Made by a program: the position numbers and the translations under genes
From: Acidimicrobiia bacterium
GTDB taxonomy: Bacteria > Actinomycetota > Acidimicrobiia > Acidimicrobiales > Aldehydirespiratoraceae
Length of the DNA: 64,000 nt
Direction of reading: 5' to 3'
NCBI GenBank assembly: GCA_021296315.1
Contig: JAGWAO010000006.1
Location: 8,977 to 72,976, forward strand
In this document: in pieces, positions 1-64,000 of the stretch
Layout of the letters: every line of letters begins with the position of its first letter
Position numbering within the stretch: the first letter of the stretch is position 1
Notes under the pieces: generated by a model
The model's database searches: none
Told to the model about the DNA's origin: nothing
What the model saw: only the letters and a program-made list of their open reading frames with translations

Positions 1-3
1 AGG

Positions 4-1914
4 GTGGACGTGACCCTGCGACGCGACGGATCGATCGAGGTGTCCGACAACGGTCGCGGCATCCCCGTAGACAGGCATCCCGACCGTGATGTGTCGGCTC
101 TCGAGGTGGTGTTCACTGAACTTCATGCCGGCGGGAAGTTCGGCGAGGGCGCCTACAAGGCGTCGGGCGGGCTGCACGGCGTGGGAGCGTCGGTCGTCAA
201 CGCCCTGTCCGCCCGTCTCGATGTGGAAGTGCGCCGAGACGGGTACTTCCACGAGCTGAGCTTCAAGGATCAGGAGCCCGGCCACTTCGTTGGCAGCAAG
301 TTCGTGCCGAGCAGCGACGTGCGGCCCGCCAGTCGACGCACCAAGGCAACCGGGACGAGGGTGAGATTCTGGCCGGATGCGGCTCTCTTCCATCCCGATG
401 CACGCATAGACGGCGACGAGGTGCGCAGCCGGGTCAGGCAGATGTGTTACCTGGTGGCGGGTGTGAGGATGACGGTTGCCGACAACCGGATCGGTGAGAG
501 TGTCGAGCCCTTCGACTTCGTGAGCAGGGGTGGTCTCGCCGACCTGGTGAAGGAGCGCTCCGAACGGTCCGGCGAGGACGCCGTCAGCGGGGTGATCACG
601 ATCAACGGCATAGAGCGCTTCACCGAGAAGGTCCCCGTCGACGGCAAGATCACCGAGGTTGAGAGGGAGTGCACCGTCGACATCGCGCTCCGCTGGGTGT
701 CGGGATACGACAGCGATGTGGAGTCGTTCGTGAACACGATCCCCACCAGTTCCGGCGGTACCCACCTCGCCGGGTTCGACAAGGCGCTGACGCGGGTGGT
801 CAACGGGGTCCTGCTCAAGGACAACCGCAAGCTGGCCCGCCTGGCCCGCGACGCCAGCGGGTCGGGCGCCAAGAACGGGCGGAGCAGCGCGGCCAAGACC
901 AGTGCCACCAAAGACGACGTGCGCGAGGGCCTGGTGGCGGCGGTCAAGGTGACCTTCTCGGAGCCGCAGTTCCGAGGCCAGACCAAACAGGAACTGGGTA
1001 CGCCGGCTATCGAGGGCATCGTGGCCAGGATCACCTATGAGCAGCTCAAGGAGTGGTTCGAGCCCGGAGGCGGCCCTCGCTCGCAGGTCAAGGCCATCGG
1101 CGACAAGCTGGCCGCCGCGGTAGTGAACCGCGTCGCTTCCAAGCAGATGCTCGACACCAAGCGCAAGGCGGCGAGCCTCGGCTCCACCGGCATGCCGGAC
1201 AAGCTGGCCGACTGCCGCATACATGGTCCCGAAGCCGAGCTGGTCCTGGTGGAGGGCGACTCGGCCGCAGGCCCGGCCAAGCGGGGCCGCGACTCGGAGT
1301 TCATGGCCATCCTGCCGCTGCGGGGCAAGATCGTGAACGCGGCCAAGGCGAGCCCCAAGCAGGTTCTCGACAACACCGAGGCCCAGGCCATCTTCACCGC
1401 TATGGGCGCCGGCGCGGGCGACGCCTTCGACATCGACGCCGCTCGCTACGGCCGGATCGTCATCCTGTGCGACGCAGACGTCGACGGCAGCCACATCCGC
1501 TGCCTGTTGCTGACCTTGATCCACGGGTACATGAGGGAGATGCTCGTTCAGGGCCGCGTCTTCTCGGCGCAGCCGCCGCTGTACACCGCCAAGGTCGGGG
1601 ACCGGACCTACCGGGTCTATTCCGACGATGAGCGCGATCGGATCACCGACGAACTCTGCCGGGGCAATCGCAGGGCTGAGAGCGTCAAGTGGCAGCGCTT
1701 CAAGGGCTTGGGGGAGATGAACACCGACGAACTCCGGCACTGTGCGCTGGATCCTGCGACGCGGACCCTGCGCCGACTCACCATGGCCGACGTACAGCAG
1801 GCCGACGCCGCGGCCGAGATGTTCGACGTTCTGATGGGCAGCGACGTGGCGTTGCGTCGCGACTATCTGGTCGAGAACTCCTCCCTGGTGGACGAGACGA
1901 CCCTCGACATCTAG
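4..1914 (+). CDS. type IIA DNA topoisomerase subunit B (GyrB/ParE family), 5'-truncated by window edge
   Basis: ORF open to the window edge. Motifs: ATP-lid GLHGVGASVVNALS, QTKQELG, Toprim EGDSAAG..LPLRGKIVN and DADVDGSHIRCLLLT, C-terminal KGLGEMN..LMGSDVALRRDYL. No A subunit follows downstream. Confidence 0.9.
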   Translation: MDVTLRRDGSIEVSDNGRGIPVDRHPDRDVSALEVVFTELHAGGKFGEGAYKASGGLHGVGASVVNALSARLDVEVRRDGYFHELSFKDQEPGHFVGSKFVPSSDVRPASRRTKATGTRVRFWPDAALFHPDARIDGDEVRSRVRQMCYLVAGVRMTVADNRIGESVEPFDFVSRGGLADLVKERSERSGEDAVSGVITINGIERFTEKVPVDGKITEVERECTVDIALRWVSGYDSDVESFVNTIPTSSGGTHLAGFDKALTRVVNGVLLKDNRKLARLARDASGSGAKNGRSSAAKTSATKDDVREGLVAAVKVTFSEPQFRGQTKQELGTPAIEGIVARITYEQLKEWFEPGGGPRSQVKAIGDKLAAAVVNRVASKQMLDTKRKAASLGSTGMPDKLADCRIHGPEAELVLVEGDSAAGPAKRGRDSEFMAILPLRGKIVNAAKASPKQVLDNTEAQAIFTAMGAGAGDAFDIDAARYGRIVILCDADVDGSHIRCLLLTLIHGYMREMLVQGRVFSAQPPLYTAKVGDRTYRVYSDDERDRITDELCRGNRRAESVKWQRFKGLGEMNTDELRHCALDPATRTLRRLTMADVQQADAAAEMFDVLMGSDVALRRDYLVENSSLVDETTLDI

Positions 1915-1984
1915 CCGCAAGCCCGCTCCCGACGGCTACCCGGACATCCCCGCGGTTGTCACACCGATGAGCTAGAACGGCGGC

Positions 1985-2875
1985 ATGCAGCTCGCGTTCG
2001 ACCCTGCCGACATGCTCGACCCGGCAGGCGTCGGAGCGGTCGGCGAGGACGGCCACCCGAGCCCGCCGCAGCGGCTGTCACCGTCGGGTGCGGCGACCTT
2101 CGACCAGTGCCCCCGCCGCTGGCGGTTCCGTTATGTGGACCGCCTGCCGGATCCCCCGGGTGCGGACGCCTTGGTCGGCACGTTTGCCCATCGAGTGCTC
2201 GAGCACCTGATGCAGCAGCATCCGAGCCGGCGCAACAAGGACGACGCCCGCCGGATTGCGAGGGCATCGTGGCCGGAGATGTCGGGCAGCGACGACTATC
2301 GCGATCTGGAACTCGATGAAGAGCAGGCACGGAAGTTCCGCTGGCGGGCATGGAGAGCTATCGAGGGCCTGTGGGACCTCGAGGACCCGGCCGGCGTGGA
2401 TGTGCGGGCCACAGAGCAGCAAGTGTCGGTGACGCTGGACGGCGTGCCCTTCCGGGGCGTCGTGGACCGAGTCGAATCCGAGCCGGACGGACTCGTGATC
2501 AGCGACTACAAGTCGGGCCGGGCCCCGACGGCGCGCTACGCACCCGGCCGGCTGCAGCAAGTGTTGCTCTACGCGGCGGCCGTAGCCGAGGAGACGGGCG
2601 AACGGCCGGTGAGGGCGCGGCTGCTGTATCTGGGCCAGAAGATCGTGGCGACTGGCGTTACGCCCGTCGAGCTTGGAGGCGCGGTCGAGCAGTTGAAGTC
2701 AACGTGGGATGCAATCGGGGACGCCTGTCACACCGATGACTTCTCGGCCCGGCCCGGACCGCTCTGCGACTACTGCCCGTACGCCGAACTCTGCCCCGAG
2801 GGTCAGGCTGAGAGAACCCGGCGATCAGAGTTGCGAGCCGCCGAGGAGGAGAACCTGTTGAAGCTGGCCGGCTAG
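1985..2875 (+). CDS. PD-(D/E)XK nuclease superfamily protein (RecB/AddB/Cas4-like, 4-Cys cluster)
   Basis: N-terminal SPSGAATFDQCPRRWRFRYV, central GVVDRVE..VISDYKSG nuclease core, C-terminal CDYCPYAELC. This gives the C...CxxCxxxxxC pattern. Confidence 0.75.
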   Translation: MQLAFDPADMLDPAGVGAVGEDGHPSPPQRLSPSGAATFDQCPRRWRFRYVDRLPDPPGADALVGTFAHRVLEHLMQQHPSRRNKDDARRIARASWPEMSGSDDYRDLELDEEQARKFRWRAWRAIEGLWDLEDPAGVDVRATEQQVSVTLDGVPFRGVVDRVESEPDGLVISDYKSGRAPTARYAPGRLQQVLLYAAAVAEETGERPVRARLLYLGQKIVATGVTPVELGGAVEQLKSTWDAIGDACHTDDFSARPGPLCDYCPYAELCPEGQAERTRRSELRAAEEENLLKLAG

Positions 2876-3147
2876 CGAGCGCGGCGCTTCCAGAGCTTCC
2901 ACAGCAACCGCAGAGCCACCAGACCTACCGCTGCGCCCAGCACGGTGGAGATCCCCACCGAGTACAACAGCCTCTCGCTCCAGGCGTTGGGAGGTTCGGC
3001 CGCCACGCCTCCACTCGCAGCCGGAGGGGGTTTGTCCGCGTTGGGTTGCGGCCGGTCGTCCACAGGGTCAAGGAGGCTGTCGACGATCGAGGTGCCGTGC
3101 CCGTTGGGCCGGTAGCGGGGCTGGTCTCGCTGGGGGTCATAGACCAT
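2872..3147 (-). CDS. small tail-anchored membrane protein, hypothetical
   Basis: 91-aa ORF whose ATG overlaps the parA-like stop by 11 nt. Pro-rich N half, then a single C-terminal TM (LLYSVGISTVLGAAVGLVALRLLW) followed by KLWKRRAR. Confidence 0.4.
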   Translation of the reverse strand: MVYDPQRDQPRYRPNGHGTSIVDSLLDPVDDRPQPNADKPPPAASGGVAAEPPNAWSERLLYSVGISTVLGAAVGLVALRLLWKLWKRRAR

Positions 3148-3952
3148 TGCGATCCTCCGGGCCGCCTACTCCGACCACCAGATCGTAGATGAGATCGAAC
3201 TCCGCGCACGCTTCGGCTGCGCCCCGGCGGGGCGGAAGCGCGTGTATGGGAAGCGAGCGTGCCGCGGCCTCGGCCACTGCAGCCCGCAGCCGGACCGGCG
3301 GCAGCACCAGCCGGCCGTGGTCAGAAATGAGCTGTTCGTTCCAGTAACGGGAGTCGCGGGTCCGGGCGAGGCGATTGACGGCCACTCCCGACACAGCGAG
3401 GCCTGACGGCTTCCTGGTGGCGACACGCTCGATGGTCCGCATGATCTCGCTGACCCCGTCGGAGGCCCAGGCGCTGGGCTCGGTCACCACCAGGGCTGCG
3501 TCCGCCGCGAACAAGGCGTTGATCGTCAGGAGTCCCAGCGACGGGGGACAGTCGATCAGCACGAGGTCCTGGTAGCCCGACAGCGCCACCCGGAGGCGGT
3601 CCTGAGCGCCAACGGGGTCGGAGAGCAACTGCCGCTCCCGGCCCGCAAGCGCCGGAGCGGACGCCACCACCTTGGGAGGGAGGCCTTTATCGTCGGGCCA
3701 TCCCGACGGAACCGCCAGCTTCGCGACGGCTCCAGGCCGGTCGGCGGCCAGGGCCTCGTCCACGTTGGTGGCGGATGCCCAAACATCGAGTCCAGTGGTC
3801 GCGTTCCCCTGAGGATCCAGGTCGATCACAAGGCTTGGAACACGTCGCGCCCAGGCAGCCGATGCCAGCCCGAGGGCGGTCGTTGTCTTGCCGACTCCGC
3901 CCTTCTGGTTGACTAGAGCGATCACTGGCACGCCTGCACGGTAGCCAAGCAT
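3137..3952 (-). CDS. ParA/Soj-family ATPase (orphan, no ParB nearby)
   Basis: Start placed at ATG 3952 (MLGYRAGVPVIALVNQKGGVGKTTT, deviant Walker A). Also DLDPQGN and LIDCPPSLG. The longer track ORF up to 4267 is R/Q-rich and overlaps the divergent transporter gene. Confidence 0.85.
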   Translation of the reverse strand: MLGYRAGVPVIALVNQKGGVGKTTTALGLASAAWARRVPSLVIDLDPQGNATTGLDVWASATNVDEALAADRPGAVAKLAVPSGWPDDKGLPPKVVASAPALAGRERQLLSDPVGAQDRLRVALSGYQDLVLIDCPPSLGLLTINALFAADAALVVTEPSAWASDGVSEIMRTIERVATRKPSGLAVSGVAVNRLARTRDSRYWNEQLISDHGRLVLPPVRLRAAVAEAAARSLPIHALPPRRGAAEACAEFDLIYDLVVGVGGPEDRNGL

Positions 3953-4009
3953 GGTGATGCCACGCGCAACATCGCGCCGAAGCTCCTTTCGACGGAGCAC
4001 ACTTGCTAC

Positions 4010-5251
4010 ATGGCTGCACGCGGTCGCATCAGCCAGGCGCTGTTGAGGGCAGGCTCGCGCTGGGCGCGCGACCTGCTGACGGTGCGCAGCGCCTTCGCGG
4101 CGCTGGTGATGGCTGCAATCGCCAGCCTGGTCGCCGGCCTGATCCTGGCGTCGATCACCGACACGCTGGAGGAATTGCCGGGTTTGTTGCTGCTGGTGCC
4201 GGCGGCGATCGCGGTGAAGGGCAACATCTTCGGGGCGCTGGGCAGCCGGCTGGGCACCGCCATCCATGCCGGCACATTCCGGCTGTCGAACCGGTGGGAC
4301 TCGGTGATGGCGGAGAACGCGGTCGCGTCGGTAACGCTGAGCCTCCTGCTGGGCGTGGCGTTGGCGATCATGGCCAAGGGCGCCGCGCTGGCCTTCAACA
4401 TCTCCCCGACGATGAGCCTCGCCGATTTCGTGGTGATCTCAGCGCTGGGGTGCCTGATAGCCGCCTTCGTGGTGCTGGCGATCACTCTGGCGACCACGGC
4501 CGGCGCGGTCCGATTCGGATGGGATCTGGACAACGTGGTCGCACCGATGGTGACGGTCGCGGGGGATGTGGTGACCCTGCCGTCGCTGGTGGTGGCGGCC
4601 GAGCTAGCCGGGTTCAAGATTCTCACGCCGTCGGTTGCGTGGGCGCTGGGCGTGCTGGCGGCCCTCTCGGCGGTGTGGGCTCTTCGAAGCGGGCTGATGG
4701 AGTTGCGCAAGATCATGCGCGAGTCGATACCCGTGCTGATCGCGGCGGGCATGCTCGACCTGGTGGCCGGGATCACGGTGGAGAAGCGCATCGAGGACTT
4801 TGTTGCCTTCCCGGTGCTGCTCGTTCTGCTGCCGGGCTACCTGGCCACGGCCGGAGCGCTCGGGGGTGTGCTGTCGAGCCGCCTGTCCACCAAGCTGCAT
4901 CTCGGCCTGGCCAGGCCCTCAGTAGTGCCCTCGGGAGAGGCGAGAGTCGATCTCGCCACCACTTTCGCAATGGCGATTCCGGTGTTCGCGCTGCTCGGCC
5001 TGGTGTCGTCGATCGCGGCCGGCCTGACGGGCCATGCCGGCCCTTCGCTGGCAGATCTGGTCGCGGTGGCTGTGCTCGGCGGCCTGCTGGCCACCGTGCT
5101 GATTGTGGTGGTTGCCTATTACGGAACGCTTGCAGCCGTGCGGTTCGGAGTCGACCCCGACACCTACGGCATTCCCATGGTCACGTCCTCGCTGGACTTG
5201 GCCGGGGCGTTCACCCTGATCGTCTCGGTGGTCCTGGTGGGCGTGGTCTAG
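4010..5251 (+). CDS. MgtE/SLC41-like divalent cation transporter (two MgtE membrane repeats, no cytosolic CBS domain)
   Basis: Two internal repeats carry the MgtE signature: PAAIAVKGNIFGALGSRLGTAIHAG and LPGYLATAGALGGVLSSRLSTKLHLG. Polytopic hydrophobic profile. Confidence 0.7.
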   Translation: MAARGRISQALLRAGSRWARDLLTVRSAFAALVMAAIASLVAGLILASITDTLEELPGLLLLVPAAIAVKGNIFGALGSRLGTAIHAGTFRLSNRWDSVMAENAVASVTLSLLLGVALAIMAKGAALAFNISPTMSLADFVVISALGCLIAAFVVLAITLATTAGAVRFGWDLDNVVAPMVTVAGDVVTLPSLVVAAELAGFKILTPSVAWALGVLAALSAVWALRSGLMELRKIMRESIPVLIAAGMLDLVAGITVEKRIEDFVAFPVLLVLLPGYLATAGALGGVLSSRLSTKLHLGLARPSVVPSGEARVDLATTFAMAIPVFALLGLVSSIAAGLTGHAGPSLADLVAVAVLGGLLATVLIVVVAYYGTLAAVRFGVDPDTYGIPMVTSSLDLAGAFTLIVSVVLVGVV

Positions 5252-5348
5252 AGGCCGAGTGGGAGGGAGCTCCTAATGAGAGTCTTCGCGACAATCCGAG
5301 CGAGGCCGTGGCCCGAGCGGCCCGTGAGCGAAGCGAACAAGAGCGGGC
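5248..5348 (+). repeat. modular interspersed repeat, copy A
   Basis: ctagaggccgagtgggagggagc, a spacer, then cgagcgaggccgtggcccgagcggcccgtgagcgaagcgaacaagagcggg. The first TAG is the stop of the MgtE-like gene. Confidence 0.9.
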
Positions 5349-5405
5349 ACTACTGACAGGCAAGGTGTCGCGCTTGAGACCTACGATGACTTGAGGAGGG
5401 ACCTG

Positions 5406-6647
5406 ATGGATGACAGACCTCGCAACTTGCGGGAGATGCTGGCCGAGGCCAAGGACACCTCCGAGCTGATGGTGGACCTGGCTTACGCCGCGCTCTACTT
5501 CGGTGACCCCGACATGGCCGACGAGGTGGGCGCGCTCGAGGAGCGGATGAGCCACCTCGTGCAGGACATGAGAGCGGTGTGCATCCTGGCCGTGCGCCAC
5601 CCCCGCGACGCCGACGGCATGTCATCGGTCCTTCAGGTGGTCTCCGCTATCGAGCGCATCGCCAATGACGCGGTCGACATTGCCCGTATCGTCACCCACC
5701 GGGTCGGCATACCGGCCGAGCTCGTGGCTGACCTGAGTGCGGCCGAGGAGGTGTCGCACCGGGTGTTGGTCTCGGACGGCTCGCTTCTCGCCCACCGCCG
5801 CCTGGCCGACCACGAGATGCCGGCCAAGATGGGTATGCGGGTAATGGCGGTGCGTCGGGAGCGCGAGTGGATCACCGATGTGGGAGGCGACACGGTTCTC
5901 GTTCCCGATGACGTGCTGTTTCTGCGGGGTTCGCCCGACGGCATCGACGAGTTGCGCAGCCTGGCCGGATCTCCGGACTGGATGCCGCCGGAGGAGCCCG
6001 ACGGTCCGATCGCCACCGACCTCGACCGTGCGGTGGACGTGCTGGTTGAGATGAAGGACCTCTCGGAGGTGGCTGTCGGCTTGGCCTACTCGTCGCTGGT
6101 GCTGCGGGACGAGAGCCTTGCCGCTGAGGTGCGTCACCTCGAGGACCGCCTTGACGAGATGAAGGACCGTCTGGAGGAGTGGGTGCTGCGCGCCGCCAGG
6201 GAACACGGGGACCACTCAGGTTTGCGGGGGTTGCTGCACCTGTCGCAGGCGGCGGAGGATCTGGGCGACCAGGCTCAGCAGATGGTGTGGATCATCGAGC
6301 GCCAGGAGCAGATCCACCCGATATTGGCCGTCGCTCTCGGCGACAGCGACGAAGTGGTGGCGCACATACCGGTGGCGGAGGGCTGCGCGGTCGACGGCAG
6401 GACGCTGGCCGACCTGAGGCTGAACATCGAGCCCGGCTTCACCGTGCTGGCGATCCGCCGTGGGGGCCAGTACCGCTACCGGCCGCGCGGCGAGGTACAG
6501 CTTGCGCCCGGAGATGCTCTAATCGCTAGCGGCCCAGACGAGGGGCGAGATCGGCTGGCCGAGATGTGTGGCTGGCGGCTCATCAACAGAGACGACGACA
6601 CCGCGATGGTCTTCGAGCCGTTGGATGAGAGTCTGCCGACTGCCTAG
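5406..6647 (+). CDS. PhoU-like / TrkA-C (RCK_C) domain regulatory protein, duplicated architecture
   Basis: ATG 5406 lies 6 nt after GAGGAGGG. Two copies of a helical PhoU-like segment (LMVDLAYAALYF.., DLSEVAVGLAYSSLVL..), each followed by a TrkA-C-like segment (..GDTVLVPDDVLFLRGSPDGIDEL, ..LAPGDALIASGPDEG). Confidence 0.7.
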   Translation: MDDRPRNLREMLAEAKDTSELMVDLAYAALYFGDPDMADEVGALEERMSHLVQDMRAVCILAVRHPRDADGMSSVLQVVSAIERIANDAVDIARIVTHRVGIPAELVADLSAAEEVSHRVLVSDGSLLAHRRLADHEMPAKMGMRVMAVRREREWITDVGGDTVLVPDDVLFLRGSPDGIDELRSLAGSPDWMPPEEPDGPIATDLDRAVDVLVEMKDLSEVAVGLAYSSLVLRDESLAAEVRHLEDRLDEMKDRLEEWVLRAAREHGDHSGLRGLLHLSQAAEDLGDQAQQMVWIIERQEQIHPILAVALGDSDEVVAHIPVAEGCAVDGRTLADLRLNIEPGFTVLAIRRGGQYRYRPRGEVQLAPGDALIASGPDEGRDRLAEMCGWRLINRDDDTAMVFEPLDESLPTA

Positions 6648-6713
6648 TGGCCCGGCGAGGACGCAGACCGGTGCAGCGCGCTGCAACGCGCTGCGGCGCT
6701 AGCTTCACCGGCC

Positions 6714-7595
6714 ATGGTGACTCCCGCCAGCCGGCTCTGCATGCTCACCGTTCACGCCCATCCCGATGACGAGGCTTCCAAGGGCGCGCCCACGGTGGCC
6801 CGCTACCACGCCGAGGGCGTGCGCACCGTGCTGGTGTGCTGTACGGGAGGAGAGGAGGGCGAGATCCTCAACCCTGCGCTGGACAAGCCCTCGATGGCCG
6901 ACAAGCTGGCCGAGATTCGCGCCGAGGAACTGGCTCGGGCCGCGTCAGTGATCGGCTACGACGAGGTGGTGATGCTCGGGTATCGCGACTCGGGTATGGA
7001 AGGGTCGGAGGCCAACGCCCACCCCGACTGCTTCGCCAATGCCGACCTGGAGGAAGCCGTAAGCCGCCTCGTCTCCGTGATCCGCCAGCACCGGCCCCAG
7101 GTGATCGTGACCTATCCCGAGGATCAGGGCGGCTACATGCACCCGGACCACATGCGGGTTCACGACATCTCCGTTCCCGCCTTCGAGCGCGCCGACAACC
7201 CCCAGTATCGCCCCGACTTGGGCGAGCCTTGGTCGCCGGCCAAGCTCTACTACACGCTCTGGTCCCGCAAGCGCATCGAGGAGCGACATCAGGCGTTCAA
7301 GGATCTTGGCTTGAAGTCGCCGTACAGCAAGTGGTGGTTCAAGCGCCCTTCCACCGACGACCTGATCACCACTCAGGTTCCCGTGGACGGGTTCATCGAT
7401 GCGCGCATCGAGGGACTGCTGGCCCACGCGACCCAGATCGATCCCGAGTCGACCTTCTGGTTCGGATTGCCCCCGGAGGTCGAGCGTTCCATTCACCCTT
7501 ACGACGACTACGTGCTGGCTCGCGGCCCCCGCCCCGCGGCGCTGCCCGAGCGTGATCTGTTCGAGGGCCTGCGGCCCGGCGCGGCCAGCGAGTAG
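6714..7595 (+). CDS. mca: mycothiol S-conjugate amidase
   Basis: LmbE/PIG-L signature VHAHPDDE..CTGGEEGEILNP..GGYMHPDH. Full-length colinearity with actinobacterial Mca, including LYY, AHATQIDP and the C-terminal ELFEG-type tail. Confidence 0.8.
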   Translation: MVTPASRLCMLTVHAHPDDEASKGAPTVARYHAEGVRTVLVCCTGGEEGEILNPALDKPSMADKLAEIRAEELARAASVIGYDEVVMLGYRDSGMEGSEANAHPDCFANADLEEAVSRLVSVIRQHRPQVIVTYPEDQGGYMHPDHMRVHDISVPAFERADNPQYRPDLGEPWSPAKLYYTLWSRKRIEERHQAFKDLGLKSPYSKWWFKRPSTDDLITTQVPVDGFIDARIEGLLAHATQIDPESTFWFGLPPEVERSIHPYDDYVLARGPRPAALPERDLFEGLRPGAASE

Positions 7596-7602
7596 GCCTG
7601 AC

Positions 7603-7977
7603 GTGGCGCCGGAGCCTCTCGGCGAGAGATGGCTGGAGGCCGTAGCGGTCGAACTGGAGGCTGTCGACACTGCCGGCTCAGCAGACGGCGTGGCTCAGGT
7701 CGTCGTGAGCGGCTCGCCGTCAGGAACCGCCCCCTTCCATGTCGTGGTGGCTGACGGTCGCCTTAGCGTGGCGGCCGGACGGCATCCTGAACCGGACATG
7801 GTGCTGTCATGGTCCTACCGGGACTTCGTGCAGGTTTGGCAGGGTGGGCTCTCGCTGGCAACGGCCTACATGTCGGGCCGGATGAAGCTCGAGGGGGACC
7901 AGGTCCTGCTGTTCGATGGATGGCGACCGCTCTTGCGCTCGTCCCAACTCCGGGTGGCTCTCGCCTCTCTGCGCTGA
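7603..7977 (+). CDS. SCP2 sterol-binding domain protein
   Basis: GTG 7603 lies just after the mca stop. C-terminal AYMSGRMKLEGDQVLL is typical of the SCP2 fold. The upstream part of the track ORF overlaps mca out of frame. Confidence 0.6.
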   Translation: MAPEPLGERWLEAVAVELEAVDTAGSADGVAQVVVSGSPSGTAPFHVVVADGRLSVAAGRHPEPDMVLSWSYRDFVQVWQGGLSLATAYMSGRMKLEGDQVLLFDGWRPLLRSSQLRVALASLR

Positions 7978-8055
7978 AGCCGGCGGGCATCGCTTCTGCC
8001 GGCTTCGTGCGGCGCCGATCGTCCGATCTGGCCGCCGGCCAGGAGCGTCCGCAAA

Positions 8056-8192
8056 CTAGTGAGAGTCCGTCGTGTCGCAGCGGTGTCATTCCCGCTCTTG
8101 TTCGCTGCGCTCACGGGCCGCTCGGGCCGCGGCCTCGCTCCGCGCCTCCGCAGAATCGTCCACAGATCGCTCCCTATCCGCTCGGCCTCTAG
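8056..8192 (-). repeat. modular interspersed repeat, copy B (with 3' tail)
   Basis: The reverse complement reads ctagaggccgagcggatagggagc...gagcgaggccgcggcccgagcggcccgtgagcgcagcgaacaagagcgggaatg. It starts 5 nt after the ChbG-like stop on the same strand. Confidence 0.9.
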
Positions 8193-8197
8193 GCAGT

Positions 8198-9037
8198 TCA
8201 GATCCGGTGCCGCGCTCTCCGCTGGGCGCTGCGCAGCGCGTGGTAGCCGACCATTACGGCTCCCGACTGCTGGAGCATTCGGGTCATCTCGGCGGACAGG
8301 GCGAGCGCGAGGTCGTCGACCCGGCCGGCTGCCGCCGGGTCGATGGCGTGGATCTCCGGCTCGTCGAGGGCCGGGCACAGCGATAGCTCGGTGACCCCCG
8401 GTTTCAAGCCGGTCAGTTGCTCGATCACATGACGGCGAGCGTCGCCCCGGACGAGCCGGAAGTGGTCCGGGAAGACGATGCCCTCGGCCGTCGCCAGCGA
8501 TCGGAACGGAAATCCGGCGTTGGCCTCTGCGTCCGCACCCTCGAGCCGCAAGGGCAGGTCGAAGGCGACGGCCAGATCCAGCAGTACGTCGAAGAACTCC
8601 GGACGCTGTTGCAGGGCAGCGAGGTGGGTCGTGAGGTGGGTTACGTCGAATCCCCACAGCACGGCTCGCTCGACCTGGGCGCGGCACTCCCGGCGAACCT
8701 CGTCGAGGTCCGCGTGGTCCCACAGGTCCTGCACCGTGCGGGGGAAGCCGCCGTCTCCGTCGAGCAGGCTCGGAGCGTTGGTGATAGGACCCCACCGGAA
8801 GCAGTCGAGCTCGGAATTGAGCGTGAGGTGGACGCCCAGGTCCTCGCCTCGGTACAGCTCGGAAGCATGGCGGGCCCACGCTCCGGGCATCACTATCGTG
8901 CCGGTCGTGGCCGCGCCGTCGCGCAGCGCCTGATAACCCCCGGCCGTGGAGGAGTGGGTGGTGCCGATCCGGTCCGCGCTCACGATCACGAGCTTCGCGT
9001 CGGGAGGGTGACCTAGTCGCTCTACCAGCGATTCCAC
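8198..9037 (-). CDS. ChbG/HpnK (YdjC) family carbohydrate deacetylase
   Basis: KLVIVSADRIGTTHSS..GVHLTLNSE..HLTTH motifs. Start set at GTG 9037 (MESLVERLG). The alternative ATG 9142 would overlap the upstream nuclease gene by 40 nt and adds an R-rich junk-like N-terminus. Confidence 0.7.
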   Translation of the reverse strand: MESLVERLGHPPDAKLVIVSADRIGTTHSSTAGGYQALRDGAATTGTIVMPGAWARHASELYRGEDLGVHLTLNSELDCFRWGPITNAPSLLDGDGGFPRTVQDLWDHADLDEVRRECRAQVERAVLWGFDVTHLTTHLAALQQRPEFFDVLLDLAVAFDLPLRLEGADAEANAGFPFRSLATAEGIVFPDHFRLVRGDARRHVIEQLTGLKPGVTELSLCPALDEPEIHAIDPAAAGRVDDLALALSAEMTRMLQQSGAVMVGYHALRSAQRRARHRI

Positions 9038-9102
9038 AGCCTTGACGGTACCTGACGCTGGCGCTGGGCCGGTTCGACTCCTGGCCCCACGACCGGTCCG
9101 GG

Positions 9103-9774
9103 TCAGCCCAACGGGACGTCGGGGCCGCCACAGGCACGCCACAAACCGCGGCCGGAGGCAACAGCCTCTGCTTCGGCCTGATCGAGGACAGCGGCGTAGT
9201 GGTCGTTGGGCGGGTACGTCAGCACCGCGGCGTAGCCGGCCGCGACAACCTCCAGGTTGACGAAGAGGCCGTCATGGGACCGCACGACATACCCCAGCAG
9301 CCGGTCGTAGATGTCACGGGCCTCTGCATCGCGCAACAGTGTGATCTCTGTCCCGGCGGGAAGCACGGCTGCAAGGAATCGCGACGCCTCTGTGCCGAAG
9401 CACTGCACCGGCCGGGTGGGCGCGACCGACTCGGGAGCATCGAGACCGATGAGGCGAACGGCTTCGGAACGGTCCCCGATCCTCGCGATGATCGTGTCTC
9501 CGTCGACGACGCGCTCGACGACCGCGTTGGGAACCCAGCCACCCTCTCCGTTGGAGGAGCCCACGACAGCGCCGGGAGTCCGGACTGCGGGAGGGTCTCG
9601 CCCGCCCACTCCGGGGAGGACAGGAGTCTCACCATCGGAGTCGGGTGACTGGGCCGCTCGGGAGTCCGGAGTGCCTGCCGAGGGGTCAGCGGGGCTTCGA
9701 GCGTAGGTTCCGCAGCTGCCCGCGAGCACCAACAGTGCGACGGGTGCAAGCACCCGGAGTATTCGACGCAACAT
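9103..9774 (-). CDS. thermonuclease (SNase) family lipoprotein
   Basis: Lipobox LLVLAGSCG. SNase motifs VVDGDTI..VRLIGLDAPE, DRYDRLLGYV, and C-terminal GRGLW. Confidence 0.85.
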   Translation of the reverse strand: MLRRILRVLAPVALLVLAGSCGTYARSPADPSAGTPDSRAAQSPDSDGETPVLPGVGGRDPPAVRTPGAVVGSSNGEGGWVPNAVVERVVDGDTIIARIGDRSEAVRLIGLDAPESVAPTRPVQCFGTEASRFLAAVLPAGTEITLLRDAEARDIYDRLLGYVVRSHDGLFVNLEVVAAGYAAVLTYPPNDHYAAVLDQAEAEAVASGRGLWRACGGPDVPLG

Positions 9775-9881
9775 CGCGTCTGCCTCCCTTCACGGGGTAG
9801 ATCCACAGGATGGACATGGCTGCCATCAGAGGCCCCGCAGCCGGCGGAGGACCAGGGGCGATTGGGCGGCTCCCGCGGTGA

Positions 9882-10088
9882 TCAGGCCGCGGCAGGCAGG
9901 TTGGGGCTGGGAACGGTAGCGGTCTGGGCTTGGGCGCGTGCTTCCCGCAGCGCCTGGCGGGCCCGGGCCACCCCGCGCCGGCCGATCTCGCATGTGGCGG
10001 GGTCGAGCTGCCAACTGCTTCCCGAGCCAGCCCTCGCGTTGGCTCTTTCCTCGGGAACGATGTCGATTAGAACCAGTTGATCGGTCAT
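9882..10088 (-). CDS. small hypothetical protein (68 aa)
   Basis: ATG 10088. The peptide MTDQLVLIDIVPEE..WQLDPATCEIGRRGVARARQAL resembles a short motif recurring in small actinobacterial ORFs. No recognisable SD. Confidence 0.35.
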   Translation of the reverse strand: MTDQLVLIDIVPEERANARAGSGSSWQLDPATCEIGRRGVARARQALREARAQAQTATVPSPNLPAAA

Positions 10089-10094
10089 GTGAAC

Positions 10095-11108
10095 ATGATG
10101 GCGAGGGGGTGTGACATCCTTTCGGGCGTGACTGCGACCCCCACCCAAAGACACGGCATCACCGTGCCCTTCGCCGGCCCTCTGCACTCGCAACGGGAGC
10201 GTTTCGAAGAACTCGTCGACCTGGGCTACACCGATGTCTGGTCGGCGGAGGCCGATGGCTTCGACGGCCTTACCACCCTCGCTCTCGCGTCCGCATGGGC
10301 GCCGTCCCTGCGCCTTGGAACCGCGATCCTGCCCGTCTACACCCGCGGCCCCGCTCTGCTCGCCCAATCGGCGGCGTCGCTGGCCTCGGCCGCGCCGGGC
10401 CGTTTCGTCCTCGGTATCGGCTCGTCGTCGAACGTGATCGTCGGCCGATGGAACGCAGCGTCCTTCGACCGCCCCTACCACCGTGTCCGCGACACGATCC
10501 GGTTCCTTCGAGCGGCCCTGAGCGGCGAGAAGGTCACCGAGGACTACGACACCTTCTCGGTGCGTGGCTTCAGGCTCGGCGTGAGGGTCGATGAGCCTGT
10601 CCCCATCTTCGTGGCTGCCCTGCGAGAACGGATGCTGAGGCTGGCGGCACGCGAAGGCGACGGGGCCATCATCAACTGGCTGTCGGCGCAGGATGCAGCC
10701 CGGGTATGCGGCCTCGTGAGATCCGAGAGCCCGTCAGCCGAGGTCGTGGCCCGCATCTTCGTGTTGCCCACTCCGGATCGTGAGGCTGCACTGGCCACGG
10801 GCCGGTTCATCCTGGCCGCGTACCTCAATGTGCCGGTCTACCGGGCGTTCCACACCTGGCTCGGCCGCACGGACGCGCTCGGTGAGCATTGGGCCCAGTG
10901 GGAGGCGGGCGACCGGCGCGGCTCCCTCGAGAAGATCCCCGAGCACGTGATCGATGAACTGCTGGTGCACGGTTCACCGGAAGAGTGCCGCCGGCACATC
11001 CAGCGCTTCGTCGACAACGGCGTGACCTGCCCCGCGCCCATGGTGCTGCCGGTTGACGGGGTGGACGCGTTCGAAGTGGTCAGAGCATTGGCTCCCGCCG
11101 CGGGCTAG
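10095..11108 (+). CDS. LLM class F420-dependent oxidoreductase
   Basis: Luciferase-like fold pattern: LGYTDVWSAE, LGTAILPVYTRGP, RFVLGIGSS, DGAIINW. Start is ambiguous (ATG 10095/10098 or GTG 10128). Confidence 0.8.
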   Translation: MMARGCDILSGVTATPTQRHGITVPFAGPLHSQRERFEELVDLGYTDVWSAEADGFDGLTTLALASAWAPSLRLGTAILPVYTRGPALLAQSAASLASAAPGRFVLGIGSSSNVIVGRWNAASFDRPYHRVRDTIRFLRAALSGEKVTEDYDTFSVRGFRLGVRVDEPVPIFVAALRERMLRLAAREGDGAIINWLSAQDAARVCGLVRSESPSAEVVARIFVLPTPDREAALATGRFILAAYLNVPVYRAFHTWLGRTDALGEHWAQWEAGDRRGSLEKIPEHVIDELLVHGSPEECRRHIQRFVDNGVTCPAPMVLPVDGVDAFEVVRALAPAAG

Positions 11109-11917
11109 GAGCCCGAAGTCCCCAACAGTCCCCGCTGCATGCGCCGCATCCCGCGCAGCCAGCGCTGCCGGTCACCGGCCCGGCGCTGCTCGTAGGTCGC
11201 CACTTCGGGGTGGGGAAGTATCAGGAAGCGGTCCTGTTGCAGGGCCTCCAGGGTCTTGACCGCCACCTCCTCGGGCTCCATCAGACCCAGGGCCTCCACC
11301 TGGGCCACCCCGAGCATCCAGTCCGACTCGGTCATCGGGGTGCGCACTCCCTGGGGGCATAGGCACGACACCCTCACGCCGTCATCGCCGTGCGTGATCG
11401 CGATCCATTCGGCCAGCGCCACGGCCGCGTGCTTGGTGACCGCGTACGACGCGGTGCCCAGCCCGGTCAGGAGCCCCGCAGCCGAGGCGGTCACGAGCAG
11501 GTGACCCGAGCCTCGCTCCACCCATCTCGGCACGAGATGGCGGCCGGCGATCACGTGGGCCATCAGGTTCACATCCCACACGTGGTTCCACTCCTCGTTG
11601 GGACGCTCGACTCCGCCCATGCGGGAGATACCGGCGTTGCCGCACCACAGCTCGATGGGGCCGAGGCTCTCCTCGACCCGTTCGATCAGGGCGATCACCG
11701 CAGCCTCGTCGGTCACGTCGATCTCGGCGCCGAACCCGATCGGGTTGCCGGCAGCAACCTCGGCTGCGATCTCGGTGGCCACAGCTTCGGCGCCGGTCCC
11801 GTCGATGTCGGCCACCACCGCCACGGCACCGGCATCGAGCGCCAGCGCCCGAGCCAGCGAACGCCCGATACCGCTGGCGGCACCCGTGACGACCGCTACG
11901 GCCCCTTCGAGTTCCAT
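11105..11917 (-). CDS. SDR family oxidoreductase
   Basis: ATG 11917 gives MELEGAVAVVTGAASGIGRSLA (TGxxxGIG), NAG, and YAVTKHA (YxxxK). The 5' 235 codons of the track ORF are R/P-rich and overlap the PAP2 gene. Confidence 0.85.
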   Translation of the reverse strand: MELEGAVAVVTGAASGIGRSLARALALDAGAVAVVADIDGTGAEAVATEIAAEVAAGNPIGFGAEIDVTDEAAVIALIERVEESLGPIELWCGNAGISRMGGVERPNEEWNHVWDVNLMAHVIAGRHLVPRWVERGSGHLLVTASAAGLLTGLGTASYAVTKHAAVALAEWIAITHGDDGVRVSCLCPQGVRTPMTESDWMLGVAQVEALGLMEPEEVAVKTLEALQQDRFLILPHPEVATYEQRRAGDRQRWLRGMRRMQRGLLGTSGS

Positions 11918-11952
11918 GTCGGTGATCCTAATGACGCCCCCGCACGCCGGTC

Positions 11953-12477
11953 TCAGCGCAGGAGGCGGCGGGCGACAGCACCGAGGGCCGCACCGATGCC
12001 TATCCCTGCGGCCACATCGCTGGCGTGATGGATCCGCACGTGCATTCGGCTCAGGGCCACGACGAATGCCAGTGCGTAGTAGGCGGGTGCCCACGGGCTG
12101 CGGCGTGCCAGCAGCGCCGCCGCGACCATCGCCGCGCTGGCGTGGCCGCTGGGGAAGCTGCTGGTGAGCGGTTGGCGCAGGGTGTGGGGCCGATGCCCGG
12201 CGAAGGCCGGGCGCCTTCGTCCGAAGATCGTCTTGACGACGCCGTTGACCAGCACCGCCTCTGCGAGGAGGGCAACGCTCAACTCGGTCGCGGGGCGAGG
12301 GTCTCGCCGCGCTGCGGCCTGCGCCGCCCCGAGTGCGTGCCACAGCCGCGAGTGGTTGGCGGCCTCCGATGCCGAGTACATGATCCGATCCAGCGCGGGC
12401 TTGCCCCTGAGGGCGCGCTCCCACCATGCATCGACCGCGGCGTCCATGCCCTCGACGGGTGTTGCAGCATCGCTCAC
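11953..12477 (-). CDS. PAP2 superfamily phosphatase
   Basis: The three PAP2 motifs: KTIFGRRRP, FPSGHAS, SRMHVRIHHASD. Confidence 0.8.
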   Translation of the reverse strand: MSDAATPVEGMDAAVDAWWERALRGKPALDRIMYSASEAANHSRLWHALGAAQAAARRDPRPATELSVALLAEAVLVNGVVKTIFGRRRPAFAGHRPHTLRQPLTSSFPSGHASAAMVAAALLARRSPWAPAYYALAFVVALSRMHVRIHHASDVAAGIGIGAALGAVARRLLR

Positions 12478-14378
12478 TAAGACTCGTCCGGGATGGTCGT
12501 GGAAGGAGAGACACCGCTCTGCGGCGCACCGGTCTCGCCGACAGTGTCGCCGGGCTGCTGGCCGGAGTCCGGGTCGGCGAGATCTGTTCCGGTCTCGCCC
12601 TGTTCCCAGCCGGCCTCCTCACCGCCCTGGTCCTCGCTTCCCTCGGGCGGCATGATCGGGGTGGTCGTGGTGGTGGTCGTGGTGACGGAGGGCGTTCCGT
12701 CGCACTTAAGGCCCTCCGGTCGGTACTGGGCCCATACCGTGTCGGTCTCGGTGCGCCCGTCCTCGAGGTAGGTGCGGGTGCGCTCTGTGGTCACCCGGGT
12801 GCAGGTAGTCCCCACGGTCCGCGTCCATTGGTCGGTCTGCTCGGCCAGCACCCAAGGCGTGGAGTAGAGCCTCACCGTGATCGAGTCGTCACCGGTGGTG
12901 GGCCACAGCATCACGCCATGCGGGGTGTTGTTCTCCAGCACGAGATCAGGTGCCGGATACGACACCGTGGCCTCGCGCCCGTAGGGGTAGCGGCTCAGGT
13001 AGATCGTGTGGCTCTGGTAGTCGACGAAGTCGAGTCCCGCGAAGAAGGCTGCGTTGAACAGGGTGGTGGCGTACTGCGAGATGCCTCCCCCCACCGAGTC
13101 CACGAACACGCCGTCGAGGATCATGGCGGCTGGCACGAACCCCTTGTTCACCGTGCGCGGACCGACGAACCCATTGACTGAGAACCGCTGGCCCGGCTCG
13201 ATGATCGCCCCTCGCGTCAACTCGGAAATGCGGGCGATGTTGATTATCCGGTCCTGGCCCGGCCTGAAGCGCGTGGTGAACTCGCCGACCACCTGGAAGA
13301 TTCCCAGCGACTCGGCCCACTCCCGGCCCTGGGGATGCGGAGCTGGAGCGGCTGGCAGAATGATCACCGGCTGGTTGTCGATCATCCCCGCCAGTAGCAC
13401 GTCGGTCGCTGCGGCGTCGCAGCACTTGAAGCCGGGCTCGCCCGCGGAGATGGTCACGGCACCGGCGTCGTCCAGGCCGATGGTCGCCGGCAGCCCATCG
13501 CCGCCGATTCCCACGAAGAGGCTGGTGAGAGTGTCCGCTATCCGCGGATCTAGAGCGAGGTGCGTGTCGTGCTGCTCGCCTTCGAGGATGATGAACTGCC
13601 GCAGGGCGAGCTCACCGATGGCGAACGTCTCGGTGGTGCCCTCAAGCTGGAGCAGTACCCCTCCTTCGGTGATCTCGTTGGCCTTGGTGGCAAGCGCGGA
13701 GGCCAGAGCGACTGCGATCGGGTCGGCAGGCTCCATGCCCCTTATGGGAACCTCGACAACAGCCCGGCCGCCCACGTTCTGGAGCACTGCCTCCTCTAGC
13801 CGTTCGGCCAACAGCTCCATGTCGGGGACGGGCACGTCGGTCTGGAGGACGGGCCGGAAGGCTCCATCGACGAACTCGATGCGGGGTGTCTCGGGGTCGG
13901 TGTAGGGGTCGACCGTGTCGGCAAGGGTTCCAAGGTCGGTGGTAACCGCCGGACTCACCTCGCGGCTGGCGAACAGATCGAACAGCCACGCGGCCGGTCG
14001 CACCACCGGAGGGGGCGGGTTGTCAGCCTCGGCGAGGGTCTTCTCGGTGTCCAGCGAGATCCCCAGCTCGGCTGCAGTGAACTCAGTCGCAGGAATGGTG
14101 ATGCTCTGGTTCTGGAACTGCAACTCGATGAATTGCAACTCGACGGTGGTCTCGGCCACCTCCTGGACGACCGGTTCGAGCGCCGTGACCGCCTCCTCCG
14201 GCTCCAGGCCGCCGATGTCCACGCCCCGCACGACCGCACCCTCGCGGATCTCGGAGTCCTGCCCCGTCTCATACACCTGCCACCCGACGACCAGGACGGC
14301 GACAACCAACCCTGCTCCGACGATGGCCGGCCAGAGCCACCCGTGCCGAACCTCCCGCCGGAGCAGCCGTCTGAGCAC
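12477..14378 (-). CDS. VanW family protein, N-terminal membrane anchor, C-terminal poly-Thr low-complexity tail
   Basis: TM WLWPAIVGAGLVVAVLVVGW. VanW core GGGISQYATTLFNAAFFAGL..YPYGREATV. C-terminal TTTTTTTT run. Confidence 0.85.
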   Translation of the reverse strand: MLRRLLRREVRHGWLWPAIVGAGLVVAVLVVGWQVYETGQDSEIREGAVVRGVDIGGLEPEEAVTALEPVVQEVAETTVELQFIELQFQNQSITIPATEFTAAELGISLDTEKTLAEADNPPPPVVRPAAWLFDLFASREVSPAVTTDLGTLADTVDPYTDPETPRIEFVDGAFRPVLQTDVPVPDMELLAERLEEAVLQNVGGRAVVEVPIRGMEPADPIAVALASALATKANEITEGGVLLQLEGTTETFAIGELALRQFIILEGEQHDTHLALDPRIADTLTSLFVGIGGDGLPATIGLDDAGAVTISAGEPGFKCCDAAATDVLLAGMIDNQPVIILPAAPAPHPQGREWAESLGIFQVVGEFTTRFRPGQDRIINIARISELTRGAIIEPGQRFSVNGFVGPRTVNKGFVPAAMILDGVFVDSVGGGISQYATTLFNAAFFAGLDFVDYQSHTIYLSRYPYGREATVSYPAPDLVLENNTPHGVMLWPTTGDDSITVRLYSTPWVLAEQTDQWTRTVGTTCTRVTTERTRTYLEDGRTETDTVWAQYRPEGLKCDGTPSVTTTTTTTTPIMPPEGSEDQGGEEAGWEQGETGTDLADPDSGQQPGDTVGETGAPQSGVSPSTTIPDES

Positions 14379-14470
14379 GGCTTGAGGGTAGCCGCAGCCG
14401 GTGACAGCGCTTGCTCAGTGGTGCTGAGTCTTCGAGACGCTCGCCGTCTGCTAGACGCTCGCCGACCCTC

Positions 14471-15148
14471 TCAGAACAGCCGCAGTTCCGGTGACTCGAT
14501 GCCCCGCAGTTCGTCGTAGTCCACCTCCACGCAGTCGATGGAGCGGTCGGCCGCGAGCACCTTGGCCTGGGGCTTGATGGTCCGGGCCACGAACACGCCG
14601 CGCACCGGCGCCAGGCTCGGGTCGGAGTTCAGGTAGTGCAGATACCGGGTCAGCTGCTCAACCCCGTCGATCTCGCCGTGGCGCTTCACCTCCACCGCCA
14701 CTGCGTTGCCCGAGACGTCGCGGCACAGCAGATCCACGGGGCCGATGGCCGTCGGGAACTCCCGTCGCACCAGGGTGAAGCCGTCCTCGATGGCCGCCGG
14801 ATTGACCGCGAGCAGTTCCTGCATCTGCGCCTCGACGCCGTCCTTCTGCAGACCGGGATCGGTGCCCATCTCGTGGGTGCTGTCGTGGAGGACCTCCTCG
14901 ATCTTGATGACTAGAGAGTCGCTGCGGCCCGGAGCCGTCACCCGCCAGACTCCGGCCTCCTCGTCGATCACAAGCCGGTTGGGGGCATTCATCCAGTTGA
15001 GCGGCTTGTAGGCGCCTCCGTCAGCGTGGACGGCCACGCAGCCGTCGGCCTTCACCATGATGAGACGGACGGCCGAGGGCAGGTGAGCCTGTAGGCGACC
15101 GTCGTAGTCGACGGTGCAGCGGGCGATCACGAGCCGCACCGCGGCCAA
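14471..15148 (-). CDS. nucS: endonuclease NucS (EndoMS)
   Basis: [50 protein letters not shown] and C-terminal [16 protein letters not shown] match NucS end to end. Confidence 0.9.
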
Positions 15149-15194
15149 GTTAGCGCGCCGGCCCTCCGAGAAGATCCGGTGGCATACTCACCCG

Positions 15195-15947
15195 ATGGAT
15201 CTTGCCGGCCGGACGGCCCTGGTGACCGGGGGAGCCAAGCGGGTCGGCCGGGGTATCACCCTGACCCTGGCCCGGGCCGGCGCCAACGTGGTGATCAACT
15301 ACAACACGTCGGCCGGCGAGGCTCGCCGCACCGCAGCCGACGTCGAGGCGCTGGGCGTGCAGGCCCTGCCGGTGGCGGCCGATGTCACCGACGACGGCCA
15401 GGTCCAGGCCATGGTGGAGGCGGCAACGGAGCGTTTCGGCACCATCGACGTGCTGGTCAACAATGCCTCCACCTTCGCCTTCGGGGCCTTCCCGACCGAT
15501 GACCTGACGGTGTGGCACCGGTCGATCGACACTCTCGTCCACGGTCCCTTCTACTGCGCCAACCGGGTGGCTCCGGTCATGCTGGCCAACGGAGGTGGTG
15601 TGATCGTCAGCATCGGCGATCTGAGCGCGTTCGAGCCCTGGCCGGGCTTCGCCGGCCACGCGGTCGGCAAGGGAGCGATCCTCTCCCTGACCCGCCAGCT
15701 GGCTCTGGAGTTGGCGCCCACCGTCAGGGTCAACGCTGTGGTCCCGGGCCCGGCTCTGCGCCCCGCCGACTACGACGACGCCACCTACCAGCGAGTGGCC
15801 GACGAGACTCTCGCGGGACGCTGGGGAACTCCTGCCGAGATGGGCCAGGCGGTCCAGTTCCTCATCGAGGCGGACTACATAACGGGCGAGGTCCTCACCG
15901 TGGACGGCGGCCAGCGCTACGGGCACCGCAAGCACGCCCACGGCTGA
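15195..15947 (+). CDS. SDR family oxidoreductase
   Basis: ATG 15195 gives MDLAGRTALVTGGAKRVGRGI. Also NNAS, and GHAVGKGA (YxxxK-like position). Confidence 0.85.
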   Translation: MDLAGRTALVTGGAKRVGRGITLTLARAGANVVINYNTSAGEARRTAADVEALGVQALPVAADVTDDGQVQAMVEAATERFGTIDVLVNNASTFAFGAFPTDDLTVWHRSIDTLVHGPFYCANRVAPVMLANGGGVIVSIGDLSAFEPWPGFAGHAVGKGAILSLTRQLALELAPTVRVNAVVPGPALRPADYDDATYQRVADETLAGRWGTPAEMGQAVQFLIEADYITGEVLTVDGGQRYGHRKHAHG

Positions 15948-15982
15948 TCCGGCCGCGGTTGCCTGAACCAGAGCGAACCAGC

Positions 15983-16966
15983 ATGGTCGCCGCCGGGGTC
16001 CACATCGTGCCGCTGATGCCGTCCGGCGACGTCATCGCGCTGGCCGTGGAAGCAGAGCGGCTCGGATACGACTACTGCCTGGTGGCCGACGAGGGGTTCC
16101 ATCCCGATGTCTACGCCTGCCTGGGAGCAATTGCCCGGGCCACCGACCGGATAGTCCTCGGTGTGCTGACCAACGCGTACACGCGGCATCCGGCGGTGAC
16201 CGCGGCCGCGGCCGCCACCGTCAATGAACTGTCCGGGGGTCGGCTGGTGGTCACCCTGCTGGCCGGAGGATCGATGGTGCTCAGCCCGATGGGAATCGAG
16301 CGATCCCGCCCCGCCCGGGTGGTGGCCGACTGCGTGCAAGTGCTGAAGCGGCTGTGGTCGGGCCGGGAGGTGAGCTGGAGTGGCCAGACCTGCTCCCTCG
16401 ATCGGGCCCGGCTCGGCATGGGACCCCAGCCGATCCCCATCTGGATCGCCAGCCGGGGACCGCGCCTGCTGGAGCTGGCCGGACGTCAGGCCGACGGCGT
16501 CATCCTCACCGTCAAGCCCGATCTCGGCGCCGCTCTCAATCTCGTGGAGTCGGCCGCAGCGATGGCCGGTCGTCGCGAGCCTCAGCGCTTCTACCTGGGG
16601 CGGATCTGCTACACGCCGAAGCTGCTGGAAGGTCAGCGCCGAACGCTTTCGTTCGTGCTGATGGACTCGCCCCGCCGGGTGCTGGAGTCGCTGGGCCTCA
16701 GTGCCGACGAGATCGCGGTCGTGGAGCACGCCGCCGGAGCGAACCGTCCCGAGTTCGTCGACGAACTGGTGACCGGCGACCTGCTCCAGCGCTACCAGGT
16801 GTCCGGCACACCCACCGAGTGCCGGGCCGAGGTTGAGCAGTTGGCTGGCCGGCACGGCCTGGACGGCGTGCTGATCGACGCGCTGTCATCGGATCTCTCC
16901 GAGAACCTCGCCGTGCTGGAAGAGTCCCTGCCCCTCATCGGTGACGCCCAGAGGCCGAGCGGGTAG
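15983..16966 (+). CDS. LLM class F420-dependent oxidoreductase (Mer-like)
   Basis: ATG 15983. Motifs LGYDYCLVADEGFH, LGVLTNAYTRHP, GRLVVTLLAGG, ADGVILT. The last five codons and the TAG stop lie inside repeat copy C. Confidence 0.8.
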   Translation: MVAAGVHIVPLMPSGDVIALAVEAERLGYDYCLVADEGFHPDVYACLGAIARATDRIVLGVLTNAYTRHPAVTAAAAATVNELSGGRLVVTLLAGGSMVLSPMGIERSRPARVVADCVQVLKRLWSGREVSWSGQTCSLDRARLGMGPQPIPIWIASRGPRLLELAGRQADGVILTVKPDLGAALNLVESAAAMAGRREPQRFYLGRICYTPKLLEGQRRTLSFVLMDSPRRVLESLGLSADEIAVVEHAAGANRPEFVDELVTGDLLQRYQVSGTPTECRAEVEQLAGRHGLDGVLIDALSSDLSENLAVLEESLPLIGDAQRPSG

Positions 16967-17049
16967 GCGGCAATGCGTGAGAGTCCTGGTGGGGTGCTCA
17001 GCGAGGCCGTGGCCCGAGCGGCCCGTGAGCGCAGCGAACAAGAGCGGGA
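16948..17049 (+). repeat. modular interspersed repeat, copy C
   Basis: ccagaggccgagcgggtaggcggc...cagcgaggccgtggcccgagcggcccgtgagcgcagcgaacaagagcggga. The second TAG is the stop of the LLM gene. Confidence 0.9.
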
Positions 17050-17121
17050 TACACCACGCTGCATCGTGTGGGGCCATCACCGCCGCGGCGGGGCTGCCGC
17101 CCGGCCCTAGCATCTGCTCCT

Positions 17122-17901
17122 ATGGTCTCCAGGCACCTCGATCGCATCTTCGGCTCCGACGGGCGAACCGTGATCATCGCCTTGGACCACGGATTGATCG
17201 ACGGCCCGTGCCCGGGCTTCGAACGGCCCGCTGAGACCATCTCGGCAGTGGTGGCCGGCGGGCCCGACGCGGTGTTGACCTCTTACGGAATCGCTGAGAA
17301 CTTCGCGGCCGAGTTGGATCCGGTCGGGCTCATCCTGCGCAGCGACGGGTCGGTGAGCAACCTCGGATCGCCCAGCACCGGTTCCGTCGGGCAGTTCTTC
17401 GGAGTCGAGGACGCGCTCCGGGTAGGAGCCGACGCCCTGGCTGTGACCGCCCTGCCCGGTTCGGCTTCCGAGGCGGACACGCTGCGCAATCTGGCCCACA
17501 CCATCGGTGAGGCTCACCGATCGGACCTGCCGGTCATGGCCGAGATGGTGCCCGGCGGGTTCGACTCTCCGCCTGAGATGCGGGGACCCGATGCTGTGGC
17601 CTTCGCGGCCCGCCTGGGAGCCGAGCTGGGAGCCGACTTGATCAAGGCGCCCTACTGCGAGGACTACGCCCTGGTCACTTCATCCGCGTTCGTTCCCGTG
17701 GTGATCCTGGGGGGATCCAAGGGATCCGAGGCCGCCACCCTGGCCAACATCCGGGCCGCCCTCGACGCGGGTGCGGCCGGTGTTGCCATGGGCCGCAACG
17801 TCTTCCAGAGCGCGAACCCCACGGCCATGACCCGGGCCGTGGTCGCAGTCGTGCATGCCGACGCCAGCGTTGAGGACGCCCTAGCCATCCTGGAAGGATG
17901 A
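17122..17901 (+). CDS. class I aldolase, DhnA/FbaB/LsrF family
   Basis: ATG 17122. Motifs [28 protein letters not shown] (Schiff-base Lys context), [19 protein letters not shown]. Confidence 0.75.
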
Positions 17902-17905
17902 CCCG

Positions 17906-19138
17906 GTGAGTAGAACCGGGGTCGATCAAGCCGGCGGCGACAGTGTCGTGCTGGGGCTGGATGCGGGCACAACGTCGGCCAAGGCGGTGGTTGTCGACGG
18001 GGCGGGTGAGATCGTGGCGACGGCTGGGTCGAGTCCCATCGCCGTCCGCTCGACCCCCGACGGTGGTAGCGAGCAGGATCCATCCGAGATCTGGCAGGCC
18101 GTGACCGCTGCCGGTCGGCGGGCCGTTGACGGGCTCGGAGCCGGCATCCATGTGGCCGCGCTGGCGGTGGCCGCTCAGAGCGGTTCGGTGATTCCGGTGA
18201 CAGTCGAGGGCAGCGCCGAGCGGGCCATCACCTGGATGGACACACGATTCCGGTCCGTGGCGGAGAACTGGTCCGGCGAGGTCGCGACGAGGATCCGGGC
18301 CGTCAGCGGCTGGATGCCCACGTGCGGCGTAGGCCTGTCGACCATCGTCGGGCAGCGTGCTCAGGCTTCGACCGGATACGCCGAAGCAGATTCGGCCCCC
18401 GTGTCACGGTGGGCTTCGGTGGACGACTATCTCGTGTCCCGCCTGACCGGGCGGTGGGCCACCAACCCGTCCAACGCGGCCGGCATGCAGCTGATGGACG
18501 TCTCGACCCGGACATGGAGCGACGAGTTGTGCGGCCTGGCCGGGATCGACCCATCGATGCTGTCACCGATCCGGGAGTCGGGCACCGCCGCGGGTGAACT
18601 GACCGGCGAGGCTGCGGCTGCATTGGGGTTGGATGCGGGCACCCCGGTGGTGACGGGCGGCCACGACCAGGCTTGCGCCGCGCTGGGGCTCGGCGTCGTC
18701 GACCCCGGCGACCTGTTCCTTTCAGCCGGTACGGCATGGGTACTGACTGCGGCAACCGACCGGGCCGAGGTCGACGCCCTCCCACCCTCGCTGAACCTCA
18801 GTCCCCACGTGCTGGATGGGGTCTGGACTGCGTCCGAGAACCTGGGCGGGCTTGGTGCGATGCTGGCCGGCACTCCGCCGGACAGGATCCGGGACTCCTT
18901 CGAGGCGTGCGGCGTGAAGGTCCGCGAGGCCCTCGAGGGGGCGGGTAAGTTGGCGGCCGCTGGTGGAGAGTTGATCATGGTGGGGGGCGGGACCCGGTTC
19001 GAGGAGCTGGCCGAGGTGATTGCCGAGCTCATTGGCCGGCCGGTGGTGGCACGACCCGAAGCCACCTGGCCGGCGGTTGGTGCGGCCCGGCTGGCCGCCG
19101 CAGCCCTAGGGTGGGCTCCCGGGGGAGAAGCAACGTGA
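17906..19138 (+). CDS. FGGY-family carbohydrate kinase (compact, 410 aa)
   Basis: [45 protein letters not shown]. It looks short by eye for this family. Confidence 0.75.
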
Positions 19139-20142
19139 CCAGACCTGTCGTCACCATTGCCATTGGCCGGTCCCACTACCGGCGAATGTTCAGCGATGGC
19201 GCCCTCGCCGACCTGGCCGACGCGGCTCACATCGTGCACCACTCCAGCGACGAGCCCGCCTCCAAGCAGGACCTGCTGGACGTCCTTGCCGAAGCCGATG
19301 CCTGCATCACCAGCTGGGGAGTGGCCCCCCTGGACGCCGAGGTGGTGGCGGCTGCGCCCCGCCTGGGGCATATGGCCCACATGGGCGGCAGCGTGAAGCG
19401 ATTCGTGTCCGACGCGGTGTGGGAGCGCGGCATCCGGGTCACCAGCGCCGCGATCACCCTGGCGCGGGATGTAGCCGAGACCACCCTCGGCCTGATGATC
19501 GTGGGTCGCAAGCGCATCTGGCCCTTGGGAAACCATGTGCGCGACGGCGGATGGCGGGACCGTCCGGTGTGGGACCGGTGGGACGCCCGGGAACTCAACC
19601 GCTCGACGGTGGGCCTGATCGGCGCCGGCAATGTCGGCCGCCACGTGGTCGAACTGCTTGCCCCCTTCTCGGCGACCATCCTGGTCGCCGACCCGTATCT
19701 GAGCGACGAGGAGGCGGCCGGACTCGGAGTTGAGAGGGTTGAGCTGGCAGAGCTCATGGATCGCAGCGATGTCGTGTCGATCCATGCCCCGGACACTGAC
19801 CAGACCCGGCACATGATCGGTACCGAGTTGTTGAGCCGCTTGCGCGACGGCACCGTGCTGATCAACACGGCCCGGGGCAGCATTATCGACGAGGAGGCCC
19901 TCATTGACGAGCTGGCCACCGGACGGATCTTTGCCTTCCTCGACGTGACCGACCCCGAGCCTCCAGCATCCGACAGCCCGCTGCGCCGCCTCGAGAATGT
20001 GGTGGTCACCCCCCATATCGCAGGCTGCATCGAAAACTGCCACCGCATGGGGGAGATGGCCGTCGAGGAGGTCCGCCGCTTCCTGGCCGGTGAGCCCGCC
20101 GTCCATGAGGTCCGGCCCGACATGCTCGACCGGATCGCCTAG
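19135..20142 (+). CDS. D-isomer-specific 2-hydroxyacid dehydrogenase
   Basis: GTG 19135 overlaps the kinase stop (GTGA). NAD motif VGLIGAGNVGRHV. Also INTARGSIIDEEAL and VTPHIAG. Confidence 0.85.
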   Translation: MTRPVVTIAIGRSHYRRMFSDGALADLADAAHIVHHSSDEPASKQDLLDVLAEADACITSWGVAPLDAEVVAAAPRLGHMAHMGGSVKRFVSDAVWERGIRVTSAAITLARDVAETTLGLMIVGRKRIWPLGNHVRDGGWRDRPVWDRWDARELNRSTVGLIGAGNVGRHVVELLAPFSATILVADPYLSDEEAAGLGVERVELAELMDRSDVVSIHAPDTDQTRHMIGTELLSRLRDGTVLINTARGSIIDEEALIDELATGRIFAFLDVTDPEPPASDSPLRRLENVVVTPHIAGCIENCHRMGEMAVEEVRRFLAGEPAVHEVRPDMLDRIA

Positions 20143-20144
20143 AT

Positions 20145-20197
20145 CCGTTCTTGACGTAGTTGTACCGCTGTAGGGCGTTCAACTACGTCAAGAACGG
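20145..20197. terminator. perfect 18-bp inverted repeat (17-nt loop) between convergent genes
   Basis: ccgttcttgacgtagttg (20145-20162) pairs perfectly with caactacgtcaagaacgg (20180-20197). Locally AT-richer than the surroundings. No U-tract. Confidence 0.6.
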
Positions 20198-20247
20198 TTG
20201 GGGCCGGGATGTGCGACGCCCACTGTTCCGGTAGGGGCGGCCCGGAC

Positions 20248-20326
20248 CCGCCGTCAGCTGAGGATGAGGCCGCCGTCAGCTGAGGATGAGGCCGCCGTCA
20301 GCTGAGGATGAGGCCGCCGTCAGCTG
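20248..20326 (-). repeat. 22-bp tandem repeat, 3.6 copies, copying the 3' end and stop codon of the SDR gene
   Basis: ccgccgtcagctgaggatgagg occurs at 20248, 20270 and 20292, plus a partial copy at 20314-20326. The functional TGA (20298-20300) is in the third copy. Confidence 0.9.
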
Positions 20327-21080
20327 CCTCGATGGCTTGGCCGGTCAGGTAGCGGGCGTCGTCGCTGGCCAGGAAGGCGACGACCCCGGCGATCTCCTCC
20401 GGGCGGGCCAGCCGCTTGACCGCGGTGTCGTTGGCCCGCATGTCCAGCCACTCCTCGGCGGTCATGTCCAGCGTGGCCCCGATCTCGGCCGCCACCTTGC
20501 GCACCATGTCGGTGAGGGTGTTGCCGGCGCACACCGCATTGACGGTGATGCCGTGAGGCCCCAGTTCCATGGCGGCCGAGCGGGTGATGCCGACCACGCC
20601 GCTCTTGGTGCCCGAGTACTCCGCCGAGAGGGGCCAGCTCGTCTTGGCGGCCATGGACGCGATGTTGATGATCGAGCCCCGCCCCTGAGCGGTCATGACC
20701 GGCGCGGCCAGGCTGTTGGAGACGAGGACCCCGGTCAGGTTGACGGCAACGATGTCCTCCCAGCGGTCGAGAGGGATCTCCCGCAGCGGTCCCCCCACAT
20801 AGATCCCCGCGCAGGCGACCAGCACGTCGATGCGGCTCCACGCCTCCATCACCCGGTCGAAGGCGGCCTGCTGGTCCTCGCTGGACCGCACGTCGCACCT
20901 CAGGGCCATCGATTCGACCCCCTCGGACCGAACGGCGTCGGCCGTGGCGTCGTTGTCGGCCTCGTTGATGTCGAGGCAGGCGACGTTGGCTCCCTCAGCC
21001 GCGAAGCGGCGAGCGGTGGCCGCCCCGATACCGGTAGCAGAGCCGGTGATGACCACAACCTGCCCGGTGAACCGCCTCAT
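20298..21080 (-). CDS. SDR family oxidoreductase (FabG-like)
   Basis: VVVITGSATGIGAATA, NIASMAA, YSGTKSG (YxxxK), and a C-terminal ..YLTGQAIEADGG tail. Confidence 0.85.
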   Translation of the reverse strand: MRRFTGQVVVITGSATGIGAATARRFAAEGANVACLDINEADNDATADAVRSEGVESMALRCDVRSSEDQQAAFDRVMEAWSRIDVLVACAGIYVGGPLREIPLDRWEDIVAVNLTGVLVSNSLAAPVMTAQGRGSIINIASMAAKTSWPLSAEYSGTKSGVVGITRSAAMELGPHGITVNAVCAGNTLTDMVRKVAAEIGATLDMTAEEWLDMRANDTAVKRLARPEEIAGVVAFLASDDARYLTGQAIEAADGGLILS

Positions 21081-21124
21081 CGTGCGACCCTACCAGTACG
21101 GCAAATGACGGCTGACCGCGCCCG

Positions 21125-21880
21125 TCAGGCCGTCGCCAACGCGGCGAGCACCGGGCCGGCCAGTTCGGGGCGGCAGACCACCAAGTCAGGCAGGTAGACG
21201 TCGGGCTGGTTGTAGCGAAGTCGGGAACCGTCGAGCCGGCTGACGAAGCAGCCCGCGGCCTTCGACACCGCTGAAGGGGCACACGAGTCCCATTCGTACT
21301 GGCCGCCGGCATGGACGTAGACATCGGCAGTACCCCGAACCACGGCCATCGACTTGGCGCCGGCCGATCCCAGAGGCACGATGTCGGCGCCGAGCGCGCC
21401 GGCCACTGCATCGGCCTGCTCCGGGGGTCTTGAACGCGACACCACCAGCCGGGGCGGTCCGGCTCGTTCGGGGGGCAGCCGGGGAGGATCGGCTGTCGAG
21501 AGAGTCAGGCCCAGCGCCGGCAGGGCCACGGCTCCCGCCGCCGGGCGCTCGTCGATGACCAGCGCCACATGCACCGCCCAGTCGGTACGCGATGGCTCGG
21601 AGTACTCCCGGGTCCCGTCAAGCGGGTCGATCACCCACACGCGTTCGGCGTCGAGCCGGGCTGCATCGTCGGCGCCCTCCTCCGACAGCACCGCGTCGGT
21701 GGGGCGTGCCGCGGCAAGCTCGCGCACCAGCAACTCGTGAGCCTGGCGGTCGCCCTCGGCTCTCAGCACGGCCGCGGGTGCTCCGTCGGAGACCAGCCGT
21801 TGTTGCAACTCGACCAGCAGGTCTCCTGCACGGCGGGCGAGGTCCGCCGCCAGGCGATGATCGTCGGCGGCGGGTGTCAG
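21125..21880 (-). CDS. cysQ: 3'(2'),5'-bisphosphate nucleotidase CysQ / inositol monophosphatase family
   Basis: LSEEG, WVIDPLDGTREY, WDSCAP motifs. The conserved N-terminal DDHRLAADLARRAGDLL lies upstream of the first ATG/GTG/TTG (TTG 21808). I therefore extend the ORF to in-frame CTG 21880, which overlaps the kgd stop (CTGA). Confidence 0.7.
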   Translation of the reverse strand: MTPAADDHRLAADLARRAGDLLVELQQRLVSDGAPAAVLRAEGDRQAHELLVRELAAARPTDAVLSEEGADDAARLDAERVWVIDPLDGTREYSEPSRTDWAVHVALVIDERPAAGAVALPALGLTLSTADPPRLPPERAGPPRLVVSRSRPPEQADAVAGALGADIVPLGSAGAKSMAVVRGTADVYVHAGGQYEWDSCAPSAVSKAAGCFVSRLDGSRLRYNQPDVYLPDLVVCRPELAGPVLAALATA

Positions 21881-24800
21881 GCCAGCACCGCCGCGTCGAG
21901 AAGGTCCTGCTGCTCCTGGGAATGCACGGTGGGGCTGCCCCCCGCAGGGCTGCCCGACTCGGGTCGGCTCACCCTGCGGATGCGGTAGCTGTCGCCGTGG
22001 GCCTCATAGAGCCTTCCCTTGATCCCGTTCCAGGCGCCCATGTTCTCGGGCTCCTCCTGGAGCCAGACGATCTCGGTGGCGTTGGGGTATCTTCGAAGCT
22101 CGTAGTCGACCGCCCCGTACGGCCACGGGAAGAGTTGTTCGACGCGGCACACGGCCAGCGGGGCCTCGTGCTCGTCGCGCAGTTCCATCGCCGGGTAGGC
22201 CACCTTGCCGCTGCAGAAGACCACTCTGGTAACGGCCTCGGCGTCGATGGTCCCCGCCTCCGCGGCGGGGTCGCCGAGCACTTCCTCGAAGGTGCCCGAC
22301 GACAGGTCGGCCACCTTCGAGCGGGCGGGCTTGGCCCGCAGCAGCGACTTGGGGGTGAACAAGATCATCGGTTTGCGGACGCGGTGGATCATCTGGCGCC
22401 TCAGCAGGTGGAAGTACTGTCCCGCCGTGGTGGGCTGGCACACATGCATGTTGTCCTCCGCAGCCAGCGTGAGGAACCGCTCGATGCGGGCCGATGAGTG
22501 CTCCGGGCCCTGGCCCTCCATGCCGTGGGGCAGCAGCAGCACGATGCCGCAGTGCTGGTCCCACTTGTCCTCGGCGGCCACGATGAACTGGTCGATGATG
22601 ATCTGGGCCCCGTTGGCGAAGTCGCCGAACTGGGCCTCCCACATCACCAGGGCCTCCGGCTTGGCCACCGCGTAGCCGTACTCGAAGCCCAGAGCGGCGT
22701 ATTCCGACAGCAGGGAGTCGTAGATCCACAGGTCGGCTTCGCGCGCGCACAGGGTCGACAGGGGCACGTACTCGTCGCCGGTCACGTAGTCCACCAGGGT
22801 GGAGTGCCGGTGCGAGAAGGTCCCCCGGCGACTGTCCTGACCGCTGAGCCGAACCGGAGTGCCCTCCATGAGCAGCGATCCGAAGGCCATCGCCTCGCCC
22901 ACGCCCCAGTCGAACTCCCCGCTGCGGAACATCTTGTTGCGCTGCTCGAACTGCCGGGCCAGCTTGGGGTGAACGGTGAAGCCCTCGGGCACGGTGTTGA
23001 GAGCCTCGTAGGTCCGTTCAACGGTGACGGAGTCGATGGCGGTGCGGACGTGGGGCATCACGCCCATCGGCTCGGGCGGGCGCCGGGCCCGGATGTTGTG
23101 GCCGGGCGCTTCGTCTCGGGTCTCGTCCAGGGCAGCCTGGAGCTGGTCGCGGTACTCGGCCAGGGACGCGTCGGCCTCCTCGGCGCTGATGTCACCCCGC
23201 TTCAGCAGCGACTCCTGGTACTGGGTGCGCACCGAGGGCTTGGCGTTGATGCGGCGGTACATCTCCGGGAGCGTGTAGCTGGGGTCGTCGCCCTCGTTGT
23301 GCCCGTGGCGCCGGTAGCAGATCATGTCGATCACGGCGTCCTTGTTGAACCGCTGGCGGTAGGCGAAGGCCAGGCGGGCGACCCGCACGCAGGCCTCGGG
23401 GTCGTCGCCGTTCACATGGAAGATCGGCGCGCCGACCATCTTGGCCACGTCGGTGGAGTACTGGGTGGAGCGGGCCGCGTCCGGCGTGGTCGTGAATCCG
23501 AGCTGGTTGTTGATCACCAGGTGGATGGTCCCGCCGACGCGGTATCCCCTGATGAGGCTCAGGTTGAAGGTCTCGGCCACCACGCCCTGGCCCGCGAAGG
23601 CGGCGTCCCCGTGGACCAGCAGCGGCATGACCGGGTAGGGGCCGTAGCTGCCTTCGGCCGGGATGTTGTCCATGCGGGCCCGAGCCATGCCGACCACCAC
23701 CGGGTCGACCGCCTCCAGGTGGGAGGGGTTGGCGGCCAGCTCCAGCAGCAGGTGCTTGCCCGATGGGCTCTCGTAGGCGCCGATCTGGCCGAGGTGGTAC
23801 TTCACGTCGCCGCTGCCCTGGATCTGGTCCTCGGTTATGGCTCCCTCGAACTGTTTGAAGAGCTCGTGGTAGGTCTTGCCCACCAGGTTGACGAGCACGT
23901 TCAGCCGCCCCCGGTGGGCCATGCCCATCACCACTTCCGCCAGGGGCGCGTCGGCCGCGCACGTCAGCAGGGCGTCCAGCAGCGGGATGGTGGACTCGGC
24001 GCCCTCCAGGCCGAAGCGCTTCTGGCCGACGTACTTTGTGCCCAGGAAGCTGCTGAGGGCCTCGGCCGCGTTGAGCTGGCTGAGGATGCGGCGCTGGTCC
24101 TCACCCTTGAGCGTGGTGTCTGATCCTTCGATCTGCTCCTGGATCCACCGTTTCTCCTCGGGCTCCTGGATGTGCATGTACTCCACGCCGACGGTGCGGC
24201 AGTAGGCGTCGCGCAGCACGCCCAGCAGGTCGCCGAGCTTCATCCGGCGGTCCGGGCCCAGGGTGGCGTAGATGCCGGTCGCGCTGCCGGTCAGGAACTC
24301 GCGGTCCAGGTCCCAGATGGTCAGCCCGTAGGTGGCCGGATCGAGCTCGGAGTGCATTACGGGCGCCTCGTCGCGCAGCGGGTTGAGGTCGGCGATCAGA
24401 TGACCCCGCACCCTGTACTGGTTGATGAGCTGGTTGACCTTGGCCTGCTTCTCGAGCATGGCCGTCTCGCGGTCCACCGGGTTGAAGTCGCGCCGCCACT
24501 TCACCGCCTCGTACGGGATGTGCAGCGACCGGAAGGCCTGGCCGTAGAAGTCGTCGGTGCCCAGCAGCAGGTCGTGCACCCGCTGCAGGAACAGTCCCGA
24601 CTCTGCACCCTGGATGACCCGATGGTCGTACGTGCTGCTGATCGTCACCAGCTTGCTCACACCCAGGTCTGCCAGCAGGGACGGGTCGGCGGCCTCGTAC
24701 TCGGTCGGGAAGGCAAGAGCCCCGACGCCTACGATCGTTCCTTGCCCGGTCATCAGCCTGGGAACCGACTGCTGGGTGCCGATGGTGCCGGGGTTGGTGA

Positions 24801-25596
24801 TGGTCACGGTCACGCCCCGCATGTCGTCGGCACTGAGCCTGTTCTCGCGGATCTTGGCGATCTGCTCGTCGTAACGCTCCACGAACGTGGCGAAGTTGAG
24901 GGTGTCGGCGTCCCGGATGCACGGCACCATCAGCGACCGCGTGCCGTCGTCTCGGGCGATGTCGACCGCGATCCCGAGACCGATGTGTTCGGGCCGCACG
25001 ATCCTCGGCTTGCCTGCCGCGTCGGTGGCGTAGATGTTGTTCATGGCCGGGACTGTGTCGGTGATGGCTCGCACCACCGCGTAGCCGATCAGGTGCGTGA
25101 ACGAGACCTTTCGAACCATCTTGCGGCTGAGGTGGCCGTTGATGATCTTGCGGTTGACCTCCAGGAGCTTGGCGGGGACATCGCGGAAGCTCGTGGCGGT
25201 GGGCACGGCCAGGCTGGCCTCCATGTTGGCGACGATGCGGGCTCCCACGCCTCTGATCGGCTCCCCGATGGGCGTGTCCGCCGCCGGTTCCTTCTTCGCC
25301 TCCTTGGGTGCGGGCGGCGGCTCGCCTGCGAGCGGCACCGACATGCCGGCGGGGTCGACCTCAGGCTCCGTCACATCGGTGGCAGTGGTGTCGATGGTGG
25401 TGCGGGTGGCGGTCGATGCTTGTGGACGAGCCGACGTGATCGGAGTATCCGGCGTCTCTCCCTCGAACAGGGCGCGCCAGGCTTCGTCCACCGAGGCCGG
25501 ATCGGCGGCCCACAGGTCGCGCATCTCATCGATGACCCAGGCGTTGGCGCCTAGGGAGTCGGTCGCTTCGGAGCGGATCCGGTCGTTCATGGCCAC
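21877..25596 (-). CDS. kgd: multifunctional 2-oxoglutarate metabolism enzyme (E1 decarboxylase/dehydrogenase fused to E2-type acyltransferase domain)
   Basis: 1239 aa. The N-terminal segment with DHRVIQGAESG is the E2 catalytic motif. It is followed by the TPP-dependent E1 region (GDAAFAGQGVV, HGHNEGDDPS, LLLPHGMEGQGPEHSS). Confidence 0.93.
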   Translation of the reverse strand: MAMNDRIRSEATDSLGANAWVIDEMRDLWAADPASVDEAWRALFEGETPDTPITSARPQASTATRTTIDTTATDVTEPEVDPAGMSVPLAGEPPPAPKEAKKEPAADTPIGEPIRGVGARIVANMEASLAVPTATSFRDVPAKLLEVNRKIINGHLSRKMVRKVSFTHLIGYAVVRAITDTVPAMNNIYATDAAGKPRIVRPEHIGLGIAVDIARDDGTRSLMVPCIRDADTLNFATFVERYDEQIAKIRENRLSADDMRGVTVTITNPGTIGTQQSVPRLMTGQGTIVGVGALAFPTEYEAADPSLLADLGVSKLVTISSTYDHRVIQGAESGLFLQRVHDLLLGTDDFYGQAFRSLHIPYEAVKWRRDFNPVDRETAMLEKQAKVNQLINQYRVRGHLIADLNPLRDEAPVMHSELDPATYGLTIWDLDREFLTGSATGIYATLGPDRRMKLGDLLGVLRDAYCRTVGVEYMHIQEPEEKRWIQEQIEGSDTTLKGEDQRRILSQLNAAEALSSFLGTKYVGQKRFGLEGAESTIPLLDALLTCAADAPLAEVVMGMAHRGRLNVLVNLVGKTYHELFKQFEGAITEDQIQGSGDVKYHLGQIGAYESPSGKHLLLELAANPSHLEAVDPVVVGMARARMDNIPAEGSYGPYPVMPLLVHGDAAFAGQGVVAETFNLSLIRGYRVGGTIHLVINNQLGFTTTPDAARSTQYSTDVAKMVGAPIFHVNGDDPEACVRVARLAFAYRQRFNKDAVIDMICYRRHGHNEGDDPSYTLPEMYRRINAKPSVRTQYQESLLKRGDISAEEADASLAEYRDQLQAALDETRDEAPGHNIRARRPPEPMGVMPHVRTAIDSVTVERTYEALNTVPEGFTVHPKLARQFEQRNKMFRSGEFDWGVGEAMAFGSLLMEGTPVRLSGQDSRRGTFSHRHSTLVDYVTGDEYVPLSTLCAREADLWIYDSLLSEYAALGFEYGYAVAKPEALVMWEAQFGDFANGAQIIIDQFIVAAEDKWDQHCGIVLLLPHGMEGQGPEHSSARIERFLTLAAEDNMHVCQPTTAGQYFHLLRRQMIHRVRKPMILFTPKSLLRAKPARSKVADLSSGTFEEVLGDPAAEAGTIDAEAVTRVVFCSGKVAYPAMELRDEHEAPLAVCRVEQLFPWPYGAVDYELRRYPNATEIVWLQEEPENMGAWNGIKGRLYEAHGDSYRIRRVSRPESGSPAGGSPTVHSQEQQDLLDAAVLA

Positions 25597-25637
25597 GATC
25601 CTACTTTCCTACTTTCTGGCCCGGATAGGGTCGGCTC

Positions 25638-26441
25638 GTGCGGGTCGTCACCTGGAACGTGAACTCCCTGAAGGCGCGCCTCGGCCGGGTGCAGCGCTGG
25701 ATCGAGTCCTTCTCGCCGGATGTGGTGTGCCTGCAGGAGACCAAACTCGCCGACGACGCGTTTCCCGGGCTGGCCTTCCAGTCGCTCGGATACGACTGCT
25801 TCCACAACGGGGAGGGACGCTGGAACGGTGTAGCGGTGCTGAGCAGGGTGGGGCTCACCGACCCAGTGGCCGGATTCGGGGCCGGCATCGAGCCCGACTG
25901 TGACGCCCGCCTGGCCTGGGCCACCTGCGGGGGCGTGCGGGTGGCGTCGTGCTACGTGCCCAACGGTCGGGCCGTCGGCCATGACCACTACCACTACAAG
26001 CTCGACTGGATGCGCCGGCTGAGAGCCTCCCTCGACGCTCAGGCCGATCCCGGTCGGCCCGTCCTGGTGTGCGGCGACTTCAACATCGCTCCCGACGATA
26101 GGGACGTGTACGACCCGGCCGCCTTCACCGACACCACCCACACCAGCGCGCCGGAGCGGGAGAGGCTCGCGGGCCTGCTCGAATGGGGCCTGGTCGATGT
26201 GTTCCGCGACCACCATGATGACGGCGGGCTGTTCACGTGGTGGGACTACCGGGGAGGCGACTTCCACAAGCGCAAGGGAATGCGCATCGACCTCGTTCTG
26301 GCCTCCCGGCCGGTCGCCGACGCGGCCAGCTTTGCGCTCATTGACCGCAATGAGCGCAAAGGCCCCAAGGACGATCCTCCCAGCGACCACGCGCCCCTGT
26401 TCATCGACTTGGAGGCCGAGCGGATGGGCGGCAACTGGTGA
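25638..26441 (+). CDS. xthA: exodeoxyribonuclease III
   Basis: MRVVTWNVNSLKARL..VVCLQETK..GDFNIAP..WWDYR..RIDLVL..PSDHAPL. The last nine codons and the stop are encoded by repeat copy D. Confidence 0.9.
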   Translation: MRVVTWNVNSLKARLGRVQRWIESFSPDVVCLQETKLADDAFPGLAFQSLGYDCFHNGEGRWNGVAVLSRVGLTDPVAGFGAGIEPDCDARLAWATCGGVRVASCYVPNGRAVGHDHYHYKLDWMRRLRASLDAQADPGRPVLVCGDFNIAPDDRDVYDPAAFTDTTHTSAPERERLAGLLEWGLVDVFRDHHDDGGLFTWWDYRGGDFHKRKGMRIDLVLASRPVADAASFALIDRNERKGPKDDPPSDHAPLFIDLEAERMGGNW

Positions 26442-26510
26442 GAACAGTTGAGGGGTGCCGAGCGAGGCCGTGGCCCGAGCGGCCCGTGAGCGCAGCGAAC
26501 GGGAGCGGGA
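26410..26510 (+). repeat. modular interspersed repeat, copy D
   Basis: ttggaggccgagcggatgggcggc...cgagcgaggccgtggcccgagcggcccgtgagcgcagcgaacgggagcggga. Overlaps the xthA 3' end. Confidence 0.9.
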
Positions 26511-26583
26511 GTGGCGCCGGCGCCAAGCGACGGGCTGTCACCCGTTCGCGCTCGCACCTGGACGAGGGCACCCTGGCGAAACC

Positions 26584-28812
26584 ATGCTGACGCCCCTCGA
26601 CGAGCACGCCCTGCTTGTCTTCTGGACCCAGCTGCTGGTGCTGGTCGTGGCGGCCCGGGCCATGGGCTATGCGATGCGCCGGGTCGGGCTGCCCTCGGTG
26701 ATCGGCCAGCTGGCGGCGGGGGTGGTCCTCGGGCCGTCGGTGTTCGGCGCGGTGTGGCCGAGCGGGTTCGAGTGGTTCATCCCCCACGAGGAGATCTCCT
26801 CGGGAGCCCTCTTCGCCGTCACCTGGCTCGGTGTGGCCCTCCTGCTGGTCACGGCCGGGTTCGAGACCGATCTGGCGCTGATACAGCGACTGGGGCGCGC
26901 CGCCGCTCTGGTGACGGGCTTCAGCCTGGTGGTGCCGCTGGCCGGAGGTCTGGTGACCGGCTTGCTGCTCCCGGACGACTTCGTGGGCGGTGGCGCCGAC
27001 CGCACCGTGTTCGCCCTGTTCGTGGCGGCGGCGCTGTCGGTGTCGGCTCTGGCCGTGATCGCGCGGATCTTGTCGGAGCTTGGGCTCATGAGGCGCGACT
27101 TCGGCCAGATCACGGTGGCTGCCGGAATGGCCAACGACGTAGTCGGGTGGGTGATGCTCGCCGTCTTCGCGGGCTTCGCCACCGCGGGCGAGGTGTCCGT
27201 GGGGGGCACGCTGCGGACAGTGCTGGGGCTGGCGGCGTTCCTGCTGTTGGCGATGACGCTGGGCCAGCGCGCCATCGATGCCAGCCTGCGGCGAGTCCGG
27301 CGCGACGGCCCCAACCTGCACGGCGCGCTCGGCATCGCAGTGATCACGATGCTGGTGTTCGGCGTGGCCACCCAGGCGCTGGGCATCGAGGCTGTGCTCG
27401 GCGCTTTCGTGGCCGGGGTCGTGCTGAACCGGTCGCGTTTCCAGCAGCACGAAGTCGTGCATCACATCGAGTCGCTCACCAACGCCTTCCTCGCGCCGGT
27501 GTTCTTCGCCATGGCCGGCCTTCGAGTGGATCTCTCCCTGCTGGGTGAGGGCGATGCGCTGGCCTGGGCCGGGGCGGTGATGGTGGTGGCCATCGTGGCC
27601 AAGTTCGCGGGCGCCTTCGTGGGCGCGAGGCTGGCCGGACAGTCGCAGCGGGCCGCGGTGGCGCTGGGCGCCGGGCTCAACGCCAGGGGTGCCCTGGAGA
27701 TCGTCATCGCCTCAGTAGGCCTGTCCCTGGGCGTGTTCAGCGAGACGGCCTACACCGTCATCGTGATCGTGCCCCTGGTGACGTCGGTGTTCGCCGCGGT
27801 GAGCTTGCGGCTGGCGGTGCGGGACTGGATGGGGTCCCCGGCAGAGCGCGAGCGCCTCGAGCGCGAGGAAGCCCTCAGCCGGAACCTGGTGGTTCGCTCG
27901 TCGCGGCTGCTCCTCGCATCGCGAGCCGAGCCGGCATCCATCGCGGCTGCGCAACTCATGCATTTCGCCTGGCCGGTGCAGGTGCCTGCCACTGTCATCT
28001 CAGTGGCTCCCGAGAGCCTCGGCGACGGCTCCTATCACTCCGACGGCGCAACCGCCCGCCAGTGGCCCGACATCACCATCATCCGCAGCGTGCTCGACGG
28101 CAGGGACATCGATCATCGCCAGGTGCGGGCCTCCAGTTCGGCCGGCGCAGTCGTCGCGGCGGCAATCGTGGCCGAGGCCCGCCTCGGTTACGGGGCGATC
28201 TGCGTCGGGGTGGCGGGCCGTCACGAGGGCCAGCTGTACTCGCCGTTGGTCGACGAGCTGCTGCTGCACTCGCCTCTTCCGGTGGTGATCGTCAGGCGGG
28301 CCGAGGGTCTGGAGACGCCGCTGCCGGGCGCCTTCACCCGTGCGATCGTGCCGGTCACCGGGACCCGGTCATCGAGGGCCGCTCAGGAAGTGGCTTTCGG
28401 GGTGAGCAGCCAGCTCGGAACCGAGGTCGTGCTCACCCATGTGGTGCAGAGGCACTGGACAGAACTCCGGATGCTGCCCGAGCGGCTGGCTCGCACCAGG
28501 CTGGCGGCTCGCATGCTCGGTGAGCCTCCCGTCGAACCGGCTCGCCCGGTGGTGGACGCGCTCATGGACGCCGCCCGGGCTCGAGGCGCAGAGGTGGGAG
28601 TCGAGGCCCGCGCCCTGGTCCAGGAGGGCGCGTCGCCGGCGTCGACTCTGGTTTCGGTGGCCGAGGAGCAGGAGGCCGACCTGGTGGTGTTGGGCGCGTC
28701 ATTGCGCAATGTCGACGGCCGCCCCTTCCTGGGTCACACCGTGGAGACGGTTCTTGAGCGCTGTTCCGCCAATGTGGCGGTAGTGGCCATGCCCCGCGCC
28801 GGATCCGGCTAG
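26584..28812 (+). CDS. cation:proton antiporter (CPA2/Kef-type) fused to tandem universal stress protein domains
   Basis: ATG 26584. Membrane domain with GLPSVIGQLAAGVVLGPS and NDVVGWVML. The C-terminal half has two Usp-like modules (..IVPVTGTRSS.., ..ADLVVLGAS..GHTVETVL). Confidence 0.8.
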   Translation: MLTPLDEHALLVFWTQLLVLVVAARAMGYAMRRVGLPSVIGQLAAGVVLGPSVFGAVWPSGFEWFIPHEEISSGALFAVTWLGVALLLVTAGFETDLALIQRLGRAAALVTGFSLVVPLAGGLVTGLLLPDDFVGGGADRTVFALFVAAALSVSALAVIARILSELGLMRRDFGQITVAAGMANDVVGWVMLAVFAGFATAGEVSVGGTLRTVLGLAAFLLLAMTLGQRAIDASLRRVRRDGPNLHGALGIAVITMLVFGVATQALGIEAVLGAFVAGVVLNRSRFQQHEVVHHIESLTNAFLAPVFFAMAGLRVDLSLLGEGDALAWAGAVMVVAIVAKFAGAFVGARLAGQSQRAAVALGAGLNARGALEIVIASVGLSLGVFSETAYTVIVIVPLVTSVFAAVSLRLAVRDWMGSPAERERLEREEALSRNLVVRSSRLLLASRAEPASIAAAQLMHFAWPVQVPATVISVAPESLGDGSYHSDGATARQWPDITIIRSVLDGRDIDHRQVRASSSAGAVVAAAIVAEARLGYGAICVGVAGRHEGQLYSPLVDELLLHSPLPVVIVRRAEGLETPLPGAFTRAIVPVTGTRSSRAAQEVAFGVSSQLGTEVVLTHVVQRHWTELRMLPERLARTRLAARMLGEPPVEPARPVVDALMDAARARGAEVGVEARALVQEGASPASTLVSVAEEQEADLVVLGASLRNVDGRPFLGHTVETVLERCSANVAVVAMPRAGSG

Positions 28813-28821
28813 AGGCGGCTG

Positions 28822-30567
28822 TCAGCTGTTTCGGCGGGACCGGAGTTCCTCGCGGGCCCGGGTGACGAACGCCAGCTGATCGACTGCGCTGGGGCCGGGA
28901 CCGGCCGCCCCGGCGATCGCCTCGAGCCACGGGGACGGCTGCCTGTCCACGATCTCGCCTCCCAGCTTGCGCCGGTCGCACCACAGGACGTGGAGCTCCT
29001 GCGCGGCCCGGGTGACGGCCACATGCAGCAGGCGACGCTCCTCCGCACGGGCCTCGGCGGTGCGGGCGTGGGCGATGGGGACGAACCCCTCCTCCATCCC
29101 GACGAGATGGACGATGGGCCACTCCAGACCCTTCGCACCGTGGAAGGTCATCAGATCGACGCCGTCGGACGATGCCAGCAGGCGGTCGTCGGCTCGGAGA
29201 GCGGTGGTGAAGGAGTTGACGTTGGCGTCGGGGTCGAGAGACAGATGGTCCTCCGCGAAATCCAGAAAGGCCTCGACGTTGGCTCGGGCCGCGGGTGTGT
29301 CCAGGGCGGCAGGCCCGCCCGGGTCCTCGGCGAGACTTGGAGCGTCGCGAAGCCACTGGCGAGTGTCGGCCACGCAGGAGGCGAGCCGCGCGTCGCGGGA
29401 CCAGGCCTCCTGCACGGCCGCGATCTCGGGCCGGCGGAGCAGACCGGCCTCGCTCGTGGCGGCCACCGGGATGTTCTGGCGGAGCAGCGCCCTGCGCAAC
29501 GGCTCGAGCTGCGCGTTGGTCCGGGCCAGCACCGCCTGCCGGCGCCACCGCGAACCGGGCCGGTGCCGCTGGCGGACTAGCCGGGCCAGTACCGCGGCCT
29601 CGTCGGCTCCGTCACAGGCGGTGATCGCGGGGTCGTCACCCGATGGGCGTACCGCGGGCTGGGGCGATCGGCCCAGGATCCGGCCCGCGGCGTCCAGCAC
29701 TTCGGGTGTGGAGCGGAAGTTGGTGCGCATGTGCAGTACCGCGCAGCCCCCGAACCGGTCCCCGACCGAGTTGATCAGGTCGGGATCGGCGCCGTTCCAG
29801 CCGTAGATGGCCTGGTCGGGGTCGCCCACCACCACCAGCGTCGAGTCCGGGCCCAGCCACGACCGCAGGAGCGAGAACTGAAGCGGGTTGATGTCCTGGA
29901 ACTCGTCGACGAGCAGGTGCTGGTGGAGCCAGCGGTGAGCGGCCGCGTGCTTGGGCTCGGTCGCCATCAGCTCCACCGAGCGGGCCAGTACGTCGTCGAA
30001 GTCGAGCAGCTGGCGCTTGCGCTTGGCCGACTCGTAGTCGGCGTAGATCTGGGCGAAGCGGTCCCCGCGTCCGGCAGGAAGGCGGCGCCCGGCGGCTCGC
30101 GCCGCCTCAACATAAGCCTCCGGAGTCACCATCCGGGCCCGGCACCAGCCGATCTCGTTGGCGATGTCGGTGACTGCGGCCCGGTCGGCTCGAGGCCGCA
30201 GCTCGGCGACAAGCCTCGCCGTGCTGTCGAGGATCCGGGGCGGGCGCCTGGCGGAATCGACGGCATAGCGTCGGAGTTGGGCTAGAGCGATGCCGTGGAA
30301 GGTCCCGGCTCTCACCGCGTCATTGAGGCCGAGCCGTCGTAGGCGGGACCGCAGCTCGCGAGCAGCCCGGCGAGTGAAGGTCACCGCCAGGGTGCGCCGC
30401 GGATCTATGTGGCCTTCGCCCGCCTGCCAGGCGATACGCCGGGTGAGGACGCGTGTCTTGCCCGAGCCGGCTCCGGCGATGACGCACAGCGGGGATGCCT
30501 GTGTCGTCACCGCGTCGCACTGCTCGGGCGTCAGGCCCCCCAGCAGCGGGTGTTGGGACTCAGGCAC
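28822..30567 (-). CDS. UvrD/Rep-family superfamily 1 DNA helicase (short form, 581 aa)
   Basis: LTPEQCDAV..CVIAGAGSGKT (motif I), VDEFQD (II), VVGDPDQAIYGW (III), NFRS (IV), TFHGAKGLEW (V), VAVTRA (VI). Confidence 0.85.
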   Translation of the reverse strand: MPESQHPLLGGLTPEQCDAVTTQASPLCVIAGAGSGKTRVLTRRIAWQAGEGHIDPRRTLAVTFTRRAARELRSRLRRLGLNDAVRAGTFHGIALAQLRRYAVDSARRPPRILDSTARLVAELRPRADRAAVTDIANEIGWCRARMVTPEAYVEAARAAGRRLPAGRGDRFAQIYADYESAKRKRQLLDFDDVLARSVELMATEPKHAAAHRWLHQHLLVDEFQDINPLQFSLLRSWLGPDSTLVVVGDPDQAIYGWNGADPDLINSVGDRFGGCAVLHMRTNFRSTPEVLDAAGRILGRSPQPAVRPSGDDPAITACDGADEAAVLARLVRQRHRPGSRWRRQAVLARTNAQLEPLRRALLRQNIPVAATSEAGLLRRPEIAAVQEAWSRDARLASCVADTRQWLRDAPSLAEDPGGPAALDTPAARANVEAFLDFAEDHLSLDPDANVNSFTTALRADDRLLASSDGVDLMTFHGAKGLEWPIVHLVGMEEGFVPIAHARTAEARAEERRLLHVAVTRAAQELHVLWCDRRKLGGEIVDRQPSPWLEAIAGAAGPGPSAVDQLAFVTRAREELRSRRNS

Positions 30568-30576
30568 GATCCGACC

Positions 30577-30677
30577 CTAGAGGCCGAGCGGACCGGTTTG
30601 AAGTTCGACACGGGTCTCGCACCATGCCGAGCGAAGCCGTGGTCCGAGCGGCCCGTGAGCGCAGCGACAGGAGCGGG
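30577..30677 (+). repeat. modular interspersed repeat, copy E
   Basis: ctagaggccgagcggaccgg...cgagcgaagccgtggtccgagcggcccgtgagcgcagcgacaggagcggg. Lies in the divergent helicase/zincin intergenic region. Confidence 0.9.
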
Positions 30678-30745
30678 CGACAACGGCCTCGCACCCCATA
30701 CGGCGAGCACCGTCCGGCGCACAGCTGACCGGTACTGTCTGGCCG

Positions 30746-31090
30746 GTGTTCCTGATCGACGAAGTTCGCTTCGAGCAGCTGGTGGGCGAGGCCCTCGATG
30801 CGCTGCCCCCCGCGCTGGGGGAGATGATGGAGAACATCGTGGTGGTGGTGGAGGACGTCCATCCCGAAGAGGACCTTCTCGGCCTCTACGAGGGGGTGCC
30901 GTTGACCGAGCGGGAGGATTACGGTGGGCTGGCCATGCCTGACCGGGTGACGGTCTACCGGCTGCCGATCTGCGAGATGTGCGGCAGCGAGGATGAGCTG
31001 CGGGAGGAGGTCCTGGTCACCGTGGTGCACGAGGTGGCCCACCACTTCGGCATCGACGACGAGACCCTGCATCAGCTCGGCTGGGACTAG
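30746..31090 (+). CDS. zincin-like metallopeptidase family protein (DUF1025 type)
   Basis: 114 aa with a GTG start. NIVVVVED..LGLYEG and the HExxH motif VVHEVAHHFG. Confidence 0.75.
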   Translation: MFLIDEVRFEQLVGEALDALPPALGEMMENIVVVVEDVHPEEDLLGLYEGVPLTEREDYGGLAMPDRVTVYRLPICEMCGSEDELREEVLVTVVHEVAHHFGIDDETLHQLGWD

Positions 31091-31153
31091 TCGGGGCGGC
31101 TGACGCCCGGATCGGAGTCGCTCGGACGGCTTGAGTTAATCGGTGTCCATGCC

Positions 31154-32671
31154 TCAGTCGAGGCGTGGAAACCGGCTTCGGGGACCGGCTTCGGCCCAGT
31201 CCATGTGGTTGCGGACGTATTCGTTGGCGGCGTCGCGCACCGGGTTGTAGTCCCACGAGTGCGGGCCGCCTGACTCGGTCGCAGCGTGAAGGACTCGCCG
31301 GGAGCGCTGCGAGTGCAGTACGCGGTCCCGGATTGCCGCGCTGTCCCAGCGCTGGGCGGTCTCGGCTGCGAGAGCGCCGGCCAGTGCTGTGTAGGCGGGG
31401 TCGTCGGCCAGGTTGTTGCGCTCCAGCGGATCAGCCTCCACGTCGTATAGCAGGGCCGGGTCGGTGTCGCAGTGGATGTACTTGTGACGACCCCGCCGGA
31501 TCATGAACATCGGATGCGAGGTCATCTCGGCCATGTACTCGCCGGTGGTCTCGTCGACGGCGTCGCGGCCGCCGGCCGCGAGTTCCCACAGGCTGCGACC
31601 CGCGATCGGCCTGCCGAGCTCGGGCCAGGCCCCGCCTCCGGTGGCGGTGTCGAGCAGCGTGGGCAGGAGATCCAGCAGTGAGCAGACGTTGGCCACCGAC
31701 CGGTTGGCCACGCCCGGCCCGGCCATGATCAGGGGCACCCGGACCGACCGCTCGAAGAACGAGAACTTGAAGAAGGAGCCCCGGTCGCCGAGCATGTCGC
31801 CGTGGTCGCTGGTCACGACGACCAGCGTGTTGTCGGCACGTCCGGTCTCTTCCAGCACCTGGACCAGCCGGCCGATCCACGAGTCGAAGTAGCTCGTGTT
31901 GGCGTAGTAGCCGTGGCGGGCGTTGCGGCACTGCTCAGTGCTGTAGCCGACCGTGTCGGCCTCGATGCCGCGGCGGATGCGCTGGGTGTGGGGGTCCATC
32001 TCACTCTCAGACATGGGCTCGGGCAGGTCGATGTCGTCGTGGTTGTAGAGGTTCCACCACTCGGGTCGGGCCACGTAAGGGTCGTGGGGGTGGATGAACG
32101 AGGCCACCAGGAAGAACGGCCGCTCGTCGGGGTCGCGGGCGAGGTCGTAGAGGCGGCGAGCCGCGGCAAACCCGACCTCCTCGTCGTAGTCGATCTGGTA
32201 GGTGGCCAGCGCATGGCCGGCCTCCGACAGGCTGTCCATATTGTGATACCACTTGCCGATGCGCGTGTCGGGATCGTCCCAGTTCGGGGTCCAGGCGAAG
32301 TCGGCGGGATAGATGTCGGTGGTGAGGCGCTCGTCGAACCCGTGGAGCTGGTCGGGCCCCACGAAGTGCATCTTCCCCGACAGGCAGGTGCGGTAGCCGG
32401 CCAGCGTCAGGTAGTGGGCCAGGGTGGGCACCGACGCCGGGAACTCCGCGGCGTTGTCCCAGGCTCCGATGGCCGACACCGGAAGACCAGCGAGCATGGT
32501 GAAGCGGGCCGGGGCGCATATCGGGGAGTGGCAGTAGGCCGCGTCGAAGCGGGCCCCGCGCTCGGCCAGCGCGTCCATCGCCGGCGTGCGCACCAAGGGG
32601 TGGCCGTAGGTCGCGGTGAAATGGGGCGCGAGCTGATCGGCCATAACGACCAGGATGTTGGGCCGGCTCAT
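31154..32671 (-). CDS. betC: choline-sulfatase
   Basis: MSRPNILVVMADQL..SPICAPARFTMLAG (CxPxR formylglycine motif), SDHGDMLG, and colinear choline-sulfatase length (505 aa). Confidence 0.85.
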   Translation of the reverse strand: MSRPNILVVMADQLAPHFTATYGHPLVRTPAMDALAERGARFDAAYCHSPICAPARFTMLAGLPVSAIGAWDNAAEFPASVPTLAHYLTLAGYRTCLSGKMHFVGPDQLHGFDERLTTDIYPADFAWTPNWDDPDTRIGKWYHNMDSLSEAGHALATYQIDYDEEVGFAAARRLYDLARDPDERPFFLVASFIHPHDPYVARPEWWNLYNHDDIDLPEPMSESEMDPHTQRIRRGIEADTVGYSTEQCRNARHGYYANTSYFDSWIGRLVQVLEETGRADNTLVVVTSDHGDMLGDRGSFFKFSFFERSVRVPLIMAGPGVANRSVANVCSLLDLLPTLLDTATGGGAWPELGRPIAGRSLWELAAGGRDAVDETTGEYMAEMTSHPMFMIRRGRHKYIHCDTDPALLYDVEADPLERNNLADDPAYTALAGALAAETAQRWDSAAIRDRVLHSQRSRRVLHAATESGGPHSWDYNPVRDAANEYVRNHMDWAEAGPRSRFPRLD

Positions 32672-32852
32672 GCGGGGACGCTACTTATGTGCTGCCGCCG
32701 GCTCATGTTCAGACGCTACATGCGCGCCACGCCCGCTCATTCCAGGACGCTAGCGGCAGGCGGGGATGGCCGCGGCCGGGGTCCGCGCCGCCCAGCACCG
32801 GCGCATGTACCTTGCGGCCGTCGCATCACCCACGAACGATTGGGACTAGCTG

Positions 32853-35285
32853 ATGAACGTCGCTACCGGTGCAATGGTTGTCGCGGTCCTGCTTGCGTCG
32901 CTGATCGCTCCGTCGACCGCTCTGGCCCAGGCCGAGGAGCCGGTCGACCGTGAGGCGCTGGTGGGGTTCTTCGTTGCGACCGGAGGCGACACTTGGGGTC
33001 GGAGCGACAACTGGGGCTCGGATCTGCCGCTGGATCGGTGGCACGGAGTGGGCACCGACAGCGCGGGCCGGGTGGTGAGCCTGGCCCTGCCGTCCAACGG
33101 GCTCGTCGGGCCGATCCCAGCATCGATCGGCAGCCTCACCCGCCTGGAGCACCTGGATCTCGCCGACAACGACGTGTACGGGGAGATCCCCGCCGAAATC
33201 GGCGATCTGGCAAACCTGATCCACCTGGACCTCCACAACAACCGGCTGGACCGCCCCATCCCCCCCGAGGTCGGCAGCCTCGCCGCATTGGAGGTGCTGG
33301 ACCTCAAACACAACCATCTGTCAGGGGCGATACCAGCCGAGGTCGGCAACCTCGCCAGCCTCAGGATCCTCGACCTGCGAGGCAACGGCCTCTCCCGCCA
33401 GGTGCCGGACTCGCTCGGCGGGCTCTCCAGCCTCACCCGCCTGGTGCTCAGCGGCAACCGGCTGTCCGGAGGGATGCCGCCAGAGCTGGGAAGCCTGGGC
33501 AGCCTCGTGTGGCTGGACATGAGCCGCAACTCGCTGTCGGGTGACATCCCGCCCGAGATGGGTGACCTCGCCAACCTGACCTGGCTCGATCTCAGCAGCA
33601 ACTACCTCTCGGGCCAGGTTCCACCTGAGCTGGGCCGCCTGTCGCACCTCAGGACGCTCAGCCTGTGGCTCAACGGGCTGACCGGGGAGATCCCCCCGGA
33701 GTTGGGCGACTTGGCCGCGCTCGAGGATCTGAGCCTGAGCCTCAACGATCTGTCCGGCACGATCCCGCCCGAACTGGGGAGGTTGACCGCACTGCGGCTG
33801 CTGCGGCTCGGGCACAACCAGCTGTCGGGCTCGATTCCCGCCGAGTTCGGCAAGCTCGGTGGCCTGCGGTACCTCTGGCTCGAGGACAACGAGTTGTCGG
33901 GAGCCATTCCGGCGGAGTTGGGCGATCTGCACGGCCTCAAGGGTCTCTGGCTCGAGGGCAACCGGCTGTCCGGCTCCATACCCGACGAGATAGGCCGACT
34001 TCGGTGGCTGCGGAGGATGTATCTCCACGACAACCGGCTGTCGGGCGACATCCCAGCCTCGATCGGGGAACTGTCCCGCCTGGAGGAGCTTCGCCTGGAC
34101 GGCAACGAGCTGACGGGCGAGCTGCCGGCAGCTCTGGGCGAACTCAGCAACCTCGAGCGCATGAACCTGGCCGACAACTGGCTCTTTGGGGAGATTCCCT
34201 CCCAGATTGCGAACCTCGGAAGGTTGCAGATCCTGCGGCTGAACGACAACGAGCTGAAGGGGCCCATCCCCGCCGGCATTGGCCGCCTGACCCGACTCAC
34301 AGAACTCGATCTGCACGACAACGCACTCACTGGGCCGATTCCCGCGGGGATCGGCAAGTTGGGCGAGCTCAGGCGCCTGCGGCTCCACAACAACCGGCTG
34401 TCGGGGGGGATCCCGCCCGGCATCGGCAGGCTCGCAGAGCTCTCAGTCCTCGATCTGAGTGACAACCGTCTGTCGGGCGCAATACCCGAGAGCCTGGGAG
34501 ACCTCTCGAACCTCACGCAGCTGATCCTCCGCGAGAATCAGCTGGTGGGGGAGATTCCCGCGTCGCTAGCCCGCCTCGGCCGCCTCGAGTGGCTGGACCT
34601 CAGTCTCAACCAGCTGCACGGGCCGATCCCGCCCGGAGTGGGCGACCTCGCGAGCCTTGAAGCCTTATACCTCAGCTTCAACTTCCTGGACGGGGAGATC
34701 CCCGAAGAGTTCGGAAACCTCGCCAACCTCAAGATCCTGAAGCTCCGCTGGAACGAGCTCTCCGGCGAGATTCCCGCCCAGCTCGGCGACCTGAGCAGCC
34801 TCCGGCAGTTGAACCTGTGGCACAACCGTCTCACTGGGCCGATCCCGCCCGAGCTCGGCCGTCTTGTGAACCTGACCCGGCTCGACCTCGACGGCAACGA
34901 GCTGTCGGGCGAGATCCCCGAGGAGCTCGGCAACCTCAGCCTGCTGACGGAGCTGTGGCTCACGGGCAACGACCTGTCCGGCGGGATCCCCGCTGAGCTG
35001 GGCCGCCTTACCGGGTTGAGGCGCCTGTATCTCGACGGCAACCGCCTCACCGGCGCGATACCGGCTGGGCTGGCGAACCTGGCTGGCCTTAGGAGGCTGT
35101 GGCTCCAGGACAATGAGCTGTCGGGCGAGATTCCCACCCGATTGGGCGGCTTGACCGGCCTGGAGCAGATCTTCCTCGGCGGCACCAACGCGCTGGACGG
35201 ATGCCTACCAGCGGCGTGGGAGTCGCTCGACACCTTGGTTGGCGACTTGGACACGCTGGGCCTGGAGTTCTGCGCCGTCTCCTAG
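32853..35285 (+). CDS. secreted leucine-rich repeat protein, plant-specific-type 24-residue LRRs
   Basis: Signal peptide MNVATGAMVVAVLLASLIAPSTALAQA. LRRNT-like cap (..WGSDLPLDRWHGVGTDSAGRVVSLAL). Then 29 uninterrupted repeats of LxxLxLxxNxLSGxIPxELGxLxx. Confidence 0.85.
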   Translation: MNVATGAMVVAVLLASLIAPSTALAQAEEPVDREALVGFFVATGGDTWGRSDNWGSDLPLDRWHGVGTDSAGRVVSLALPSNGLVGPIPASIGSLTRLEHLDLADNDVYGEIPAEIGDLANLIHLDLHNNRLDRPIPPEVGSLAALEVLDLKHNHLSGAIPAEVGNLASLRILDLRGNGLSRQVPDSLGGLSSLTRLVLSGNRLSGGMPPELGSLGSLVWLDMSRNSLSGDIPPEMGDLANLTWLDLSSNYLSGQVPPELGRLSHLRTLSLWLNGLTGEIPPELGDLAALEDLSLSLNDLSGTIPPELGRLTALRLLRLGHNQLSGSIPAEFGKLGGLRYLWLEDNELSGAIPAELGDLHGLKGLWLEGNRLSGSIPDEIGRLRWLRRMYLHDNRLSGDIPASIGELSRLEELRLDGNELTGELPAALGELSNLERMNLADNWLFGEIPSQIANLGRLQILRLNDNELKGPIPAGIGRLTRLTELDLHDNALTGPIPAGIGKLGELRRLRLHNNRLSGGIPPGIGRLAELSVLDLSDNRLSGAIPESLGDLSNLTQLILRENQLVGEIPASLARLGRLEWLDLSLNQLHGPIPPGVGDLASLEALYLSFNFLDGEIPEEFGNLANLKILKLRWNELSGEIPAQLGDLSSLRQLNLWHNRLTGPIPPELGRLVNLTRLDLDGNELSGEIPEELGNLSLLTELWLTGNDLSGGIPAELGRLTGLRRLYLDGNRLTGAIPAGLANLAGLRRLWLQDNELSGEIPTRLGGLTGLEQIFLGGTNALDGCLPAAWESLDTLVGDLDTLGLEFCAVS
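33072..35159 (+). repeat. 72-bp coding tandem array (29 LRR units)
   Basis: Strict 24-codon periodicity read directly from the translation. It generates several long spurious ORFs in other frames. Confidence 0.85.
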
Positions 35286-35336
35286 CGGCCAGGCGTGGCC
35301 GCTGCCGGTTCGTGGACATATAGTCTCCGTCGACAA

Positions 35337-35439
35337 CCAAGACCGGGGAGCTCGGGACAGCCGGGCTGAGAGGGCACCCACGCGATCGCCGCGGTGTCGA
35401 CCCGCCGACCTGATCTGGGTAATGCCAGCGGAGGAAGGC
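35337..35439 (+). promoter_or_regulatory. TPP (THI-box) riboswitch
   Basis: ggggagc..gggctgagag..acccgccgacctgatctgggtaatgccagcggaggaagg matches the THI element core (CUGAGA, ACCUGAUCUGGAUAAUGCCAGCG). Its 3' end contains the GGAGGAAGG SD of the downstream ABC binding protein. Confidence 0.85.
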
Positions 35440-35441
35440 CC

Positions 35442-36551
35442 ATGGATCACCAATCCCAACCAACTCCGATTCACCCGAGCGCGCCCCGTCGCACGAGCAG
35501 TCGACGGATCTGGGCGATGGCGGTCGCCGCAGCCGCGTTGGCCGTGTTGGCCGGGGCGTGCAGCGGTGACCGCTCCGATGACCCCGTGGACCTCTCGGGC
35601 ACCACGGTGACGCTGCTCACCCACGACTCGTTCTACGTCTCGCCCGAGACCTTCGAGGCGTTCACCGCGTCGACCGGCATCGTGGTGGAGCAGCTCGCCT
35701 CGGGCGATGCCGGTGAGCTGGTGGCCCAGGCGTGCCTGACTGCCGGCAAGCCGCTCGGAGACGTGCTGTTCGGGATCGACAACACGTTCCTGCAGCGCGG
35801 TCTCGACTGCGGCATGTTCGAGCCCTATACGTCGCCCAATCTCGCCGATGTGCCTGACCATTTCGAGCTCGATCCGGAGCACCGAGTCACTCCCATCGAC
35901 TACGGCGATGTGTGCCTCAACTACTGGGTCGACTCCTTCGACGGCTCAACGGCCCCGCCGTCGTCCCTCGACGATCTGATCGACCCCGCCTACGCAGGCA
36001 TGCTCGTCGTGCAGAGCCCAGAGACCTCGTCGCCGGGACTGGCCTTCCTGCTGGCCACCATCGCCCGTTACGGCGAAGGCTGGGAGGACTACTGGGCCGC
36101 GCTGCGCGACAACGGCGTGTCGGTCACCGCGGGCTGGGAGGACGCCTACTACGGCGAGTTCGCCGCCGGCGGCGGCAACCGGCCGATCGTGGTGTCGTAC
36201 GCGTCCAGCCCGCCCGCCGAGGTGATGTTCGCCGACCCGCCCGTTGATGAGCCGCCAACGGGAGTGGTGACCGCCAGCTGCTACCGCCAGATCGAGTTCG
36301 CCGGGGTGCTCTCCGGTGCCGGCAATCCGGTCGGCGCACAGGCCCTGATCGACTTCATGCTCACGCCGACGTTCCAGAACGACGTTCCGCTCAACATGTT
36401 CGTCTTCCCGGTCATCACAACTGCCACCCTCCCGGACGCGTTCGTCGAGCACGCCGAGATGGCGGACGATCCGTTCATTCTTGAGCCCGCCCAGGTCGAG
36501 GCCCAGCGCAACGCCTGGACGGACCGGTGGGTGGAGATAGTCCTGCGCTGA
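35442..36551 (+). CDS. thiamine/TPP-type ABC transporter substrate-binding lipoprotein
   Basis: ATG 35442 lies after the riboswitch SD. Lipobox LAGACSG. Fe3+/thiamine-type periplasmic binding protein fold. The riboswitch context supports a thiamine-related substrate. Confidence 0.8.
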   Translation: MDHQSQPTPIHPSAPRRTSSRRIWAMAVAAAALAVLAGACSGDRSDDPVDLSGTTVTLLTHDSFYVSPETFEAFTASTGIVVEQLASGDAGELVAQACLTAGKPLGDVLFGIDNTFLQRGLDCGMFEPYTSPNLADVPDHFELDPEHRVTPIDYGDVCLNYWVDSFDGSTAPPSSLDDLIDPAYAGMLVVQSPETSSPGLAFLLATIARYGEGWEDYWAALRDNGVSVTAGWEDAYYGEFAAGGGNRPIVVSYASSPPAEVMFADPPVDEPPTGVVTASCYRQIEFAGVLSGAGNPVGAQALIDFMLTPTFQNDVPLNMFVFPVITTATLPDAFVEHAEMADDPFILEPAQVEAQRNAWTDRWVEIVLR

Positions 36552-36613
36552 GGCCCGGCGTTGTTTCCAGGGAACTCCGGAATAGGCAGCGTCTTGCACG
36601 GTATGCGTGCGTT

Positions 36614-38284
36614 GTGCTGCCAGTTCGCGTGGGCGGCGCGGGCGTGAGGCGGCTAGCGGCTGCTCTGCCTGCTGCGCTCCCGGCGCTCGGGGTCGGGGCG
36701 TTCATGGTGCTGTTCTTCGCCTGGCCCATCGCGGGTGTGATCGCCAGGGGTCTCGGCGGGACCAGCCCCGCCAGCCTGCTGGGGGAGGTTCTCGGCTCGG
36801 AATCGCATCGCTCGGTGATCTGGTTCACCGTCTGGCAGGCCGCCGCGTCGACCGCGTTGACGGTGGCTGCGGCCCTGCCCGCGGCGGGAGCCATGGCCCG
36901 GCTGAACTTCCGGGGCCAGCGGCTGGTGCGGGCCCTGGCGACGGTGCCCTTCGTGCTGCCCACGGTGGTGGTGGCGGCCGCGTTCGAGGGCCTGTTCGAC
37001 CGGTTCGGCCTCGCGGGCGGCGGCGGGGTGAACCTGCGCCACACGGTCTGGGCCATCCTGCTGGCCCATGTGTTCTTCAACTACGCGGTCGTGCTGCGGA
37101 CCGTTGGCGCCCACTGGGCGAACCTCGATGCCCGGGTCGAGGACCAGGCCCGGGTACTGGGAGCCTCGCGGATCCAGGTCTTCCGCCAGGTTGTGCTGCC
37201 CCGCCTGGCACCGTCGGTGGCTGCGGCTTCGGCCATCGTCTTCCTGTTCTCGTTCGCCTCCTTCGGCGTGGTCCTGATACTGGGAGGCCCGGCCCGGGCC
37301 ACCATCGAGACCGAGATCTACCGTTACGCCGTCGTCCGGCTCGACCTGGAGACGGCCGCAACCCTGGCGGTGGTGCAACTGGCAGCGGTAGTGGCGCTGG
37401 TGGTGGTGTCCAACGTGCTCGAGCGGCGCCGGGCCGCCATCGAGCCCGCGTCCACACCTGCGGCCGCGCCCCGTCGCCGGGGTCCGGGGCTGGTCGCCAA
37501 CCTTGCGGTCATGGGCCTGATCCTGGGCTTGCCGGTGGCGGTGCTGGTCGAGCGCTCGCTGGCCGCGGGCCGCGGCGGCGGCTACACACTCCGCTACTAC
37601 ACGGCCATGGCTGAGCGGGTCAGTCTGCTGCCGGACACTGCCCTGGCCGCTCTGGGCAATTCGCTGATGTTCGCCGTGCCGGCGGCTGCCCTTGCCCTGC
37701 TGGTGGGCGGGGCGGCCACCCTGGTGGTGGTGCGCTCGGGACCGGGGGGCGGCCGCGGCGTCGGGCGCCTGCTCGACGTAGGGCTGACGCTGCCGCTGGG
37801 TACTTCCGCGGTGACCATCGGGCTCGGGTTCCTGCTGGTGCTGGACCGGCCGCCCATCGACATCCGGACTTCGGTGATCGTGGTTCCAATCGCCCACGCC
37901 GTGGTGGGCATTCCCTTCGTCGTTCGCACGCTGGTGCCTATGCTGCGCACCGTGAATCCCAGGGTTCGCGAGGCTGCGGCCGTGCTCGGCGCGTCGCCGC
38001 GGCAGGTGCGCCGCGAGGTGGATCTGCGGGTTGCCGCCCGCGGCGTGGCGGTGGGTGCTGGGTTCGCCTTCGCGGTTTCGCTGGGGGAATTCGGGGCGAC
38101 GTCGTTCATTCCCCGCCGTCCCGAGACGCTCACGGCCCCGCTGGCCCTGTTCAGGCTCCTGGGCACTCCGGGGGAGGCCCTGAGGGGCCAGGCCATGGCG
38201 CTGGCGGTCTCGCTCATGGCCCTGACTGCTGTGGCAGTCTTCGTCATGGACCTTTGGGGCGACACGCGCAGGGGGGCCTTCTAG
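36614..38284 (+). CDS. ABC transporter permease, duplicated (two-domain ThiP/FbpB-type)
   Basis: Two permease halves, each with an EAA-like loop (ARVLGASRIQVFRQVVLP and AAVLGASPRQVRREVDL). Start is ambiguous (GTG 36614/36629/36644). Confidence 0.8.
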   Translation: MLPVRVGGAGVRRLAAALPAALPALGVGAFMVLFFAWPIAGVIARGLGGTSPASLLGEVLGSESHRSVIWFTVWQAAASTALTVAAALPAAGAMARLNFRGQRLVRALATVPFVLPTVVVAAAFEGLFDRFGLAGGGGVNLRHTVWAILLAHVFFNYAVVLRTVGAHWANLDARVEDQARVLGASRIQVFRQVVLPRLAPSVAAASAIVFLFSFASFGVVLILGGPARATIETEIYRYAVVRLDLETAATLAVVQLAAVVALVVVSNVLERRRAAIEPASTPAAAPRRRGPGLVANLAVMGLILGLPVAVLVERSLAAGRGGGYTLRYYTAMAERVSLLPDTALAALGNSLMFAVPAAALALLVGGAATLVVVRSGPGGGRGVGRLLDVGLTLPLGTSAVTIGLGFLLVLDRPPIDIRTSVIVVPIAHAVVGIPFVVRTLVPMLRTVNPRVREAAAVLGASPRQVRREVDLRVAARGVAVGAGFAFAVSLGEFGATSFIPRRPETLTAPLALFRLLGTPGEALRGQAMALAVSLMALTAVAVFVMDLWGDTRRGAF

Positions 38285-38458
38285 ATGCGGACAACGCCGA
38301 ACGATCCAGCCAGTGAAGTCGGCAGCGTACGGCGCCGTCTCGGGCCTTGGTGGCTGCCGATTCCGCCAGGAGGGCTCTACAGGGGGCTGCTGACGGAATT
38401 GGCAGCGGTGGAGGCCGTTTCGGGCCATGGTGGCTGCCAATTCGGCGAGCGGGTCTAG

Positions 38459-39472
38459 GTGCTGACGGTCAGCGGCGTCACGGTCTCGTTCGGGAGGAAC
38501 AGAGCCCTAGACGGAGTCGACCTGGCGGTGGCAACCGGCGAGGTTGTCGCCATTCTGGGCCCGAGCGGGTGCGGCAAGAGCACGCTGCTGCGGGCCGTGG
38601 CCGGGTTGCAGCCCTTGGACTCGGGGGAGGTTCGTTGGGACGGCGCGGATCTGAACGATCTGCCCGTGCATCGCCGCGACTTCGGGCTGATGTTCCAGGA
38701 GCACGCGCTGTTCTCGCACCGGGACGTGGCAGCCAACGTGGCTTTCGGGCTGCGGATGCAGAAGATGGATGTCGCCGGCCGGAGCCGGCGGGTACGCGAG
38801 GTGCTCGGGCTGGTGGGGCTGGCCGGCTACCAGGAGCGGGCGATCGCCACGCTGTCGGGGGGCGAGGCCCAACGGGTGGCGCTGGCCCGCTCTTTGGCGC
38901 CCGAGCCCCGCCTGCTGATGCTGGACGAGCCCCTCGGCTCGCTGGACCGGCCCCGCCGCGAGGAGCTCACCGAGGAGCTCAGGGTCCTGCTGCGCCGCAT
39001 CGGCGTCACCGTCCTGCACGTCACTCACGACCACGACGAGGCCTTCGCGGTGGCCGACCGGGTGGCCGTCATGCAGTCCGGCCGGATCGCCAGGATCGGT
39101 ACTCCCGCCGACATCTGGCACGATCCCCGCCACGCCGCCGTGGCCCGCTTCCTCGGTCATGCCAATGTGGTTGCGGTGGGGGAGGGCGGAGCCGTGCCGT
39201 GGGGTCGCTTGAGCGTCCCGCCCGGTCCGGCAGTGCTGCGCTCCGATGCCTTCGGGCGCGTGGACGACTCGCCCCCGGATGCCGTCGACTACGTCACGGG
39301 AGCCGTGACCGACGCCCGTTTCCGGGGCGACCGCTTCGAGCTGACCTTGTGCACCGACCCTGGGGACTTCGATCTTCTGGTGCGGGATCCTCATCCGGCC
39401 GCGGTCACCGAGAGGCTGAGCTACGTCATCGATCCTGCCCGGATCTCAGGCCTTGGCACCGGTGAGGTCTAG
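38459..39472 (+). CDS. ABC transporter ATP-binding protein with C-terminal TOBE-like domain
   Basis: Walker A GPSGCGKST, Q-loop, signature LSGGEAQRVALAR, Walker B LLMLDEP, H-loop VTHD. Confidence 0.85.
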   Translation: MLTVSGVTVSFGRNRALDGVDLAVATGEVVAILGPSGCGKSTLLRAVAGLQPLDSGEVRWDGADLNDLPVHRRDFGLMFQEHALFSHRDVAANVAFGLRMQKMDVAGRSRRVREVLGLVGLAGYQERAIATLSGGEAQRVALARSLAPEPRLLMLDEPLGSLDRPRREELTEELRVLLRRIGVTVLHVTHDHDEAFAVADRVAVMQSGRIARIGTPADIWHDPRHAAVARFLGHANVVAVGEGGAVPWGRLSVPPGPAVLRSDAFGRVDDSPPDAVDYVTGAVTDARFRGDRFELTLCTDPGDFDLLVRDPHPAAVTERLSYVIDPARISGLGTGEV

Positions 39473-40866
39473 GCGAGCTGTCTCGGTCGAGACAGGTGGG
39501 CCGCGAGCCAGGCTCCGGCGGCCGCGGCCACCAGCACCAGGGCGGCGATGCCCGAGTAGTGGCTCAGCGACTGGAAGCCGAGGAGTTCGACCAGGGCCCC
39601 GGACGACATCCCGCCCACCGCACCGCCGGTGATCATGACGAAGTCGGCGCCGCCCTGAACCTCCACTCTCTGGTGGACGGGGAACGCGTTCGTCAGCAGC
39701 GTGCTGCCCGCGATCAGCCCGCAACTCCAGCCGATGCCGATAAGCGTGAGGCCGCTGAACAGACCGGCGCTGTGCTCTGGGTCGGTGTGTCCGGCCAGCT
39801 CCGCGCCCACGAACAGGATCAGCCCGCCCAGGGTGACGACCGTGTGCGTCCCCAGCCGGTCTACCAGCCACCCCACGATGGGCGAGAAGGCGTACATCCC
39901 GATGATGTGGAGCGAGATCACCTGGCCGATCACCGCGAGGTCCTGATCCCCGCTGGTCATGTGCAGCGGGGTGGCCGTCATGACGCCCACCATCACCAGC
40001 TGCCCCACCAGCATGGCCAGCAGGGCGAGCCGGGCCGCAGGCACGGCCGCGATCCGGCGGATCACGGTGACCGGCGACGCCGGGCGGGGCGCCTCCGACC
40101 CGATCGTGCCGAGCACTTCGAGCGGGTCGGGGCGCAGCCATGTGTGGGTGATGGTGAGTCCAGTCAGGAACATCGCGGTACTCAGCACGTAGGGGCCGGC
40201 CAGCTCAGGAAGGCCGAGGAACCCGGCAAGGTCGGCAACCGGCCCGAGCGCGATCGCCGGTCCGGTGGCCGCGCCGAAGGTGGAGGCCCACACCAGCGCT
40301 CCGATGGCGCGGGCCAGACGATCCTCGGGCGCGTTGTCGGCCACCGCATACCGGGCAGCCAGGTTGGTGGCCTGACCCGCTCCGACCCCGATCATTCCCA
40401 GTACCACCAGCGGATACAGGCTCAACATGGCCGACAACACGGCAGTCATCGCTCCCGCGGCGCCGACCCACCATCCGGCGACCAAGCCCTGCCGCCGGCC
40501 GAGGCGGGCCATTCGGCGAGACAGCGGAACGGCGGCAGCCATGCTTCCGATCGACATCGAGCCCGCAGCCAGGGTGGCCAGCGTCGCGCTGCCGGTTATC
40601 TCCTCGGCGAGCACCGCCGAGGCGGCGAACGCCGACCCCATGGCCATCGTCGTGGGAATCACCGAACTCATCGTCACGGCGATCGTGCGGCGCTGGACCG
40701 CGGCCCGCTCGTAGGTCTGTGCGGGGCCCTCAGCCGTCATGGGCTGGCGAATGTCGTGTTGCCAAGGGCTCGGTCCGCGATGAGGCCACCGGCCGACGCT
40801 ATACCCAACCGGGGCGATCGGATAACTTGCCGGTGACATGGAAGTCGGATTCATCAGGCTGAGCAC
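39469..40866 (-). CDS. MFS transporter
   Basis: About 12 predicted TM helices. MFS loop motif SRRMARLGRRQG between TM2 and TM3. Confidence 0.8.
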   Translation of the reverse strand: MLSLMNPTSMSPASYPIAPVGYSVGRWPHRGPSPWQHDIRQPMTAEGPAQTYERAAVQRRTIAVTMSSVIPTTMAMGSAFAASAVLAEEITGSATLATLAAGSMSIGSMAAAVPLSRRMARLGRRQGLVAGWWVGAAGAMTAVLSAMLSLYPLVVLGMIGVGAGQATNLAARYAVADNAPEDRLARAIGALVWASTFGAATGPAIALGPVADLAGFLGLPELAGPYVLSTAMFLTGLTITHTWLRPDPLEVLGTIGSEAPRPASPVTVIRRIAAVPAARLALLAMLVGQLVMVGVMTATPLHMTSGDQDLAVIGQVISLHIIGMYAFSPIVGWLVDRLGTHTVVTLGGLILFVGAELAGHTDPEHSAGLFSGLTLIGIGWSCGLIAGSTLLTNAFPVHQRVEVQGGADFVMITGGAVGGMSSGALVELLGFQSLSHYSGIAALVLVAAAAGAWLAAHLSRPRQLA

Positions 40867-41615
40867 CCACGAGCTGGTCGTCGAGGTGTTCCGCAGCCCC
40901 CGGACCTACTCCTCGCACACCGGCGGGGACCGGCCCTACGGGGGCACCATGATCAACGACATGGCGATGAGCGGGAAGCTCCTCAACATGATGGACGACC
41001 CCCGCCACCAGCGCATCCGCCAACTCGTCAGCAAGGGGTTCACTCCCAAGCGGATCACTCGCCTGCGAGGCGATCTCGAAGCCATCACCGGCCGCACCCT
41101 GGAAGCGGTTGCCCGCCGCCGGGGGAGCGGGGCGCCTGCGACTTGGCGACGGACGTGGCCGCCGAGCTGCCTCTCCAGGCCATCTGCCTTCTGATGGGCG
41201 CTCCCGCTGAGGACCGCCACGCCTGTGCGAATGGGTGGACGTCACTTCGGACGTCACTTCGTCGGACTTCAGCGACGAGGTTCCGTCCTCGGCGCGGGCC
41301 CAGGCCAGCGTCAATCTGTTCCAGTACGGCCAGTGGTTTGATCCGGGCCCGCACCTCCGAGCCATGCGACGACCTGCTGTCGGTGGTGATCCACGGGGCT
41401 CCCCGAACAGCCACGTCGGTTTCGGGCATGGCCCCCACTTCTGCGTGGGGGCCAACCTGGCCGGGCTGGAGATCGACGTGATGCTGAAAGCCGTTCTGGA
41501 CCGCTGGCACGACATCGAGGCCACCGGCGAGCCCACCTACACCCGTACGAACCGGCTGTCGGGACTGCGGACCCTGCCCGTCGCCTTCACCGACGCCGGA
41601 AGGGTCTATGCCTAG
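40838..41615 (+). pseudogene. cytochrome P450 pseudogene (5'-truncated, frameshifted, internally deleted)
   Basis: P450 pieces are spread over all three forward frames: MMDDPRHQRIRQLVSKGFTP, DVAAELPLQAICLLMGAP, CDDLLSVVIHG, and the heme loop HVGFGHGPHFCVGANLA. The I-helix and ExxR region are missing. Total span is 778 bp where about 1.2 kb is expected. Confidence 0.75.
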
Positions 41616-42435
41616 GGCTCGCAACGGCGAGATCGAGATCGCCTACGAGACCTTCGGCACCGAGAGCGATCCCCCGCTGATCCTGCTCCACGGCCTCGGC
41701 TCCAGCATGCTTGTGTGGAACGAGGAGATGTGCGCCGGATTCGTCGATCGCGGCTTCCTCGTGCTGCGGATGGACCACCGTGACTCGGGGCTGTCCACGG
41801 TGCTGTCCGACGGTACCCGCTACACCCTCGACGACATGGCCGGCGACATGGTCGCGGTGCTCGATGCCGCCGGTTGCGACCGGGCCATCGTATGCGGATA
41901 CTCGCTCGGCGGGATGGTGGCGCAGGCCGCGGCCGCTGCCTTCGCTGACCGGGTGGCCGGACTGGTCTCTGTCTCGTCCAACACCGGCGAGCCGGGCGTC
42001 GGCGACCCCACTCCCGAGGCCCTGGCCGCGCTGACCTCCCCGCCCGCAACGACCATCGAGGCCCAGATCGAGTCCGATCTGGTCGGTTACCGGATCTGGT
42101 CCAATCCCGATTGGCGCAACGAGCAGGCCGAGCGGGAGTACCTTGAGCGCAGCTACCTGCGGGCGTGGCATCCCGGCGCGTCCGAGCGACAGTTCAAGGC
42201 CGCGGCCCGAAGCGGCAGTCGGGCCGACGCGTTGCGAAGTCTCGATGTGCCCACGCTGGTCATCCACGGCGGCGGTGACACGCTGATCGCCCCCGACGGC
42301 GGTCGCCGCACGGCCGAACTGGTTGCGGACGCCGAGTACCTGGAGGTCGACGCGATGGGTCACGAGCTGCCGCCCCAGGTGTGGGCTCCGATCATCAGCG
42401 CGGTGACCGCGCTGGCGGCCCGTATCGCCTGGTGA
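41608..42435 (+). CDS. alpha/beta hydrolase
   Basis: LILLHGLGSS, nucleophile elbow GYSLGGMVA, and C-terminal ..GHELP His region. Confidence 0.8.
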   Translation: MPRARNGEIEIAYETFGTESDPPLILLHGLGSSMLVWNEEMCAGFVDRGFLVLRMDHRDSGLSTVLSDGTRYTLDDMAGDMVAVLDAAGCDRAIVCGYSLGGMVAQAAAAAFADRVAGLVSVSSNTGEPGVGDPTPEALAALTSPPATTIEAQIESDLVGYRIWSNPDWRNEQAEREYLERSYLRAWHPGASERQFKAAARSGSRADALRSLDVPTLVIHGGGDTLIAPDGGRRTAELVADAEYLEVDAMGHELPPQVWAPIISAVTALAARIAW

Positions 42436-42448
42436 GAGCCGGTCGGCC

Positions 42449-42471
42449 AGACTTGCGGCGCACGCAAGTCT
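42449..42471 (+). terminator. 9-bp stem / 5-nt loop hairpin after the hydrolase gene
   Basis: agacttgcg-gcgca-cgcaagtct, 14 nt after the stop. No U-tract. Confidence 0.4.
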
Positions 42472-42504
42472 CCAACGCAGACGACTAGCACGGAAGGGGA
42501 CGAC

Positions 42505-43647
42505 ATGGGACCGTTAGAGGGAATTCGGGTGATCGAGATCGCCGGCATCGGGCCGGGGCCGTTCTGCGCCATGATGCTGGCCGACATGGGTGCGAACGTG
42601 GTCAGGGTTGACCGGGCTTCCGCGGTGCGGGGCGGCGATCCCGAACGCCCTCCGCTCGACCTGCTGAATCGGGGGCGCCGTTCCATCGGCGTCGACCTGA
42701 AGTCGTCCGAGGGCGTTGAGACCGTGCTGGCCCTGGTGGAGGACGCCGACGCGCTGCTGGAGGGGTTCCGCCCCGGCGTGGCCGAGCGGCTCGGCATCGG
42801 ACCCTCCGACTGCCTGGACCGCAACCCCCGTCTCGTCTACGGCCGGATGACCGGCTGGGGCCAGGACGGCCCCTACGCCTCGGTCGCGGGCCACGACCTC
42901 AACTACATCGCGCTGGCCGGGGCCCTGCACGGCATCGGCAGGCAGGGGGACGCCCCGGTTCCTCCGCTCAACCTCGTGGGCGACTTCGGTGGCGGCGGCA
43001 TGTACCTCGCCTACGGGATGGTGTGCGCCCTGCTCGAGACTCGCACCTCCGGGAAGGGCCAAGTGGTGGATGCGGCCATGGTGGACGGGGCGGCCTCGTT
43101 GATGACCGCGTTCTTCGGCATGGCCTTCTCGGGCTTCTGGAGCGAGGAGCGGGGCACCAACATGCTCGACACCGGCGCGCACTTCTACAACGTCTACGAA
43201 ACCGCCGACGGCAAGTACATCTCGCTGGGTCCGATCGAGCCCCAGTTCTACGCCGAGCTTCGTGAGCGGCTCGGACTGCAAGGCGACGAGTGGGACAACC
43301 AGATGGAGCGGATGCGCTGGCCTGACCTGAAAAAAGGGCTCGCCGCCGTGATTCGCCAGCGCACTCGCGACCAGTGGTGCGATCTGCTGGAGGGCACCGA
43401 CACCTGCTTTGCACCCGTCCTGTCGCTGGTGGAGGCGCCCGAGCACGCCCACAACCGCGCGCGAGGCACCTTCACCGAAGTCGCCGGCGTGGTGCAGCCA
43501 GCCGCGGCGCCCCGCTTCAGCCGCACCCCCGGGACGATCCGCCGCCCGCCGCCCCACGCGGGCCAGCACACCGACGAGATCCTGTCAGAGATGAACCTCG
43601 ATCCTGAGGCGATTGCGGCCCTGCGCGAGTCCGGAGCCGTTGCCTGA
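42505..43647 (+). CDS. CaiB/BaiF family III CoA-transferase (alpha-methylacyl-CoA racemase-like)
   Basis: MGPLEGIRVIEIAGIGPGPFCAMMLADMGANVVRVDR, and GHDLNYIALAG with the catalytic Asp context. Confidence 0.85.
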   Translation: MGPLEGIRVIEIAGIGPGPFCAMMLADMGANVVRVDRASAVRGGDPERPPLDLLNRGRRSIGVDLKSSEGVETVLALVEDADALLEGFRPGVAERLGIGPSDCLDRNPRLVYGRMTGWGQDGPYASVAGHDLNYIALAGALHGIGRQGDAPVPPLNLVGDFGGGGMYLAYGMVCALLETRTSGKGQVVDAAMVDGAASLMTAFFGMAFSGFWSEERGTNMLDTGAHFYNVYETADGKYISLGPIEPQFYAELRERLGLQGDEWDNQMERMRWPDLKKGLAAVIRQRTRDQWCDLLEGTDTCFAPVLSLVEAPEHAHNRARGTFTEVAGVVQPAAAPRFSRTPGTIRRPPPHAGQHTDEILSEMNLDPEAIAALRESGAVA

Positions 43648-43690
43648 TGGATCTCATCGTGTGGCTGTCAAGCGCTGCCGCGGTCGCCTG

Positions 43691-44545
43691 ATGGCGACGG
43701 CGGTCTTCTTCCACGCCCACCCCGACGACGAAGCTCTCTCCACCGGCGGGACGATGCTGCTGGCCTCGCGCGCCGGCCATCGCGTGGTGCTCGTGTGTGC
43801 CACCGACGGATCGCGGGGCGAGACGCCCGGACTCGACGACGGCGAGGCGCCCGACGCTGAGCACTTGGCGGAGATGAGGGGAGCGGAACTGCGCAAGGCG
43901 GCCGAACTGCTGGGCGTGCACCGGGTCGTCATGCTCGGCTATCGAGACTCGGGCATGGCAGGCGACCCCGCCAATGAGGACCCCGACTGCTTCTGGCAGG
44001 CAGACGACTCCGACGCGGCCGAGCGGTTGGCTGCGGTCCTGAGCGACGAACAGGCCGATCTGCTGACCTGCTACGACGCCAACGGCACCTACGGACATCC
44101 CGACCACATAAAGGTTCACCGTGTGGGAGTGCGGGCGGCGGAGCTGGCGGGCGTGGACATGGTGTACGAGGCCACGCTGGACCGTGATCACTTCCGCTCC
44201 TCTGTGAAGGAGCTGATGCGCATGGCGGCCGAGGCGGGCTTGGATCCCTCCCGCGAGCAGGATCAAGCGGAGTTCGAGGCCGAGCTCGACGAGGGGACCG
44301 TCGGCGTGGACGGCACCCGGATCACCCATCGCATCGATGTCCGTGCCGCCCTGGGCGGCAAGCGGGCTGCGATACGGGCCCACGTCTCGCAGATCCCGGC
44401 CGACTCGTTCTTCGTGTCTCTTCCCGATGAAGCCTTCGAGCTGGCCTTCGGCACGGAGTGGTTCATCCGCCGGGGCGCGGCCGCCGACGGCGCAGTGTCG
44501 ACAGACCTGTTCGCAGCGCTGGACGCACACTCGACTTCCGGGTGA
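43691..44545 (+). CDS. PIG-L/LmbE family deacetylase
   Basis: ATG 43691 gives MATAVFFHAHPDDEAL. Also GYRDSG and YGHPDHIKVH. Confidence 0.8.
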   Translation: MATAVFFHAHPDDEALSTGGTMLLASRAGHRVVLVCATDGSRGETPGLDDGEAPDAEHLAEMRGAELRKAAELLGVHRVVMLGYRDSGMAGDPANEDPDCFWQADDSDAAERLAAVLSDEQADLLTCYDANGTYGHPDHIKVHRVGVRAAELAGVDMVYEATLDRDHFRSSVKELMRMAAEAGLDPSREQDQAEFEAELDEGTVGVDGTRITHRIDVRAALGGKRAAIRAHVSQIPADSFFVSLPDEAFELAFGTEWFIRRGAAADGAVSTDLFAALDAHSTSG

Positions 44546-44937
44546 CTGCAGTGACATGGGTGACCGCGTCGGCGGCCGGCGCGGTGCACGACTGGTTCTC
44601 GTGGGTTGTGATCTTCTCGAATGCCTTGGCCGGACTGTGGGCACTCGCCGCGCACCGCCGTTCGAGCCTGCGGTCGCTCGCGCTGTGGGCGACCACGGTG
44701 GCCGCCCAGGTCACCGTCTTCGTGCAGGCTGGTCTCGGTACCTGGCTCATGGTGCAGGAGGGACGCGACGCTCCTGAACTGCATGCGCTGTACGGATTCT
44801 CGGCGTTGGTCGCGGTCGGCATCGCCTACAGCTACCGGCAGCATCTGCGCAGCCACTTGTACGTGCTCTACGGCTGCACCGGGCTGTTCCTCATGGGCCT
44901 CGGAATCCGGGCCGTGATCCTGGACTCGGTTGCCTGA
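44542..44937 (+). CDS. hypothetical 4-TM membrane protein
   Basis: GTG 44542 overlaps the upstream stop (GTGA). Four hydrophobic segments. No recognisable family. Confidence 0.45.
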   Translation: MTAVTWVTASAAGAVHDWFSWVVIFSNALAGLWALAAHRRSSLRSLALWATTVAAQVTVFVQAGLGTWLMVQEGRDAPELHALYGFSALVAVGIAYSYRQHLRSHLYVLYGCTGLFLMGLGIRAVILDSVA

Positions 44938-45028
44938 CAGCAGCCGCGCGAGGCCCGATAGGGCCATGCGCGAATCGTCATCGGTGTCGGGTTACTGTCC
45001 GCCGAGGCGACAAGGGAGTCGTTCGATT

Positions 45029-46720
45029 ATGACTATGACGATGACGCGGACGGTCACGAGTCCAGCCGCGGGCGCGGCGGCTGAACTCTTCTCATCTCTC
45101 GGTCTGGCGACCGTCGACATTCATCACGGCTTGTCCCAGGACGAGCTGTTCGCGGCCGCCATCGCCGGCGATCTGGGCCGGGTGCGTCCCGGCGGGTCCG
45201 ACAACGAACACAAGGCCCACGCCACCATCCTGGGTCCCGACGGCCCGCTGATCTTCTACTCCGACCCATCCTGCACCGGGCGGCCGGTGCACGACACCTT
45301 CTGCGTGGACCGCTCCACCATCAGCGAGGAGGTGTGGTGGAAGGACGGCTTTGCGCCCTTCGACGCCGGCGCCTTCGACTCGCTAGTGGACCGCGTCGTC
45401 GCCCACCTCAACCGGCGCCGGGCCCGGCTGTACGTGGCCGACCTGTACTGCGGCGCAGACCCCGACTTCGCCGAGCCCTGCCGTTTCGTCGGCGAGTACG
45501 CCTCCCACGCCTACTTCTGCAACATCATGCTGCCTGCGCACCTGGACGGAGCCCCCGATCACCGCGATCACGGCTGGACGCTGCTGAATGTGCCGTCCTT
45601 CCACTGCAACCCCGGCCGCGACGGCACCCGGTCCGAGCGGGCGGTGATCATTGACATGGAACGCCGGCTGGCTCTGGTGCTGGGCCGGGCCGACTACTGC
45701 GGGGTCAACAAGAAGACGATGTTCACGATCATGAACTTCGTGCAGCCCGGCGAGGGTCAACTCTCGATGCACTGCTCGGCCAATGTGGGCACTGAGGGGG
45801 ATGCCGCCATCCTGTTCGGCCTGTCGGGAACGGGCAAGACCACCCTGTCGGCCGACCCCGATCGTGATCTCATCGGTGACGACGAGCACATCTGGACCGA
45901 CTCCGGGATCGCCAACTACGAGGCCGGGTGCTACGCCAAGCTGATCGACCTCGACAAGGAGGCCGAGCCGGTCATCGCGGCGGCGCTGTCGATGAGGGGC
46001 ACCCTGATCGAGAACGTCCCCGCCGTCGGTGGTCGGAGCCTCGCATGCACGCACCCCCAGGATCTGGACCTGCGGGACCGGTCCATCACCGAGAACACCC
46101 GCTTCGCCTATCCGCTGGAGTGCAACCCGCATGTGGCGCCGGGGCACCGCGGCCCCCACCCGAACACCATCGTGCTGCTGACCGCGGACGCCTTCGGCGT
46201 GCTGCCGCCGGTCGCGATACTGGATCCCGACGAAGTGATGTACCACTTCGTCACCGGCTTCACCGCCAAACTGGCCGGCACCGAGGTGGGCGTCACCGAG
46301 CCTGCTGCCACCTTCTCGCCCTGCTTCGGTGCTCCGTTCATGTCCCGGAAGCCCGATGTGTACGCCCGCCTGCTGAGCCGGCGCATGCATGAGCACCGGG
46401 CCCGCTGCGTGCTGCTCAACACGGGCTGGTCGGGCGGCGCCTACGGTACCGGCCGGCGCATGCCGCTGGCGGTCACCCGCCGGCTGCTCGACGCCGCGCT
46501 GGCAGGCGAGTTCGACAACGTAGCGACCCGAACCCATCCGATCCTGGGCCTGACAATGCCGGTGACGTGCGACGGGATCGACGACAAGATCCTCGACCCC
46601 GGCACTACCTGGGATGATCCCGATGCCTACGACGCCGCGGCCGTTCAGCTCAGGAACCTGTTCCGCGCCAACTTCGACAAGCAGGGTTACGCCGAGATGG
46701 GGATCGCCGCCGCGATGTAG
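45029..46720 (+). CDS. pckA: phosphoenolpyruvate carboxykinase (ATP)
   Basis: ATG 45029 follows AAGGGAG. Kinase-1a GLSGTGKTTLS, IGDDEH, and NTGWSGG. Confidence 0.9.
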   Translation: MTMTMTRTVTSPAAGAAAELFSSLGLATVDIHHGLSQDELFAAAIAGDLGRVRPGGSDNEHKAHATILGPDGPLIFYSDPSCTGRPVHDTFCVDRSTISEEVWWKDGFAPFDAGAFDSLVDRVVAHLNRRRARLYVADLYCGADPDFAEPCRFVGEYASHAYFCNIMLPAHLDGAPDHRDHGWTLLNVPSFHCNPGRDGTRSERAVIIDMERRLALVLGRADYCGVNKKTMFTIMNFVQPGEGQLSMHCSANVGTEGDAAILFGLSGTGKTTLSADPDRDLIGDDEHIWTDSGIANYEAGCYAKLIDLDKEAEPVIAAALSMRGTLIENVPAVGGRSLACTHPQDLDLRDRSITENTRFAYPLECNPHVAPGHRGPHPNTIVLLTADAFGVLPPVAILDPDEVMYHFVTGFTAKLAGTEVGVTEPAATFSPCFGAPFMSRKPDVYARLLSRRMHEHRARCVLLNTGWSGGAYGTGRRMPLAVTRRLLDAALAGEFDNVATRTHPILGLTMPVTCDGIDDKILDPGTTWDDPDAYDAAAVQLRNLFRANFDKQGYAEMGIAAAM

Positions 46721-46735
46721 CTTCCGCGGTCGGGC

Positions 46736-46957
46736 TCAGAACTCGGGTGTACCCATGTCGACCTCCGAGCCGAGGCGCAACCGGGTGGCCCGGCCGTTCT
46801 CGTCGAGGTCGAACTGCACTCGCTGTCCCTGGCGCAGCATCCGGAACAGGGATCCTTCCAGGGCGTCGGCCGCAAGGTCGATGTCGGCCAGGTCGGCCTC
46901 GTTCACGAGCACTCCGTCGCCGGTGACGGGGTCGTAGCTCTTTATGACGCCCTGCAC
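46736..46957 (-). CDS. small hypothetical protein (73 aa), possible OB/CSD-like fold
   Basis: GTG 46957. The peptide VQGVIKSYDPVTGDGVLV...GQRVQFDL is reminiscent of small beta-barrel proteins. No clear SD. It is the C-terminal tip of a 658-aa antisense track ORF. Confidence 0.4.
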   Translation of the reverse strand: MQGVIKSYDPVTGDGVLVNEADLADIDLAADALEGSLFRMLRQGQRVQFDLDENGRATRLRLGSEVDMGTPEF

Positions 46958-47018
46958 AGGACGGCAGCTTAAAGCGAGCGCGGACCGGTGGGAAGTCTGT
47001 AGCGTCGTTGCAGCGCCA

Positions 47019-47122
47019 TTCCCGCTCCTGTTCGCTGCGCTCACGGACCGCTCGGGCCACGGCCTGGCTGTACGCCTCACGAATTCGTCCACTGGCCGCA
47101 ACCTCTCCGATCGGCCTCCTGG
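47019..47122 (-). repeat. modular interspersed repeat, copy F
   Basis: The reverse complement reads ccaggaggccgatcggagagg...ccaggccgtggcccgagcggtccgtgagcgcagcgaacaggagcgggaat. Lies upstream of the small 46957 ORF on the same strand. Confidence 0.85.
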
Positions 47123-47176
47123 CGAGCATCGCCGCCGTAGGGGACCGTGCCCGAGGTGACCGGTATCATCGGCGGC

Positions 47177-48862
47177 ATGGCACCGCTCGTTCTGGATGCG
47201 GCAACTTTGCGCCGCGCCATCGTCGGCTTCCACGGAGGACTCGCCGACCACCGCCAGGTGATCGACAATCTGAACGTCTATCCGGTCCCGGACGGCGACA
47301 CCGGAACCAACATGACGCTCACCATGCAGTCGGTCGTCGAGAGCCTCGACGGCGTCTCCGACGATCTTGAACCTCTGTGCACCGCAGTCGCACACGGAGC
47401 GCTCATGGGCGCCCGGGGCAACTCGGGGGTGATCCTGGCCCAGATCCTCAGAGGTGTGTCCGGCGTGCTGCGCGACTCGGCTGCAGCCGGCTCCGCGCCC
47501 GACGCACCGGTGGTGGCCCGAGCCCTGGCTGCCGCCAGCGACGGCGCGTACTCGGCGGTGGCCCGGCCCGTGGAGGGCACCATCCTCACGGTCATCCGCG
47601 AGGCCTCGGAGTCGGCCCAGGCCGCCGCCGCGGCCGGAGGGAACTTGACTGATGTATTCGACGCGGCCCGCGAGCGCGGCTATGACGCTCTGGATCGAAC
47701 CCCTGAGATGTTGGCGGTGCTGGCCGAGGCCGGGGTGGTGGACGCGGGTGGAGCCGGGCTGCTGCTGCTGTTCGATGCCTGTCTGGCCGAGGTCGACGGC
47801 CGGCCCATGCCCGAAGCCCCCGAGCCGCCGGCACCGCCCACAGCCGTCACCAGCGCGGCGGTACCGGCGGAGGAGTCGTCGATCGCAGACCTGCGCTACG
47901 AGGTGATGTTCCTGCTGGACGCGCCCGACCCCTCCGTCGACGGCTTCAAGGCTGCGTGGCAGACCATCGGGGACTCGATCGTCGTGGTGGGCGGGGACGG
48001 AATCTGGAACTGCCACATCCACACCGACGACATCGGCGCGGCCATCGAGGCCGGGATCGCGGTGGGCCGGCCCCACCGCATCCAGATCACGGACCTGCTC
48101 GACCAGGCGGCCGAGCACTCCGAGGCGTTCACGGCGCCGGAATCGGTACGCCCCGACGATGACGCCGTCATCGCGCCGCCCGTGCCGGTGGAGATCACCG
48201 AGGCCGACCGATGCTCGGTGGTGGCAGTGGGAGCCGGAGCGGGCGTGGTGGACATCCTCATGTCGATGGGGGCCCACCGCGTGGTGGCCGGCGGCCAGTC
48301 CATGAACCCCTCCACCGCGGAGTTGCTGGCAGCCGTCGACTCGCTTCCCACCGGCCATGTCGTGGTGCTGCCCAACAACAAGAACATCATCCCGGTGGCC
48401 GAACAGGTCGACGGCGAGACCGAGCGCACGGTGGGCGTCGTGCCCACTCGCAGCGTGGTCGAGGGGATCTCCAGCCTCCTGGCCTTCTCTCCGGGGGCCA
48501 CCGCGGCCCAGAACTCCGAGGCGATGGCAGTCGCAGCCGAATCGGTGACCCACGGCGAGGTCACCCAAGCTGTCCGTGACGCCTCCACTTCGGCTCGCCC
48601 CATCGCCGAGGGGGACTGGCTCGGCATCGGCCCCGACGGGATCGCGGCAGTTGAATCGGATGCGGCCGCGGCGGCGACCGCTCTGTTGGGCACCATCATC
48701 GACGACGACCACGAGTTGCTAACCGTGCTCACCGGCGTCGACGCGGACACCGTCACCACCGAGGCCATCGTCGGCTACGTGGCCGAGCACCATCCTGAGG
48801 TAGAAGTCGAGGTGTCAGACGGCGACCAGCCCCTGTACCCGTACTACTTCGGCCTGGAATAG
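47177..48862 (+). CDS. DAK2 domain fusion protein YloV
   Basis: NVYPVPDGDTGTNM and ARGNSGVIL (Dak2), followed by a DegV-like C-terminal half. It sits upstream of recG, the usual position. Confidence 0.85.
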   Translation: MAPLVLDAATLRRAIVGFHGGLADHRQVIDNLNVYPVPDGDTGTNMTLTMQSVVESLDGVSDDLEPLCTAVAHGALMGARGNSGVILAQILRGVSGVLRDSAAAGSAPDAPVVARALAAASDGAYSAVARPVEGTILTVIREASESAQAAAAAGGNLTDVFDAARERGYDALDRTPEMLAVLAEAGVVDAGGAGLLLLFDACLAEVDGRPMPEAPEPPAPPTAVTSAAVPAEESSIADLRYEVMFLLDAPDPSVDGFKAAWQTIGDSIVVVGGDGIWNCHIHTDDIGAAIEAGIAVGRPHRIQITDLLDQAAEHSEAFTAPESVRPDDDAVIAPPVPVEITEADRCSVVAVGAGAGVVDILMSMGAHRVVAGGQSMNPSTAELLAAVDSLPTGHVVVLPNNKNIIPVAEQVDGETERTVGVVPTRSVVEGISSLLAFSPGATAAQNSEAMAVAAESVTHGEVTQAVRDASTSARPIAEGDWLGIGPDGIAAVESDAAAAATALLGTIIDDDHELLTVLTGVDADTVTTEAIVGYVAEHHPEVEVEVSDGDQPLYPYYFGLE

Positions 48863-48883
48863 CCGTCGGCGGCCACGACGCCG

Positions 48884-51028
48884 ATGCCCGAAGGCGACCC
48901 GCCCCTCAGCCTCCGGGACCTGGACGCCATCGGCGTCAGCCGGCTGAAGAAGGTCGGCCCGAAACGAGCTTCGGCGCTGGCCGAGATGGAAATCCACACC
49001 GTCCTCGACCTGCTGCAGCACTATCCTCGCCGGTACCTTGACCGCACCCGTCAGGCTCGGATAGCCGAACTGCTCGCAGATGAGGCCGCCACGGTGGTCG
49101 GGACGGTGCTGCGCGGCTCCACCCGGCGCATCAGAGGCGGCCGGTCGCTCACCGACATTGTTATCACCGACGATACCGGCCGGCTCAAGCTCTCGTTCTT
49201 CAATCAGGCGTGGCGAGAGCGCCAACTCGCCCCGGAGGCGACCGTAGTCGTCCACGGCCGCCCCACCCGCTACCGCGGCACCCTGCAGATGACCAACCCC
49301 GTGGTCGATCCGGTGGGCGATCGCACGGGCCGGATCATTTCTGTGTATCCGCAGTCGGACAAGGCGGGCGTTCGCACCTGGGACATCGCGGGCAGCGTCA
49401 ACGAGGCTCTCAACCGATGCCACGACAGGCGCATCGCCGATCCGGTTCCAGCGGCGGTGCAGCGCAGCTTGGGACTGGTCGAGCGCCACACCGCCCTGAA
49501 CTGGATCCACCGGCCCGCATCGATGGAGGAGTCGGTACGGGCTCGTAGACGCCTCGTGTTCGACGAACTGCTCCGGGTTCAACTGCAGTTGGTGAGACGC
49601 AAGCGCCGTCTTGAACTGCACACCGCCGGCCTGCGCCACGCCACCGACGGGGAGCTGGTGGAGCGCTTCTGGCGGAACCTGCCCTTTCTGCTGACCGACT
49701 CCCAGCGGAGGGTGATCGACGAGATCGCCTCCGATCTGGCCAAGCCGCATCCCATGCACCGGCTGCTTCAGGGAGATGTGGGCGCGGGCAAGACGGTCGT
49801 GGCTCTCAGTGCGCTCTTGGCAGCAGTTCAGGGCCGGTTCCAGGGAGCGCTCATGGCGCCGACGGAGGTGCTGGCCGAGCAGCATCTCGAGACCATGGTG
49901 TCGCTTCTGGGCGACCTGTCGGTGCCCGACGCCTCGAGGCTCGGCGGGGAACGGCCCCTGCGCGTGGAGCTGCTGTCGGGCCGGGTGGGGGCGGCCGAAC
50001 GCCGTCGCACTGTCGCCGGGCTGGCCTCGGGAGAGGTCGACATCGTCGTGGGCACTCACGCCTTGATCTCCGAGGGGCTGGAGTACAGGGCGCTGGGCGT
50101 GGTGGTGATCGACGAGCAGCACCGCTTCGGTGTGGAGCAGCGGGCCGTGCTGCGCGACAAGGGCCCGGGTTCGGTGACCCCCGACCTGCTGGTGATGACG
50201 GCGACGCCCATCCCGCGCACCGCAGCCATGACTGTCTACGGGGATCTCGACGTCTCGGTGCTGGACGAGTTGCCGCCCGGACGGGTGCCGGTGGCCACCT
50301 CATGGGCCCGCACCCCCCTGGAGGAAACCGGTGTCTGGAGTGAGGTACGCGGCGCGGTGGCCGCGGGGCGCCAGGCCTATGTGGTGTGCCCGGTCATCGA
50401 GGAATCCGAGGCCCTCGACGTTCGCTCGGTGATCGAGACCCATGAGCGCCTGACCGACGACGGCGGTGAGCTGGCCGGGCTTCGGGTCGGGCTCCTGCAC
50501 GGCCGGGTGACGCCGGCCGAGAAGGAGGCGACGATGGAACTGTTTCGGTCGGCCGCTCTGGACGTGCTTGTGGCCACCACGGTGATCGAGGTGGGCGTGG
50601 ACGTTCCCAATGCGACGGTGATGGTGGTGCTGGATGCGGACCGTTTCGGCATCGCGCAGCTCCACCAGCTTCGAGGCCGGGTGGGGCGGGCCGAGCACGC
50701 CTCGGTCTGCCACCTGGTAGGGGAGGCCTCCACTCCTGAAGCCAGAGCCCGGCTCGAGGCCGTGGTGTCCTCCAACGACGGCTTCGAGCTGGCCGAGTCC
50801 GACCTCGAGCTGCGGGGTGAGGGCACCCTGATGGGTGAGCGCCAGAAGGGCCGCAACGACTTGAGGCTGGCTTCGTTGCGCCGCGACAAGGAATGGGTGG
50901 AGAGGGCCAGGACGTCGGCTATCGACATGATCGACGCCGACGCCGAGTTGAGCCGGCATCCCGACCTGCTCGACGAGATCGAGTTCATGCTCGGAACCGA
51001 CGATGTCGAGTTCCTGCTGAAGAGCTAG
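48884..51028 (+). CDS. recG: ATP-dependent DNA helicase RecG
   Basis: Wedge domain, GDVGAGKT (motif I), DEQHRFG (II), TATPIPRT, LHGR, QLHQLRGRVGR. Confidence 0.92.
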   Translation: MPEGDPPLSLRDLDAIGVSRLKKVGPKRASALAEMEIHTVLDLLQHYPRRYLDRTRQARIAELLADEAATVVGTVLRGSTRRIRGGRSLTDIVITDDTGRLKLSFFNQAWRERQLAPEATVVVHGRPTRYRGTLQMTNPVVDPVGDRTGRIISVYPQSDKAGVRTWDIAGSVNEALNRCHDRRIADPVPAAVQRSLGLVERHTALNWIHRPASMEESVRARRRLVFDELLRVQLQLVRRKRRLELHTAGLRHATDGELVERFWRNLPFLLTDSQRRVIDEIASDLAKPHPMHRLLQGDVGAGKTVVALSALLAAVQGRFQGALMAPTEVLAEQHLETMVSLLGDLSVPDASRLGGERPLRVELLSGRVGAAERRRTVAGLASGEVDIVVGTHALISEGLEYRALGVVVIDEQHRFGVEQRAVLRDKGPGSVTPDLLVMTATPIPRTAAMTVYGDLDVSVLDELPPGRVPVATSWARTPLEETGVWSEVRGAVAAGRQAYVVCPVIEESEALDVRSVIETHERLTDDGGELAGLRVGLLHGRVTPAEKEATMELFRSAALDVLVATTVIEVGVDVPNATVMVVLDADRFGIAQLHQLRGRVGRAEHASVCHLVGEASTPEARARLEAVVSSNDGFELAESDLELRGEGTLMGERQKGRNDLRLASLRRDKEWVERARTSAIDMIDADAELSRHPDLLDEIEFMLGTDDVEFLLKS

Positions 51029-51036
51029 GTCTGAGA

Positions 51037-51579
51037 GTGAGTATTCGTGTCGTGGCGGGCTCGGCCAAGGGCCGCCGGCTGGCAGCTCCCGATGGCCTCC
51101 TCACCCGGCCCACCCCCAACCGAGTGCGCGAGGCCGTGTTCAACTCGCTCTACTCGCTCGATGCCATCGACGGTGCCCGGGTTCTGGACCTCTTCGCCGG
51201 CACGGGTGCCTTGGGGATCGAGGCGCTGAGCCGGGGCGCGGCCGAAGCGGTGTTCGTCGAGCGCGACCAGGCGGTGGCCGACGTGCTGCGCAGCAACCTC
51301 GAGGCCACCCGCTTGGCGGACGCAGCCACCGTCATGGTCGTCGACGTGGAAGCGGCTCTCGCCGACCTGGCGTGTGGCCGCTTCGATGTCGCACTCGTGG
51401 ATCCCCCGTACGCCTTCGACGCTTGGCCGGAGTTGCTGTCGCGGGTTCCAGCTGAACTGGTCGTGGCCGAGTCGGATCGTCCGGTGGATGTGGGGCCGCG
51501 CTTTGCCATCCACCATCACAGGCGTCACGGCGGTACCGTGGTGACGTTCGCACAAGCTGCCGAGAGGCCGAGCGGATAG
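51037..51579 (+). CDS. rsmD: 16S rRNA (guanine966-N2)-methyltransferase RsmD
   Basis: GTG 51037. Motifs GRRL..P..LLTRPTPNRVREAVFN, LDLFAGTGALGIEALSRGA, VDPPY. The last five codons and the TAG stop lie inside solo repeat module I. Confidence 0.85.
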   Translation: MSIRVVAGSAKGRRLAAPDGLLTRPTPNRVREAVFNSLYSLDAIDGARVLDLFAGTGALGIEALSRGAAEAVFVERDQAVADVLRSNLEATRLADAATVMVVDVEAALADLACGRFDVALVDPPYAFDAWPELLSRVPAELVVAESDRPVDVGPRFAIHHHRRHGGTVVTFAQAAERPSG

Positions 51580-51585
51580 GGAGCA
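51563..51585 (+). repeat. solo 5' module of the interspersed repeat (copy I)
   Basis: gagaggccgagcggatagggagc. Only the first position differs from the module of copy B. Contains the rsmD stop and the GGGAG preceding the coaD GTG. Confidence 0.7.
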
Positions 51586-51589
51586 ATCA

Positions 51590-52075
51590 GTGACCCGTGT
51601 GCTGTACCCCGGATCCTTCGACCCGATCCACTACGGCCATCTCGAGATCATCGAGACCATCGCCCAACTATTCGATGAGGTGGTCGTGGCGGCCATGCGC
51701 AATCCCCAGAAGGGGGAGGGCCTGTTCAGCCTCGACGAGCGGGAGCAGATGATCAAGGAGTGCTGCGCTCACCTGCCCAATGTCTCGGTCGCGATGTTCT
51801 CCAACCTGGTGGTCAGTCTGGCCCGAGACCTGGAGGCCGACTTCATCGTCAAGGGGCTGAGGGCGGTCTCCGACTTTGAGAACGAGCTTCAGATGGCCCA
51901 GATGAACCACGCTCTGGCCGGTGTGCAGACGATCTTCATCCCCTCAGCCAGCAAGAGGTCGTTCGTGGCCTCCAAGCTGATCCGCGAGGTCGTCCGCCTC
52001 GGCGGGGACGTCTCATCCATGGTGCCTGAGTCGGTCCAGGCGCGGCTGGGCGGCCGTTTCGAGCAGGAACAATGA
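51590..52075 (+). CDS. coaD: pantetheine-phosphate adenylyltransferase
   Basis: VLYPGSFDPIHYGHLEII, and ..GLRAVSDFENELQMA. Confidence 0.92.
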   Translation: MTRVLYPGSFDPIHYGHLEIIETIAQLFDEVVVAAMRNPQKGEGLFSLDEREQMIKECCAHLPNVSVAMFSNLVVSLARDLEADFIVKGLRAVSDFENELQMAQMNHALAGVQTIFIPSASKRSFVASKLIREVVRLGGDVSSMVPESVQARLGGRFEQEQ

Positions 52076-52656
52076 GTTCAGGCGACCCGATCCCATCTAC
52101 TGAGACCGGCCGTTCCGACAGTTCGACCGAGGCTCGACGGCTGGCCGTCGAGCAGTTGCTCACCCAGGCCATCCGGATGGTGGAGAGGTCGCGGCCGATG
52201 CCGTTCTCGACCTCGGTGATGATCAACGGCGAAGAGCTGCTGGGGATTCTGCAGAAGGCATTCGCCGCCCTGCCGGAGGAACTGCGGGCGGCGCGGTGGA
52301 TGCTCAAGGAACGCGACGACATGCGGCTGCGTACGCAGCGGGAGGGCGAGGACATAATCGCGGCCGCCCGGGCTCGAGCCGAGCAGATGGTCCAGCGCAG
52401 CGAGGTGGTCAAGGCCGCGGAGATGCGGGCGAGACGGACGATCGACGAAGCGGAGGAGCGGGCCAGAAGGATGAAGCTGGAGACCGAGGACTGGTGCGAC
52501 CAGCGCCTCGCAGCCTTCGAGGCGATGCTTCACAAGACGGCCACCGCGGTGTCGACCGGGCGCCAGAGACTCCAGGACACCAGGTTGCCTCGGCCGGCGC
52601 CGGCGCCTCCTCCTCCCGAACTCGACGACGACATATTCGACCAGGACGTGGGTTGA
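52072..52656 (+). CDS. conserved coiled-coil protein, function unknown
   Basis: ATGA overlap with the coaD stop. Charged heptad-like region (..REGEDIIAAARARAEQMVQRSEVVKAAEMRARR..). Lies between coaD and yceD. Confidence 0.55.
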   Translation: MSSGDPIPSTETGRSDSSTEARRLAVEQLLTQAIRMVERSRPMPFSTSVMINGEELLGILQKAFAALPEELRAARWMLKERDDMRLRTQREGEDIIAAARARAEQMVQRSEVVKAAEMRARRTIDEAEERARRMKLETEDWCDQRLAAFEAMLHKTATAVSTGRQRLQDTRLPRPAPAPPPPELDDDIFDQDVG

Positions 52657-53120
52657 ACAAACCCCAGCGGCTGATTGTCGACTGCGCCCGGCTGGAAGCG
52701 GGTTCGGTCGACCGCATTGAAGTCGTCCGCCAGTGCCATCTGGATGATCCCGGTGTGCAGGGGGCTGCCGTGGTGGACGGCGTTGTGGACCTCGAAGTGA
52801 CGGTGCGAGGGGCCGGAGGGGCCTACGTAGCCGTCGGACGGGTGGCCGGCACGTGGACGGCGGAGTGCCGCCGCTGCCTCGAGGAGGTTCGCGGCCCGCT
52901 GGAGGCGTCGATGCGGGAAGTGTTCGAGTGGGAGCCCACCGAGGGGGAGACCTGGCCGATCAACGATCAACGCATCGACTTGGCTCCCGCGGCCCGGGAG
53001 ACGGCGATGCTGGCCCTGCCGCTGGCGCCGCTGTGCTCTGAGGACTGCGCTGGGCCCGTGCCGGAGCGCTTCCCGACCGGGCCCGCGGCGGCCGCTCGGC
53101 CTCTCATCACCGACGTGTAG
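52653..53120 (+). CDS. YceD/DUF177 family protein
   Basis: TTG 52653 overlaps the upstream stop (TTGA). Motifs ECRRCLEEV and PLCSEDCAG (paired Cys motifs). Position is immediately upstream of rpmF. Confidence 0.7.
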   Translation: MNKPQRLIVDCARLEAGSVDRIEVVRQCHLDDPGVQGAAVVDGVVDLEVTVRGAGGAYVAVGRVAGTWTAECRRCLEEVRGPLEASMREVFEWEPTEGETWPINDQRIDLAPAARETAMLALPLAPLCSEDCAGPVPERFPTGPAAAARPLITDV

Positions 53121-53190
53121 ACCGATGCGGTGGCCGGTAGGCTGGCCGGTCGCACATAGTCCGCTCGGCCGCCGACGATCAGGATCCCTC

Positions 53191-53370
53191 ATGGCTGTTC
53201 CCAAGAAGAAGACCTCCAAGGCCAAGGGGCGCAGCCGGAGGGCCTCCGCATGGCGGATTCGCCCGGGCGGCCGCAGCGCCTGCAGCCGCTGCGGCGCGGT
53301 CAAGCGGCCCCATCGCGTCTGCGGCAACTGCGGGTGGTACCACGACCGGCAGGCCATCGAGGTCGAATAA
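53191..53370 (+). CDS. rpmF: 50S ribosomal protein L32
   Basis: MAVPKKKTSKAKGRSRRA...CSRCG...CGNCGWY. Confidence 0.92.
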   Translation: MAVPKKKTSKAKGRSRRASAWRIRPGGRSACSRCGAVKRPHRVCGNCGWYHDRQAIEVE

Positions 53371-53555
53371 CCGACCCTTCGAACGCCCACCCGCAGTCGA
53401 GAATCAGACCTCATGGCGCGGTGATGGAACCTTTGTCGGCGTCGAGTGGTCTGAAACAGCATGGACCATGCGGTCGATAGCGGAATCCGGCGTCCTGCGT
53501 TCCCTTCGGCGATGGAACCGGTAGTCAACTCGACCACTCTGTGCTCGCCGGAGCC

Positions 53556-54542
53556 ATGGAACCGGTAGCTGTTGACGCCATGGGGGGCGATCGCGCCCCC
53601 GGTGAGATCGTGGCCGGCGCCCGCCGCGCCGCCGACGAGTTGGGAATCCCGGTGCTGCTGGTGGGGCGGCCCGACGAGATGGGCGACACGGGCGGGCTGG
53701 AGGTGATCGAGGCGTCCGAAGTGATTCCCATGGACGCCGAACCGGGATCGAGCGTGCGCGCCATGAAGGACTCGTCGCTGGTGAGGGCGGCCGAGGCAGT
53801 GCGTGATGGCCGGGCCTCGGCAATGGTCTCGGCAGGCAACACCGGCGCGGCCATGGGCTCGGCCCTGCTGCGCATGGGGCGCATTCGCGGCATCGCCCGC
53901 CCCGCCATCGCGACGCCCATCCCGACGCCCGGGGCTAGTCCCACAACCATGCTCGACTCGGGCGCCAACGCAGAGTGCCGACCGGAGTGGCTCGTGCAGT
54001 TCGCTCGCATGGGATCGGTCTACGCCCGCGACCGCTTCGGGGTCGAGCGGCCTCGGGTGGGCCTGCTGTCCATAGGCGAGGAGGCTGGCAAGGGCAACGA
54101 TTTCACCAAGGGCGTCTTCGAACTGCTCTCCGATGGCCGGTGGGCCGACGACGTCGCAGCGGAGTGGATCGGCAACGTGGAGGGTCGCGACATCATGACC
54201 CCTGCGGTCGACGTCGTCGTTACCGACGGCTTCACCGGCAACGTGACGCTCAAGGCGCTGGAAGGGGCGCTGCGGGCCCTGTTCGGCCGGCTGCTGGTGG
54301 CGATGGACACCGACGACACCTCGCGGAAGGCCGGGGAGATGCTCGCTCCGGCCCTCGACGTGATGGCACAGGAGCTTCACCCCGACGGCGTGGGGGGCGC
54401 GCTCCTGCTGGGGGTGCGGGGCGTGTGCGTGATCTCGCACGGAGCCAGCAGCGCGGCCGCCGTGATGAACGCGGTGAGGGTGGCCCGCGAGATGGTCACC
54501 GCAGGCATGGTGGACCACATCGCGGCTACTGCCCGCGGGTAG
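53556..54542 (+). CDS. plsX: phosphate acyltransferase PlsX
   Basis: MEPVAVDAMGGDRAP, VSAGNTGA, GNVTLK, and SHGASS. Confidence 0.9.
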   Translation: MEPVAVDAMGGDRAPGEIVAGARRAADELGIPVLLVGRPDEMGDTGGLEVIEASEVIPMDAEPGSSVRAMKDSSLVRAAEAVRDGRASAMVSAGNTGAAMGSALLRMGRIRGIARPAIATPIPTPGASPTTMLDSGANAECRPEWLVQFARMGSVYARDRFGVERPRVGLLSIGEEAGKGNDFTKGVFELLSDGRWADDVAAEWIGNVEGRDIMTPAVDVVVTDGFTGNVTLKALEGALRALFGRLLVAMDTDDTSRKAGEMLAPALDVMAQELHPDGVGGALLLGVRGVCVISHGASSAAAVMNAVRVAREMVTAGMVDHIAATARG

Positions 54543-54634
54543 CGTCAGAACGCGGTTGAGGGCGAGAGGTGGCCTGCGCCCTCGACGGTATGGTTGTCGG
54601 TTGCATCAACGAGATACCACGCACGGAGGAGCCG

Positions 54635-54925
54635 ATGCCGGCAGAAACCCACGTGGAGCAGGCACCCATGGGGCGTGAGGAAGTCTTGGCGCTCATTCGC
54701 GACCGTCTTGCGGACATCCTCGAGATCGATCCCTCCGACATCGCCGAGGGAGCCTCGTTTGCCGACGACCTCGATGCCGACTCGCTCGCGCTCATAGAGC
54801 TGGTGGAGGGGATCGAGGAGGAGCTGGCGGAGCGTGCGGTCGGCTTTCGCATCGAGGACGAGGATCTGGAAGACCTGCGTTCCGTCCGAGATGCCGTTGA
54901 CTACGTCGTAGCGAAGCTGGGTTGA
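54635..54925 (+). CDS. acpP: acyl carrier protein
   Basis: ATG 54635 follows GGAGGA. Phosphopantetheine attachment motif DLDADSLALIELV. Confidence 0.85.
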   Translation: MPAETHVEQAPMGREEVLALIRDRLADILEIDPSDIAEGASFADDLDADSLALIELVEGIEEELAERAVGFRIEDEDLEDLRSVRDAVDYVVAKLG

Positions 54926-55617
54926 CAGCTCAGGCCGCTTCGGCGGACACTGCGACGCTGATGGACCGGCTTGGCCACCGGTTCGATGACGCCGCGTTGC
55001 TCGAGTTGGCCTTGACCCATCGCTCCTGGAGCGCGGAGCACTCGGGATCGTCCTCCAATGAGCGGCTGGAGTTCCTCGGAGACGCTGTCCTGGGCCTTGT
55101 CGTGACCCAGAGGCTCTACTCGCGTTTCGGCGAATGGTCCGAAGGCGACCTGGCCAAGACCCGCGCCTCGCTCGTCAACTCGGCCATGCTGGCCGTGGTG
55201 GGCAGATCGATCGGCCTGGGCGACCTGCTGCGCCTGGGCCGGGGGGAGGTCGCTTCGGGAGGCCGCGAGAAGTCCTCGATCCTGGCCGACGCGATTGAGG
55301 CGGTGATCGGGGCGGTATATCTCGACGGCGGCATCGGCGCGGCCGACAATGCCGTCGGCCGACTCCTCGGCTCGCGCATCGATGCAGCTGCCCGCGCTCC
55401 CGGCCACGCCGACTTCAAGACAAGGCTCCAGGAACTGGCGGCCCGTCTAGGATTCGCCCCGCCGGTCTACGAAGTGACCACCAGCGGGCCTCCGCACGAC
55501 ACGATGTTCGAAGCCAGGGTTCATGCCGGCACCGCCAGCGGCATCGGCAGGGGAAGCAGCAAGAAGGACGCCGAACAGCACGCGGCCGAGATCGCCTACG
55601 CGACTCTCGCCCCAGAG
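54922..55617 (+). CDS. rnc: ribonuclease III (catalytic plus dsRBD region; no stop codon of its own, the ORF continues in frame to 56655)
   Basis: ALTHRSW..NERLEFLGDAVL (signature), ADAIEAVIGAVYLD, dsRBD DFKTRLQE..GSSKKDAEQHAA. Start is TTG 54922 (TTGA overlap with the acp stop) or ATG 54961. Confidence 0.85.
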
Positions 55618-55757
55618 GCCCAGCGGCCCGTGAGCGCAGCGAACAAGAGCGGGCAATCAGAGGCCCAGCGGCCCGTGAGCGCAGCGAACAAGCGCAGCGA
55701 ACAAGAGCGGGCAATCAGAGGCCCAGCGGCCCGTGAGCGCAGCAAGAAGGAGCGGGC
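55613..55757 (+). repeat. three tandem truncated units of the interspersed repeat (copy G)
   Basis: Units of 45, 58 and about 42 bp: cagaggcc|cagcggcccgtgagcgcagcgaacaagagcgggcaat. The 5' module is joined directly to the core box. Unit 2 carries an extra 13-bp gcgcagcgaacaa duplication. Confidence 0.9.
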
Positions 55758-55791
55758 ACACCGAGTCCGACCGTGTTGCGGAGGTCAAGTC

Positions 55792-56655
55792 ATGAGCACA
55801 TCGCGCTCGAACCGGGGCCTCGCCTTCGAGCTGCCGGAAGTCGAGACGATACGGCGGGACCTCGAACGCGAGATCATCGGTCGCAAGGTCAAGACCGCAG
55901 AGGCCTCGAGCATGAAATGCCTGCGCCGCTACCACACCCGCAAGGCCTTCACCTCACAGTTGGAGGGAGCCAAGATCACCGACGTGAGGCGGGTGGGCCT
56001 GTACCTGATGATCGAGCTCAGCACCGAGATGCAGCTTGTGCTGTCGCTCGGCTCGTCGGGTTCGCCCCGCCGCAACGCCAACAAGCATCCCAGGGTCGCG
56101 GGCACCGAAGTGGTGATCTCTTTCACGCAGTACGGCCAGTTGCGCTTTGTGGACCCCGAGGGCACAGGTCAGCTGTTCGTGGTGCCTTGCGACGACTTCT
56201 CCACAGCCCTGCCGGATGTGGCTGAACTCGGCCTCGATCCGGTCGCCAAGCCGATCTCCTGGACCGAGATGGGTCGGCTTCTCCTGCAGAGGGACACGAA
56301 GCTCAAGACTCTGATCACCGACGACACATTCGTGGTCGGCATCGGCGACATCTACGCGGACGAGATCCTGTTCGAGGCGGGGGTGCGCTTCGACCGGATC
56401 GCCAACACCCTGTCCACTCAGGAGATCCGCCGCCTGCACCGGGCGCTCGTCGGCACGATGCACGACGCTATGAAGTACCGGGGGACGTCGGTCCCCGCTC
56501 GCCCCTTCGTCGATCCGTTCGGCCAGCCGGGCAGCTATGCGGGCCACCTCAAGGTATGGGGTCGGCACGGAGCGCTGAGCGAGAGGTCGAGGACTCCGAT
56601 CAAGCGGACCAAGTTCCGCGGCAGCTGGACCTACTACTGCGACACGCAGGTCTGA
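55792..56655 (+). CDS. Fpg/Nei-family protein, degenerate (no N-terminal Pro, zinc finger eroded)
   Basis: GGAGG then 7 nt then ATG 55792. ELPEVETIRRDL, H2TH GIGDIYADEILFEAGV, RGTS. The C-terminus WGRHGALSERSRTPI..YYCDTQV retains 1 of the 4 zinc-finger Cys. Confidence 0.75.
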   Translation: MSTSRSNRGLAFELPEVETIRRDLEREIIGRKVKTAEASSMKCLRRYHTRKAFTSQLEGAKITDVRRVGLYLMIELSTEMQLVLSLGSSGSPRRNANKHPRVAGTEVVISFTQYGQLRFVDPEGTGQLFVVPCDDFSTALPDVAELGLDPVAKPISWTEMGRLLLQRDTKLKTLITDDTFVVGIGDIYADEILFEAGVRFDRIANTLSTQEIRRLHRALVGTMHDAMKYRGTSVPARPFVDPFGQPGSYAGHLKVWGRHGALSERSRTPIKRTKFRGSWTYYCDTQV

Positions 56656-56730
56656 GCACCGCCATTTTCTGACGTTCAGCAGGCCGGGGGATACCCGGTT
56701 CCGAGAACCGACCGAACTAGCGTCGCGCCC

Positions 56731-59700
56731 GTGTATCTGAAGACGCTGACGCTGAAGGGCTTCAAGTCCTTCGCCGAGCCGGCCTCGATCCGCTTGGAGC
56801 CGGGGGTCACAGTGGTCGTCGGCCCTAATGGAAGCGGCAAGTCGAACGTTGTGGACGCGGTGGCCTGGGTTCTGGGCGCCCAAGCGCCCAGCGCGGTGCG
56901 CTCCGCTCGGATGGACGATGTGATCTTCGCGGGCACGGCCCACAAGCCTGCACTGGGCCGGGCCGAGGTCTCGCTGACGATCGACAACTCCGACAGAATG
57001 CTGCCGATGGCGGCCAGCGAGGTGCGGATCACCCGCACCCTGTTCCGCAGCGGCGAGTCGACCTACGCGCTGAACGGCACCCCGTGCCGGCTGCTGGACA
57101 TCGTCGAGCTGCTCTCGGACACCGGCGTGGGCCGCCAGCAGCACATGATCGTGTCGCAGAGCCAGATAGACGCCGTTCTGAACGCCCGCCCCGCCGATCG
57201 CCGGGTGGTAGTGGAGGAGGCGGCCGGAATCCGCAAGTACCGCAAGAGGCGGGAGCGGGCCGAGCGCCGACTGCTCGCCAGCGACGGGGACCTGACCCGG
57301 ATGAGCGACCTCCTGAGGGAAGTGCGTCGGCGGCTGCGCCCCCTGCAGAAGCAGGCCGAGGCAGCCCGCCGGCATGCCGATCTGCTGTCCGAACTGGAGG
57401 CGCTGCGAGTGCACCTGGCCGGCCGCGAGATCGCCGGCATGCGCGAGCAACTGCGGCTCCACAAGGAGCAGGGGGAGGCTCAGGCGGTTCTGCAAGCCGA
57501 TCTTCGAGCCGAACTCGACGATCTCAACGCCAGCGTTGCCACCGACGAGCAGCGGCTGGCCCGCCACGGAATGGACGACCACTCAGAGCGCCTGGCCCGC
57601 CTCGAAGGGCTCCGGGCCAGAGCGGCCGGTCTGGCCGCCGTCGCGGTCGAGCGCCAGCGGGGCATCGAGCACCAGAGGGCCGCCCTCGCCGACCATGATC
57701 TGGCTGCGGGACTGCAAGCCGAGCTGGAGCGTTGCCGAAAGGAGCTCTCCGCGGTCGTGTTGTCGGCCGCGGCGGCCGACTCCGATCGCCGCCGTCTCGA
57801 GCATTTGCAGGAACGCTTGGAAGCCGACCGAGCCGCGTTTGGGGCCCGATGGGGCGACGTGATGGGGTTCGACGTCGGTATGGCGAGCGAGGCTGCCGAG
57901 GCCAGGGGCGAGCTGTCGGCGCTGCAGTCGACGATCGAGCTCAGCCAATCGGAGCAGCATCGCCTCGCCGAACGATTGGAGGAGTCCGAGCGTCGCCTGC
58001 AGGACTTGGCCGGGCGGGTTGACGACCACCGCGGCGAATTGGACCGGTGCGACCGGCGGATCGCGGCGCGGCGTGCGGAGCTCGCGGTGGCGGAGGCCGC
58101 TCTAGCTGATGCCTCGAGTGCGCTGGAAGGCGCGGTCGAGGCCCGTGCGGAGGCCGAGGGCGAATTGCGGCACTGGACCGCGAGGAGCGAGGCCCTCGCA
58201 ATGGCCCTCGAAGAGGCCGCCAGACCGGTGCCCGTCGATGTGCAGGCCGCGACCGATGACGTCTTGGGACTGCTGGGGGGCCTGGTGGAGGTGGATCCAG
58301 GCGTCGAAGCCGCCTTCGCGGCCGCGGCCGGCGACGCGATCAGCGCTGTCGTGGTGCGGCACGCCGCCACGGCCCGACGCGTGCTCGACAGCGTAGAGGC
58401 CAGCGATGCCGGCGCGGCGGTGATCGCCCTGGAGGGCAACGGCTCTGACGGCGCGACCGGTATGCCGGTGCACCGCCTCGGGCTGGAGCCGTTGCGGGGT
58501 CGTGTCCGCGCCGCCGATCCGGATGTGGACCGCCTCCTGGACGTGCTGCTCGCCTCCACGGCCCTCGTGGAGGGCGATTGGCGTACCGCGGCCGACACCT
58601 GGATGCGGCACGCCGGTGTTGTCGTGGTCACCCCGGCCGGCGACCGGTTGAGCAGCCGAGGTTGGCGACTCGGCGTGCACGGCGCGGCCGGGCTCCGGCC
58701 CGCGCTGGCAGAGGCCGAACAGCGGGTCGAGGCCGCGCGCAAGGCGCGTGAACGGGCCGATGCCGCCTGCGAATCAGCCCGGAGCGGACTGGACGAGAGT
58801 CGAGAAAGAGTCGACGAGTTCGGTGGTCGACTGGCCGCAATCGAAGGTTCCGCGGCGTCGGCGACCGACGCCATCAATCGCGCCGAGTCCGATCGCCGTG
58901 ACCTCGACACCGCGAGCAGCACCCTGCGCGACCACCTGACGGAGACAACCCGCCGTCTCGACGAGGCTGTCGGCAGGGCTGCACAGATCGAATCAAGGCT
59001 GCCCGAGTTGGAGCAGGCCGAGGCCAAGGCCCGACAGCGAAGCCGTGAGGCGGCTGAGGCCCGCTCATCCCTCGACCGGCGTGCATCCGAGGTGGCGTTG
59101 ATGGCCGCTGAGCAGAGCGCAACCGATGCCGGGCTGGAGCAGCGCCAGCAGATGCTGCAAGCCCGTGCTTCTGAATTGGAGGACCGGCTGGCTCGTCACC
59201 GTGCTTCGCGGGCCGCAGCCACCGATCGCATGGCCGGGCTGGAGCGCGAGGCGACCGTGCTCGACGCGCTCAGACGGGCGGTGGAGGAGCGGACGGGGAT
59301 CCTCAACGCGGGCCTAGCCGAGATCCGGGAGGTACGTCGCAGGCACTCAGAGGAGGTCCGGGCCCTGGCCGCGAGCCTCGACGACCTGCGACGCCGGCAT
59401 GCCGACGCCGAGAGTCGCTACGACACCCTGCGCCAGGCTGAGAGCCGCCGTGACATCGAGGAAGCCGAGCTGCGCACCTTGCTGCAGGGGGCGGTCGAGC
59501 GTCTGCGCGACGCCTACGGCCTGTCCCCGCAACAGGCAGCCTCCGCACCGTTGCCGGAACTGCCCGACGGACTCGGCCCCGACCAGCGGATGGATCAGCT
59601 GGCTGCCGAGTTGGAGATAATGGGTCCCGTCAATCCCCTGGCTCTGGCCGAGTACGACGAGCTCTACGAGCGTCACGAGTTGCTCAGCGGCCAGATGGAC

Positions 59701-60222
59701 GACATCCGGGCGGCCCGCAGGGACCTCAACAGGGTGATCCGGTCGATCGACGCGGAGATCAAGACGGTGTTCAGCTCGGCCTTCGTCGATGTGGCCGCCA
59801 ACTTCGAGGTGCTCTTCGAGGCGCTGTTCCCGGGTGGCGAGGGGCGCCTCAGCCTCACCGAACCCGATGACCTGCTCGATACCGGCATCGAGATCTCGGC
59901 CAAGCCGTCAGGCAAGAACGTGAAGCGGCTGTCGCTGCTCTCGGGCGGGGAGCGGACCTTGGCCGCGCTGGCCTTCCTGTTCGCGGTGTTCCGTAGCCGG
60001 CCTTCGCCCTTCTATGTGATGGACGAGGTGGAGGCCGCTCTCGACGATGTCAACCTCCATCGCTTCCTGAAGCTCATAGACGAGTTTCGCACCGATGCAC
60101 AGCTCGTGATCGTCACCCACCAGAAGCGGACCATGGAGGCTGCCGACTGCCTGCAAGGGGTCTCGATGAAGCCCGGCGGCTCTTCCATGGTCGTGTCCGA
60201 GCGCGTCTCCGACGCCGCCTGA
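56731..60222 (+). CDS. smc: chromosome segregation protein SMC
   Basis: GTG start gives (M)YLKTLTLKGFKSF..GPNGSGKSN. Long coiled coils. Signature LSGGERTLAALAFLFA and Walker B FYVMDEVEAALD. Confidence 0.93.
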   Translation: MYLKTLTLKGFKSFAEPASIRLEPGVTVVVGPNGSGKSNVVDAVAWVLGAQAPSAVRSARMDDVIFAGTAHKPALGRAEVSLTIDNSDRMLPMAASEVRITRTLFRSGESTYALNGTPCRLLDIVELLSDTGVGRQQHMIVSQSQIDAVLNARPADRRVVVEEAAGIRKYRKRRERAERRLLASDGDLTRMSDLLREVRRRLRPLQKQAEAARRHADLLSELEALRVHLAGREIAGMREQLRLHKEQGEAQAVLQADLRAELDDLNASVATDEQRLARHGMDDHSERLARLEGLRARAAGLAAVAVERQRGIEHQRAALADHDLAAGLQAELERCRKELSAVVLSAAAADSDRRRLEHLQERLEADRAAFGARWGDVMGFDVGMASEAAEARGELSALQSTIELSQSEQHRLAERLEESERRLQDLAGRVDDHRGELDRCDRRIAARRAELAVAEAALADASSALEGAVEARAEAEGELRHWTARSEALAMALEEAARPVPVDVQAATDDVLGLLGGLVEVDPGVEAAFAAAAGDAISAVVVRHAATARRVLDSVEASDAGAAVIALEGNGSDGATGMPVHRLGLEPLRGRVRAADPDVDRLLDVLLASTALVEGDWRTAADTWMRHAGVVVVTPAGDRLSSRGWRLGVHGAAGLRPALAEAEQRVEAARKARERADAACESARSGLDESRERVDEFGGRLAAIEGSAASATDAINRAESDRRDLDTASSTLRDHLTETTRRLDEAVGRAAQIESRLPELEQAEAKARQRSREAAEARSSLDRRASEVALMAAEQSATDAGLEQRQQMLQARASELEDRLARHRASRAAATDRMAGLEREATVLDALRRAVEERTGILNAGLAEIREVRRRHSEEVRALAASLDDLRRRHADAESRYDTLRQAESRRDIEEAELRTLLQGAVERLRDAYGLSPQQAASAPLPELPDGLGPDQRMDQLAAELEIMGPVNPLALAEYDELYERHELLSGQMDDIRAARRDLNRVIRSIDAEIKTVFSSAFVDVAANFEVLFEALFPGGEGRLSLTEPDDLLDTGIEISAKPSGKNVKRLSLLSGGERTLAALAFLFAVFRSRPSPFYVMDEVEAALDDVNLHRFLKLIDEFRTDAQLVIVTHQKRTMEAADCLQGVSMKPGGSSMVVSERVSDAA

Positions 60223-60322
60223 TCCGGCGACCAGTCGAGGTCCTGCTGCCAAGGCTGGTAGTCGCCCGCCACTACCGAACATGCGCGGGCAGGTGCAAAC
60301 CCGTCGCGTCGGGGCGGGTGTC

Positions 60323-60414
60323 TCCCGCTCTCGCTCGCTGCGCTCACGGGCCGCTCGGGCCACGGCCTCGCCTGGATGAACCTGATTCGCTTGCCTACCC
60401 GCTCGGCCTCTAGC
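60323..60414 (-). repeat. modular interspersed repeat, copy H
   Basis: The reverse complement reads gctagaggccgagcgggtaggcaagc...ggcgaggccgtggcccgagcggcccgtgagcgcagcgagcgagagcggga. Lies between smc and the htrA-like gene, antisense to both. Confidence 0.9.
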
Positions 60415-60450
60415 TGCTCTCTCACCTGTTCGGCCTAGCTTTAGAGTGCG

Positions 60451-61793
<1,343 letters not shown>

Positions 61794-61797
<4 letters not shown>

Positions 61798-62882
61798 CGT
61801 TGGAGATCATTGTCGGCCTTGTCGTGCTGGCGGCCGTGGTGCTGGCCGCGGCCACCGTGGTGCGCAGGCGCCGCCGTCTGCCGGCCGTTCGTGCCCTCGA
61901 AGATGCGGCGGCGGCGGGCGAGGTCGCGGATCGGGTTGTCGGCCGCCTGGCCGATAGGGCTGCCGGAAGTACAGAGCGGTCGACGGTCTCGCTGCGCGAC
62001 CGCCTGTCGAAGGCTCGCACGGCGCTGACCGGGTCGTTGGGGTCCGCCCTGGAGCGGACCTCGATCTCCATCGAAGCGTGGACCGAAGTGACCGAGGCTC
62101 TGATCAGGGCCGATGTCGGGTTGGGAGCCAGCTCCGAGATCGTCGATGCGGCGAGGTCGCGGATCGAAGCAGCCGGACATGATCCCGCCGACGCGAAGAC
62201 GGCGCTGCAGGCCGAGCTGCGCGAGCGGCTCGGAGGCTTCGACCGGTCGCTGGCTCGACGCTCCGGCGGCGAGGGCCCGTCGGTGTGGCTGTTCGTCGGG
62301 GTCAACGGCACGGGAAAGACCACCACCATCGGCAAGCTGGCCAAGCGCGAAGTCGATGTCGGCAGCCGGGTGGTGCTGGCCGCAGGTGACACGTTCCGGG
62401 CCGCGGCCTCGGACCAGCTGGCCATGTGGGCCGAGCGTTCCTCCACTCACATCGTGCGGGGCGCCGCCGGTGCCGACCCCGCGTCGGTGGTGTACGACGC
62501 GGTCGAGTCGGCTGCGGCCAGAGGGGCGGATCTGGTGTTGGCCGACACCGCGGGTCGGTTCCACACCGAGCAGAACCTCATGGCCGAGCTGCAGAAGGTG
62601 AGGCGGGTGGCGGACAGGGGATCGGGCGTTGTCACCGAAACCCTCCTGGTGCTCGATGCCACCACTGGTCAGAACGGCTTGGCTCAAGCGCGGCAGTTCA
62701 CCGAGGCCGTCGACGTCACTGGGGTGGTGCTCACCAAGCTGGACGGCTCTGCCAAGGGCGGGATCGTGGTGGCTGTGCAGGCTGAGCTCGGAGTGCCGGT
62801 GAAGCTCATCGGAGTCGGTGAGGGAATCGCCGATCTCGTGCCCTTCGACACCTCGGAGTTCGTGGAGGCCTTGTTCGCCTGA
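61794..62882 (+). CDS. ftsY: signal recognition particle-docking protein FtsY
   Basis: ATGA overlap with the protease stop. GVNGTGKTTT, DTAGR, TKLDGSAKGG. Confidence 0.92.
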
Positions 62883-62957
62883 GCCCGGCGCGCCCCCCGG
62901 CTTTGTTCGCCTGAGGCGGAGTCCATGTCGAGACCCTCCGGGTAGTGTGGCCCGGCC

Positions 62958-64000
62958 ATGTTCGACACGCTGACTGGTCGTTTCGAGAGCGTCTTCTCCA
63001 GGCTTCGCGGCCGGGGACGGCTCTCTGCGGAGGATGTCGATGCCGCTCTGCGGGAGATCCGGGTCGCCCTGCTCGAGGCCGACGTCAATCTGGACGTGGT
63101 CACGAGCCTCACAGGGCGCATCCGCCAGCGAGCCGTCGGCGAGGAGCTCTCCCGGGCGCTCAACCCCGCCCAGCAGGTGACAAGGATCGTGCTCTCCGAA
63201 CTCACCACGAGCCTGGGGGGTGAGCGGATGGCCATCACCTACGCGTCGAAGCCGCCCACCGTGATCCTGCTGGCCGGTCTGCAGGGGTCAGGCAAGACCA
63301 CCAATGCGGCCAAGTTGGCCCAATGGTTCCTGCGCCAGGGCCGCAGCCCACTGCTGGTCGGTGCCGACCTGCAGCGCCCCGCGGCCGTGGCGCAGCTCCG
63401 CACGCTCGGTGAGCGCGCCGGCGTGCCCGTCTTCAGCCACTCTCGCAGCCCGGTCAAAGCGGCATCGGCCTCGCTGGCTGAGGCAGCCCGCACGGGCCGT
63501 GATGTGGTGATCGTCGACACCGCCGGACGTCTGGCCATCGACACCGAGATGATGGACCAGGTTCGCCGGATCTCCAAGGCGGTGCGGCCCCATTACACCT
63601 TCCTGGTGGTGGACGCCACGGTCGGCCAGGACGCGGTGAAGTCGGCCAAGGCTTTCCACGACACGCTGGCCCTCGACGGTGTGATCCTCACGAAGCTGGA
63701 CGGCGACGCTCGGGGCGGTGCCGCACTGTCGGTGAAGGAGGTGGTGGGACGGCCCATCGCCTTCGCCTCCAACGGTGAGAAGCTGGAGGACTTCGAGCCG
63801 TTCCATCCCGACCGTCTCGCCAGCCGCATCCTGGGGATGGGCGACGTCGAGACGCTGATCGACAAGGCTGAGGCCGCCTTCGAGGCCGAGCAGGCCGAAG
63901 AGACCGCGTCCCGATTGCTTGAGGGAACCTTCACGTTCGACGACTTCCTGGCCACCATGCAGCAGGTTCTAGGTATGGGCAACCTGCGGAGCATTCTCGG
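62958..64000 (+). CDS. ffh: signal recognition particle protein Ffh, 3'-truncated by window edge
   Basis: My own translation from ATG 62958: MFDTLTGRFESVFSRLRGRGRLSAEDVDAALREIRVALLEADVN..LAGLQGSGKTT..DTAGR..TKLDGDARGGAALS. Not in the ORF track because it has no stop within the window. Confidence 0.9.
   Translation, partial: MFDTLTGRFESVFSRLRGRGRLSAEDVDAALREIRVALLEADVNLDVVTSLTGRIRQRAVGEELSRALNPAQQVTRIVLSELTTSLGGERMAITYASKPPTVILLAGLQGSGKTTNAAKLAQWFLRQGRSPLLVGADLQRPAAVAQLRTLGERAGVPVFSHSRSPVKAASASLAEAARTGRDVVIVDTAGRLAIDTEMMDQVRRISKAVRPHYTFLVVDATVGQDAVKSAKAFHDTLALDGVILTKLDGDARGGAALSVKEVVGRPIAFASNGEKLEDFEPFHPDRLASRILGMGDVETLIDKAEAAFEAEQAEETASRLLEGTFTFDDFLATMQQVLGMGNLRSIL

Follow-up and report, generated by a model that had tools for sequence, protein, structure and literature searches.

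A repeat family and its gene neighbourhoods

The window, by which we mean the whole 64,000-nt stretch of Acidimicrobiia DNA analysed here, contains a repeat family for which the initial annotation listed nine loci; all nine are present at those positions, where chance would yield 0. A 52-nt core searched with at most two mismatches is found at 5297(+), 8090(-), 16998(+) and 26459(+) (0 expected from 100 shuffles), and the 5' module at 8169-8191(-) and 51562-51584(+). A repeat search and nhmmer searches with profiles made from related genomes returned exactly the listed loci, delimited as 5250-5354(+), 8043-8190(-), 16950-17081(+), 26412-26555(+), 30579-30683(+), 46972-47118(-), 60277-60411(-), a partial tandem set at 55619-55759(+) and a lone 5' module at 51563-51594(+). 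These matches confirm that the family is real, dense, modular and interspersed. A complete copy is ordered 5'-TNA, arm L (GAGGCCGAGCGGATAGG), spacer S, a 49-nt core C, R-inner, arm R (CCTATCCGCGnnGGCCTC) and TNA-3', with S and R-inner being variable and S occurring in two length classes. The flanking genes named at the outset are also right by Pfam: MgtE and PhoU-TrkA, luciferase-like monooxygenase and DeoC aldolase, Exo_endo_phos and the Na-H exchanger, RsmD and CoaD, and RNase III and Fpg.

The copy at 5250..5354(+), recovered by core match and profile search with Pfam flanks, retains L-S-C and lacks the 3' part; the TAG stop of MgtE (5249-5251) is made of a flanking T and the AG of this copy. 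At 8042..8190(-) lies a long-class copy, complete at 149 nt (core, module and profile matches), 7 nt past the YdjC stop, with a decayed 3' arm and flanks reading CTA...CTG, in which N is T on both sides. The long-class copy at 16950..17097(+), again with a core match, profile match and Pfam flanks, supplies the stop of the monooxygenase ORF (TAG, 16964-16966) from the GGGTAGG of its 5' arm, and the syntenic locus L108 has neither the monooxygenase gene nor the copy (window 15950-17105). Between the Exo_endo_phos (xthA-like) and Na/H exchanger genes is a complete 148-nt copy, 26411..26558(+), detected by core, profile and Pfam searches; the upstream ORF extends 30 nt into it and ends at a TGA in the spacer. 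The copy at 30579..30683(+), with a diverged 3' part, was found by repeat and profile searches; according to its Pfam flanks it lies in the intergenic region from which a UvrD-like helicase gene (-) and Zincin_1 (+) diverge, and it abuts no stop codon.

Profile and Pfam searches place two further complete copies in antisense: a 149-nt copy at 46971..47119(-) between the PEPCK and FakA-like genes, represented at the orthologous site of L110 by a form with an internal deletion that joins arm to arm, and a 136-nt copy of the short class at 60276..60411(-), flanked by smc and a gene for an HtrA-like protease. A solo 5' arm (module L) at 51563..51594(+), found by module and profile matches, contains the TAG stop of rsmD (51577-51579), and coaD starts at 51590. 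Syntenic comparison exposed a remnant solo 5' arm, TGA-GAGGCCGAGCGG, at 53092..53106(-), which the initial annotation had not listed; the matching site in L072 bears a 220-nt array of core units. Lastly, the repeat and profile searches delineate three partial tandem core units with a period of 45/58 nt at 55613..55759(+), read in frame by a continuous RNase III-Fpg ORF (54922-56655). The six stop-codon contacts described earlier (MgtE, YdjC, monooxygenase, Exo_endo_phos, RsmD and RNase III) are all correct. Unmasked copies contaminate ORF calls: they alter the C-termini of real proteins, such as the xthA-like protein, the monooxygenase and RsmD, and can join two genes into one, of which the RNase III-Fpg ORF is an example.

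Terminal inverted repeats, target duplication and empty sites

The repeat had been described as a unit of about 100 bp closing with a loosely conserved tail, and as not a classical MITE bounded by terminal inverted repeats (TIRs). Complete copies in the window measure 136-149 nt, and just beyond the tail lies a second arm with the consensus CCTATCCGCGnnGGCCTC, the inverted complement of the 5' module; it was missed because the unit as first drawn ended approximately 45 nt short of it. The 5' module is therefore one arm of an imperfect TIR, the element termini being GAGGCC...GGCCTC. A terminal helix of 21 pairs forms in 75.1% of cells, as against 33-51% with the partner slid, and eight of its pairs are changed on both sides. 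In young copies the arms match at 19-20 of 22 positions, and the consensus of these copies adopts a rod-shaped fold (z = -5.4 sense, -4.0 antisense). Complete copies, including those from metagenome loci, fall into two length classes of 136-139 and 147-150 nt, with sharp peaks at 137-138 and 148 nt, and have no consistent reading frame. Derivative forms include L-S-C, L-C, C-only, C-array, L-only and minimal L-R hairpins (L047 6191; L110 7758). Most copies are single; tandem ones are the minority, and the number of cores in an array varies between orthologous loci, from one in L018 to four in L103, with seven in L010.

Copies are flanked by a 3-bp TNA duplication inside C-TNA-G, with the flank logo being 5' C-Y-N-A/GAGG and 3' CCTC/T-N-R-G. 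The variable base is the same on both sides in 34 of 60 copies, against 16.4 expected by permutation (0 of 2000 shuffles reach 34), and in 20 of 33 copies of an independent sample of metagenome loci. Young copies show perfect TAA, TTA, TGA and TCA pairs. For instance, two copies in L033 that are 99.3% identical occupy different sites, both with C-TAA-G, and a young pair in L085 has a TTA duplication; copies in L017 and L054, 220 kb apart in the same genome, are 94% identical.

Comparison of orthologous junctions in syntenic genomes, which the initial annotation had proposed, revealed both filled and empty sites, in at least six pairs. These include L072 1275-1421 (empty at window 48861-48873 and in L110), L108 6822-6910 (empty at window 15150 and in L064), L103 2139-2275 (empty in L002 and L018), L029 3715-3885 (empty in L091) and L113 6218-6339 (empty in L083); three older pairs lack a clean duplication.

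The family is found in over 230 loci, and all 116 of 116 genome matches fall in assemblies of Acidimicrobiia, Ca. Aldehydirespirator and Ca. Poriferisodalis among them, with no plasmid or phage match. It is a previously undescribed MITE family of the Acidimicrobiia, and we consider it likely that the repeats are a non-autonomous, TIR-bounded transposable element of mosaic build targeting C-TNA-G. The absence of a transposase near the window copies, noted correctly at first inspection, is normal for MITEs. In practice, presence or absence of copies and their tandem number provide markers for typing uncultured Acidimicrobiia.

Stop codons, the conserved core and competing explanations

The proposed tie to gene ends and stop codons is borne out: in 23 of 75 genome-scan copies and 25 of 50 metagenome copies the element starts with a stop of the upstream, same-strand gene at -2..0, counts that, like those of orientation below, use coding strands from a crude codon-position score and are only partly independent, since some loci are orthologous to each other. 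Junction stops occur at both ends of complete copies (5/22 at L, 3/11 at R), and some upstream ORFs run 16-30 nt into the copies. The window has 143 CTNAG sites, 123 of them coding; of the 20 tolerated, non-coding ones, six overlap stop codons. Copies sit on stop codons because the target is C-TNA-G, in which TAA or TGA can be the TNA and TAG the N-A-G, and they accumulate at gene 3' ends and between cistrons because insertions within genes are lost and many of the remaining sites are stops. The stop-codon contact is hence a by-product of the insertion target, and the family is a clean example of how a target containing A/T makes a transposon appear stop-codon-specific in a high-G+C genome.

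The reverse of a typical MITE, the internal core is conserved far above the arms: pairwise identity is 94-97% in the core, 85% in arm L and 55-62% in arm R. Between orthologous copies the core is about 90% identical (leaving aside the 22 nt that served as scan query), compared with 68% for the spacer, 72% for R and 79% for the coding flanks, so that it diverges about threefold more slowly than the spacer and also more slowly than neighbouring coding DNA. It persists after both arms are lost. Sense copies outnumber antisense ones between co-directional genes by 41:10 and, in the metagenome set, 38:14 (about 77% sense), and copies are also found antisense and in divergent regions. The palindromic target alone does not predict a sense bias.

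The sense bias, the conservation of the orthologous core beyond the coding flanks and the placement of copies directly past stop codons would also suit a family that is primarily a structured RNA acting in cis (as a stabiliser in 3'-UTRs or between cistrons, as a processing site or as a terminator), the inverted ends being an RNA helix. One core variant combining G to A with C to T (GTGAGCGCAGCGAAC to GTGAACGCAGTGAAC) and C to T alone in two copies fit one small GC/GU/AU pair. However, RNAalifold covariation is essentially nil (-0.26, -0.01 and +0.04 kcal/mol), A-C and G-U mismatches in the terminal helix (62 vs 50) carry no strand-specific wobble signature, the core alone folds like shuffles (z = 0.10) and the spacer is unconstrained. 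The Rfam search suggested earlier gave 0 matches at gathering thresholds across the window, and hence no catalogued RNA family; a permissive scan of one copy produced only two chance matches, both outside the core. As the duplication and the empty sites demand a DNA insertion mechanism anyway, we regard this explanation as unlikely, and a structured-RNA role is tenable solely for the core, as a secondary, exapted function.

Our best guess for the MITE is that the core, along with the initial 13 nt of L, is conserved as a cis-acting site that would also be useful where it is transcribed in sense together with the gene upstream. Because the core diverges slowly, survives arm loss and favours the sense orientation, we tentatively entertain the possibility that the 49-nt core (GCGAGGCCGTGGCCCGAGCGGCCCGTGAGCGCAGCGAACAAGAGCGGGA) and these 13 nt form a putative cis-element under selection at each locus, for which the MITE would be only the vehicle. 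Such a signal could act at the RNA level, at 3' ends or between cistrons, or be a candidate binding site for a protein, either one of the host or a domesticated derivative of a transposase. If so, a mobile element would have wired a common signal onto many gene 3' ends in several Acidimicrobiia families; a functional core would make this a case in which a MITE has distributed a regulatory module throughout an entire clade of uncultured bacteria.

E. coli BIMEs and REP mosaics are likewise assembled from a small set of short modules, located at the 3' ends of genes and biased in orientation, and a REP/REPIN-type origin, in which a RAYT (Y1, IS200/IS605-like) moves single-stranded hairpins and replication coupling imposes the orientation, would accommodate that bias, the minimal L-R hairpins and two inverted arms about 100 nt apart, like a REPIN doublet. 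Yet REPs are palindromic units whose insertion, like that of IS200/IS605, produces no target duplication, whereas here a 3-bp duplication with a variable base is seen; the arm is no palindrome with a conserved GTAG-type head, and no RAYT gene was seen in the loci covered. We therefore hold it very unlikely.

Mycobacterial MIRUs, which the initial annotation had invoked, resemble the family in intercistronic position, overlap with upstream stops and variable tandem number at some loci. As short units that carry small ORFs overlapping both the flanking stop and start and that expand in tandem, they have neither inverted arms nor a target duplication, while the present copies are mostly single and have both. 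In the window the next start lies 16-58 nt past the copy, so that starts are not overlapped; antisense and divergent-region copies exist, and the stops are explained by C-TNA-G. The positional likeness thus stands, but a MIRU-like identity is highly improbable. A repeated peptide module, translated within real proteins, is a scarcely credible reading of the units: the RNase III ORF reads three core units in frame before continuing into Fpg and some upstream ORFs enter copies, but most copies start at or just past a stop, on either strand and in different frames or none, and, in line with the initial annotation, there is no single protein domain in a conserved frame. Integron attC sites (R''/L''-L'/R' boxes, GTTRRRY, integrase-adjacent arrays, cassette genes) were rejected as well, the ends being GAGGCC/GGCCTC and the flanks housekeeping genes in conserved synteny.

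Proposed mobilisation and likeness to known systems

We infer that the MITE is mobilised by a transposase supplied in trans, which would cut at the arms and insert the element into C-TNA-G with duplication of TNA. In a genome of 69% G+C most CTNAG sites are intragenic, and insertions there would be lost; those at a stop-codon site would regenerate the stop, and the copies that survive would become concentrated at the 3' ends of genes and in intercistronic gaps. Subsequent loss of R, S or L, or tandem amplification of C, could then give the observed derivatives.

IS1031 ends presumably begin with GAG, as do those of the present element, and we take the eukaryotic PIF/Harbinger-Tourist elements to be related to the IS1031 group and comparable to this MITE. 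Within the IS5 family, the IS1031 group has a preference for TNA and generates a repeat of exclusively 3 bp (PMC12016507), and the copies described here show the same exclusive 3-bp TNA duplication. By this likeness, the transposase may derive from the IS1031 group of the IS5 family. MITEs derived from that group are similarly short, non-coding elements with TIRs and the 3-bp TNA duplication that PMC12016507 gives for IS1031. The present family differs from them in being without a known parent element, in having a core better conserved than its arms and in its many arm-less derivatives. The approximately 1.75 Mb of loci covered yielded neither an autonomous element nor a transposase with matching arms.

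Neisseria Correia elements are comparable: they are MITEs of 100-155 nt in two sharp length classes, duplicate a target that contains TA, occupy intergenic DNA at very high density and are co-transcribed with neighbouring genes. Correia elements belong to another phylum, are unrelated in sequence and have the arms as their conserved part, whereas the present family duplicates TNA and is conserved internally. Pneumococcal BOX elements, boxA-boxB(n)-boxC, place a middle module of about 45 nt in variable tandem number between end modules, as does the present L-S-C(n)-R, where C measures 43-45 nt and n reaches 7; there is no sequence relation, and the family described here differs in its clear arms and duplication.

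Architecture of the element and its copies in the window

The interspersed repeat family reported in the initial annotation is genuine: a 52-nt core occurs four times in the window at two or fewer mismatches as against none in 100 dinucleotide-preserving shuffles, a 23-nt 5' module occurs twice, and repeat grouping of the window sequence points to the same loci. Profile searches using models built from the copies of other genomes recovered the annotated set precisely, namely seven large copies (5250, 16950, 26412 and 30579, and on the minus strand 8190, 47118 and 60411), three partial tandem units (55619-55759) and a solo 5' module (51563). One further solo 5' module, a remnant on the minus strand, was found at 53092-53106. 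Every flanking gene that had been named is supported by Pfam, and the contacts of the copies with stop codons likewise stand. The G+C content is 66-72% across the whole window, and a search of it for tRNA and tmRNA genes returned none.

An alignment of 175 core matches together with their flanks revealed the complete form of the element. Its order is arm L (GAGGCCGAGCGGATAGG, corresponding to the 5' module), a variable spacer S, a 49-nt core C, a variable R-inner segment and arm R (CCTATCCGCGnnGGCCTC). Between the 5' module and the core, four sharply defined distances are seen (28, 32, 55-56 and 63-67 nt), and complete elements measure 137-138 nt (short class) or 148 nt (long class), lengths that are seen again in the metagenome sample. 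Arm R is the inverted complement of arm L and is located directly past the loosely conserved tail at which the annotated unit had ended, which is why no hairpin had been seen. The original observation was correct, its exclusion of a TIR-bounded MITE wrong: the repeats constitute a new family of MITEs, mosaic in construction. The terminal helix comprises 21 pairs, and in an alignment of 27 short-class copies 75.1% of its cells are paired; sliding the 3' partner by 1-3 columns leaves 33-51%. In eight pairs both sides have changed. The young consensus folds into a rod (z = -5.4 in the sense and -4.0 in the antisense direction). The median identity between complete copies is 75%, indicating that the majority of them are old.

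Derivative forms are frequent among the aligned copies: L-S-C lacking R, L-C with the spacer cut to 4 nt, the Poriferisodalis-type L'-C-R, C on its own, tandem C arrays with a period of 43-45 nt (seven units in the locus L010), L on its own, and minimal L-R hairpins. At the locus L017 (5095-5200), a solo L arm comes immediately after a complete copy, with an apparent tRNA gene beyond it on the opposite strand. At window 54922-56655, RNase III and an Fpg-like gene share a single uninterrupted ORF (577 codons) in which three core-derived units link them in frame. The usual start of Fpg is MPELPEVE; the Fpg-like part here reads ...AFELPEVE, so that the catalytic N-terminal proline seems to be missing, barring an alternative start. 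The window also encodes an 810-aa ORF (32853-35285) with at least 23 leucine-rich-repeat-like units of 72 nt (24 residues).

Target site and association with gene ends

A logo of the flanks of 60 complete copies has C-Y-N-A ahead of GAGG on the 5' side and T-N-R-G after CCTC on the 3' side; hence, the element GAGGCC...GGCCTC lies within C-TNA-G, with TNA present at both ends. The variable base N is identical at the two ends in 34 of the 60 copies against a permutation expectation of 16.4, with none of 2000 shuffles reaching as high, and registers moved into the true flanks of these copies show no excess of matching bases. The metagenome sample, which is independent, has the same N at both ends in 20 of 33 complete copies, and perfect TTA, TGA, TAA and TCA pairs within C...G are frequent in it. 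The cleanest duplications belong to young copies: the two copies of locus L033, 99.3% identical and at separate sites, each lie in C-TAA-G, while TTA is common to two neighboring copies in L085. A further pair in a single genome (L017 and L054), 220 kb apart, is 94% identical. Genomes carrying young copies include Ca. Aldehydirespirator CBDBEL01, OZ244832 and OY759762.

Comparison of fetched loci syntenic with the window or with one another yielded both filled and empty sites. In L072 (1275-1421) a complete copy lies between the FakA-like and recG genes as GAATAA-element-TAG, and the counterpart is empty in the window (48861-48873, GAATAG) and in L110. Likewise, L108 is filled at 6822-6910 (CTAG-element-TAG), whereas the window (15150, TTAG) and L064 are empty. 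Comparable contrasts are L103 (2139-2275) against the empty L002 and L018, L029 (3715-3885) against L091, and L113 (6218-6339) against L083; in L110 an L-C copy occupies the site that is empty in the window (54544-54560). Three older filled/empty pairs are devoid of a clean duplication, which we attribute to decay, and this is a weakness of the comparison. One orthologous site has a single core unit in L018 (~3900-3940) and four in L103 (1560-1715), in the manner of a variable-number tandem repeat, and its units bear the double change GTGAACGCAGTGAAC.

Other differences between these loci extend beyond the element. The window has a luciferase-like monooxygenase gene and a following copy at 15950-17105 where L108 (5995-6015) has 20 nt, both versions ending in TAG followed directly by CATCTGCTCC; L029 (492-1563) differs from L091 by a comparable copy plus gene. 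A TAA...TAG slot holds an unrelated intergenic sequence of 150 nt in the window (53370-53521) and in L110, and a 148-nt copy in L072 (6225-6372), looking as if one sequence had replaced the other. The window sequence of this slot was considered as a second repeat family and rejected, as its sole match is the L110 ortholog. At window 20140-20326, a 155-nt segment missing from the syntenic L108 contains a perfect 18-bp inverted repeat (CCGTTCTTGACGTAGTTG...CAACTACGTCAAGAACGG), after which comes a 22-nt tandem repeat (CCGCCGTCAGCTGAGGATGAGG) in ~3.6 copies.

The target also throws light on the stop codons. We inferred the coding strand of the flanks with a simple codon-position score, applied without gene annotation. 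Among the genome-scan matches listed, the upstream flank codes on the strand of the copy in 75 and on the other strand in 20, with 57 left undecided; the loci are partly orthologous to one another and the counts are not fully independent. A stop codon lies at -2 to 0 of the element start in 23 of these 75 same-strand copies, being TAG formed by N=T and the AG of the element in 14, and TAA or TGA, that is TNA itself, in six. Among the metagenome matches listed, the corresponding share is 25 of 50. As the target is palindromic, junction stops are expected at both ends, and in complete copies they are found in 5/22 at the L end and 3/11 at the R end. The window has 143 CTNAG sites, of which 123 are within coding sequence; six (30%) of the other 20 overlap a stop codon, in agreement with the observed share. 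Hence, the association with gene ends is accounted for by the choice of target together with the loss of gene-disrupting insertions.

Conserved core and sense bias

Mean pairwise identity among copies reaches 94-97% for the core, compared with 85% for L, 44-69% for S and 51-62% for R. Ascertainment accounts for part of the value for the core, since 22 of its bases served to select the loci; however, the other 27 core bases are equally conserved, as are the unselected copies of the window itself. Eight orthologous pairs give an identity of 90% for the core bases that had no part in the selection and 91% for the first 13 nt of arm L, as against 68% for S, 72% for R and 79% for the mostly coding flanks, which indicates that after insertion the core changes about threefold more slowly than its own spacer. 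Copies between co-directional genes favor the sense over the antisense orientation by 41:10 among the genome matches listed and by 38:14 among the metagenome matches listed, a bias that is weaker in complete copies (10:4) than in arm-less derivatives. Reading the sequences ourselves, we also noted that the arm hexamers GAGGCC and GAGCGG, adjacent in the arm, recur in the core in direct orientation 7 nt apart.

A structured RNA is not supported as the identity of the family. Rfam returned no family for the whole window at gathering thresholds and nothing relevant for one copy at permissive thresholds. RNAalifold found no covariation in 27 short-class copies, 33 long-class copies or 56 L-S-C segments, its consensus consisting solely of invariant GGCC-type pairs. 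Mismatches in the terminal helix comprise 50 G-U and 62 A-C, and thus give no strand-specific wobble signature, and the core alone folds no more stably than shuffles (z = 0.10). The sole hint of RNA is a rare core variant combining G to A with C to U (C to U alone in two copies), which fits one small base pair and represents one or two events. By eye, GUGAGC-GCA-GCGAAC was also read as a hammerhead or a k-turn, and both were rejected, the former missing the essential CUGA and the latter the 3-nt bulge. The core may have a role at the level of its sequence, in either RNA or DNA.

Phyletic spread and relationship to known elements

Scanning a collection with one genome per species for an exact 22-nt core stretch recovered at least 116 loci. 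All 116 matches listed are labeled as class Acidimicrobiia: 46 are from Ca. Aldehydirespirator or Aldehydirespiratoraceae, nine from Ca. Poriferisodalis, which belongs to a separate family from Ca. Aldehydirespirator, two from Microthrixaceae, and 59 from unclassified Acidimicrobiales, Acidimicrobiaceae or Acidimicrobiia assemblies. The same pattern detected at least 120 further loci in metagenome contigs and none in viral contigs, and a complete copy had no match in plasmids and phages. Many metagenome matches come from the record series of LXNJ01011411.1 (GCA_001753005.1), which encodes a CoaD protein identical to that of the window. Core variants in which CCCGTGAGCGC is swapped for CCCTCAGGTCGC or CCCTCACGTCTC (L031 8-100, L052 ~602 on the minus strand, and L115 4151) suggest diverged sub-families escaping the scan pattern. 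A literature search found nothing on Poriferisodalis, Aldehydirespirator or such repeats.

The parent insertion sequence, sought as inverted arms 0.3-4 kb apart in the fetched loci (~1.75 Mb), was not found, and an arm-to-arm pattern scan of the metagenome contigs had no match. The inverted-arm candidates in the fetched loci proved to be pairs of separate MITEs, one around a Rieske oxygenase rather than a transposase. In this pair (L176 5213-6750), the ring-hydroxylating oxygenase gene lies between two inverted copies with their L arms outward, a layout that could move as a composite unit. An IS5/IS1031-type transposase would most likely mobilize the family, and the parent element would carry the ends GAGGCCGAGCGGATAGG...CCTATCCGCGTGGCCTC flanked by TNA. 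Within the IS5 family, the IS1031 group is reported to prefer TNA and to make exclusively a 3-bp repeat (PMC12016507), and three-nucleotide recognition is described for actinobacterial relatives (PMC2516522).

The likeness to mycobacterial MIRUs drawn in the initial annotation holds for position and goes no further. MITEs as a kind are already well known; the conservation of the core, the orientation bias and the shared hexamers are not explained by a plain MITE, and the first two of these deserve follow-up.

Follow-up and report, generated by a model that had tools for sequence, protein, structure and literature searches.

A plant-type leucine-rich repeat protein in a genus of sponge-associated Acidimicrobiia: fold, inheritance and candidate role

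The 64,000-nucleotide stretch of Acidimicrobiia DNA analyzed here (the window) encodes LRR810, a predicted secreted protein composed almost entirely of leucine-rich repeats (LRRs) of the kind found in plant receptor ectodomains. An earlier note on this locus, made from the sequence alone, raised the possibility that such a protein is a horizontally acquired or convergent binding scaffold.

Layout and predicted fold of LRR810

Reading the open reading frame in a 24-residue register bore out the description of an 810-aa protein with a signal peptide and 29 exact 24-residue repeats (Table 1). The N-terminus (MNVATGAMVVAVLLASLIAPSTALA|QAEEP) resembles a Sec signal peptide, having on inspection a hydrophobic core and an ALA|QA site and neither a lipobox Cys nor a twin-Arg motif; the AF2 model falls below a pLDDT of 50 solely in these 26 residues. 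The N-terminal cap (DREALVGFF...WxxxxNWGSDLPLDRWHGVGTDSAGR), in which W48, W54, W63, G65 and V66 are invariant, is collinear with that of FLS2 in a phmmer alignment that pairs the FLS2 cap cysteines with D and T of LRR810. The earlier note had called this cap LRRNT-like, which holds for its layout and fails for the cysteine pair and for LRRNT_2 (PF08263), to which Pfam gave no match even at E<=10; its weak Pfam match is PF18805 LRR_10 (E=0.095). The HMM search that had been proposed did match the LRR families PF00560, PF12799 and PF13855, and these alone, confirming that the protein has no enzymatic, anchor or island domain recognizable by Pfam; the end of the reading frame and Pfam likewise gave no transmembrane helix or kinase domain.

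Table 1. Features of the LRR810 locus (positions in the window unless a contig is named) and of the separate SBP5 gene
Feature	Position	Strand	Basis or detail
Variable segment of genus-level hotspot (sulfatase and LRR genes)	31089..35331	.	comparison with congeners
Choline-sulfatase-like gene (Sulfatase + Choline_sulf_C), divergent	31154..32671	-	Pfam
LRR810 CDS, stop codon included	32853..35285	+	ATG start; 810 aa, LRR-only, exported (predicted)
Sec signal peptide (predicted), residues 1-26	32853..32930	+	sequence reading; orthologues share layout
N-terminal cap without cysteine, residues 27-73	32931..33071	+	phmmer vs FLS2 N-cap
29 uninterrupted 24-residue PS-class LRRs, residues 74-769	33072..35159	+	24-residue register, AF2 model
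LRR5-8, first conserved concave patch	33360..33647	+	D174, R176, W220, D222, S224, W244, D246
LRR23-29, most conserved repeats, second concave patch	34656..35159	+	lowest per-repeat entropy
C-terminal cap	35160..35282	+	degenerate 30th LRR + GC(L/I)PxxW...LGLEFC; Cys784, Cys807 invariant
TPP riboswitch, between LRR gene and downstream thiamine-type ABC transporter genes	35334..35453	+	RF00059
SBP_bac_6 solute-binding lipoprotein gene, right flank, own riboswitch	35394..36551	+	Pfam; not the SBP_bac_5 fusion partner
Stand-alone SBP_bac_5 lipoprotein gene (SBP5)	G000:C59:32001-33932	-	match to P0008 C-terminal domain

The array runs without a single indel and follows the unit consensus LxxLxLxxNxL(S/T)GxIPxxLGxLxx, with N9, P16 and L22 kept in all 29 units, L1, L6 and L11 in 28 each, L4 and G13 in 27, G20 in 26, I15 in 25 and S/T12 in 21. 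The 24-residue unit length that characterizes the PS class is found in 29/29 units. A degenerate 30th unit (residues 770-793) begins the C-terminal cap, and the reading frame terminates three residues past the second cap cysteine.

The claim that these repeats belong to the plant-type class and not to the shorter bacterial LRRs was supported by searches with both sequence and structure. The best 40 sequence matches in the PDB were all plant LRR receptor-kinase ectodomains (MIK2, at 605 bits, GSO1, FLS2 and PEPR1), the top bacterial LRR structure scoring 194 bits. The structure prediction suggested by the earlier note yielded an AF2 model of pLDDT 93.5 with the superhelix of a plant ectodomain, the best Foldseek matches being GSO1 and FLS2 (TM 0.82-0.84 over 763-800 columns). 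DSSP assigned E3-E4-H5, that is, beta-beta-short helix, to every repeat of the model; the PS-LRR unit is beta-beta-3_10, with a second sheet made by LSGxIP (PMC5976695), and LRR810 has this unit in a predicted rather than an experimental structure. According to the model, the 29 repeats of LRR810 fold as a single continuous right-handed PS-class superhelix, whose caps are of bacterial type.

The PS class was originally defined as confined to plant extracellular proteins (PMC2244805). LRR810 departs from that definition in being bacterial and in having bacterial homologues in thousands, and bacterial PS-LRRs were already described by Miyashita et al. 2013 (Nat Sci 5:580), as cited in PMC9471246. 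Two hallmarks of the plant LRR-RLK/RLP ectodomain, the LRRNT_2 cysteine pair and the transmembrane helix (with or without a kinase domain), are both absent from LRR810.

Inheritance of the gene and stability of the array

Among the long open reading frames of its genome, LRR810 ranks at the 74th percentile in GC3 (0.868) and at the 57th in synonymous codon choice; widespread close homologues in related bacteria, with native-like composition, are what the earlier note had named as arguing against recent transfer. It has no paralogue in the genome (tblastn returned the gene itself as sole match). Full-length syntenic orthologues at 63-76% identity are present in 17 of 24 congeners (Candidatus Aldehydirespirator, sponge Acidimicrobiia), with dS of 0.5-0.86 among them, and LRR distances track those of the flanking genes (Spearman 0.68 for tbp and 0.61 for the sulfatase). 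No orthologue was found in 16 other families of the order, matches in the class are rare (7 of 300 genomes), and four congeners lack the gene at an empty site. Because GC3 and codon choice are native, orthologues occupy the same locus and distances correlate with the flanks, LRR810 is best read as a lineage-specific, native and vertically inherited gene of this sponge-associated genus.

Repeat-based trees are unreliable, and plant versus bacterial origin was judged by identity ranking together with comparison of the caps. Of 120 matches listed, the closest relatives outside the genus are bacterial (57-59% identity); one match could be identified as a plant receptor kinase, and it is 41% identical to LRR810. 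The C-cap motif GCxPxxW...FC is common to LRR810 and proteins of Chloroflexota. A recent horizontal transfer of a receptor ectodomain from a plant or an alga would fit the repeat class, the fold and an N-cap layout like those of plant LRR receptor kinases, and an exchange of PS-LRRs between plants and bacteria was proposed by Miyashita et al. 2013 (as cited in PMC9471246). Such a recent transfer is contradicted by the native composition, by genus-wide synteny at such synonymous divergence, by bacterial relatives being nearer than the plant kinase among the matches listed, by caps that are not of plant type (the N-cap without cysteines or LRRNT_2, the C-cap with its Chloroflexota motif) and by the absence of both kinase and transmembrane segment, and is scarcely credible; an ancient one is possible, from plant to bacterium or the reverse. 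Possession of plant-type repeats is not in itself evidence that a gene passed from plant to bacterium.

The earlier note had also described a DNA-level array of 72-bp repeats prone to expansion and contraction. There are indeed 29 units of 72 bp, but their periodicity is weak: Tandem Repeats Finder reported two stretches alone (2.6-2.7 copies, 70-72% match), nucleotide identity between units averages 0.58 with a maximum of 0.72, and exact direct repeats reach no more than 18 bp. The comparison of repeat number that the note had proposed gave 29 in 18 of 19 orthologues, and the same number is retained by the Poriferisodalis fusion proteins described below; array indels among the 19 orthologues amount to one 2-repeat insertion and one 2-residue insertion. 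Since the 72-bp units are diverged and 29 repeats are kept in nearly all orthologues, the repeat number is fixed and the array is not expansion-prone.

Locus, selection and the SBP5 lipoprotein

LRR810 lies in the variable segment of a genus-level hotspot that is missing from G009, G012, G013 and G023, in which the gap between a 114-aa gene and the TPP riboswitch shrinks to ~50-365 bp. These empty sites showed no trace of either the LRR or the sulfatase gene, which leaves insertion and deletion indistinguishable. The sulfatase gene adjoins the LRR gene in 12/19 genomes and varies independently of it. The riboswitch (52.9 bits against a gathering score of 54.3, E 8e-10) is kept in congeners, and the spacer between the LRR gene and the downstream transporter genes differs in length from one orthologue to another (110 bp to 2.6 kb); an operon joining them was rejected on both grounds. 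The downstream solute-binding protein gene was likewise rejected as counterpart of the fusion partner discussed below, as it belongs to SBP_bac_6 and not SBP_bac_5. Scans of 32500-35600 for sigma-70 promoters and terminators found nothing, and tblastn against plasmids and phages, as possible mobile vehicles, gave just generic LRR matches below 40% identity.

Substitution patterns indicate purifying selection: overall omega is ~0.32, scaffold positions have 0.08, x positions on the concave face 0.3-0.4 and those on the convex face 0.5-0.6. The flanking genes have omega of 0.15-0.27 at comparable dS; the evolutionary rate of LRR810 is about double that of its neighbours, yet it is under purifying selection. 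The concave face is better conserved than the convex face, and diversifying selection on the former was not seen, its omega being the lower of the two. Conservation computed over 19 orthologues and seven fusion proteins picked out two concave patches, of which the second comprises S608, F609, R632, N654, W656, R676, D678, D680, E700, W702, R724, Y726, R748 and W750. The invariant Trp, Tyr, Arg and Asp residues of LRR5-8 and LRR23-29 are candidate contact sites.

A possible partner is suggested by Candidatus Poriferisodalis, in which 1390-aa proteins (P0001-P0013, annotated 'ABC transporter substrate-binding protein') join an LRR array to an SBP_bac_5 domain. P0008 is 57% identical to LRR810 over 804 residues without a gap, its signal peptide, both caps and 29 repeats being collinear; there is no synteny between the fusion genes and the LRR810 locus, their neighbours being different. 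The C-terminal domain of P0008 matches one gene of the LRR810 genome at 70% identity over 566 aa (the second-best match is 26%). The lipoprotein encoded by this gene, SBP5, has a lipobox, a Pro/Glu linker and an SBP_bac_5 domain; it is an orphan solute-binding protein, with no permease gene nearby. In the fusion, the array stands in place of the lipobox and linker of stand-alone SBP5.

The SBP5 gene was found in 20/24 congeners and had no close match in 300 other Acidimicrobiia genomes. It is missing from the incomplete G014 and from three genomes in which the LRR site is also empty (G009, G012 and G013); in G023 the LRR site is empty but the SBP5 gene is present. The joint absence from G009, G012 and G013 may go back to one event in their phylogeny. 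Among the matches listed, LRRs are also fused to trypsin-like, subtilase and metzincin proteases, to fn3 and Ig-like domains and to a DctP-type SBP, the last in P0102, where a lipid anchor and the SBP flank the LRR modules. Because the LRR is such a promiscuous fusion domain, the Poriferisodalis fusion is weak evidence of a specific partnership. An AF2 model of a fused LRR18-29 and SBP5 piece, built to see if the SBP packs against the conserved patch, had a poor SBP part (mean pLDDT 64.7, pTM 0.44) and an unreadable interface.

Candidate roles and comparison with known systems

The names of the relatives (MAG SB0675_bin_16, Candidatus Aldehydirespirator, Candidatus Poriferisodalis and Caldilineaceae SB0662, from several sponge-symbiont phyla) suggest that the genome carrying LRR810 is sponge-associated. 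In comparison with free-living relatives, sponge-symbiotic members of UBA11606 (Aldehydirespiratoraceae) and TK06 (Poriferisodalaceae) are reported to be significantly enriched in LRR proteins (PMC11706023). LRR810 carries the LRR domains by which the eukaryotic-like LRR proteins of sponge symbionts are recognized, its sponge setting coming from the names of its relatives, and it joins these known eukaryote-like repeat proteins. The interaction with a eukaryotic host that the earlier note had suggested for it is a plausible role, with a sponge as the host.

On these observations it is fairly probable that LRR810 is a vertically inherited, secreted ligand-binding solenoid for sponge-symbiont interaction, possibly acting with the SBP5 lipoprotein. 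The protein would be exported via Sec, without an anchor or catalytic domain, and would act as an extracellular binding scaffold recognizing one conserved ligand, and not a diversifying set, along its concave face, which would group it functionally with the eukaryotic-like LRR proteins deployed by sponge symbionts where they meet the host. The gene fusion and co-distribution suggest orphan, lipid-anchored SBP5 as its probable partner, which could tether LRR810 at the cell surface or take over its bound ligand. A more elaborate form of this proposal, in which the two proteins constitute an extracellular receptor or capture device, the free solenoid holding a sponge-derived peptide or protein on its concave face and docking via the invariant LRR23-29 patch onto the membrane-anchored SBP, with the pair fused in Poriferisodalis and moved as a functional unit between two sponge-symbiont lineages, is speculative and rather doubtful; if true, it would be a bacterial counterpart of the plant LRR receptor with its partner.

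Other roles would account for part of the same evidence. LRR810 might act alone as a host-directed adhesin or immune-evasion decoy, the SBP5 fusion being incidental, in the manner of the ankyrin ELPs of sponge symbionts that hinder amoebal phagocytosis (PMC11706023). Both the enrichment of LRR ELPs in sponge symbionts of this lineage and its sister and the clean empty site in some congeners would agree with this, but the diversifying selection usual on host-recognition surfaces is not seen, the gene is single-copy in the genome and the LRR and SBP5 distributions match; such a lone role is possible, if on the whole unlikely. A strictly fixed length would fit a spacer, and the positions of the array in the Poriferisodalis fusion and of the LRR modules in P0102 are those expected if the superhelix were a rigid stalk or envelope tether for SBPs and proteases, with stand-alone LRR810 a split-off stalk binding the cell wall or SBP5. 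The conserved concave Trp, Arg and Asp patches would be needless in a plain spacer, however, stand-alone LRR810 carries no attached cargo, and we know of no use of LRRs as cell-wall-binding modules, all of which makes a structural role improbable. Less probable again is a secreted inhibitor, akin to the plant polygalacturonase-inhibiting proteins (PGIPs), that would clamp and block a hydrolase of the host or of a competitor (lysozyme, protease or glycosidase) within the sponge mesohyl. PGIPs share the soluble, LRR-only, PS-class architecture, aromatic and charged residues abound on the conserved concave face, and purifying selection suits a single fixed target; 29 repeats nevertheless far exceed the ~10 of PGIPs, no target enzyme is genetically linked, and a solute-binding protein as fusion partner in relatives is unexpected for an inhibitor.

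To our knowledge, no ligand is known for bacterial PS-LRR proteins, nor a ligand, partner or mechanism for the eukaryote-like LRR class of symbionts. For the ligand-binding solenoid preferred here, the fusion names a concrete candidate partner, the orphan SBP5, which makes the binding question experimentally approachable, and single-copy occurrence, fixed length, purifying selection and presence and absence states at one locus make LRR810 a clean case for study.

Internalins and type III effectors have LRRs of 20-22 residues and either an anchor (LPXTG or GW) or a type III signal. Bacterial LRR virulence proteins such as Listeria internalins, Xanthomonas XopAE, XopAC and XopL and the Leptospira LIC LRR proteins are, like the proposed LRR810, bacterial host-binding solenoids, but they differ in repeat class, length and caps and have anchors or type III signals absent from LRR810, whose NCBIfam scores fall far under the cut-offs for these families (294 vs 600 for XopAE, 122 vs 1600 for InlA). 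PGIP (1OGQ) is likewise soluble, secreted, LRR-only and of PS class, and differs in its ~10 repeats and cysteine-rich caps. Plant ectodomains without an island (GSO1/SGN3, 6s6q; FLS2, 4mn8; PEPR1, 5gr8; MIK2, 8web) share with LRR810 the 24-residue PS repeats, a single superhelix built of ~28-32 of them and an N-cap that is collinear in layout; LRR810 is bacterial, lacks the transmembrane helix, kinase, N-cap cysteine pair and LRRNT_2, and has a bacterial-type C-cap. The Poriferisodalis proteins extend into SBP_bac_5 at an unrelated locus, whereas the LRR810 genome encodes SBP5 separately. Studies of sponge-symbiont ELPs count domains, without the PS subclass, the fixed 29-repeat orthologue, the hotspot locus or the SBP_bac_5 link described here, and it is the LRR members of that group (PMC11706023; Reynolds & Thomas 2016, cited there) that LRR810 resembles in Pfam domains, lineage and export.

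Architecture and stability of the repeat array

The LRR gene is open throughout and encodes an 810-aa protein (LRR810), residues 74-769 of which form 29 units of 24 residues with zero indels when printed in a 24-residue register, after which come a 30th, degenerate unit and a short two-cysteine tail. The unit consensus, LxxLxLxxNxL(S/T)GxIPxxLGxLxx, is that of the plant-specific (PS) LRR class; N9, P16, and L22 occur in 29/29 units, G13 in 27/29, G20 in 26/29, and I15 in 25/29. Pfam recognizes LRR families and nothing else, and the internalin and Xanthomonas LRR effector models of NCBIfam all scored far under their cut-offs. An uninterrupted array of 29 plant-type repeats, as described in the earlier note, is therefore real. 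Export is predicted from the N-terminus, which reads as a hydrophobic core followed by an ALA|QA site, with neither a lipobox cysteine nor a twin arginine.

The one part of that description that did not hold is the supposed proneness of a 72-bp array to expansion and contraction. Tandem Repeats Finder reported only two short stretches (70-72% match), the 29 units share a mean nucleotide identity of 58% (maximum 72%), and the longest exact direct repeat within the gene is 18 bp. Alignment of 19 orthologues revealed just three indel events: a 2-residue insertion giving a 26-residue LRR4 in four genomes (loci L017, L018, L024, and L026), a 48-residue (two-repeat) insertion near LRR27-28 in a single congener (G011), whose orthologue has 31 repeats, and a one-residue indel in the C-cap, seen in two genomes. 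Length changes inside the array are thus limited to the first two. Together with a gapless alignment over 804 residues to P0008, a 1390-aa protein representative of the LRR-SBP_bac_5 fusions of Candidatus Poriferisodalis, these results indicate that repeat number is conserved rather than labile.

Locus variation and origin

Across the genus, the hotspot bounded by a 114-aa HExxH gene on one side and by the TPP riboswitch of a thiamine-type ABC transporter on the other exists in three states. The 114-aa gene is followed by sulfatase, LRR, and SBP_bac_6 genes in 12 genomes including this window, by LRR and SBP_bac_6 in seven, and by SBP_bac_6 directly in four (G009, G012, G013, and G023). At the empty sites homology ends at 31088 and restarts at 35332, coinciding with the riboswitch; they hold no remnants of the LRR or sulfatase genes, and the hotspot showed neither a mobility gene nor a remnant. 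The LRR and choline-sulfatase-like genes, which are divergently transcribed across a 181-bp spacer, therefore vary independently inside one hotspot. In some congeners the LRR gene and the transporter are set 0.5-2.6 kb further apart by extra DNA. In three fragmented congeners the contig breaks directly beside the transporter gene, and these assemblies may lack a repeat gene. The riboswitch, missed at the default threshold, is 85-90% conserved in congeners and precedes the SBP_bac_6 and permease genes, indicating that these are separately controlled and that the LRR gene is its own unit. The riboswitch also suggests that SBP_bac_6 starts at ATG 35443 rather than GTG 35394.

Coordinates of features at the LRR locus and of related genes elsewhere
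Feature	Position	Strand	Remarks
114-aa gene	30746-31090		HExxH
Hotspot	31089-35331		
Choline-sulfatase-like gene	31154-32671	-	CxPxR motif CAPAR, without signal peptide
LRR gene	32853-35285	+	810 aa
TPP riboswitch	35334-35453	+	RF00059, full-length; 52.9 bits, just below the gathering score of 54.3; E 8e-10
SBP5 gene	G000:C59:32001-33932 (= L050:7999-9933)	-	lipobox LVAC, Pro/Glu-rich (APVEEP)n linker, SBP_bac_5 domain
LRR orthologue L027	G011:C1:3300912-3303479		31 repeats
LRR gene copies in G010	G010:C1:1711658-1714078; G010:C2:6617-9025		both full-length

Recent horizontal acquisition, a possibility raised earlier along with a comparison of codon usage and GC3, is contradicted by both composition and distribution. 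G+C is even across the gene, GC3 (0.868) falls at the 74th percentile (mean for long ORFs of the genome 0.79 ± 0.09), and synonymous codon choice falls at the 57th percentile of those ORFs. No paralogue exists in the same genome; in whole-genome searches, orthologues spanning the full length (residues about 1-809, at 63-76% identity) were found in 17/24 same-genus genomes and in 0/16 other families of the order, and only 7/300 sampled Acidimicrobiia genomes gave any match at E<=1e-30, all short arrays. Relatives bear public names such as 'MAG: Acidimicrobiaceae bacterium SB0675_bin_16' and 'Candidatus Aldehydirespirator sp.' Outside the genus, the best matches are 1390-aa Candidatus Poriferisodalis proteins and an Acidimicrobiales MAG (57-59% identity), then LRR proteins that match part of LRR810 at no more than about 50% identity, and trypsin/SH3-fused LRR proteins at 40-45%, some named Caldilineaceae. 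Of the 120 matches listed, only one could be identified as a plant receptor kinase, at 41% identity over 68% of LRR810. Native composition and close homologues in related bacteria, which the earlier note named as grounds against recent transfer, make a recently transferred plant gene very unlikely, and LRR distances correlate with those of the flanks (Spearman 0.61-0.68), as vertical descent predicts.

The window's genome has one LRR gene only; several congeners (G003, G017, G024, and G023) yield as many as 15 LRR matches each and also contain PS-LRR segments in open frames of very large size, about 2000-3000 aa. The congener G010 shows two LRR gene copies, one on a 14.7-kb contig, which may reflect either genuine duplication of the gene or an artefact of assembly.

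The concave face and a candidate partner

Nei-Gojobori dN/dS of orthologues, each against the window sequence, is 0.27-0.37 for the whole LRR gene, 0.06-0.10 at scaffold positions, 0.27-0.44 at concave x positions (2, 3, 5, 7, and 8), and 0.45-0.75 at convex/loop x positions; the flanking sulfatase and SBP genes give 0.14-0.27 at comparable dS. Conservation is higher on the concave face, the ligand-binding side of plant LRR receptors, than on the convex face, and among repeats it peaks in LRR22-28. Two patches on the concave face do not vary among the orthologues and seven Poriferisodalis fusion proteins, one in LRR5-8 (D174, R176, W220, D222, S224, W244, and D246) and one in LRR23-29 (S608, F609, R632, N654, W656, R676, D678, D680, E700, W702, R724, Y726, R748, and W750). 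Such conservation agrees with one conserved ligand or partner and not with an arms-race surface. The most likely function would be to bind a conserved ligand outside the cell, at the host interface.

A candidate partner is suggested by the fusions. The best thirteen database clusters for LRR810 are 1370-1390-aa proteins that match it in signal peptide, caps, and 29-repeat array before running directly into a terminal SBP_bac_5 domain; in Poriferisodalis their genes occupy an unrelated locus. Over 566 aa, the SBP part of P0008 shares 70% identity with an orphan lipoprotein of the window's genome (SBP5; runner-up match 26%), with no transporter genes near its gene. SBP5 has orthologues in 20/24 congeners, with no close orthologue in 16 other families or 300 other Acidimicrobiia genomes; it is confined to this genus among the genomes sampled and represents, as a separate protein, the C-terminal domain of the fusions. 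None of the nearest 120 stand-alone relatives exceeds 71% identity to the fused domain, so nothing points to a further free-standing copy in the lineage that has the fusion. Of the four congeners missing SBP5, G009, G012, and G013 also have the empty LRR site, and the G014 genome is incomplete.

The fusion and the matching distribution suggest that LRR810 and SBP5 may work together. However, many other extracellular domains are joined to LRR arrays among the same matches, the co-absence may reflect a single evolutionary event, and G023 has SBP5 without the LRR gene. In an AlphaFold2 model of the fused C-terminal part, the SBP domain was modelled too poorly to reveal any interface. SBP5 is a specific candidate partner, though not a proven one. 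Another type of LRR-SBP fusion is seen in the 1318-aa metagenome protein P0102, in which a lipobox and a Pro/Thr linker precede two PS-LRR modules, each with its own caps, and a DctP (TRAP-type) solute-binding domain.

Relationship to plant and sponge-symbiont LRR proteins

In a phmmer search of PDB sequences, the best 40 matches were all plant LRR receptor-kinase ectodomains, led by MIK2 (605 bits) and then GSO1, FLS2, PEPR1, RGFR1, and BRI1; the highest bacterial LRR structure was Leptospira LIC11098 (194 bits). The AlphaFold2 model (14 input sequences; mean pLDDT 93.5, pTM 0.83) is disordered only at the N-terminus and has a strand-strand-short helix in each repeat, corresponding to the beta-beta-3_10 PS-LRR unit (PMC5976695). 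Foldseek aligned it with GSO1/SGN3 (TM 0.82 over 800 columns) and FLS2 (TM 0.84), although the model is biased towards plant ectodomains since AlphaFold2 training included such structures. The LRRNT-like cap proposed in the earlier note stands insofar as the N-cap is collinear with that of FLS2; the two cap cysteines of the plant protein align with Asp and Thr, and Pfam LRRNT_2 gave no match even at E<=10. The C-cap, GGTNxLxGC(L/I)PxxW...LGLEFC, is unlike that of plants and takes a form that Chloroflexota sponge-symbiont proteins also show.

PS-type LRRs in bacteria have already been published (Miyashita et al. 2013, as cited in PMC9471246), and sponge-symbiotic members of UBA11606 (Aldehydirespiratoraceae) and TK06 (Poriferisodalaceae) are reported to be significantly richer in LRR-domain proteins than free-living relatives (PMC11706023). 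LRR810 is a native, genus-specific PS-class LRR solenoid, predicted to be exported, of a sponge-associated actinobacterium, and belongs with the eukaryotic-like LRR proteins already known from sponge symbionts.

What the first reader, a model, noticed from the sequence alone, without database searches (positions are those of the whole stretch)
51563..51592. Solo repeat module works as a stop / Shine-Dalgarno / start cassette at the rsmD-coaD junction
The 23-nt solo module GAGAGGCCGAGCGGATAGGGAGC supplies the last codons of rsmD (..ERPSG), its TAG stop, and a GGGAG motif. Five nt (caatc) plus an A separate that motif from the coaD GTG at 51590. Full-length copies A and B keep the same layout: GGGAGC, 5 nt, then ATG (5275) or GTG (copy B, minus strand). 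The module therefore looks like a portable translational-coupling junction. Alternatively, the family arose from such a junction.
Basis: seen in the sequence. Interest (0 to 1): 0.6.

Follow-up and report, generated by a model that had tools for sequence, protein, structure and literature searches.

The report
Leftover transposon end at rsmD-coaD junction
The 23-base "module" is the leftover end of a small, very abundant jumping-DNA element; it rewrote the last codons and the stop of rsmD, but the ribosome-binding site and start codon of coaD were there before it, so this is an ordinary transposon scar with one curious twist.

Summary
GAGAGGCCGAGCGGATAGGGAGC lies at 51562-51584, holds the last five rsmD codons and its TAG (51577-51579), and ends 5 nt before the coaD GTG (51590).

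The module is the 5' terminal inverted repeat of an IS5-family-derived MITE. This 2.66-Mb genome has about 270 copies of the element's core and 36 truncated "solo" 5' ends.

Thirty-six same-genus genomes show the ancestral junction: a longer RsmD tail whose TGA overlaps the coaD GTG (GTGA), with GGAG 7 nt upstream. That form also occurs in relatives that lack the MITE. So the start codon and a Shine-Dalgarno site are native. The module replaced only the RsmD tail and moved the stop 14 nt upstream.

GGGAGC-N5-NTG occurs in 10 of 112 long copies and in none of the 85 shorter ones. It falls in the least conserved part of the element, so it is not a family feature.

The cassette idea is therefore only partly supported, and the idea that the family arose from this junction is refuted.

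One point remains unexplained. The module state needs at least three changes on the local tree. Its 22-nt core is identical in species whose 4-fold sites differ by 23-38%. Recurrent capture, gene conversion or selection could each account for this.

The parts
51037..51579 (+). rsmD (16S rRNA m2G966 methyltransferase). The start is inferred as GTG 51037, with an in-frame alternative at GTG 51052. The stop is TAG at 51577-51579.
   Evidence: ORF. TIGR00095 scores 120.8 bits and PF03602 covers residues 1-165 of the 175-aa form. The conserved domain ends before the module-coded tail.
51562..51584 (+). Solo 5' module GAGAGGCCGAGCGGATAGGGAGC. It is the truncated 5' terminal inverted repeat of the MITE plus about 6 nt. 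The 22 nt at 51563-51584 are identical in relatives G011 and G018.
   Evidence: solo, no core within 140 nt; family consensus; matches IS end GAGGCCGCGCGGATAGG; identity across species.
51577..51579 (+). TAG stop of rsmD, supplied by the GGATAGG part of the module. It lies 10 nt before the coaD start.
   Evidence: Relatives without the module stop at a TGA that overlaps the GTG. The same module TAG ends 13 other genes in this genome.
51580..51583 (+). GGAG Shine-Dalgarno core for coaD, 6 nt before the GTG. It lies at the crossover between module-derived and native sequence.
   Evidence: Ancestral junctions have CCGGAGCC(N5)GTG with GGAG 7 nt before the GTG. SD function is inferred, not tested.
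51585..51592 (+). Native spacer AATCA plus the coaD GTG start. ATCAGTGA matches the ancestral junction 8 of 8 and the MITE consensus ATTCGTGA only 6 of 8.
51590..52075 (+). coaD (pantetheine-phosphate adenylyltransferase).
   Evidence: TIGR01510 scores 183 bits, with protein residues 4-154 on profile positions 2-152. The N-terminus is identical in all same-genus relatives.
8043..8189 (-). Full-length L1 copy (copy B), 147 nt. It follows the TAG of the upstream gene (8198-8989, minus strand). Its 5' 36 nt are 92% identical to the solo locus.
   Evidence: (inverted repeat I14).
5251..5349 (+). Copy A (L1 type, no recognisable 3' end). The TAG at 5249-5251 of the upstream gene straddles its 5' edge. 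GGGAGC-N5-ATG has the ATG at 5276-5278, and no gene uses that ATG.
16951..17065 (+). L1 copy. It has GGCGGC instead of GGGAGC and a GTG at the same offset. Its 3' end was not mapped.
26412..26557 (+). Full L1 copy, 146 nt, with GGCGGC-AACTG-GTG.
46972..47118 (-). Full L1 copy, 147 nt.
60277..60410 (-). Full L2 copy, 134 nt, with no SD-like motif and no NTG.
55613..55773 (+). Tandem array of truncated core units of the same family, with a 45/58-nt period.
   Evidence: families D3 and D8.

Best explanation
The module is a scar: the outer 5' end (terminal inverted repeat) of a non-autonomous IS5-family MITE that litters this genome.

Shown:
- The family has inverted ends that match those of a roughly 0.96-kb IS5-family IS in relatives. 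That IS carries a transposase matching NF033580 and is flanked by a TAA/TAA duplication.
- The element's 5' edge usually abuts or overlaps the stop codon of the gene upstream.
- In the ancestral rsmD-coaD junction (T1), RsmD had a longer, unconserved tail (..AARGGPILAGADQ*). Its TGA overlapped the coaD GTG (GTGA, -4 spacing), and GGAG lay 7 nt upstream.
- In the window's genome about 21 nt of that tail are replaced by AGAGGCCGAGCGGATAGGGAGC.

Inferred:
- A MITE entered the end of rsmD, or a MITE copy served as a repair or conversion template. Everything beyond the first 22-25 nt was then lost across short homologies shared by the element and the native junction (AGAGGC on the left, GGAGC/GAT on the right).
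- In the resulting frame the module's own TAG ends RsmD five codons later, 10 nt before the unchanged coaD GTG. The terminating ribosome therefore sits on the GGAG, and coaD can still be translated by reinitiation or by direct SD binding.

The module thus supplies the tail and the stop, at most rewrites the SD, and does not supply the start. It is not a conserved cassette of the family.
For: - Family size: about 270 cores genome-wide. Three length classes: L1 112 copies, L2 48, S 37.
- Ends: IS copies in relatives begin GAGGCCGCGCGGAT.. and end ..CCGCGCTCGCTC. They are flanked by TAA/TAA and score above the NF033580 cut-off. In the window's genome 13 of 92 copies have identical 3-nt flanks against 3.9 expected.
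- Stops of upstream genes fall at offsets 0 or +1 (38 copies), +16 (7 full, 6 solo) and +30 (13 full, 5 solo).
- There are 36 true solo modules.
- Junction series in 36 same-genus genomes. T1 occupies the deep branches. It is present in genomes with 0-25 MITE cores (G012, G029, G028). Module-bearing junctions occur only in genomes with 64-250 cores.
- ATCAGTGA and the coaD N-terminus are identical to T1.
- The RsmD domain ends at residue 165-168 of 175.
- GGGAGC-N5-NTG is found in 10 of 112 L1 copies and 0 of 85 L2+S copies. These positions are only 40-60% conserved against more than 92% for the inverted repeat.
- The ORFs that follow the NTG in copies A and B are in different frames.
Against: - No genome with a full-length MITE between rsmD and coaD was found among 36 relatives or in the one close metagenome contig. 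The step from insertion to deletion is therefore inferred.
- One or two extra bases (G, C, A or GA) lie between GCTGCC and AGAGGCC. A simple in-register recombination does not predict them.
- The 22-nt core is identical in G000, G011 and G018 although 4-fold sites differ by 0.23-0.38. A neutral scar inherited once should have decayed.
Confidence: 0.75

Rival explanations
1. Selected portable junction cassette. The MITE 5' end is kept or repeatedly recruited at tight operon junctions. The reason would be that it offers stop codons in two frames (TAG at +13..15, TGA at +27..29) plus the stop at the duplicated target, a purine-rich SD-like stretch, and an NTGA start/stop overlap.
For: - 36 solo modules, about 14 of them in co-directional junctions with the downstream start 20-50 nt from the module start. 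Four have the start exactly at +26, where L1 copies carry NTG.
- A second locus, rplK-rplA, shows TAG-AGGCCGAGCGGA..-GGAGCGACC-ATG in several relatives.
- The module state at rsmD-coaD needs at least 3 changes on the local tree, and the AU test rejects a single clade at p = 3e-29.
- The 22-nt core is identical across species with 0.23-0.38 divergence at 4-fold sites. G011 reads it in a different frame, so protein-level selection cannot explain the identity.
- Full copies in co-directional gene pairs are co-oriented with the genes 34 to 17.
- MIRUs are a precedent (PMC12548453).
Against: - SD and NTG are the least conserved positions of the element, and L2 and S copies lack them.
- At both loci examined the SD and the start are native.
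- There is no RNA structure at the junction (z = -0.15).
- Downstream starts lie 2-119 nt after full copies, with no peak at an overlap.
- Identity across species is equally expected if each lineage copied the conserved MITE consensus independently.
Confidence: 0.15
2. MIRU-like relay. L1 copies would carry a short ORF of about 40 codons, running from the NTG at +26 to the stop in the 3' target duplication. Its translation would pass ribosomes from the upstream gene to the downstream one. The solo would be a collapsed version of that relay.
For: - 65 of 112 L1 copies have NTG at +25..27, and 52 of these are in one frame relative to the core.
- 12 of these ORFs end after exactly 40 codons, at the stop in the 3' flank, and 19 run on past the element.
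- 13 upstream genes end at the TGA of that NTGA, which is -4 spacing.
Against: - An open 40-codon frame is expected in about 44% of cases by chance at 69% G+C. The observed rate of 63% is only modestly higher.
- The frames of copies A and B differ.
- No downstream start overlaps the element's end.
- L2 and S copies have no such ORF.
Confidence: 0.05
3. The repeat family arose from a stop/SD/start junction such as this one.
For: The native rplA ribosome-binding site GGGAGCGA(T/C)C-ATG, and the rsmD-coaD GGAGCCGATCA-GTGA, resemble the L1 interior GGGAGCGATTC-ATGA.
Against: - The module equals the end of an autonomous IS5-family IS.
- Genomes with no copy of the family carry the module-free junction.
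- Module-bearing junctions appear only in MITE-rich genomes.
Confidence: 0.02

Closest known systems
Bacterial MITEs derived from IS5-family insertion sequences (IS427/IS1031-type, transposase model NCBIfam NF033580)
   Same: Both have short inverted ends that match an autonomous IS in related genomes and a 3-bp duplication of an A/T-containing target (TNA-like). Both lack a conserved ORF and reach hundreds of copies. In a 69% G+C genome such targets survive mainly at stop codons.
   Different: Only the ends are shared with the IS. The interior includes an almost invariant core of about 49 nt of unknown role and forms 44-45-nt tandem arrays. The object of this finding is only a 22-25-nt end fragment.
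MITEAba12 of Acinetobacter baumannii (PMC6382973)
   Same: This is a documented case of a MITE end fusing to a neighbouring gene. Thirty-one bases of the MITE give a new tail and stop codon to one gene. In other strains, bases reading out of the inverted repeat give the first four codons of the next gene.
   Different: There the fusion truncates a gene into a likely pseudogene and the element stays whole. Here the enzyme domain is intact, only an unconserved tail is swapped, and most of the element is gone.
Mycobacterial interspersed repetitive units, MIRUs (as summarised in PMC12548453)
   Same: Both are short dispersed repeats inside operons. MIRUs are thought to be tolerated because an internal ORF is translationally coupled to the flanking genes with NTGA overlaps.
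   Different: MIRUs keep the overlapping start and stop as a family-wide feature. In this family SD and NTG are minority, poorly conserved features. Downstream starts do not overlap the element's end. At rsmD-coaD the element removed an NTGA overlap rather than creating one.
Rickettsia palindromic elements (RPE) and other in-frame repeat insertions
   Same: A mobile repeat becomes part of a coding sequence without destroying the protein.
   Different: RPEs insert whole and in frame inside genes. Here only five codons and a stop at the extreme C-terminus come from the element.

Membership tests
IS5-family-derived MITE (the repeat family to which the module belongs) | Terminal inverted repeats matching those of an autonomous IS of the family | tested here: met
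   IS copies of about 0.96 kb in G034, G023, G004, G003 and G024 begin GAGGCCGCGCGGAT(T/A)G and end ..CCGCGCTCGCTC. They enclose an ORF that scores above the NF033580 cut-off. The MITE ends are GAGGCCGAGCGGATAGG and CCTATCCGCGCTCGCTC.
IS5-family-derived MITE (the repeat family to which the module belongs) | Short target-site duplication (3 bp, TNA-like) | tested here: met
   IS copy L079 is flanked by TAA/TAA. Among MITE copies, 13 of 92 have identical 3-nt flanks against 3.9 expected, with a maximum of 12 in 1000 re-pairings. The flanks are dominated by TGA, TCA, TTA, TAA and CTA. The signal is weak because copies are old and the 3' end is hard to place.
IS5-family-derived MITE (the repeat family to which the module belongs) | Non-autonomous: no transposase and no conserved ORF | tested here: met
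   Copies are 130-150 nt long. The window's genome has no PF01609, PF13340 or NF033580 match. The internal ORFs of copies A and B are in different frames.
IS5-family-derived MITE (the repeat family to which the module belongs) | The solo module is a fragment of that element and not a look-alike | tested here: met
   The 23-mer matches copy B at 22 of 23 bases, and the similarity extends to 36 nt at 92%. The reversed-pattern control gives 0 hits. The module is absent from the junction in genomes that lack the family.
MIRU-like translational-coupling repeat | An internal ORF whose start overlaps the upstream stop and whose stop overlaps the downstream start, as a family-wide feature | tested here: not met
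   The upstream stop overlaps the NTG (offset +30) in only 13 of 187 copies. Downstream starts lie 2-119 nt after the element with no overlap peak. NTG is present in 58% of L1 copies and in no L2 or S copy.
MIRU-like translational-coupling repeat | Co-orientation with the flanking operon | tested here: inconclusive
   In co-directional gene pairs, 34 copies are co-oriented and 17 are anti-oriented. This is a bias, not a rule.
Structured RNA element (Rfam family or hairpin with the NTG in its loop) | A conserved secondary structure | tested here: not met
   There is no Rfam match at the gathering threshold. RNAalifold on 112 L1 copies finds almost no consensus pairs. The mean folding energy of the interior is -12.5 kcal/mol against -13.2 for shuffles. 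The junction RNA has z = -0.15.

The most novel reading that the evidence does not exclude
The outer 22 nt of this MITE might be more than a passive scar. It would be repeatedly copied into, or selectively kept at, the ends of genes in tight operons (rsmD-coaD, rplK-rplA and about a dozen other junctions). There it would serve as a ready-made terminator of translation in two frames next to the downstream ribosome-binding site. This would explain two things: why the junction state is homoplastic on the local tree, and why the 22-mer is identical in species whose silent sites differ by 23-38%.
Probability: 0.15. Interest if true: 0.6.

Novelty: new member of a known kind. Interest (0 to 1): 0.33.

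Why it matters
For annotation, gene ends and starts next to these repeats are easily mis-called. RsmD here ends in five transposon-coded residues, and at least 31 genes in this genome stop inside the element.

For biology, the case shows in one orthologous series how a MITE end can replace an overlapping NTGA stop/start junction with a spaced one, and how small frame changes decide which stop is used (T2, T3, T4, T5).

The repeated appearance of an unchanged 22-mer at one junction is worth following. It may be a measurable case of ectopic conversion, or of selection, acting on very short transposon-derived sequence in uncultured Acidimicrobiia. Otherwise the finding is an ordinary transposon remnant.

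Tried and rejected
- Hairpin idea (the NTG conserved because it sits in a hairpin loop): rejected. The L1 interior folds no better than shuffles, and RNAalifold finds no consensus helix.
- SD-ATG as a relic of the parent transposase's start: rejected. Beyond the inverted repeat the IS interior (GTGACCATCCACCGG..) is unrelated to the L1 interior, and the transposase starts about 100 nt further in.
- Rfam search of the window: no match.
- Transposase in the window's own genome: none found. The assembly is 86% complete, so absence is not proof.
- Intermediate with a full MITE between rsmD and coaD: none in 36 relatives. The metagenome scan gave only one close contig, and it has the T1 junction.
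The near-identical junction in the independent genome G034 argues against an assembly artefact.
- Comparable count of solo 3' ends: not feasible. The 3' inverted repeat is too variable, at 40-90% conservation per position.
- Literature: no paper in the library combines MITE, Acidimicrobiia and sponge.

Full report
**1. The observation**

The window reads ..GCT GCC GAG AGG CCG AGC GGA TAG GGAGCAATCA GTG ACC CGT...

- The rsmD TAG is at 51577-51579, GGGAGC at 51579-51584, and the coaD GTG at 51590.
- Both gene names hold. RsmD matches TIGR00095 and PF03602; CoaD matches TIGR01510.
- The conserved RsmD domain ends at residue 165-168 of 175, so the module-coded ERPSG lies outside it.
- Copy B (8169-8191, minus strand) differs from the module at one base. 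Copies A and B both show GGGAGC-N5-NTG; the ATG of copy A is at 5276-5278.
- Chance is excluded. Zero matches were expected in shuffles, and genome-wide there are 73 hits against 0 for the reversed control.

**2. What the module belongs to**

The whole genome (2.66 Mb, 83 contigs, 69% G+C) holds about 270 copies of an almost invariant core, GGCCCGAGCGGCCCGTGAGCGCAGCGAAC.

Most cores are preceded by the 5' anchor GAGGCCGAGCGG at one of three distances. This defines the classes L1 (about 60 nt, 112 copies), L2 (about 49 nt, 48 copies) and S (about 22 nt, 37 copies), plus tandem core arrays.

Complete copies are 130-150 nt long. Their ends are inverted: 5' GAGGCCGAGCGGATAGG and 3' CCTATCCGCGCTCGCTC.

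Earlier notes of this scan called the family an IS5-type MITE. I treated that as a lead and tested it.
- Relatives carry elements of about 0.96 kb that start GAGGCCGCGCGGAT.. and end ..CCGCGCTCGCTC.
- These elements enclose an ORF above the cut-off of NF033580 (an IS5-family transposase model). One copy is flanked by TAA/TAA.
- In the window's genome, 13 of 92 copies keep identical 3-nt flanks against 3.9 expected. The flanks are mostly TNA-like.
- No transposase is present in the window's genome.

The family is therefore a non-autonomous MITE that shares only its ends with the IS. The module is its 5' inverted repeat plus a few bases.

**3. Relation to genes**

I used a simple codon-score gene call (2430 genes, 89.5% coding). 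The stop of the co-directional upstream gene falls as follows:
- right before GAGGCC (TGA or TAA; 18 copies);
- one base into it (TA+G; 20 copies);
- at the module's own TAG in GGATAGG (offset +16; 7 full copies and 6 solos, including rsmD);
- at the TGA of the L1 NTGA (offset +30; 13 full copies and 5 solos).

The rsmD arrangement therefore recurs. In this GC-rich genome the A/T-containing motifs at the element's 5' end act as stop codons for genes that read into it.

**4. Is SD-N5-NTG a property of the family?**

No.
- GGGAGC occurs in 13 of 112 L1 copies, and GGGAGC-N5-NTG in 10.
- Any SD-like tetramer occurs in 28 L1 copies, and NTG at +25..27 in 65.
- L2 and S copies have neither feature.
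- These positions are 40-60% conserved, against more than 92% for the first 11 nt of the inverted repeat.
- SD-like motif and NTG are mildly associated (odds ratio 3.5, p = 0.015). I read this as subfamily structure.
- The NTG is not in a conserved hairpin.
- It is not the parent transposase's start either.
- The short ORFs that follow it in copies A and B are in different frames.

**5. The junction in relatives (the decisive test)**

CoaD was found in 60 of 61 related genomes. I read the junction in 36 same-genus genomes and several outgroups.

- T1 (18 genomes; all deep branches except G031, plus many crown genomes): GCT GCC AGA GGC GGC CCG ATC CTC GCC GGA GCC GAT CAG TGA, with the TGA overlapping the coaD GTG (GTGA) and GGAG 7 nt upstream. 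Deep variants keep the same codon count (..GAA GGC GGC CCG CAC CCT TCC GGA GCC CAC TAG TG).
- T2 (8 genomes, one clade): GCC AAG AGG CCG AGC GGA ACT GGA GCC GAT CAG TGA.
- T3 (G000, G034, G018): GCC NAG AGG CCG AGC GGA TAG, followed by GGAGC-N-ATCA-GTG.
- T4 (G011): GCC GAA GAG GCC GAG CGG ATA GGG AGC GAT CAG TGA.
- T5 (G005, G007): the same as T4 with 15 nt missing.
- T6 (G023): a diverged module with other sequence after it.
- Four genomes (G013, G032, G009, G031) have other, module-free junctions.

In every genome the coaD N-terminus and ..ATCAGTGACC or its equivalent are unchanged.

Genomes with no cores, or almost none, have T1 or another module-free junction. These are G012, G031 and G013 (0 cores), G009 (4), G028 (7), G032 (9) and G029 (25). 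Module-bearing junctions occur only in genomes with 64-250 cores.

Three conclusions follow.
- The start codon and a functional-looking SD predate the module.
- The module replaced about 21 nt of an unconserved RsmD tail.
- Only in T3 is the module's TAG in frame. In T2, T4 and T5 RsmD reads through the module and still ends at the ancestral TGA that overlaps the GTG.

The stop-start spacing changed from -4 to +10 nt. A recent review places such spacing within the range where translational coupling still works (PMC12548453).

Neither junction RNA is unusually structured.

**6. How it arose (inferred)**

No relative, nor the one close metagenome contig, has a whole MITE at this junction.

The crown-group T1 sequence resembles the element on both sides.
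- On the left, CCAGAGGC is identical to the common 5' flank plus inverted repeat.
- On the right, GGAGCCGATCAGTGA resembles the L1 interior GGGAGCGATTCGTGA.

The T4/T5 sequence GGGAGCGAT|CAGTGA is exactly L1 joined to native sequence at GAT. I therefore favour one of two routes: insertion followed by microhomology deletion, or short-patch conversion from one of the hundreds of MITE copies.

The odd one or two bases before AGAGGCC (G, C, A or GA) differ between lineages. An in-register join would fuse rsmD to coaD in frame, so these bases may be frame-restoring changes. That remains speculation.

**7. The unexplained part**

On a tree of the 3.3 kb flanking the junction, with the junction itself excluded, the module state needs six changes. 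At least three are forced by well-supported branches. G018 (T3) is nested with 100% support among T1 genomes.

The AU test rejects a single clade of module carriers at p = 3e-29. The group was defined after the tree had been seen, but the effect is very large.

The 22-mer AGAGGCCGAGCGGATAGGGAGC is identical in G000, G011 and G018, although 4-fold sites of rsmD and coaD differ by 0.23-0.38. The expected number of differences is 5-8, and the probability of none is about 3e-3 to 3e-5 (my arithmetic). G011 reads the 22-mer in another frame, so selection on the protein cannot explain the identity.

Three explanations remain:
- independent copying of the conserved MITE consensus into this site, which I favour;
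- short-tract exchange between lineages;
- selection at the nucleotide level.

**8. A second locus**

At rplK-rplA, several relatives have TAG-AGGCCGAGCGGA(..)GGAGCGACC-ATG. Others have a module-free spacer with the same native ribosome-binding site, GGGAGCGA(C/T)C-ATG. The window's genome has a whole MITE followed by a solo module. Here too the SD and the start are native, and the module sits between the stop and the SD.

Genome-wide there are 36 true solos. About 14 lie in tight co-directional junctions, and four have the downstream start at +26.

Full copies in co-directional gene pairs are co-oriented 34 to 17. They are followed by the next start at 2-119 nt, without any overlap peak.

**9. 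Comparison with known systems**

- The kind is known. MITE ends that give neighbouring genes new tails, stops or first codons are documented for MITEAba12 (PMC6382973).
- MIRUs are the precedent for repeats tolerated through translational coupling (PMC12548453), but their defining overlap architecture is not met here.
- No description of this family was found in the searched literature.

**10. Verdict**

The alternative origin from such a junction is refuted. This is an ordinary MITE remnant, with a modestly interesting signal of recurrence or conservation.

Noticed in passing
genome-wide; in the window e.g. 5298-5347, 8091-8140, 17001-17055, 26462-26511: The roughly 49-nt centre of the element (GAGCGAGGCCGTGGCCCGAGCGGCCCGTGAGCGCAGCGAACAAGAGCGGGA) is 90-99% conserved at every position across about 270 copies. 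It is present in 36 of 39 same-genus genomes, at 4 to 386 copies each. It is not shared with the parent IS. Its role is unknown.
   Followed up: partly
window 55588-55773; also contig C13 about 50811-51030 and C30 about 47221-47380 of the genome: Core units form head-to-tail arrays with a 44-45-nt period. Very short copies exist in which the 5' anchor is fused directly to the core through the repeated CCGAGCGG motif (for example TAG|AGGCCGAGCGGCCCGTCAGCG). This suggests frequent slippage or deletion between internal short repeats.
   Followed up: partly
window 32853-35285 (+), repeats at 33080-35156: An 811-aa ORF consists of about 28 tandem 72-nt (24-aa) units with the pattern L..L.L..N.L.G.IP.ELG.L. 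This looks like a plant-type leucine-rich-repeat protein, a eukaryote-like protein in a bacterial genome.
   Followed up: no
genome contig C40, minus strand, about 56940-57500 (rplK-rplA spacer): rplK ends at a TAG that straddles a MITE. A run of about 340 N lies inside the spacer. A second, truncated module then directly precedes the rplA SD and ATG. Relatives show every intermediate between a perfect module and an unrecognisable spacer at this site.
   Followed up: partly
L020 (genome G023), rsmD-coaD junction: This relative has a diverged module (GAGAGACCGAGTGGACAG), followed by unrelated A-rich sequence. The last roughly 25 nt of rsmD plus the module start are partly duplicated about 70 nt upstream.
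   Followed up: no
window 20248-20326: Three and a half perfect copies of a 22-nt unit (CCGCCGTCAGCTGAGGATGAGG) lie between the genes at 19111-20142 (+) and 20298-21080 (-), and the last copies overlap the 3' end of the latter.
   Followed up: no
window 51037 vs 51052: The likely rsmD start is GTG 51037 (MSIRVVAGSAKGRRL..), only 8 nt after the recG TAG (51026-51028). The longest-ORF ATG at 50893 overlaps recG.
   Followed up: partly
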